In this document: positions 1 through 25,551 of the stretch, piece after piece | Layout of the letters: each line of letters opens with the position of its first letter | Position numbering within the stretch: position 1 is the stretch's first letter | Virus record (IMG/VR): IMGVR_UViG_3300008255_000443 | Location: 1-25,551 of that record | Strand: one strand, 5' to 3' | From: a virus | Lineage: Duplodnaviria; Caudoviricetes | DNA: 25,551 nucleotides | The notes under the pieces: generated by a model | The model's database searches: none | What the model saw: only the letters and a program-made list of their open reading frames with translations | Told to the model about the DNA's origin: nothing | Made by a program: the position numbers and the translations under genes

Positions 1-1682
1 ATAATTCCCTTAAACTCATCATCCATAAGATCCTCGGCACGCCTACCTAAGATACCGCGTTGTAGATCCAAAAATTCTTGAATTTGTTTCTCTGGTATGT
101 CTTGAGCCCTAAGAGCACCGACAATTGTGTTCTTCCATGAAGGTGTGAAGGATATAAGTTGAGTTGGATTTCCCTTTTCAAAAAGAACAGAAGCAGCATC
201 AGGTTCAATTCCAAGTCTAGGCACTTCATGCTGAAAGCTAACAGTACTTTGGTCAAATACATGAACCTTAGTTGCTATTCCTGCTTCTTTCTCAACTAGT
301 CCTTTAATTCCACGAGAAGCAGCATAGAGTTTTGTTGCTTCCTCAGCACTCGGGGCCTCAAACTTTAAGATTTCAACTCGGTTTTCATTCATGAATTGTC
401 GAAGAGAAGATACAGTTTCAAATTCGCTAGTGTCAACAACTCCTCTTCTAGCGGATCCTTCTTCTGCTGACCGTATAGCAAACCCGATCTGGTCGGCACT
501 AAGAGTAGCATACTCAGTTAGCTCTCTAAGTTTCTCAGACGAAGAACTAAAGACTTTAGAAAGTGTTCCTACACTAACTTCATTCGTAGATGGAGCAAAG
601 ACAATATGTGGCTTGTACGGATTTTTGACTTGTATACGACCAGGAACAACGGCTTCACCAGTTGCCATGTAGGTCTTACCACGATACTCAACTGCTTGTC
701 CCTCATAGAATCTTGTAGCCTGCCACTGAGCAATTTGCTTAGGAGATAGTTTGTCTCTTGGGTCAACAGGATTGTGAATTAAAACATCCTCAGCTTCTCC
801 TCCTAAGATTTTACGTCGTAGAATTTGAGCACCTTCTAACCTATTCTTAGCATAGTTAACAACATCATCTGCATTTTTTAAACCAAAGAGATTGATGGTA
901 GTTTCATGTGTTCTTGCTAAGTCTGAAAGAACCTGCTCAGTTGTTAGCTCAGGATTTCTAAGACCAATAAGCTCATCAATCAATCTTTCTGGACTCTTAG
1001 CATCGGTCGGACTTAAAGCATTTTCAATAGATAACTCAGCCGCTCCGACCGGAACGTCAGGATGAGGAGAACCAGTGTCTAATAATTTACCTACTCCCTT
1101 AGTCAGTGCTCTACTACGCATAGCTCTTACAAGAAATACACCTTCAATAGCTCCACCAAATCCTGCTCCTATAGCTAGATTCTTTGGAATGTCCTCTAAC
1201 TTCTCAGAAGTCCCTGCAAACTGAGCAGAACCTGCAATTACGTTACGTAAAAATCCAAAAGCTGCTTTGGATGCAACAGTTTCTCCTGCAACAATTCCAA
1301 CACCCCCTAGAACTAATCCTGTTACCTTAGCAATAGGAATAAAAGAAATACCAAGCCCGACCATAGAACCTAGAAACTCAGAAACTTGCTCACTAGCTTC
1401 ATCAATTCTAGGATCAACTTCTGAGTGACCTCGAATGAATGTAATAGGTTCGAGAATTCCTTTCTTCACACCTGCACCAAAAGACCCAATGACACCAATA
1501 TCTGGACCTTCTGCCTCAGAGAAGCCTACAAGCAACGGAGACTTAGATCCTAAAAATGCGAAAGGATCATCTTTCTCTTGCACAGGAACGGATTCACCCG
1601 ACCGCTGTGCCTCTAAAGACGCAACAGTTTCTCGACTTACCTTAGTTCTACCGAGAAAAGCAAATGGATCATTGCTTGCCAT
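1..1682 (-). CDS. Large internal virion/DNA ejection protein, 5' part only (>560 aa, runs off the window; absent from ORF track)
   Basis: Hand translation from ATG 1682 (directly after the TAA of the upstream gene, TAAATG) gives MASNDPFAFLGRTKVSRE...DDPFAFLGSK... with no stop down to position 1. It has Gly/Ala-rich hydrophobic segments (FLGSMVGLGISFIPIAKVTGLVLGGVGIVAG; LAIGAGFGGAIEGVFLV). It is the third and largest gene after the nozzle/GNAT genes, the usual position of the T7 gp16/P22 gp16-like ejection protein. Confidence 0.75.
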   Translation of the reverse strand, partial: MASNDPFAFLGRTKVSRETVASLEAQRSGESVPVQEKDDPFAFLGSKSPLLVGFSEAEGPDIGVIGSFGAGVKKGILEPITFIRGHSEVDPRIDEASEQVSEFLGSMVGLGISFIPIAKVTGLVLGGVGIVAGETVASKAAFGFLRNVIAGSAQFAGTSEKLEDIPKNLAIGAGFGGAIEGVFLVRAMRSRALTKGVGKLLDTGSPHPDVPVGAAELSIENALSPTDAKSPERLIDELIGLRNPELTTEQVLSDLARTHETTINLFGLKNADDVVNYAKNRLEGAQILRRKILGGEAEDVLIHNPVDPRDKLSPKQIAQWQATRFYEGQAVEYRGKTYMATGEAVVPGRIQVKNPYKPHIVFAPSTNEVSVGTLSKVFSSSSEKLRELTEYATLSADQIGFAIRSAEEGSARRGVVDTSEFETVSSLRQFMNENRVEILKFEAPSAEEATKLYAASRGIKGLVEKEAGIATKVHVFDQSTVSFQHEVPRLGIEPDAASVLFEKGNPTQLISFTPSWKNTIVGALRAQDIPEKQIQEFLDLQRGILGRRAEDLMDDEFKGI

Positions 1683-3161
1683 TTATCTGCCTATTGAATC
1701 AGGAGGGACCCTAAAATTATCTAACGAAGCTTGTGCCGTAGGACTAAGTTGATTGTAAATATCATCAGACGAAGGAGGAGTAAATCCTTTGCTTCCAAAG
1801 TTAACTAAGAAAGCCCCAAACTTAGTCCCAAGCGCATTTGCAGCATAGTTCATCGCAGGAGGAACACCGCGATCATGTAAAAGAGTTTCAAAGTTACTAG
1901 AAAATCCACCAGTTGAGGATTGTTTACTAACTTGCTCTTGCTCTTGCTCTTGTTCCCTCTCGGACATACCAGATGCAATGACAGCTACTAGTTTAATCTG
2001 AGCATCTTTTGGAAGCAACTTAAACATAGGACTTGCCTGTAGTTCCTGCAAAGAATTCTCACCATATATAACCATTTGAGCAGCTTGAGTCAAGCGATCA
2101 ACATACTCTGGCTTTACACCAAAAGTCTCTACCTTTGACCTGAACCCTAACAAAGTAGAAGCCTTTCGTGCTCCAGTAATCTCAACTGGAAGCATAGCAC
2201 CAGAAACAATCATAGATTGTCCATATGCTTTAAGCATATTAACATCTCTAATTGCTAATTCTTTCTCTTCATCACCACTAGCTACTTTAGCTCGATCAAT
2301 AGCATCATTTAAAGCAGTACGCCAGCGTGTTAAGTTTAAAAGCATATCGCTTTCATTACCAGTGTTCCTAGCTAAAGTAGAAGCAGCAGCAGCATCTAGT
2401 TGTTCATGCTGCATAACATGACCAGGAAAGTTTGGATTAGCAATTCCTGCCGCAGCCATTGCACGAAAATGATTACCTAATGGGGTGTTAGGTAAAGTAT
2501 TGATATATTCTTCATATGTATCAATAGCCCGAGAAGCCATACCAATGTTTTTTTGTTCGTATAGTCCTTTTAATCTCTCTGTATCTACACGAATTTGAGG
2601 TAAACCATCCTTGAGAGCAATAGTTGCGTACTCCGACCGAAGCCCTGCCTCATCAGTATCGGCTTTAAATCCAGCTACTTCTGATCTAGCTTTTAGTGAA
2701 GGAAAACCAAGCTTAGTTTGCTCTGCGTAATATTGAGAATCGAGATTGAGCTTAGAGATCTCATTACCAATTTTCTTAGGAATTATTCCAGTTTCTAATA
2801 TCGTCGTAGCTTCTAATTCAGCAACTTTAGCCGTCCCAATTTCAGCTCCAACCGTTGCTTCGACTCCTTTTCCTTTCCTAAAAGCAACATCCTTTAACTC
2901 TGCTGTATCAGGCTGAAACGCATCAGCAATATTGCTTTGTACATACTCCGGTCGGACTTCTAAAGCTCTAGCAAATGCCTCAAGCTGCCCAGCTTCAATA
3001 GCTCTACGAGCAGCAGGAGCGAGATTTGCAAGAACTTGGGGATTAGCAGCAAGTTCTTTTTCTCTATTCTTCTTACGATTTACTACATCTAAGACATCCC
3101 CAAGTCCCTTTCCAAAAGCTTGTCCTAATGCTCCTTGAGCCGGATCAACGAAAATAGCCAT
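1683..3161 (-). CDS. Putative DNA ejection (internal virion) protein, 492 aa
   Basis: Long Ala/Gln/Glu-rich, helical-looking ORF with an N-terminal GALGQAFGKGLG segment; second gene of the three-gene block after the tail genes. Call rests on position and composition. Confidence 0.6.
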   Translation of the reverse strand: MAIFVDPAQGALGQAFGKGLGDVLDVVNRKKNREKELAANPQVLANLAPAARRAIEAGQLEAFARALEVRPEYVQSNIADAFQPDTAELKDVAFRKGKGVEATVGAEIGTAKVAELEATTILETGIIPKKIGNEISKLNLDSQYYAEQTKLGFPSLKARSEVAGFKADTDEAGLRSEYATIALKDGLPQIRVDTERLKGLYEQKNIGMASRAIDTYEEYINTLPNTPLGNHFRAMAAAGIANPNFPGHVMQHEQLDAAAASTLARNTGNESDMLLNLTRWRTALNDAIDRAKVASGDEEKELAIRDVNMLKAYGQSMIVSGAMLPVEITGARKASTLLGFRSKVETFGVKPEYVDRLTQAAQMVIYGENSLQELQASPMFKLLPKDAQIKLVAVIASGMSEREQEQEQEQVSKQSSTGGFSSNFETLLHDRGVPPAMNYAANALGTKFGAFLVNFGSKGFTPPSSDDIYNQLSPTAQASLDNFRVPPDSIGR

Positions 3162-3167
3162 TTTTAT

Positions 3168-3902
3168 CTAACCCCTAAGTTGATTTGGGTTTAGTTGAAA
3201 AGGACTGGGGGAAACATTAGAGAAAGCTCCAAATGGAGCAGAAGAACCAGTACCACCAGAGGAAAAGAGATCAAATTGAGGAGTAACTCTAGCATTAGCC
3301 GCACCTCCAGATGTTACAGCCTGAGCAACTTTACCGGAGTTTTGAAGTAACCCAGACAAAATTTGATCCCCAATCCCAGGACTAACAATCAACTCCTCCG
3401 GGAGAATCCCCATTTGGGCAAAGCGTGAGAACAAATCAACATTACCTTGTCCAAGGTTCTGTAAAAGATTAATTGTATTTAAGAGTTGACCAGCATCAAA
3501 TTGAGCTTGATTCGTTCTAATCCCACCAATAGTCTGATCGAGATTAGATGCAACATCTCCTCTCAACCTAGCTTCTCCTAATGCCCCAGCCGACCCGAAC
3601 CTATTACCAGCAGCGCCAAATCCTTCTCTAAGATCCGCTGCCTGTCGGTTAGTCCTAGTTTCACTTCCTTTTGTAAGAGAAGAAATCAATTGAGAAGTTT
3701 GATTGCTGTCTTGACCAGAACTAACTCGCTCTTGAATACTATTCAAATACTGCTCTAATGCCGTCCCAGCATGACGTTGTAGAGGACCAGCACCTTGGCC
3801 AAAAGATCCCTCAGCAATCTGACCCTGTAGAATTTTTAAAAAATCATTCCCTAATGGAGTGGCCTGACTCCTCTGCTCCTCTCTTTGTACTCTCGGTCCC
3901 AT
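3168..3902 (-). CDS. Putative small DNA ejection/pilot protein, 244 aa
   Basis: Strong SD (AGGAGGT) upstream of the ATG. Gly/Gln/Ala-rich with a 'FGAAGNRFGSAGALGEA' segment typical of small podoviral ejection proteins; follows the GNAT gene. Confidence 0.6.
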   Translation of the reverse strand: MGPRVQREEQRSQATPLGNDFLKILQGQIAEGSFGQGAGPLQRHAGTALEQYLNSIQERVSSGQDSNQTSQLISSLTKGSETRTNRQAADLREGFGAAGNRFGSAGALGEARLRGDVASNLDQTIGGIRTNQAQFDAGQLLNTINLLQNLGQGNVDLFSRFAQMGILPEELIVSPGIGDQILSGLLQNSGKVAQAVTSGGAANARVTPQFDLFSSGGTGSSAPFGAFSNVSPSPFQLNPNQLRG

Positions 3903-4509
3903 CTTTACCTCCTAAGTATGACCCACCACATTTGAAACAAACTTGTTCGATTGACTTTCTACCTAACTCAAAAGATTCTCCACGAAGTATTGAGTAGGTA
4001 TTAACGTCAAACCACTTACCCTTGTAAAGAATCTCCTTCCTAAGTCTTCCTTCTCGTACAAATCCAATACGTTCAACTGCTTGGAGAGTATGATTAGCAT
4101 ATACTGGAACTTGAACTGAGATTTTCTCTAACTCATATTCTTCTATTACATACTCTATCATTTCTCGGCACAAAGCTTCACGCCCTGAAAATCTACGATC
4201 CCAAAACGCGAAGTGAGCCATACCTGAATGACTAATTCGTATATCATTTAGTAGAAAGATTCCTACATCATCAACCTCCCATATCAGGCCGGTCGGTACT
4301 AATTCATTTCCAGCTTGTCTAACGAAATGATCGACAAAGGCAGCAAAATCTCCCCGTACGAAGTCATTAAATAGAACATCAAAATCCTTTAGCTTCATCC
4401 AGAAAAACTTCAACTTCTCTATCGTTAGATGACAGAGCCTTACAGAACGAATAATCTCACCGTCAGGCTCGCTACATCTGACTTCACGTATAACTTGTCC
4501 CGTGTCCAT
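3844..4509 (-). CDS. GNAT-family (RimJ/RimL-like) N-acetyltransferase-fold protein within the tail module
   Basis: C-terminal signature N-x6-ERIGFVREGRLRKEILYKGKWFDVNTYSILRGE matches RimJ/RimL-type GNATs. GGAG lies 8 nt before ATG 4509. Overlaps both neighbours. Confidence 0.8.
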   Translation of the reverse strand: MDTGQVIREVRCSEPDGEIIRSVRLCHLTIEKLKFFWMKLKDFDVLFNDFVRGDFAAFVDHFVRQAGNELVPTGLIWEVDDVGIFLLNDIRISHSGMAHFAFWDRRFSGREALCREMIEYVIEEYELEKISVQVPVYANHTLQAVERIGFVREGRLRKEILYKGKWFDVNTYSILRGESFELGRKSIEQVCFKCGGSYLGGKDGTESTKRGAEESGHSIRE

Positions 4510-4730
4510 GCTGTTGCTCCATCAAAGAGACTTCCAGCTTTGTCTTGTTTAAGAATGAAATACCCAATTGGAACGTAGCCTAAGTCATGAATTACTGTAG
4601 ATTCTGTATCAGGTGTAGCATCGGTGGTATGTTCAACAAACCCACCTTTGACATTATCCTGTAAAGTCAAGCCATGATTTAAAGCTAGTGCTACTTTTGC
4701 TTGAAAATCCTTGTCATTAGCCCCTATCAT
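4440..4730 (-). CDS. Hypothetical small virion protein, 96 aa
   Basis: ATGA overlap with the nozzle gene stop; beta-rich C-terminus (TVIHDLGYVP...KLYVKS...VRLFVL). Confidence 0.6.
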   Translation of the reverse strand: MIGANDKDFQAKVALALNHGLTLQDNVKGGFVEHTTDATPDTESTVIHDLGYVPIGYFILKQDKAGSLFDGATAWTRDKLYVKSDVASLTVRLFVL

Positions 4731-6310
4731 CTATGCTGTCCTTTGATTTGAACTCTAAGCCAATAAGACTCAAGCGCAAAATCACCTTCTGATACTTGAA
4801 GTCTAAGCCAAAGATTTTCTCCGGTAATTCTCTGTCTCCGATACCGAAGTGGTTGCATTGTAACCGAGGCTAAAACTTCCTTAGTTAACTCATTTCTCCA
4901 TGTGGATGCATCGACAGAAACAGAGATTATTACACTACAACCAGTAAGAGATTCAACTTGTGCTCCAAAATCTTGTAGAACAATTCGTTTGCTCGCTTGA
5001 CCGAAGTTAGGAAATTGAATGTCCGCTACGTAATCAGTACCATCGTAGTCTAATGTTACAAGATCGTTTGTGTAGAATACCTTCTTATTTGTTCCTTCGA
5101 AAAGTCCAGTGATAGTTTCAGTACTATCATCGACTAATTCATTAATATATCCCACTTGTGCATCAATCGTTCCGACCAGATCATTGATAAAAAGCAACGA
5201 TGTACCAGTAGTTGCCCATGCCATTGCAGTGATTTCTGGCCCTTCATCATAAGTCCAAGCATCGTTCCTACGAGAGTAAACCCAAATTTTACGCATAGTA
5301 GGAGAGAATTTATAATAAGCCTCCCCTAAATGATATTCGTCATGTTCTTTGTCATATGTAGCTTGTGTATATCTAAGTTCTTGAAGGTCCCGGAAAAGCT
5401 TATGTCGAATTCTAGGGGCTGTAAGTTCTTGTGGTACTGATCCAATAGGATAGAAATAAATAGCCCTTCGCTCATAGTTGGCAAAAATCACTCCGCCGGG
5501 AACAGGAACAATGGTATGTGGCATATCACAGCCAAATCCATTAAATGCTCGTTCAAATCTAAAAGGATTATCAGAGAATGGTTGACGATAAGCAAGCCAG
5601 ATGCTTTCTTTTTTAATAATAATTAAGACATTTTCGTGCCCAAAATGACCGACGATTTCATCATTTAGATTGAGAGCACCACTAACCAACGGCTCATTTC
5701 CAGATCCAACACCAGTCCAATCAGTAGGATCCCCGTTAACTGGCCATTGTTCAGTATAAGGGCCACCAGGAATATTACCAGCAATGATGCGTTCTGCAAA
5801 CGTTGTGAGGTACTTAGCAACTGGAGCATCAACCATTGGGTCGGCTGTGTGATTAGTAAAATCAACCTTACGAATAGCCGACTCACCGTTTGCTAAGAAA
5901 AGATAGTCTCCAAAAGAAGCAGTACTGAATCTTTCAGAAAACGAACCAATTGCATAATCTACCCAAGCTCCATTTCCGTTGTCTACTGAGATCCGAGCCT
6001 TCGTGATCCTGACTAACTTACTAAAATTCTCGTTCTCAAAAGGAATGAGATTCAAGATTACTTCATCTTCTACATCCCCTCCATACTGTGTAGTACCTTC
6101 CCTTCTTCTAAGCTTTCCGTCTCTGATTCTAATATTAGAACCAAGATAAAGACCACCCTTTGGTTGCTTAGTACGGGGTGTATCAGGATGCATACCATTG
6201 GTTACATCAAGTACTTCAATATAACCTTCTGGATCAATCTCATAACTATACCCATGTCTGAGCCCTTTGTCTTTCTCAAGATGCTCAATTGTATCACGTT
6301 CGAGAGGCAT
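4727..6310 (-). CDS. Tail nozzle / DNA stabilisation protein (P22 gp10 / T7 gp12-like beta-propeller), 527 aa
   Basis: N-terminal 'SNIRIRDGKLRRREG', propeller-like segments (FGDYLFLANG, YLTTFAERIIAGN, GDPTDW, GFGCDMPHTIV), 'NDAWTYD'; size and position downstream of the adaptor fit. Confidence 0.7.
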   Translation of the reverse strand: MPLERDTIEHLEKDKGLRHGYSYEIDPEGYIEVLDVTNGMHPDTPRTKQPKGGLYLGSNIRIRDGKLRRREGTTQYGGDVEDEVILNLIPFENENFSKLVRITKARISVDNGNGAWVDYAIGSFSERFSTASFGDYLFLANGESAIRKVDFTNHTADPMVDAPVAKYLTTFAERIIAGNIPGGPYTEQWPVNGDPTDWTGVGSGNEPLVSGALNLNDEIVGHFGHENVLIIIKKESIWLAYRQPFSDNPFRFERAFNGFGCDMPHTIVPVPGGVIFANYERRAIYFYPIGSVPQELTAPRIRHKLFRDLQELRYTQATYDKEHDEYHLGEAYYKFSPTMRKIWVYSRRNDAWTYDEGPEITAMAWATTGTSLLFINDLVGTIDAQVGYINELVDDSTETITGLFEGTNKKVFYTNDLVTLDYDGTDYVADIQFPNFGQASKRIVLQDFGAQVESLTGCSVIISVSVDASTWRNELTKEVLASVTMQPLRYRRQRITGENLWLRLQVSEGDFALESYWLRVQIKGQHR

Positions 6311-6312
6311 TG

Positions 6313-7047
6313 TTATGACAACCGAATAAGAGACATAAAGGTAATAGTAGGACCAAGATTGACTGCAGCCCCAGAATTTTGATGAACTCTAGCAGTAATA
6401 ATGTCGGCTGCAGTTAATAACTGAACAATTGAGACAGAACAGAATGAACCATCGCTTGATTGATTACCACCAAGATTAACACCATTTGAAAGAATATAAC
6501 AATAGTAATTATTACCACCAGTAACTGCAAGTGCTGTATTAAGAGCGACTAAATACGTTCCTGTTTCCTGCACTACAATATTAGTAGGTGCTCCTATTAC
6601 CCAAAGAGCAGCATCAGAAATCTCGACAGTAGCGTCCCAAGAAATAGTAGTCGGGGTCGCATCAACAAGACTCTGCGCTGCCGTCTTATTAACAATAACC
6701 CTAGACTTATTGTAGATATCATTTAGTATACTAGATCCTGACCCACCAACATCTACCCAAGTCGGAGTACCTCCGATATCTGTACCTGTGTAAAGGATCT
6801 TGACAGTCTCATCGTAAAAGAGTTGTCCATCAAAAGTCGGAGCAGTAGGCTTCTCTCCGGTCGGCCCAGATGCCATGATTCCGGTCGGAGGCTTCGGGTC
6901 AATTGCATCATTAGCCCAATCAGGAAACATATCTTCAAGTCTTTCTCTAGTTGCAACCTTATCATTCTGAATATGTATGTCTATGTCACTAGCTAACACA
7001 GACGCGCCATCTGGTGCTGTTTCATCCCAATCAACAGAATATGCCAT
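6313..7047 (-). CDS. Short tail fibre/spike with virion-anchor N-terminus and C1q/BclA-like C-terminal jelly-roll
   Basis: N-terminal WDETAPDG...DIDIHIQNDKVATRERL anchor-like segment, 'PTAPTFDGQLFYD' fibre motif, C-terminal 'ISWD...IVVQETGTYLV...LTAADIITARVHQ' C1q-like pattern; TAATG overlap with the upstream gene. Confidence 0.6.
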   Translation of the reverse strand: MAYSVDWDETAPDGASVLASDIDIHIQNDKVATRERLEDMFPDWANDAIDPKPPTGIMASGPTGEKPTAPTFDGQLFYDETVKILYTGTDIGGTPTWVDVGGSGSSILNDIYNKSRVIVNKTAAQSLVDATPTTISWDATVEISDAALWVIGAPTNIVVQETGTYLVALNTALAVTGGNNYYCYILSNGVNLGGNQSSDGSFCSVSIVQLLTAADIITARVHQNSGAAVNLGPTITFMSLIRLS

Positions 7048-10000
7048 TAGTAAGTCTCCAATGAGAGATTATTAAGTTTTGCTTCGTAGACTATGACTTC
7101 ACCTAAAAGAACTGGATTGTAGAGATCAGTAAAATCTACAATAGCAAGAACTGGAAGCTCTGCTGCATTTTTATATAAGAAGATTACTTTACGTGAAGTT
7201 CCTGAAACTTTTACTCCATAGATCCCCCTAGCAACAGAATAATTACTCAGAAGTACGGCAGAAGAAGGATCACTTACATCATACACACGAATACCCCAAT
7301 CAGAAGTACCAATTCCAGTGTTAGCATAGGCAAAGAATAAATAACTACCTGAATCGTCCAATGCCGCACCACCAAATGATACTCCTTGTAATGGCAAGCT
7401 AGTATAACTTCCAATTCTAGGCTCTCCATTTGTAGTCAATACCTTACAAATTCTAGGAGGACTAAAACCAACAGCTACCCCTGTATCAGTACCTCGAATG
7501 TGGTAGATTCTTCCCTCCCCAACTCTCTTTGACACAGAACGATCCCCAAGGGAGCGCGTTGTGGTCGGTGATGATATTGTACTAATGTCAATTACAAGAA
7601 TCCCACCAATATCTGAGTGCCTGCCAACAACGACAGTAGATCCAGTCATTGTCATAGCAAACCTACGATCCCTAGAAAGCTCAGTGTCTGGATTATAAGT
7701 CTCTGTTATAAAAATAGGAGCAGAGAAGAAGTGAAAATCAATTACCTGCCCACCATAAAATCCAAGCTGAGTTGTTGGGTTAAAAGCCCAACTATATTGC
7801 TGTCCAAATGGCTTTGCAACTTGAGAAGCAATGGAAATAGATCCAATAGTTGTCGCATTAACAACCATGACAGCAGGAATTGACGAGGTTGGAGTATTCT
7901 GTCCAACTACAACATAATCTTTTCCTGCATATGTAACTCCATAAGCCTCAAGATTACCAACTGCCAATAACGAAACTGTACTTTGTTCAACAATTGGAGA
8001 ACCAAGAGAGTAGCCAATAGCGTTCTTGTTAGAATCAAATGCAACAGCTTTTCCATTAACAATAGCACCAGATGTAATATTACGTCCAGTAACTAAACTA
8101 GCTGTAACACTTACCGCAGTCGGCACTGTGATATTAAGTCTAACTAATGTTGACCCAAAAATCACTAACTCAGAAGCAGAGACGCTCCCAATTGCAACAC
8201 CCTCAACATCATAAGTATCTGCTATTGTAGGAGAAGTTGGATCACTAATATCAATAACAAGGAGTCCAGGAACACTTGCTGTACTTAAACTAAATAAGCA
8301 ATATACATAATTTCCAGACTTCAATAGCTTAACTTTATAACCTTCTCTTGAACCAACATCAAGATAACCAACGAAGTCCATAGTATCAACGCCATACTTA
8401 AATACTGCAAATCCACCTCCACCGTAATCATTCCAAACGTAAGCATAAGTACTATCAATAGTAATTGCTTTGCAGTTAATAAGCTCTAATGGTCTAGTCC
8501 AACCAGTACGTAAATGTGTAGTTTGACTTACTAATCCAGGACCATCGTGCTCAATAATTATATAATTATCAGTAACACCTAATACCTTTTGCCCACCAAT
8601 ATCATCGTTAAAATACGATGGTCCAATATTAGTTACAGATGTAATGCTTGGAGCAGCAGGAGTACTTACATCTATCTCTACAATAGAATTCTCTACCATT
8701 GTCCATAATTTTTCATCAATCTTTGATGCAACAAGACCTCGTGCATTTGCTAATGACGAAGAACTAAGTGTTCCGGCAAGAGCAAATGTACTGCCATTTG
8801 TATAAAGCTTTAGTACACCATCATTTAAGATAGCTAAACGTCCACTGTGCGTAAAAATAGAATAAGGACCTAACCCAACTGTATCAAAAAGATCTGTTTC
8901 TCGAACAGTTACATCAGCAGTAGGATTCTCATAATCATCTAAACCACAAATAACAGCTACACCAAAAGGAGTCTTAGTACCACTAACTACAGCCAAATTA
9001 GCATCAACTGGAATCGGAGCAGTACCACCACCTACCTCTGAACCCATTCTAAATGTCTTTGGTCCACGAGCACAACCAATATTATCTGCATCTTCTGGGG
9101 AACCTCCAGTATCAATTAAGGTTAAAGCTAAATCACTTGATACATCAATAGATTGTATAGAGGCACCAGAAGTTAAAGCTATTAAATATGGATCAAGATC
9201 GCGGTCGGATTCAACATAATGTAGACGATCTCCATAATAATCATTAATAACAATAGAGTCTAAATTATAGTTACTACTAAGTAACACTAGATTATCACGA
9301 TCTGTTACATCACATACAGCAATAGCAGCACCTGATCCATTTGTACTAATATGAATATAGGCTCTAGTATTGTCTGTACTAATTGCAATTGATCCAGGTT
9401 CAGCTGAAACGTTGATTGCTCCAAGATCTAATGTATCTCGAATAGTTAATAAAGTAGGTGTAGTAATATCAATTGAGTATAAATATCTATGTGTAGTAGG
9501 TGCAGCTGTAACTAACAATGTAGCTGCATTTAATCTACGAAGTCTTATTCCAGCAGGAGTTCCACCAGATAAAAGAAGAGTACTTTGATAAGTAACAGTA
9601 ACACCATCGGCACTAACAGAAGCGGAATGTATAACTGGACTTACAGTCGAATTATACCCACCAACAAAGACGTAGGATTCATCATGCGAAACTTCTAAAC
9701 CAAAAATCCTATGGGAAGATCCCCAATCAGGTAAATTCGTCTTACTTATTAATACAGGAACAGATGTTGGATTACTAACATCGTAAATAGCTAAACCGTT
9801 CTTAAGTTGATCTATGAAATGATAAGCAATGTAAATTCTTTTAGTAATGTCAGAATAAAAACATGAGCTAAAACATTCAATTCGATCGTTTCCAGTACCA
9901 ATTCCACCAAGCTCTGTATGAATGTTTTTTTCATAACTCTTAACTGGAACACTAGGATTAGTCATATCCCAATGAACAAGAATCATGTCATACTGCCCAG

Positions 10001-10427
10001 AGGAACTCTGTTGATTAAGATGCCAACAATTCAACCCATCCTCAGACACCATTAAGTTTCCAACTTTAATCTTCGCAGATCCCCAATCCCAGGTTGTATT
10101 GTCAAAAATTACTCCCGTACCCGCCATCATTCCAGGATCATCTGGATCACAAAGAGTTACACTAAATTGATTAGGACTATCAACTATCTCACCTATAGCA
10201 AAGAAATTAACTTCGGCCGCAAGTGTTTGTGTAGGAGGATCATGCGGAATATCTGTACCTGGATCAGTTGGAGGATCAATACCTTCATCTACATCCTCCG
10301 GGTCAGTAATAACAGGAGGATCGACAGAAGTATCCGCAGGAATTTCATCAATAACTGTATTTCCATCACAAGCAATTTTGTTCAATGCAGGACTGGAAGT
10401 ACAATCAGTTGGAGTGAAATCAGTCAT
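7047..10427 (-). CDS. Large LVIVD-repeat beta-propeller protein, putative receptor-binding/adhesion protein (~1126 aa)
   Basis: At least 10 LVIVD-type repeats (GLAIYDVSNPTSVP, LYSIDITTP, IAVCDVTDRD, IQSIDVSSD, IVEIDVSTPAAP, GLLVIDISDPTSP, VMVVNATT, GILVIDISTISSP, GIRVYDVSDPSS, LAIVDFTDLYNP). Start set at ATG 10427 (ATGACTGA overlap with the adaptor stop) rather than 10448. Confidence 0.7.
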   Translation of the reverse strand: MTDFTPTDCTSSPALNKIACDGNTVIDEIPADTSVDPPVITDPEDVDEGIDPPTDPGTDIPHDPPTQTLAAEVNFFAIGEIVDSPNQFSVTLCDPDDPGMMAGTGVIFDNTTWDWGSAKIKVGNLMVSEDGLNCWHLNQQSSSGQYDMILVHWDMTNPSVPVKSYEKNIHTELGGIGTGNDRIECFSSCFYSDITKRIYIAYHFIDQLKNGLAIYDVSNPTSVPVLISKTNLPDWGSSHRIFGLEVSHDESYVFVGGYNSTVSPVIHSASVSADGVTVTYQSTLLLSGGTPAGIRLRRLNAATLLVTAAPTTHRYLYSIDITTPTLLTIRDTLDLGAINVSAEPGSIAISTDNTRAYIHISTNGSGAAIAVCDVTDRDNLVLLSSNYNLDSIVINDYYGDRLHYVESDRDLDPYLIALTSGASIQSIDVSSDLALTLIDTGGSPEDADNIGCARGPKTFRMGSEVGGGTAPIPVDANLAVVSGTKTPFGVAVICGLDDYENPTADVTVRETDLFDTVGLGPYSIFTHSGRLAILNDGVLKLYTNGSTFALAGTLSSSSLANARGLVASKIDEKLWTMVENSIVEIDVSTPAAPSITSVTNIGPSYFNDDIGGQKVLGVTDNYIIIEHDGPGLVSQTTHLRTGWTRPLELINCKAITIDSTYAYVWNDYGGGGFAVFKYGVDTMDFVGYLDVGSREGYKVKLLKSGNYVYCLFSLSTASVPGLLVIDISDPTSPTIADTYDVEGVAIGSVSASELVIFGSTLVRLNITVPTAVSVTASLVTGRNITSGAIVNGKAVAFDSNKNAIGYSLGSPIVEQSTVSLLAVGNLEAYGVTYAGKDYVVVGQNTPTSSIPAVMVVNATTIGSISIASQVAKPFGQQYSWAFNPTTQLGFYGGQVIDFHFFSAPIFITETYNPDTELSRDRRFAMTMTGSTVVVGRHSDIGGILVIDISTISSPTTTRSLGDRSVSKRVGEGRIYHIRGTDTGVAVGFSPPRICKVLTTNGEPRIGSYTSLPLQGVSFGGAALDDSGSYLFFAYANTGIGTSDWGIRVYDVSDPSSAVLLSNYSVARGIYGVKVSGTSRKVIFLYKNAAELPVLAIVDFTDLYNPVLLGEVIVYEAKLNNLSLETY

Positions 10428-11085
10428 TTGGATCATCCCAAAGAACACTTAAACGGGCGTAGCGATTATCTTCGTCTTTCTTTGCAACCAGAGGCACAGC
10501 TTGACGAATACCACCAGTCTGAAAGTTAGAAGCTTGTTGGGCTCGTTGATAATCCTCATTAAAGTACTGCCCTCTCCAAATTGCTCCTTGTAACACAAGC
10601 TCATCCCAATTTCTAGGTAAGCTAGTTGTCTCAGCAGAACCCTCTAATAAAGAAGCAACACCTTGCCAAATATTAAGCTCTACAACGTAAGTTGCATCGG
10701 GGTCGGTATTAAAGAAAATACAATCAGCTTCTCTCATATACTTAGTTGGTTGTGCCCTAGTATTAGTACTCAACACAACATTCTCATCATACCAATCACG
10801 AGTCATTTGTGTCAACTTTGTTCTTTGACTCGTAATACTGTCAATAATAGCAACCGACCGGACTATATTTGGATCAGAAAGAGGAGCAAGAGAATACGTA
10901 CTTTGTCCAATCGTCATTGTAAAGCGATACTTAGATTTCTTAGATTCAAATGGAAAGCGATCCTCAATCTCCCAAAGACTCATATTTAATAATTCATCGA
11001 CATCAGTATCTGGAAGCTCTGTAACGTCTTGACCACCCAAACCTTTCCTTACCCATTTCCGCATCTGCTCAAGATCAAGACTCAT
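10420..11085 (-). CDS. Head-to-tail adaptor (tail tubular A-like / P22 gp4 position)
   Basis: Pattern 'VDELLNMSLWEI...GQSTYSL...AQPTKY...PDATYVVEL...LPRNWDELVLQGA' is typical of podoviral adaptors. Start at ATG 11085 has SD GGAGG and a TAATG overlap. Confidence 0.7.
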   Translation of the reverse strand: MSLDLEQMRKWVRKGLGGQDVTELPDTDVDELLNMSLWEIEDRFPFESKKSKYRFTMTIGQSTYSLAPLSDPNIVRSVAIIDSITSQRTKLTQMTRDWYDENVVLSTNTRAQPTKYMREADCIFFNTDPDATYVVELNIWQGVASLLEGSAETTSLPRNWDELVLQGAIWRGQYFNEDYQRAQQASNFQTGGIRQAVPLVAKKDEDNRYARLSVLWDDPND

Positions 11086-11387
11086 TATTCCTCCCACATA
11101 CCAAGGGCTTGTTTAGTCATTCGTTCTTCATCTTCATGTAGCTTTTGAAGTTCTAAGTTAATTTTCCTAGTACTAAGTGTAGAAAAATACCAATCAGAAA
11201 TCTCACTTGCAAGTACCTTAATCATAGAACCATCCTTACAAGTTATCTCAATTATAGAGTCTTTAGTTTTGCCAGATGTCAAGTAAGATTCAACTTGAGA
11301 GTCAATACGAGGCTCATCTTCTGGAATTACCCGATAGTAGTCGCCGTTACTTAGATTAACTTGAACATAACTTCCAAGTTCTATCAT
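11085..11387 (-). CDS. Hypothetical protein, 100 aa
   Basis: ATGA overlap with the endolysin, GAGGT SD, co-oriented in the operon. Confidence 0.6.
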   Translation of the reverse strand: MIELGSYVQVNLSNGDYYRVIPEDEPRIDSQVESYLTSGKTKDSIIEITCKDGSMIKVLASEISDWYFSTLSTRKINLELQKLHEDEERMTKQALGMWEE

Positions 11388-11791
11388 GACTCTACCTCTT
11401 CAAAGTGACCAAGATCATCAAACTTCTGATCGAATAAATCCCAATCTCCATCCCAATCTCCACCCCAACGAAGCTCGACCCTTAATACCCAAGCTATAGC
11501 AATAATAATACCAGCTAGGAGGTAGAATCTAGCTATAGCCTTGGGTCGGTTCGACCAATCAATTGGATAAGGTGCAATATCTACTGCCCTAGAAGGCATG
11601 ACATTATGTTTTCCTTCCGGCCACTTCTTAGTTGATTTTCCCTTGGCAAAAGCCTTGTTTTGATTCGCTTCATTACGAAATCCACAAATTACTGAGAAAT
11701 CTATGAGCTTAATCGCAACACTCATTACTTTCTGTATATTAAACGTACATGTATCTAATTGCTTCTGTGAGTCCCTACCAAAGCTATACAT
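11384..11791 (-). CDS. Endolysin, peptidase M15 (L-Ala-D-Glu peptidase, T5-endolysin-like), no cell-wall-binding domain
   Basis: Motifs GFRNEANQ, KHN...AVD, WGGDW and DLGHFE (Zn ligands H, D, H), plus an Asp-rich loop WDGDWDLFDQKFDD. Confidence 0.9.
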   Translation of the reverse strand: MYSFGRDSQKQLDTCTFNIQKVMSVAIKLIDFSVICGFRNEANQNKAFAKGKSTKKWPEGKHNVMPSRAVDIAPYPIDWSNRPKAIARFYLLAGIIIAIAWVLRVELRWGGDWDGDWDLFDQKFDDLGHFEEVES

Positions 11792-12029
11792 GATTTACCT
11801 GCCTTGCATCAAGGTGAACCTCATTAGTAGCCTCCTCAATGATCGCCCGCACATGAGAAGGACCTATAATTCTAACTGATTCGCTTAATTCCAAAAGTTC
11901 ACCATTGTCTAATACAAGTGATATTTTGGAGAATGGAGGAGGCTCAACTAGCCATTCCCCTTCCTCCAAATAAACTCTAGGACCCTCAAAAGGAGCAGTC
12001 CCTCCAGCTAAAAGGACTTTCTTCTTCAT
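11784..12029 (-). CDS. Hypothetical protein, 81 aa
   Basis: AGGA SD upstream; fills the operon gap and overlaps the endolysin start. Confidence 0.6.
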   Translation of the reverse strand: MKKKVLLAGGTAPFEGPRVYLEEGEWLVEPPPFSKISLVLDNGELLELSESVRIIGPSHVRAIIEEATNEVHLDARQVNHV

Positions 12030-12038
12030 AATCCTATC

Positions 12039-12746
12039 TTACCTTTCGGCCCAAACGCCGATGTAGTCAATACGATTAACGAACGTTCCAGTAGCAGAAC
12101 CGGACATAGCGAAGAAAGCCGGAGCCATATTCGCTGTAGGAATATTCGTTGTGATTAATGCAACTTCTTGACGATTTACGTAGAACCAAATATGAGTCGT
12201 ACTATACAGCCTAAACCCAAGCTTGACCCAAGTTGCATCAACAGCGTCTTCCTGAGAATCAACAGAAGTCTCAGTGTCATCCTTCTCAGACTTAGCAAGC
12301 AGAGAAGCAGCACCTTCTGCAATCTGAAATCCGATTCGATTAGACGACGTAAGACATGCTTCGGGATTGGTTGCAAAATTCTCACACAATCCTACAAACA
12401 TATCACAATCATCTACATCATGCAGCTTAACGTAAGCTTCAAACCAAAGACTCTTTCCTGTCTGTGCAGCAAAAACCTCATTCCCCTGAATAGACGCACC
12501 ATCATTGTCCGTCGTAGCAGTTGAAGTAAGGTCTAATACACCATGCTGAATATCTGCTTCAATACCGACAGCAGCACCAGCATCCTTGACAACAGTCCAG
12601 TCATTCGTCTGATCGTCGTCAACCATAACGAAGTCATCAAACAAAGTTACATAGTCTGGATTGTTTTGCACCGGAAGATCCCGAAACCATTCCCGGTCAA
12701 CATCAATACCGGAATCGAGAAGGGGACCAGAATAGTGAGAACTCAT
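12039..12746 (-). CDS. Putative virion (capsid-associated) protein, beta-sandwich/lectin-like, 235 aa
   Basis: Directly after the MCP with strong SD (GGGAGG). 'LFDDF...WFEAYVK...MFVGL...WVKLGF...FYVN...IDYI' is a ConA-like beta pattern. Confidence 0.55.
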   Translation of the reverse strand: MSSHYSGPLLDSGIDVDREWFRDLPVQNNPDYVTLFDDFVMVDDDQTNDWTVVKDAGAAVGIEADIQHGVLDLTSTATTDNDGASIQGNEVFAAQTGKSLWFEAYVKLHDVDDCDMFVGLCENFATNPEACLTSSNRIGFQIAEGAASLLAKSEKDDTETSVDSQEDAVDATWVKLGFRLYSTTHIWFYVNRQEVALITTNIPTANMAPAFFAMSGSATGTFVNRIDYIGVWAER

Positions 12747-12761
12747 CTTTATCCCCTCCCT

Positions 12762-13667
12762 TTAAGCTGCGTCAGAGCCAATCCAACCACGGGCATCGTA
12801 GAAGTAATTAAGGAACCTCTGACGAGACACGAAGTAAGATGTGCGAGTAGAAGCCTCATACCAATCCTCAAACTGAGGCTTGACCTTCCAAAGACAATGA
12901 GCATCATGGATCGTACTATCCCGAGCAAACCAATCCTTACCAGACTGATCCTTATAGTGAGAGACAGTATAACCAAGCTGACGCTTACGCCGCGTAGCAT
13001 TGACATTACGATCCGCAGTGAAGGGCTGATTCTCATTCTGCGTAAGCTGAATCGCCATCCACTCATTCGCAATATTGATAATTAAGTGGTCAATCCGCAC
13101 AGGAATGGGATCGCCACGGTTATCAACAGTCTGCTCACCAAGCTCAAACGCAGCTTGTAATCCAGCCACCCCAAGTTGAAGGTTGCCAGAAATTTGATTA
13201 GACCAAGTACCTGCGGATGAAATCAAAGTGTGAGTAGTAGAACAAAGAGCTTCGCCACCAAATCCAGTAAACACAGAGCCAGTAAAAGCATCGTCTAAGA
13301 AATCAGCAGCACCATACTCTTGGGTTAATCTCGTAGAACGACCAAGCCACTTAGCACTTTGATTGGCCTTTCCATAAAGATCATCCTCCATCTGTTCCTT
13401 CGTCACACCAAAACCCAATCCATACTGAGCATCGGTCTTAGTGATCTTCGGGGCGAGTTCAGCGTCAACGAAGGTGTAGCTCTCACCTTCACCAAGCACA
13501 ACCTGGCGAGGAAGCCCACTCATCGAAGTCATTTCGATCTCAGCTCGATCCATCGTACCGATTCTGAGGATTTTAGAATACTCCTCATCAAAGCTCTGAT
13601 AAGAATCTCGGAAATCCCTCCGCAGTCCAGGCCGCAGAAGGTGATTAAATGCGCCACGAGTGTGCAT
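12762..13667 (-). CDS. Major capsid protein (HK97 fold, Mu gpT-like family), 301 aa
   Basis: Motifs LLRPGL, GEGESYTF, YGLGFGVTKEQMEDDLY, DAFTG...GEALCSTTH and terminal 'YDARGWIGS'; perfect SD GGAGGT; position after scaffold and decoration genes; more C-ending codons, as expected of a highly expressed gene. Confidence 0.85.
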   Translation of the reverse strand: MHTRGAFNHLLRPGLRRDFRDSYQSFDEEYSKILRIGTMDRAEIEMTSMSGLPRQVVLGEGESYTFVDAELAPKITKTDAQYGLGFGVTKEQMEDDLYGKANQSAKWLGRSTRLTQEYGAADFLDDAFTGSVFTGFGGEALCSTTHTLISSAGTWSNQISGNLQLGVAGLQAAFELGEQTVDNRGDPIPVRIDHLIINIANEWMAIQLTQNENQPFTADRNVNATRRKRQLGYTVSHYKDQSGKDWFARDSTIHDAHCLWKVKPQFEDWYEASTRTSYFVSRQRFLNYFYDARGWIGSDAA

Positions 13668-13680
13668 TTGCTATACCTCC

Positions 13681-14154
13681 TTATTGGCCAATGACGGAAG
13701 GAATAACCTTGAAGAGAACCGCGTTCAGCTCAGTGAAAACCTTAGTCACAAAAACATGAACGTTAGTTGTATCCTCTTCATCGACATACCACTCACCAGC
13801 GGTCGGCTCGATAAGGCCAAAATCATTGCCTTCATGTGTCCCGGCCGCAGCAGTAGCAACAGCAACTCCACTTACATCATAGACCTGTGCGAGAAATTCT
13901 TGATCCGCTGTGGCAATAGCTACAGGAATTGTCGTTCCAAACGATGGAGTACCGGCAACAACAGCAGCCATTGCAAATCCTACAAGGCCCGTGACAGTAG
14001 TACCACCAGTAAAGGCTTCGATCAATTCAGGATCAGCAGAACTTCGCTGAACAGGCTCACCAATTGCAATCGCAGCAGCAGACGTAGGAGTCATTTGTGC
14101 AACTACAACTTGCTGTCCAGCCTTGCGCGCAGGCTGAATTCTAATCAGCCCCAT
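13681..14154 (-). CDS. Putative capsid decoration/cement protein, 157 aa
   Basis: Ala/Thr/Val-rich, 'AIAIGEPV...LVGFAM' pattern; immediately upstream of the MCP; AAGGA SD. Confidence 0.55.
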   Translation of the reverse strand: MGLIRIQPARKAGQQVVVAQMTPTSAAAIAIGEPVQRSSADPELIEAFTGGTTVTGLVGFAMAAVVAGTPSFGTTIPVAIATADQEFLAQVYDVSGVAVATAAAGTHEGNDFGLIEPTAGEWYVDEEDTTNVHVFVTKVFTELNAVLFKVIPSVIGQ

Positions 14155-14172
14155 GTTATAATTCCTTTATAG

Positions 14173-14721
14173 TTAAAGTTCGACAACAGGAACAGTCCAA
14201 TGTGAAGTCTCGGACTGTGCTCGCTTTGATTCAGATTGACGACGCCTACGCTCAATCCGTTCAAGCTTTACTAATTTGTTCGCAATGTAAATTTCTTCTG
14301 GTATAACCATGAGAATGGTATCACCCATGCGAACCCTTCTATCCGCCGTACCAGTCGGCGTCTTCTTGGAAGCCTTTTCATCAAGAAAAACTTCCCATCC
14401 CAAGGCTTCGGCCCGAGAAATCTCAAGATCAGACTCAAGCATAAATTCACCAACGAATCCCTTGGGAACTAATTTCAAGAGTCTTTCGATTCCATCTAAA
14501 ACCGGGCCTCTTGAAAGAATTTCTACTGACTTTGCTTTTGCTTCTCTAATGCGCTCTAGCTTATCTACAACTTGTTGATTAGTAAGAGACTTTGAATCAA
14601 TTCCAAATTTCTGCAAGAACTTTCGACCAGCTTGAACCTGATCTCCTGCATAAACAGGAATTTCTGATGTCTCCAGCTCCAGAACACCAGAATCCATTGA
14701 AACGTCAGCTAACGTAGACAT
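14173..14721 (-). CDS. Conserved head-module hypothetical protein, 182 aa
   Basis: TAATG overlap with the scaffold stop. 'ISRAEALGWEV...VRMGDTILMVIPEE' resembles proteins I recall between scaffold and capsid genes in this phage type (not verified). Confidence 0.55.
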   Translation of the reverse strand: MSTLADVSMDSGVLELETSEIPVYAGDQVQAGRKFLQKFGIDSKSLTNQQVVDKLERIREAKAKSVEILSRGPVLDGIERLLKLVPKGFVGEFMLESDLEISRAEALGWEVFLDEKASKKTPTGTADRRVRMGDTILMVIPEEIYIANKLVKLERIERRRRQSESKRAQSETSHWTVPVVEL

Positions 14722-15596
14722 TATTGAGTTACTCCAAGCTTAGAAGTTGCAACATCACGTTCATCCACTTCAAGCCAGTTTAAATACTCTTCATCTGACT
14801 TAAATCCTTGCATCCTAGATACTGCCTTTTCACTTTCAGTTAAAGCTCGAAGCTTAGACTTTCCTCCATCCTGTGGATGAATTGGCTGCCTAGAAGCAGA
14901 ATGCTGTGGAGGAGCAGGACGAGAAGAAGAAGGAGAAGGAGAAGACACAGGAATTCCTGTAGAATGAGAAGCAGTAGAATCTATACCAATCGAATCACGA
15001 GCATCGAGATAGAACAATCTAATAGTACCAGCATTAGGCTCCGTGATTCCGTGTTTGACAATCTGTGTTTCAATGTAATCTCTGTATTGATCTAAGTCTG
15101 AATAACGCTCACGAACAGTCGCCCAGGCGTTATTTACCTTAGTAACAGCAACATCTTCACGAAAAGGTTGAATGATTTCATTCAAATGATTAGTTAACTT
15201 ACTAAGCAACTTCTCATCCCTTGCAGCCAATACCTTTCCTGGATCTGCAAAGAATTGTTCAGGAGTAATATCAGGCTCGGGCTGAGAAGGAATAGCAGGT
15301 GCAGCAGGAGCATTTGTGTTTCTAGCTACATCATTTAATGCTCTTCCTTGCTCTCTGACAGTCGCCTCCATAGTTGCGTATCGCTGTGCAACCTCTTGTG
15401 GAGTCAAACCATCCAATCCTGGAATACCCGCAAACGGACTTTCAATACCCGTAGGCGAATGGTCCTGGTCCGTCAGTTCCTGATTCGATTGGTCCTGCGG
15501 AGGATCGTCTGTGTGCGTCTCTCCGTCTCCTGACATGCCTGGATCTTCCTTCCGATCCTGCAAGATTGTCCGTGGATAAATCTTCTGATTCCTCAT
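14721..15596 (-). CDS. Capsid scaffolding protein
   Basis: Acidic/Pro-rich disordered N-terminus, coiled coil, 'FFADP', Ser/Pro linker, C-terminal 'LTESEKAVSRMQGFKSDEEY' capsid-binding-like helix. Start set at ATG 15596 (GAGG SD); 15536 is an alternative. Confidence 0.7.
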   Translation of the reverse strand: MRNQKIYPRTILQDRKEDPGMSGDGETHTDDPPQDQSNQELTDQDHSPTGIESPFAGIPGLDGLTPQEVAQRYATMEATVREQGRALNDVARNTNAPAAPAIPSQPEPDITPEQFFADPGKVLAARDEKLLSKLTNHLNEIIQPFREDVAVTKVNNAWATVRERYSDLDQYRDYIETQIVKHGITEPNAGTIRLFYLDARDSIGIDSTASHSTGIPVSSPSPSSSRPAPPQHSASRQPIHPQDGGKSKLRALTESEKAVSRMQGFKSDEEYLNWLEVDERDVATSKLGVTQ

Positions 15597-15873
15597 GGCT
15601 AACTTCCTCTCGACTAGAGATTTGATAGATAACATCTAAGGCTTGTCTAAAGCCCACTCCGATCTTTACCCGAGCCAGGGCTTCTTCTCCTGTAGAAGAA
15701 TTCTCCTGATCTGCGAGTAAACTTGAATATTGCTCCTCTAAGAGCAATATTAAAATCTTAAACCCTTCTGATTTAATTGTCTTATTTAATTCTTGAAGAT
15801 CAGCTTCCTCCAACTCCACTAGAAAGTCTTGGAGTGGAAGATGCTCCAGAAGCTCCTGCGTTCTCGGGTTCAT
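15442..15873 (-). CDS. Small helical protein between portal and scaffold
   Basis: Protein-like core 'SEGFKILILLLEEQY...ARVKIGVGFRQALDVI' fills the portal-scaffold gap; probable ATG at 15873; overlaps both neighbours. Confidence 0.55.
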   Translation of the reverse strand: MNPRTQELLEHLPLQDFLVELEEADLQELNKTIKSEGFKILILLLEEQYSSLLADQENSSTGEEALARVKIGVGFRQALDVIYQISSREEVSHEESEDLSTDNLAGSEGRSRHVRRRRDAHRRSSAGPIESGTDGPGPFAYGY

Positions 15874-17740
15874 TTTGCTGACTAGCCCCACCAGTTAAAG
15901 TAAATTCCTCTGCATCTGGTATTCCAAAGGTTTCAGCGAGTCTAGTTAGCACAGCATCAGATGTAATCAATGCTCTCTGTGCAATGGTCGCCAAGATAGT
16001 AGGATCGCCAGTAATTTGAGCAAAGATTTGTGCGAACTGAGCAGCTTCTCTATAGTAACTAGTAAGAACTTGGAAGAGAGTAAGCCATTGTCTTTGCTCA
16101 ACATCCTTATTTGTAATTGAATCAGTAACTGTTAGTTTAATAATCGCACCCTTTCGTACAAGGATGGAGGGCATATTTAAAACTTTCTCTATCTCTACAC
16201 CATCATCCCCTACTACTAACCAATGTATTTGCTGCGTACCAAAAAGCTGCATATTAGTGACAACATCATAACCAATTAAGCTAGAGAATCTCTTTACATT
16301 CTTGAGAACAAGGTCAAATCTTTTATTCCCTTCTGCCAATCGCGAGAGATCCGAAGTTGCAGTTCCAGGAGTTCCTTCTTGGGGGAGCCCAAGGATAGCT
16401 TCATTTGCACCCGTTCTCTTTTCAAAGTATCGTACAATGCTTTCCTCATTGTTGTAAGAAGAGGGATAGACTTCGGATAGTTTAAACTCCTTAATATCAT
16501 TTTGGACATTATCAACAAACCACATTTTTCCAGGGAATAGAGGTTCTCCATCACCATATCCGAGACCTTTTCTAATAACAATCTGTGCCATATTAGCCAG
16601 CGTTGCATTGTCCAAACGCTGACGATGGATCGTTGTTGCCTCTTCTTGGAATTGCTCCGTTTGCTTACAGATCCCAATACCAACCCAAATTCCTTCAACT
16701 GGAATATATCGACAAGTTCTATAGGGCCTATGTAAATCATCGTACCAATTATAACGAATAGAAAGAATTGTTCTAGTTTCCTTGTGGTAATCTAAAACAA
16801 TTTCTTCATCCCATCCATCGCCATCTACATCAAATGAAACCCAAAGCTCATGGACGTTGAATATAGAAGTCCAAAGAGGCTCTGCATTTGAATGTTTATT
16901 AATTGTCTCTTGTACTTCATTTACATCATTAACCGACCCAGGTTGATTCTTTAATACCCAAGTGTGCCGGATCTTCTCAATTGCCGACCCAAGCATTCTA
17001 CCAGATTGAGCCATTCTTTTAAGCTGACTCCAAGTAAACTCGTGCTTCTCTCCTACAAGTTGTGCTAGCTGAGGATCAAGGTCGGCAAAGCGCATTACGA
17101 AGTTACCAAGGGGAACTCTCTCTACAACCCCACCGTTTCGGATTGTAGCATAGACCTCCTCCTCAGCATCCCCTACTTTCTTCAAGCCCTTCTTAATAAT
17201 CTTCTCATATCCAGTCTTTGCAACAGCCGTCCCGAGCTTACAAAACTCTAAAAGCCATTCATTATAGAACTCATAGAGCCTCAGACCATCAGGAGCTTCT
17301 ACTTCTGACTGTAAAAACTCCTCAAGAGGCTTTGCAGTCGTCCTCCACTCCTTGGATTTCGCCCTAATACTCCAAAATGGCTCTACGGCGAATAAAGTAT
17401 TCATAAATCTTGCTTGAATTGCCTCTACAGCAATAGCAGCAAGAGGAATTACTACATTCGCAGCCCTTTTGAAGGGGAAATTCCGTTCTTTTGTAGCCGG
17501 AGCAGCCCAATAGAGTGTTTGATAACGCTTCCAATCCTCCATCATGGGCTGACGTTCTGTATAAAAAGCATTTAGCTCTTCGTCAATCCAAGTCTTTAAC
17601 CTATCTTCAACATCTACATCTAAATTAAGCATCCGAGGCCAATTGCCTTTGGTGTCAGCATCTGTATTTGGCTTAACTCCACCATCTACAGGTGCATCTC
17701 CACGGAATGCTGGATCTTGGTATAAGGCTAAAGAGGACAT
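15800..17740 (-). CDS. Portal protein, 646 aa
   Basis: Size and position after TerL; motifs 'FPFKRAANVVIP', 'LGTAVAK', 'GIWVGIGI...Q...R..LDNATLAN', 'PGKMW', 'TGANEAILG...TAT'. Confidence 0.85.
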   Translation of the reverse strand: MSSLALYQDPAFRGDAPVDGGVKPNTDADTKGNWPRMLNLDVDVEDRLKTWIDEELNAFYTERQPMMEDWKRYQTLYWAAPATKERNFPFKRAANVVIPLAAIAVEAIQARFMNTLFAVEPFWSIRAKSKEWRTTAKPLEEFLQSEVEAPDGLRLYEFYNEWLLEFCKLGTAVAKTGYEKIIKKGLKKVGDAEEEVYATIRNGGVVERVPLGNFVMRFADLDPQLAQLVGEKHEFTWSQLKRMAQSGRMLGSAIEKIRHTWVLKNQPGSVNDVNEVQETINKHSNAEPLWTSIFNVHELWVSFDVDGDGWDEEIVLDYHKETRTILSIRYNWYDDLHRPYRTCRYIPVEGIWVGIGICKQTEQFQEEATTIHRQRLDNATLANMAQIVIRKGLGYGDGEPLFPGKMWFVDNVQNDIKEFKLSEVYPSSYNNEESIVRYFEKRTGANEAILGLPQEGTPGTATSDLSRLAEGNKRFDLVLKNVKRFSSLIGYDVVTNMQLFGTQQIHWLVVGDDGVEIEKVLNMPSILVRKGAIIKLTVTDSITNKDVEQRQWLTLFQVLTSYYREAAQFAQIFAQITGDPTILATIAQRALITSDAVLTRLAETFGIPDAEEFTLTGGASQQNEPENAGASGASSTPRLSSGVGGS

Positions 17741-17809
17741 TTAGTGTCTATTTGAGGGAATTCCAAGCTTTCTGAGCCTTCTAAATTAAAATAAAGAGCC
17801 TTTCTCGTA

Positions 17810-18088
17810 CTATTTCCTAGAAGCTCCGTCTTTAGTTCCAACTCCTCCGACCCGATCATGGTTAGTACGAGCAAAGTAAAAGCCAAGCACCAAAAAGATC
17901 ATACTGCTTAGTGTAGTTGGGAGATTCAAAGTTTCATCTTCTGCGTACATAGCGTGATAAATCATAATAAAGACTCCCGCTCCGACCGACAGCAATGCAA
18001 TTATGCTTTGAGTTACCTCCCAAATCAAATTAATATGACGCTGACCTGCGGTTTTTAGGGAGTATTCCTCTTCACTAGGATTTGACAT
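17810..18088 (-). CDS. Putative holin (2 TM helices), 92 aa
   Basis: Two hydrophobic segments (IIALLSVGAGVFIMIY; LSSMIFLVLGFYFAR), a 'GFYF' end motif and a basic C-terminus. Confidence 0.55.
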   Translation of the reverse strand: MSNPSEEEYSLKTAGQRHINLIWEVTQSIIALLSVGAGVFIMIYHAMYAEDETLNLPTTLSSMIFLVLGFYFARTNHDRVGGVGTKDGASRK

Positions 18089-18090
18089 TC

Positions 18091-18402
18091 CTATTTCTCC
18101 TTTTCATTACAACGAATTGGATTAGTCCCTTCAAATTGTGTAGTCAGCAAACATACTAATATTGAAATTCGTTGATCGGTTTGATTCATTTGTGCAGATA
18201 ATTGAGTCATACTTAAATTAAGTTTTGCGTCAATAGAATCTTGACGAATATTTGTTATTCTATTTGCCTCTATCATTGCAGGAACATTTGATAATCCAGC
18301 CAAACTTGAACCAAAAAAAGAACCTGAAATAAAAATTGTTACAATAACTAAAAGAACTTGATAGATTAGAGGAATTTTCTCGAATATTTTAATTGGATTC
18401 AT
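18091..18402 (-). CDS. Single-TM coiled-coil membrane protein (antiholin/spanin-like), 103 aa
   Basis: N-terminal TM (LIYQVLLVIVTIFISGSFFG), then a coiled coil and two C-terminal Cys; adjacent to the holin-like gene. Confidence 0.4.
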   Translation of the reverse strand: MNPIKIFEKIPLIYQVLLVIVTIFISGSFFGSSLAGLSNVPAMIEANRITNIRQDSIDAKLNLSMTQLSAQMNQTDQRISILVCLLTTQFEGTNPIRCNEKEK

Positions 18403-18406
18403 TCGT

Positions 18407-20149
18407 TTAATATCCAGTTAGAATCGAACGTTCGGCTAAGAGATTGTTAACTAACTGTGTAGTTTGCTCAATTGACCTAGTATCCATTCCTGATTTCCAA
18501 AATTCTGGACCCTGAGCAAGGGAGTCTAGCAGATGCTGACTTTGACCCATAGGAAATTGCTCATACTCATCTCGGAAATCATGCATATTCTCGTGAACAT
18601 ACACTTGACCAGCAGAGAAAAAGTGTGCTAATCCTCTAATACGAGCTTCTTTTGATCTTTTTGACCCAGGCTTATACGGAGTTATAGGAAGATTGACTCT
18701 ACTTTTAGCAGATTCCCGCTCAATCCAATAACGATAAATGCCAGAGAAATTAACTTCTTCAATCGCAAAGACCCTTGGACGATACTTCATGTAAAGCCTA
18801 AACGCATTATCGACAAATTCAGGAGGACGAAGGCGCTTTTTGATAGTCTCCAAGAGGTATATGTTAGACTCTTTATCGACCCCAGTAACAACGATACCAG
18901 TCTCATCAGCTTGATTCGATTCTCCCATCGAAGGATCGCAGAAGATGTAAATTGCAAGGTCCCGTAAAAGAACCTTACGCATCGGTCGGTTAGGATCTCC
19001 AGTATCTACACTTATGTTACCATTAAAGTCTACTTTATAATACTTGAGAGGCCAGATAAATTCTGTAAGCCCTGCCTCCATTGGGTTATTAGCATATTGA
19101 GAAGCCCAAACGAATGAGTTCTTTCTAAGAATATTCAGCTTTCCATGAGAGAATCCAGAAAGATATTGTTTCTTCTCATTGTATTGAATTGGAAAGACAG
19201 GTTCTCCATGCTCAATGGCTCCACGGGCATAAACTCGAAGAAGCCCGTTAGAGTGATCTTCTAAATCTTTCTTAGACAAACAGTTCGTAACAGAATTTCG
19301 ATACCTAAGCTTACGTCCATTTGATTCAACTAATGTACTTCCTGTATCTATTCCATAGATCTTTATGGCATGAGAGTAAATGTCTGAGAAAGCCCAGCGC
19401 GTTCCAATCAAATCCCAACCATCAATTTCAAGATCCGTCAACAATGAACCAATGTTATCAAACCAATTATTAATCCTATTCATTACTGTCTCAGAATTTG
19501 CTGCGTCCTCTCCAACTAAGTCATCTAACTTGAGCCAATGATAGTGTCCTGATTGAGCTGCACCACCAGCACCAATTGTTGAGAAAGTTGCATGTCTATG
19601 CTGATCTTCACGAGGAAGTTCTAATTCCCATTTATTAATCCTCTGGACTCTCTTCGATGGAATACATTCAGGAAATAGCGCAAGCATTGTTTCGTTCTTT
19701 GTAAATGCTGATGCGATTTCAAACAAGAACTCAGATGCTTTCTCTCGAACTTCGTGTGCGATGAGGAGCTTTAAATTTGGGCCATGAGCATAAGGATGAG
19801 CTTGTAAGACATCACCCACGTTAGGCAGGGCCATTTGGATAGAGTCTGTTATTGTATTTAACGTACTCTTATAATGACCTCTTGCAAAAAGCGTTAGACG
19901 ATATTGCTGTCCCCTCTGTCGCTCAAGCCATTGTGTGTAATGCCCATGAAAGACTGGATGGAGCTTTTTGTATCCTAAAATAGAGGCGAGGAAATAAGTA
20001 TCATACTTCATTCTGCGACGAAGATGCTCAATGGAGTTTGAATCAAGATCCTCGTATTTCTTCTCAGCCGACTGACGCCGATCAACTAAATCTTGCTCGT
20101 CAACTAATGCATCGAAATCTTCATCAGTATGTTCAATAAAGTCTGTCAT
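18407..20149 (-). CDS. terL: Terminase large subunit, 580 aa
   Basis: Walker A-like ARGHYKST, Walker B WLKLDDL, motif III IGTRW, nuclease IFCDPS, DETGIV, IEEVNF, SKEARIRGL, FP-G...HLLDSL. Confidence 0.93.
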   Translation of the reverse strand: MTDFIEHTDEDFDALVDEQDLVDRRQSAEKKYEDLDSNSIEHLRRRMKYDTYFLASILGYKKLHPVFHGHYTQWLERQRGQQYRLTLFARGHYKSTLNTITDSIQMALPNVGDVLQAHPYAHGPNLKLLIAHEVREKASEFLFEIASAFTKNETMLALFPECIPSKRVQRINKWELELPREDQHRHATFSTIGAGGAAQSGHYHWLKLDDLVGEDAANSETVMNRINNWFDNIGSLLTDLEIDGWDLIGTRWAFSDIYSHAIKIYGIDTGSTLVESNGRKLRYRNSVTNCLSKKDLEDHSNGLLRVYARGAIEHGEPVFPIQYNEKKQYLSGFSHGKLNILRKNSFVWASQYANNPMEAGLTEFIWPLKYYKVDFNGNISVDTGDPNRPMRKVLLRDLAIYIFCDPSMGESNQADETGIVVTGVDKESNIYLLETIKKRLRPPEFVDNAFRLYMKYRPRVFAIEEVNFSGIYRYWIERESAKSRVNLPITPYKPGSKRSKEARIRGLAHFFSAGQVYVHENMHDFRDEYEQFPMGQSQHLLDSLAQGPEFWKSGMDTRSIEQTTQLVNNLLAERSILTGY

Positions 20150-20658
20150 TCAATAACTTCAAAAGAAGCCTCTTCAATTGCCTCTGAGTCATTGTCTCCT
20201 GTATGAAGACTCTTTGCTTCATTTGCACGCTCTAGTGCATTGGTGAATTTTTCTAATAAGCTCACAGAGACTTTCTGCTCGTGGTTTACTGCGCTTGGGT
20301 CGGCTCCATTCAAGAAACCCTTGCCTTTCATAATCTCTAAGGCAACTTTATCTTGATGCTTCTTTGCGTCAGTTCCTGGAATGAAATCCTGTTCTAAAGT
20401 CTCGGAAACTCTATTAACACTAATTTCAGTGAGTTTAAGTAACTTATCACTAACATCCGACCCGAATCGCTCTCGGATCCTATCCATCTGAGAAGCAATA
20501 AGGGCCTGAGCCTGTGGCGTTTGAAGAATTTGATAAATTCTCTCAGGAGTCATTCTCGTATAGTTAGCAATAGCTATATTATTCCATCCTCCGAGATGGA
20601 GCATTACGACATTCTCGTGACGAGGCTTCCAATTCTTTAACGCAGGTACAGAAGACAT
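20146..20658 (-). CDS. terS: Terminase small subunit (N-terminal HTH), 170 aa
   Basis: HTH-like 'GWNNIAIANYTRMTPERIYQIL' followed by helices; ATGA overlap with terL. Confidence 0.65.
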   Translation of the reverse strand: MSSVPALKNWKPRHENVVMLHLGGWNNIAIANYTRMTPERIYQILQTPQAQALIASQMDRIRERFGSDVSDKLLKLTEISVNRVSETLEQDFIPGTDAKKHQDKVALEIMKGKGFLNGADPSAVNHEQKVSVSLLEKFTNALERANEAKSLHTGDNDSEAIEEASFEVIE

Positions 20659-20691
20659 TCTTTCTTTCTCATCTTTTCGTTATTTTTCAAC

Positions 20692-21099
20692 CTAAGCACA
20701 TTCAAGCTCATCTTTCCTTTTAACTGCATCTTTAATTTTGTTAATCAATACTAAATACTCATCCGCAACTCCAACTGCAACGTTCTTTGACCATTCCTTA
20801 ACACGAAATTGAAGAAGATTCCACTCAGCTTCTTCAAGAGAAAGAACTACTTCTTTTTCATCTAACTCACGAGCTGGAAGAACGAAGTTTTCTCGTTCCT
20901 CCTCTGTCTGAGCTAATTCATGACTAATACCCTTTAACTTTTTAAGAATCTCAACAATAGTATCAAGATTCCCTACATCCCCAATTGGAGATCGAGAAAG
21001 AGCGAACCAAAGAAAGAGCTTAAACTCTCGGGCGGTAATTGTGACATCACGCATAAAATGTTTCCTATAACGACGGTTAAAAGAACGTTGAAATGACAT
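20692..21099 (-). CDS. Hypothetical helical protein (possible fibre chaperone)
   Basis: 135-aa ORF following the fibre cassette, 'LSLEEAEWNLL'; start uncertain (an internal Met at MRDVT is possible). Confidence 0.5.
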   Translation of the reverse strand: MSFQRSFNRRYRKHFMRDVTITAREFKLFLWFALSRSPIGDVGNLDTIVEILKKLKGISHELAQTEEERENFVLPARELDEKEVVLSLEEAEWNLLQFRVKEWSKNVAVGVADEYLVLINKIKDAVKRKDELECA

Positions 21100-21132
21100 T
21101 AACTATGCTAAACATAAAAATATAAGCGAGGC

Positions 21133-21390
21133 TTACGGTGCGATACTGCCCTGAGCCTTAATGAGTAGGGCGTCGAGAAAACTCTTGATAGCCGTAACCT
21201 GTGCGGCGGTCAGGTGCGGGGTGAGGTTGCCGTTCCTCACGTCTACGGGAGTGCCAGTCGCGTCCAAAATGTCAAAGGTGTAGCGCCCGGCGTAGTCGTT
21301 AGGAGATCCGGATGTGACGGTGAGGATGATTTCCAGCGTTTCTACCGAAGTAGGTACGCGGGTACTTGGTGCGAAGCTGTCTGTTGCCAT
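21133..21390 (-). CDS. Small GC-rich protein, probable tail-fibre assembly partner, 85 aa
   Basis: AAGGAG SD overlapping the fibre stop; same high GC as the fibre 3' end. Confidence 0.55.
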   Translation of the reverse strand: MATDSFAPSTRVPTSVETLEIILTVTSGSPNDYAGRYTFDILDATGTPVDVRNGNLTPHLTAAQVTAIKSFLDALLIKAQGSIAP

Positions 21391-21400
21391 GGGTGGCTCC

Positions 21401-22378
21401 TTAGACTACGGCGAGTTGGACCGTCGCCCCGTTGATCCGGGCGAATACGGCGGTGGTGGTGGTCCAGATGTCTCCATTCACGGGGCTGGTCGGTGCGGTA
21501 CCGTGAGGCAAGCAAAGCGATGCGCGGGCCGTGGTAGATGCGCCAATGTGGAGTAGGGCAGTAGGCCCCGTCGTCCCGATGCCGACGTTGCCACCGACTT
21601 TAATTGTTAGTCTTTCTATGCCTGATGACAGGAAATTTATATCTTGATAACTTCCATCTACACCAGGAAACGAAGAAGCAAGATTCCAATCAGAGCCGTC
21701 ATTGTAAATACTAAAGAACGAACCATCTGAGGCACCAGTTACATGAACACCAGAGTTAATATCACTTGCACTTTGTTTGACATTAAGTTTAGAGACGGGG
21801 CTCACTGTCCCTATACCGACGTTGCCCGCGTCCGTTATCCGCAGCCGCTCAACCCCTGCCGTGGACGCGGCAATGGTATCCAGCGCCGGGAACCACCAGC
21901 CGGTGTTCAGGTCGCCTGTGGGTGCGATAGAGGGCGTGGTGACCGCTCCGGCTGCGAAGGATGCGGTCTTGGTCGTGGAAATACCCATAGGCACGCCATC
22001 TCGCCCGTCGAACGTCACCACCGCATCGCCAGCCGTGTTACGAAGATTGAGCACGCCGCCTGTCGTCGTCTGAACAAGCTCCGTACGCTCAGAGTTTCCG
22101 CTATCACGGAGGCTGACATCGTGTAGTGTGCTTGCGCCGCTTGCACTCAGCGTCGTGAACGCCCCCGCAGCCGGGGTAGTCGCGCCCACGGCACCATTAA
22201 CTGGCCCAACAAACCCAGCCGCAGTTATAACTCCTGCATAATCTACATAAGCCTTAATTGCTCCAGCGTTCTTCCATTCCCAAAGTCGCCCACTTGTAAA
22301 TGTAACAGAAGTATCTACAAAATGTGCAACTCCACCATCAGCAATAGCTGAAACAAGTCCAAGTGCTCCTGTTGCCAT
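21401..22378 (-). CDS. Mosaic tail fibre-like protein with two GNVGIGT repeats, 325 aa
   Basis: Fibre motifs GATTPAAGAFTTL, GDLNTG, ERLRITDAGNVGIGT, ERLTIKVGGNVGIGT, GTAPTSPVNGDIW; AAGGAG SD. Confidence 0.75.
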   Translation of the reverse strand: MATGALGLVSAIADGGVAHFVDTSVTFTSGRLWEWKNAGAIKAYVDYAGVITAAGFVGPVNGAVGATTPAAGAFTTLSASGASTLHDVSLRDSGNSERTELVQTTTGGVLNLRNTAGDAVVTFDGRDGVPMGISTTKTASFAAGAVTTPSIAPTGDLNTGWWFPALDTIAASTAGVERLRITDAGNVGIGTVSPVSKLNVKQSASDINSGVHVTGASDGSFFSIYNDGSDWNLASSFPGVDGSYQDINFLSSGIERLTIKVGGNVGIGTTGPTALLHIGASTTARASLCLPHGTAPTSPVNGDIWTTTTAVFARINGATVQLAVV

Positions 22379-22388
22379 TTAATTCTCC

Positions 22389-22631
22389 TTACTCTACACC
22401 AACTAATCTATTGTTAGAAAGAACTCCAGCAGTTCCACTAATACCAAATCCCTGTAAAACACCACCTACTTCCACAAAGAATAGCCCTGTTGAAGAAGTA
22501 CTCCATCCTTGAACTCTACTTTCAAATTCAACAGGATAAACTAAATTCCCTCCCCCTCCTCCTCCCTCTCCTCCTCCCTCTCCTGCAATACCTGTTATCA
22601 CAGTTGGATGCGTAATAGAAGTAATACTCAT
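22389..22631 (-). CDS. Gly-rich hypothetical protein, 80 aa
   Basis: GAGGT SD; GEGGGEGGGGGG linker encoded by a purine tract; fills the operon. Confidence 0.5.
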   Translation of the reverse strand: MSITSITHPTVITGIAGEGGGEGGGGGGNLVYPVEFESRVQGWSTSSTGLFFVEVGGVLQGFGISGTAGVLSNNRLVGVE

Positions 22632-22642
22632 TTTCTCTACCT

Positions 22643-22972
22643 CTACCTAACTTCCTCAACGCCCTTAATAACAAAAACCCTCTCCGCAGCTTCCGCAGAA
22701 GCACTAACTAATCTCAAGGCATCCCATCCAACATAGTCAATAGCAACAGCCGACCCAGCAGGTACTTCTACTTGAGTACCTCCAGAGTAAAGCGTTTGAA
22801 AGCTCCCTCCATCATCCCCACTAACCTTCACCGTAACTGTACTTGTCAAACTAGCAGGAGCAAAAATCGTAATTCCCTTCATCCACCTAGTCTTTTTACT
22901 ATCCAACACATCACTCTCTGTTCCACTAATCAAAATCCTAAGCGACCCTAGACTAACTGGATTACTTATCAT
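22643..22972 (-). CDS. Small beta-sandwich putative virion protein (~109 aa), first gene of the late block
   Basis: 'VTVKVSGDDGGSFQTL...ALRLVS' pattern; ATG 22972 (AGGA upstream) preferred to TTG 22999. Confidence 0.55.
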   Translation of the reverse strand: MISNPVSLGSLRILISGTESDVLDSKKTRWMKGITIFAPASLTSTVTVKVSGDDGGSFQTLYSGGTQVEVPAGSAVAIDYVGWDALRLVSASAEAAERVFVIKGVEEVR

Positions 22973-23215
22973 TTTTCTTTTCCTGTATTCTAAATTCAAG
23001 GATAGAGGACCCCGACGTACCTCCCCATGTTCAATCTAACACCTAGAGGGTGGTCGGCGCAAGACTCTCCTTCCCATCTCCCTAGGGTCATTCTCCCTCA
23101 CCCTCTTCGGTCGGCTCTCCCTCCCCTTTCCTCCTCCCTCCTCCGAAATTTTTTTTTCTATTTTAATATACCTATTTCAAATTTTGGTGCGAAAATTAGA
23201 GAAACTGTTCGGCCC

Positions 23216-23352
23216 GCAGCTTATCCGCAATTTTGGGGGTGCCGGGTAGCTTAGACGCAGTTAGTTATATGAATATGTCTATGTGTATATATAGCAGCAT
23301 AGACGCATAGCAGCTTATACGCATTGCGCAGGATATACGCTAGCGGATACGC
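23216..23352. repeat. Cluster of degenerate 14-bp direct repeats, consensus G(C/T)AG(C/G)(T/A)TA(T/G)(A/C)CGC(A/T)
   Basis: GCAGCTTATCCGCA 23216, GTAGCTTAGACGCA 23246, GCAGCATAGACGCA 23294, GCAGCTTATACGCA 23310, GCAGGATATACGCT 23328. Confidence 0.7.
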
Positions 23353-23370
23353 TGCGAGTTAGAGGTAAAT

Positions 23371-23425
23371 AAAAAAAAATCCCCCCCGGTCCATGTCCGA
23401 TGTCCTGGACAGGACCGAGAGGGAA
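23371..23425 (-). terminator. Rho-independent terminator closing the GC-rich two-gene unit
   Basis: Minus strand reads CCCUCUCGGUCC-UGUCC [8-nt loop] GGACA-U-GGACCGGGGGGG followed by A-U9. The G-U pairs work only on the minus strand. It begins about 10 nt after the stop at 23436. Confidence 0.85.
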
Positions 23426-23435
23426 ATTCCCGCTG

Positions 23436-23630
23436 TTACTCTACCGTACGCACGCGGGTTAGACGCCATCCGAAAGGAAGCGTATAGACTGTGCGTACGT
23501 GAATACAGGCTTCAACATTGTATGCGGTGTGCATAGCTGCAACCTCAAGTTGAGCCGCCTCCAGGGTTGAGAACGATCCGACCTCGGAATCATTGTACCA
23601 ATTGGGTACGTGAACGTAGTAATACCGCAT
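23436..23630 (-). CDS. Hypothetical protein, 64 aa
   Basis: SD AAAGGAG 8 nt before the ATG; 'VGSFSTLEAAQ' resembles small early phage proteins; followed by the terminator. Confidence 0.6.
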   Translation of the reverse strand: MRYYYVHVPNWYNDSEVGSFSTLEAAQLEVAAMHTAYNVEACIHVRTVYTLPFGWRLTRVRTVE

Positions 23631-23731
23631 CTTACGCGCTCCTTTCTTCTAGGGTGATTGGAGCCCCGGGATATGATCCCTGACAAGGCGCGACATCCGC
23701 CAAGGCTCCGAACCTACTTACTTACCGCAGC

Positions 23732-24190
23732 TTATGCGATAACATCCGCATAGATTGCCGCGATATCCGTACCGGACAGCTTCTCACCACGAGCCAGACG
23801 GGCCTTCACTTCCGCTCCGGCCAGCTCCGCCCGATCCACGTAGCGCGGGGCGCTTGCCGTCGGGAGGATCGTCAGGGAATCCCCAACGGTCATTGGAGTC
23901 AGATCCGTTGCGATAGAAGCCAAAGCCGAATTGACGGCGTTGACTAGAAATGCTTCTCCGTCCCCACCGGCCTTGGTGATCTGTTCTTGAATGAAGACAA
24001 CTCCGGCATTGTTCTGAACGGACGGGACATTTACGGGAATGTCCTTTCCATAGGTGTCGGTGTTCGGGTCTCCATCCTTCCACCCATCGGGCTTCTTCCC
24101 AAGGGTCCGCAGTTGCGTCTGGATGCTGACGCCTTCGGGGAGGGCCTTCGGGAGCTTCCATCGCATTACTTCAGCCTTCGTGCGAGCCAT
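23732..24190 (-). CDS. Hypothetical GC-rich protein, 152 aa (probable early gene)
   Basis: GGAG SD, MARTK start, about 63% GC (hand count 23761-23940). Confidence 0.7.
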   Translation of the reverse strand: MARTKAEVMRWKLPKALPEGVSIQTQLRTLGKKPDGWKDGDPNTDTYGKDIPVNVPSVQNNAGVVFIQEQITKAGGDGEAFLVNAVNSALASIATDLTPMTVGDSLTILPTASAPRYVDRAELAGAEVKARLARGEKLSGTDIAAIYADVIA

Positions 24191-24429
24191 GGTACATTCT
24201 CCAGCTAGAGATTGGTCGGCGCTTGTCTAGAACGGGGGGCCGACCGATGCCCCGAGACTAATTACCGCCGGATGTCGAGTGCAGCTTAGGCGCGCTTTCG
24301 CCTCTGTCAGCTTCCGGCTCGATCCTCTAGTGCGACATCTCGCGGGGTGTCCTTTCGCGGTTGCTCCCTAGACTAGGGTCCCGCTCGCGAGGGCGATCCT
24401 AGAGAATCTCAATCATCTTTCCTACATGA

Positions 24430-24458
24430 AAGGTCGCTCTTTTTAGGTTCGGCGTCAA
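24430..24458 (-). promoter_or_regulatory. Possible sigma70-type promoter for the GC-rich unit
   Basis: TTGACG-N17-GACCTT on the minus strand; good -35, weak -10. Confidence 0.25.
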
Positions 24459-24689
24459 TCCTTTTGAGCCCCAAAAAGCCCGAAGCGCACCCGAAACTTT
24501 GATGAATGTTTTCTTCGGTCTCTCTTCGGTTCCTCCGGCCTCTCCGGCCCCTAGCCTCCTCCCTATATATATATATAAAGGTTCTAGCCCGACCTTCGTG
24601 TAATGGAATGGAATGATGTGGAATGGGCACATGTGGAATGGGCATCGAAGGTGAGGGAAAGTGTGCCGAAGGGCACCCGAAGGGCCAAC

Positions 24690-25111
24690 CCCTTCAACCT
24701 TCTCCCAACTACCAACTGGGGTCAATTATCCCAATTGGAGGTGAGGGAACCCACACACCCGTTCTCGCACAAGGGCTTTCGGATGGGTGACTAGTCTTCC
24801 AACCAACTCTCATCCCAATTGGGATAATTGGAGGGTAGGGCATACCCCCCTTCGAGGAGGCATAGGGGCAAAGGCATATCCGTATATATAGATATTCATA
24901 TGTTTAAAAAAAAAAAATAAAAAAAAAGAACTACTACTACCCCCCTAGGGGGTGCCCATGGGGGTCCAATTATCCCAACTGGCCCAACTGGAAGTTGGGA
25001 GACTAGTCAAGGACCTCGAAAGCCCTACTCGCACAAGGGTTGTGGGGTTTCCATCGGGTCCCAATTGGGAGTCTGGGTACCAATTGGGATAATTGGAAGA
25101 AGGTTGAAGGG
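24690..25111. repeat. Nested inverted-repeat element around an AT-rich/poly-A core (origin-like)
   Basis: Arm pairs 24690-24710/25091-25111 (19/21 identical) and 24789-24832/24965-25008 (33/44, ungapped), plus CCAAYTGG boxes at 24712/25080 and 24731/25061. All share a centre at ~24899-24900. Confidence 0.8.
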
Positions 25112-25346
25112 ACAGGAGTAAACCCGAAGAGAAGCCGAAGGGAGAGGCCCTAGGATGCCCTAGGAGGGACCGGGCGAGCCGACCCGAACGAGGGGGCTCT
25201 GATTTTCCCAAGGCTCCCCTAGACCCCGTAGAAGGTCGGAATAGGCACGTTAGGCTATAGGAATACCATCCCAAGGGTGTTAGATTACTCTACGGGCCGA
25301 GCGCCCTCCGAGGCACAATTCCTAGTTTTTAAAAGGGGAGAAAAAA

Positions 25347-25551
25347 ATGACAAAAGAAATGCAGGCTGAAATGCGAAGGACAATCCTCGAAGCATTAGCA
25401 AAGGAAGTTATGCCTGAGCTAGATGTGTCGAGGATTGTTTTTAGGATAAACACAAAGCTCTCGGTTCCCTTTGTGTATAAGGTCTGCGTAGAGGATGAGA
25501 AGGATATTTGTATAACGATCCATGAGACTATGTTTTCTGGATTGATACATG
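25347..25551 (+). CDS. Hypothetical protein, 5' part (divergent gene, runs off the window; absent from ORF track)
   Basis: AAGGGGAG SD then ATG 25347; MTKEMQAEMRRTILEALAKEVMPELDVSRIVFRIN... open to the window end (68 codons). Confidence 0.6.
   Translation, partial: MTKEMQAEMRRTILEALAKEVMPELDVSRIVFRINTKLSVPFVYKVCVEDEKDICITIHETMFSGLIH

Follow-up and report, generated by a model that had tools for sequence, protein, structure and literature searches.

DNA uptake sequences are dispersed, over-represented words that lie within genes, and primases such as T7 gp4 have a recognition site. In the accounts we drew on, the primase sites of NrS-1 (TTTGGTTA and GTG) and of phage 1706 GP55, which primes at 5'-CCAAC-3', are short asymmetric single-strand signals, and HIP1 (GCGATCGC) of cyanobacteria is a word dispersed within genes and over-represented 15-300 fold. 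Chi is described in phage P1 as the most over-represented word, present on both strands, uncoupled from codon use and found in ORFs and non-ORFs. According to the sections of Bobay 2013 used here, lambdoid phages that have their own recombinase and no RecBCD inhibitor over-represent Chi. The source consulted gives Chi as known for five species, and the published Chi words for comparison are AGCGG, GAAGCGG, GCGCGTG and GCTGGTGG.

Here we examined the word CCGACC/GGTCGG in a stretch of 25,551 nucleotides (the window). An uncultured podovirus-like phage of about 50 kb is its source, and the window makes up the structural half of that genome. Like Chi of P1 and the lambdoid phages, as far as the accounts used here describe it, CCGACC is short, asymmetric, G-rich, the top word of the genome, present on both strands, uncoupled from codon use and found inside and outside ORFs.

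CCGACC is over-represented in the window independently of reading frame

An exact recount confirmed all 37 copies of CCGACC/GGTCGG that the first-pass annotation had counted by hand between positions 491 and 25239. On the + strand, 20 read GGTCGG (491, 1005, 2950, 4291, 5839, 6859, 6883, 7563, 9203, 10701, 11544, 13801, 17080, 18984, 20298, 21488, 23052, 23109, 24214 and 25234) and 17 read CCGACC (1045, 1357, 1598, 2633, 3590, 5172, 10854, 16933, 16984, 17847, 17982, 20457, 22750, 23578, 24240, 24589 and 25179). The extended forms (15 CCGACCG, 11 CCGACCC and four CCGACCCGA) were also as reported, and the first 21 kb holds 27 of the copies. The 3' flank has a soft preference for S-R-A (26, 26 and 19 of 37). 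No separate bipartite extension was seen, neither periodicity nor positional conservation was detected among the copies, and an Rfam search gave no match.

With a GC content of 42.9%, the window would be expected to hold 6.6, 5.1, 4.8 or 7.5 copies under Markov nulls of orders 0, 1, 2 and 3, respectively, and CCGACC is the top hexamer under all four; order 4 would condition on CCGAC and CGACC, which are themselves created by CCGACC. CCGACC is thus five- to eight-fold above chance, on both strands of the phage. Other GC-rich hexamers are not equally frequent (median 5, n=221; next unrelated word 18). The enrichment also survived synonymous-codon shuffling: coding sequence holds 29 copies against 5.13 +/- 2.07 expected (z 11.5), while the highest count in 1000 shuffles was 12 and the runner-up word reached z 5.1. 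The coding copies are 16 sense and 13 antisense, so that the enrichment is independent of gene direction, and they fall in five of the six frames. The 1.9 kb of non-coding DNA in the window has 8 copies against 1.35 expected. Being frame-independent and present outside genes, the word is supported as an iterated site at the DNA level in a phage.

That the excess is a codon-pair, amino-acid or composition artefact is extremely improbable. Such an artefact did deceive the plain codon shuffle in Caulobacter phage Kuura, which has 33 GTCCCTC, a 7-mer absent from three other Caulobacter phages; Kuura was rejected as an analogue because 25 of its 30 coding copies share one sense-strand frame. The shuffle was probably deceived in two family members as well: TCCCACC in G002 is sense-linked and confined to 2/6 frames, and was set aside, and TCCCGG in G013 lies on both strands but in 2/6 frames, and was left out of the count. 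CCGACC, on the other hand, is raised in 5/6 frames in the window and in its relatives L129 and G001, still passes with the best frame dropped (p 1e-9.6), and is raised outside ORFs. For the window, the artefact reading is already refuted.

Related phages carry the same word at other positions or other words

The search of related phages that the first-pass annotation had suggested found CCGACC common to two relatives of the window phage. In the relative that aligns with the window, only 3 of 20 CCGACC positions are kept, showing positional turnover. Words are common to close kin (G000/G001/L129; G004/G009), and other branches of the family have their own GC-rich asymmetric words: GCCCGC, TGGCCC, ATCCCG, CCCGGC, CCGGCC and CCCGCC. 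Under either a Chi or a priming reading (below), the switch of words from branch to branch would mean that a signal has been re-encoded across whole genomes. A family consensus CC-N-R-C failed (5/27 genomes, against 9 for GC..G).

A strict test for a dispersed word, in which AT-richer words are harder to see, was passed by 10 of 33 family sequences and by none of 25 outside the family. The low-GC members G002 (complete), G010, G014, L023/L106, L144, L158 and L167 have no passing word, nor has any of seven GenBank phages that are less closely related but share the module of PolA and DUF3987 helicase. In phage Percy, which has its own primase and served as a positive control, AGACCC was just under the threshold (52 against 24) and GACCC was not raised.

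The first-pass annotation had found no strand bias and took this as a distinction from Chi. The absence of bias holds in the window (17:20) and in L129 (9:13) but not in the family, where pooling seven complete genomes shows the words preferring one physical strand, and doing so against gene direction as well. In the early arm the polarity is 106:63 (control share 0.48, p 1e-4) and follows the physical strand, and in the late arm it is 150:75 (control 0.62, p 0.15), not above composition. With P1 having Chi on both strands and the relatives being polar, the argument against Chi falls.

A host Chi-like signal is the preferred reading

CCGACC and the other branch words are likely to be selected signals. 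By analogy with P1, we propose, with a probability of about 0.42, that they represent a Chi-like recombination signal of the host that is selected by the phage. A host AddAB/RecBCD-type enzyme would read CCGACC/GGTCGG, probably with GGTCGG on the G-rich strand as the active form, and phage DNA that is linear or broken would thereby undergo repair and recombination where it would otherwise be degraded; selection would act on the density of sites. Branches with other words would infect hosts with other Chi words, and a branch lacking a word would either inhibit the enzyme or owe a sufficient number of sites to its base composition. Of the proposals in the first-pass annotation, we keep the one that the word is bound by a phage or host protein involved in protection or recombination; the others are weighed below.

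CCGACC has the over-representation beyond codon use, the frame independence and the asymmetry of Chi. The G-rich forms of the family words (GGTCGG, GCGGGC, GCCGGG, GGCCGG, GGCGGG, CGGGAT and GGGCCA) are Chi-like by resemblance only. Genes for a Sak4-like protein and for a PD-(D/E)XK nuclease are present in G001, the closest complete relative. Since the word is patchy among phages with the same replication core, a host-dependent signal fits better than an obligatory phage function.

The words also differ from Chi as described in the sources consulted. GGTCGG is a hexamer that matches none of the compared Chi sequences, those of RecBCD and of AddAB in Bacillus, Staphylococcus and Lactococcus, and its observed/expected ratio of 5-8 compares with medians of 2.4-4.8 for Chi. 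Unlike P1 Chi, the sites are not denser near the genome ends, themselves presumed (127/440, expected share 0.265, p 0.26). At least seven words occur within this one phage family, and the Chi reading would therefore need seven host Chi words. E. coli Chi itself is little represented in distant kin, at 0 against 0.9 expected (PaP2), 1 against 1.3 (Tiera) and 7 against 3.1 (VS-ABTNL-3). Synonymous G/C inside sites showed no excess retention, at low power (11/24, 8/22 and 26/52, against 51%, 42% and 49%).

Among 11 complete genomes, no gene presence tracked the word; the best real genes had p 0.088, and the entries at p 0.024 were mostly, to judge from their sequence and location, shadow ORFs in three genomes of high GC. 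The SNF2 protein was rejected as the word reader, as the G019 phage has a word yet no SNF2 match.

Priming, protein binding and methylation as alternatives

A doubtful alternative is that the words are priming sites for a phage-encoded, unrecognised primase activity; chance alone would give too few sites of 6-7 bases, and selection would raise them to roughly one in every 1-2 kb of each strand. Stated more narrowly, and slightly more doubtful, the words would be a branch-specific replication-start word in primase-less podoviruses, on both strands, read by a phage enzyme of unrecognised type; drift in the specificity of this enzyme between branches would force the genome to re-encode its signal, giving CCGACC, GCCCGC, TGGCCC, ATCCCG, CCCGGC, CCGGCC and CCCGCC. 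Such an enzyme would explain priming in replicons of the 119X type. The word density is of the same order as Okazaki spacing: in 16 of the 18 strand sets, copies on a strand lie on average 1.1-2.3 kb apart. Against priming, only one of the 18 sets is spaced more evenly than at random. The replication core of the family is PolA and an MCM-like DUF3987 helicase, and among 32 proteins of G001 searched with Pfam and PHROGs (ORFs of at least 60 aa, where a divergent enzyme could be missed) the only primase label was a PHROG one on that helicase. This agrees with phage 119X, of the same helicase family, which is cited as a phage without primase and with its priming unexplained (PMC4889955), and sets the family apart from primase-site systems, since no AEP or TOPRIM primase was found in G001. 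The words resemble the NrS-1 and 1706 sites in being short, asymmetric single-strand signals, CCGAC differing by one base from the 1706 site, while genome-wide enrichment is not described for those sites in the accounts consulted. Sharing among close kin and physical-strand polarity would also suit priming, but an essential signal would be expected in all members, which the low-GC members and the distant phages contradict, and the failed CC-N-R-C consensus argues in the same direction. The candidate enzyme was not found: a conserved 193-aa protein had no match in Atlas or BFVD, and the DUF3987 helicase gave nothing significant against PDB sequences. The nearest cultured replicons, 119X/PaP2-type podoviruses (Fredfastierviridae), likewise have PolA followed by the DUF3987 helicase, and these genes run convergently with one for a giant internal virion protein; they differ in helicase sequence (about 21% identity), in carrying a Dda-like helicase where the family has SNF2, and in having no dispersed word that passes the strict test.

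A small, rapidly evolving DNA-binding protein of the phage, or an injected virion protein, is an unlikely reader of the word; its role would be to coat, protect, eject or package the genome. Variation between branches with sharing among close kin would agree with this, as would a 152-aa ORF at 23732..24190 (- strand) that, like its G001 counterpart, is divergent and without family, and giant internal proteins (881-2035 aa), of which neither of two tested has a Pfam domain. None of the candidates has a recognisable DNA-binding fold, however, GCCCGC is common to G003, L156 and L169, which are non-sisters on the helicase tree, and the words occur within genes in either orientation, as operators do not. 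Slightly less likely still, the word would be methylated or otherwise modified by the host, accruing through methylation-directed repair (HIP1/VSP type) or identifying the phage as self. CCGG or GGCC lies inside several family words, the positional turnover without measured excess retention is what a gain-biased process could give, and a ParB-methyltransferase gene is present in 3/4 complete genomes without and 1/7 with a word (p 0.088; confounded with GC). On the other hand, the window and L129 together have 54 copies against 7.2 expected, a gain of 47, and the 18 neighbours at one mismatch add up to 152 against 168 +/- 11; with the largest deficit being 9 (CCTACC) and CCAACC at 19 against 21, the excess is more than conversion of any single neighbour could yield. 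Restriction-type words are avoided in the window (CTGAAG, 1 against 15.8 expected). HIP1, in the account used here, is enriched far above the 5-8 fold of CCGACC, which is a non-palindromic hexamer in a phage and shows none of the periodicity or positional conservation looked for. Because CCGACC is not a palindrome (its reverse complement is GGTCGG), G001 gave no methyltransferase match and the near-miss words are undrained, the HIP1/uptake-type or biased-repair reading of the first-pass annotation is not favoured.

Host search and significance

A scan of genome contigs for the family found one MAG contig, in G019, provisionally assigned by binning; in a 114 kb sample of this MAG the word of its phage is not enriched, occurring 99 times against 101 expected. 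In a 320 kb sample of G281, a chromosome of 6.2 Mb from that phylum, none of nine words was both enriched and skewed. Neither sample lends support to the Chi reading. No spacer-like match was seen in 301 genomes of the phylum, where the matches outside G019 were only short and at chance level. Capsid cluster names gave no host, nor did the three matches of GroES homologues. If the words are host Chi, the family gives candidate Chi sequences for uncultured hosts, and a chromosome polarised for GGTCGG would be an alignment-free host marker. If they are priming sites, they would provide a substrate for the mechanism listed as unexplained in 119X (PMC4889955). In either case, a short oligonucleotide would be a defined test substrate.

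Site density along the window

The window encodes the terminase large subunit (18407-20149) and, by a weak match, the small subunit (20146-20658), both on the - strand, and is therefore from a tailed phage. A GNAT-like protein and internal virion proteins that are probably injected (3..4509, -; 9 copies) give a podovirus-type layout. Site density is lowest in the capsid, scaffold and portal block (11801..17740, -; 4 copies, 0.67 per kb), which includes the major capsid protein (12762-13667, -) and the portal (15800-17740, -). Strain variation in three sequencing runs, two with small shares only, comprised 12 listed differences, none of them in a site. The 152-aa ORF, a candidate reader with neither family nor fold match, lies in a divergent region and holds no copy. 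The surrounding region (23000..25346) is mostly non-coding and richer in GC, and separates the leftward structural arm from the first gene that reads rightward. Presumed from gene layout alone to be the genome ends or origin, it has 8 copies, or 3.1 per kb.

Over-representation of CCGACC in the window

The first-pass annotation had reported 37 dispersed copies of CCGACC/GGTCGG between positions 491 and 25239, and a recount agreed exactly: CCGACC occurs 17 times and GGTCGG 20 times on the + strand, all at the positions claimed, 15 copies extend to CCGACCG, 11 to CCGACCC and four to CCGACCCGA, and 27 lie within the first 21 kb. CCGACC stayed the rank-1 hexamer of the window under every Markov order from 0 to 3 (expectation 6.6, 5.1, 4.8 and 7.5), and its enrichment persisted under synonymous-codon shuffling, with 29 coding copies in 29 genes against 5.13 +/- 2.07 expected in 1000 shuffles (shuffle maximum 12; z 11.5; runner-up word, z 5.1). 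The GC3 of these genes is 0.31, and the coding copies (16 sense, 13 antisense) occupy five of the six frames, as the annotated variety of reading frames implied. Outside ORFs, 8 copies were found against 1.35 expected. An Rfam scan of the window returned zero family matches. In the coding regions, CTGAAG is rare (1 vs 15.8 expected) and TGATCA and TCTAGA are absent (0 vs 6), a shortage that likely reflects restriction avoidance.

Density and position of the word in close kin

The source record consists of the window contig alone. Gene matches to terminase, portal, Mu-gpT-like capsid, endolysin, tail fibre and internal virion protein identify the window as half of a tailed-phage genome, the half with the structural genes, in a podovirus-type layout. 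G001, a complete 48.5 kb relative, shares 65-75% nucleotide identity with it across long matches. CCGACC is also the top hexamer in G001 (32 vs 7.5 expected; 30 vs 8.4 in codon shuffles) and in the replication-arm contig L129 (22 vs 2.9; z 12.3). The density of CCGACC is conserved among these kin, but the position of its sites is not: of 20 window sites that align with G001, 3 are present there too, compared with 15-17% for any hexamer. Synonymous G/C retention inside sites was no higher than outside (11/24 vs 51%; 8/22 vs 42%; 26/52 vs 49% in the related phages G004/G009), in a test of low power because divergence is high. In G001 (L003:14978-17443), CCGACG is also raised (20 vs 7.2), mainly in the structural arm, and CCGACC is one-sided (25:7); the word there may be in transition.

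The annotated lack of strand bias holds for the window (17:20), and L129 is likewise unbiased (9:13), but it fails for the family: when seven complete word-bearing genomes were pooled, the C-rich form favoured the reading strand of the early genes, both in the early arm (106:63; control share 0.48; p 1e-4) and in the late arm (150:75; control 0.62; p 0.15). Both orientations are over-represented (O/E 3.4 and 2.0), and in 17 of 18 strand sets the sites are spaced at random.

Gene content of the family

The other half of G001 codes for an SNF2 helicase, a pyrimidine-dimer glycosylase, a PD-(D/E)XK nuclease, a Sak4-like protein, GroES, a split UDG-exonuclease/PolA and a DUF3987 protein. A scan of 32 G001 proteins found no primase family, save a PHROG label on DUF3987. 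PMC4889955 groups DUF3987 with MCM-related helicases and cites phage 119X as an example without detectable primase; 119X and PaP2 are distant matches (about 21%) of the family DUF3987 helicase. PolA begins with a UDG-like domain and is encoded by two ORFs (L004:16156-18694 and homologues), the split falling after the exonuclease in G001, L129 and G002 and within the polymerase domain in G004-G009. The SNF2 helicase (L004:3182-5419), shared by the complete family genomes with the exception of the phage in the MAG G019, has a weak HARP match in its N-terminal part, which suggests a SMARCAL1-like fork remodeller. Two other family genes, represented by L073:1980-2381 and L004:15319-15762, code for a stand-alone TSCPD-domain protein (seven genomes) and GroES (11/11 complete genomes). 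A ParB-N and N6/N4 methyltransferase fusion (L078:12251-13579) occurs in the high-GC G005, G007 and G008 and in the G019 phage.

Different words across the family

A strict test, with a frame-specific null, the best frame of each word dropped and correction for hexamer number, was applied to 58 sequences, of which 33 belong to the family by shared capsid type or helicase clade and 25 lie outside. From 107 loci, 35 (at least 5 kb) were scored and 20 entered the test; most short or duplicate loci were dropped and some swapped for whole records. Ten of the 58 passed: CCGACC in the window's record, G001 and L129; GCCCGC in G003 and L156; TGGCCC, borderline, in G004; ATCCCG in G006; CCCGGC in G021; CCGGCC in the phage contig of G019 (binning unverified); and CCCGCC in L172. 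G009 and L196 fell just short, and G015 and L169 were weaker. All passing sequences are family members (10/33 vs 0/25, Fisher p 0.003), in rows that are not independent, since the three CCGACC genomes are close kin and L023 and L106 are one contig. Low-GC members without a passing word include G002 (complete), G010, G014, L023/L106, L144, L158 and L167, and 7/7 distant GenBank phages with the PolA and DUF3987 module had none (PaP2, VS-ABTNL-3, LS06-2018-MD01, Mel-JY34, Kuura, Tiera and ctMlz233). Words are common to close kin, yet GCCCGC reappears in non-sister branches. A 7-mer of Caulobacter phage Kuura (L213) was rejected as a dispersed word, being a codon-pair effect (a strong sense-strand preference for xxG TCC CTC, 25 copies in one frame); such preferences are a trap for codon-shuffle nulls.

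The word is a solid, testable signal at the family level, and the identity of its reader is a guess. Our search of literature mostly outside the subscription journals found no account of CCGACC, and none of phages like these whose words vary by branch.

Possible readers of the word

Biased repair, proposed in the first-pass annotation, was rejected as single-base conversion, since the gain is too large for the neighbour deficit: the window and L129 hold 54 copies against 7.2 expected, and the 18 one-mismatch neighbours total 152 against 168. Because this arithmetic fails, the word is probably kept by selection or drive. Its patchiness within one replication module, together with the finding that no gene tracks it among the complete family genomes compared, points to a host-side reader. 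We tentatively favour, at a probability of roughly 0.4, a Chi-like signal that a putative host enzyme would read. The nearest published parallel is Chi in P1, which 10.1101/2021.07.08.451572 describes as the commonest octamer there, present on the two strands, independent of codon usage and just as dense beyond ORFs as within them; CCGACC resembles it in genomic signature, which does not establish class membership. Chi is also over-represented in lambdoid phages that have a recombinase and lack a RecBCD inhibitor, as described in PMC3784561. Against the Chi-like reading count the missing host, the DNA samples from G019 and from G281, a chromosome of the same phylum, which were negative for a Chi-type word signal, the number of different words and, unlike in P1, sites no denser near the presumed genome ends.

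The main rival, a priming site, fits the site density and the lack of a phage primase, and GP55 primes at CCAAC (PMC12205980; NrS-1 priming sites are described in PMC8718748); its absence from so many family members is not what one would expect of an essential signal, and we consider this explanation unlikely. Recognition by a phage DNA-binding protein is less probable again. Still a little lower we place a methylation-linked word; the methyltransferase gene that the annotation envisaged elsewhere in the genome did not appear among the 32 scanned proteins of G001.

Repeats in the divergent region

A 10 bp inverted repeat with one mismatch (24211-24248), in which each arm is made by a copy of the word, lies 20-60 bases upstream of a 152-aa ORF, and a related 36-nt block (23025-23060) lies upstream of the next leftward gene; these are possibly a late promoter element. 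Direct and inverted repeats of the CCCAATTGGG type are clustered with a TATATA run and an A-tract at 24690-25111; this stretch, partly preserved in G001, is a candidate origin or terminus.
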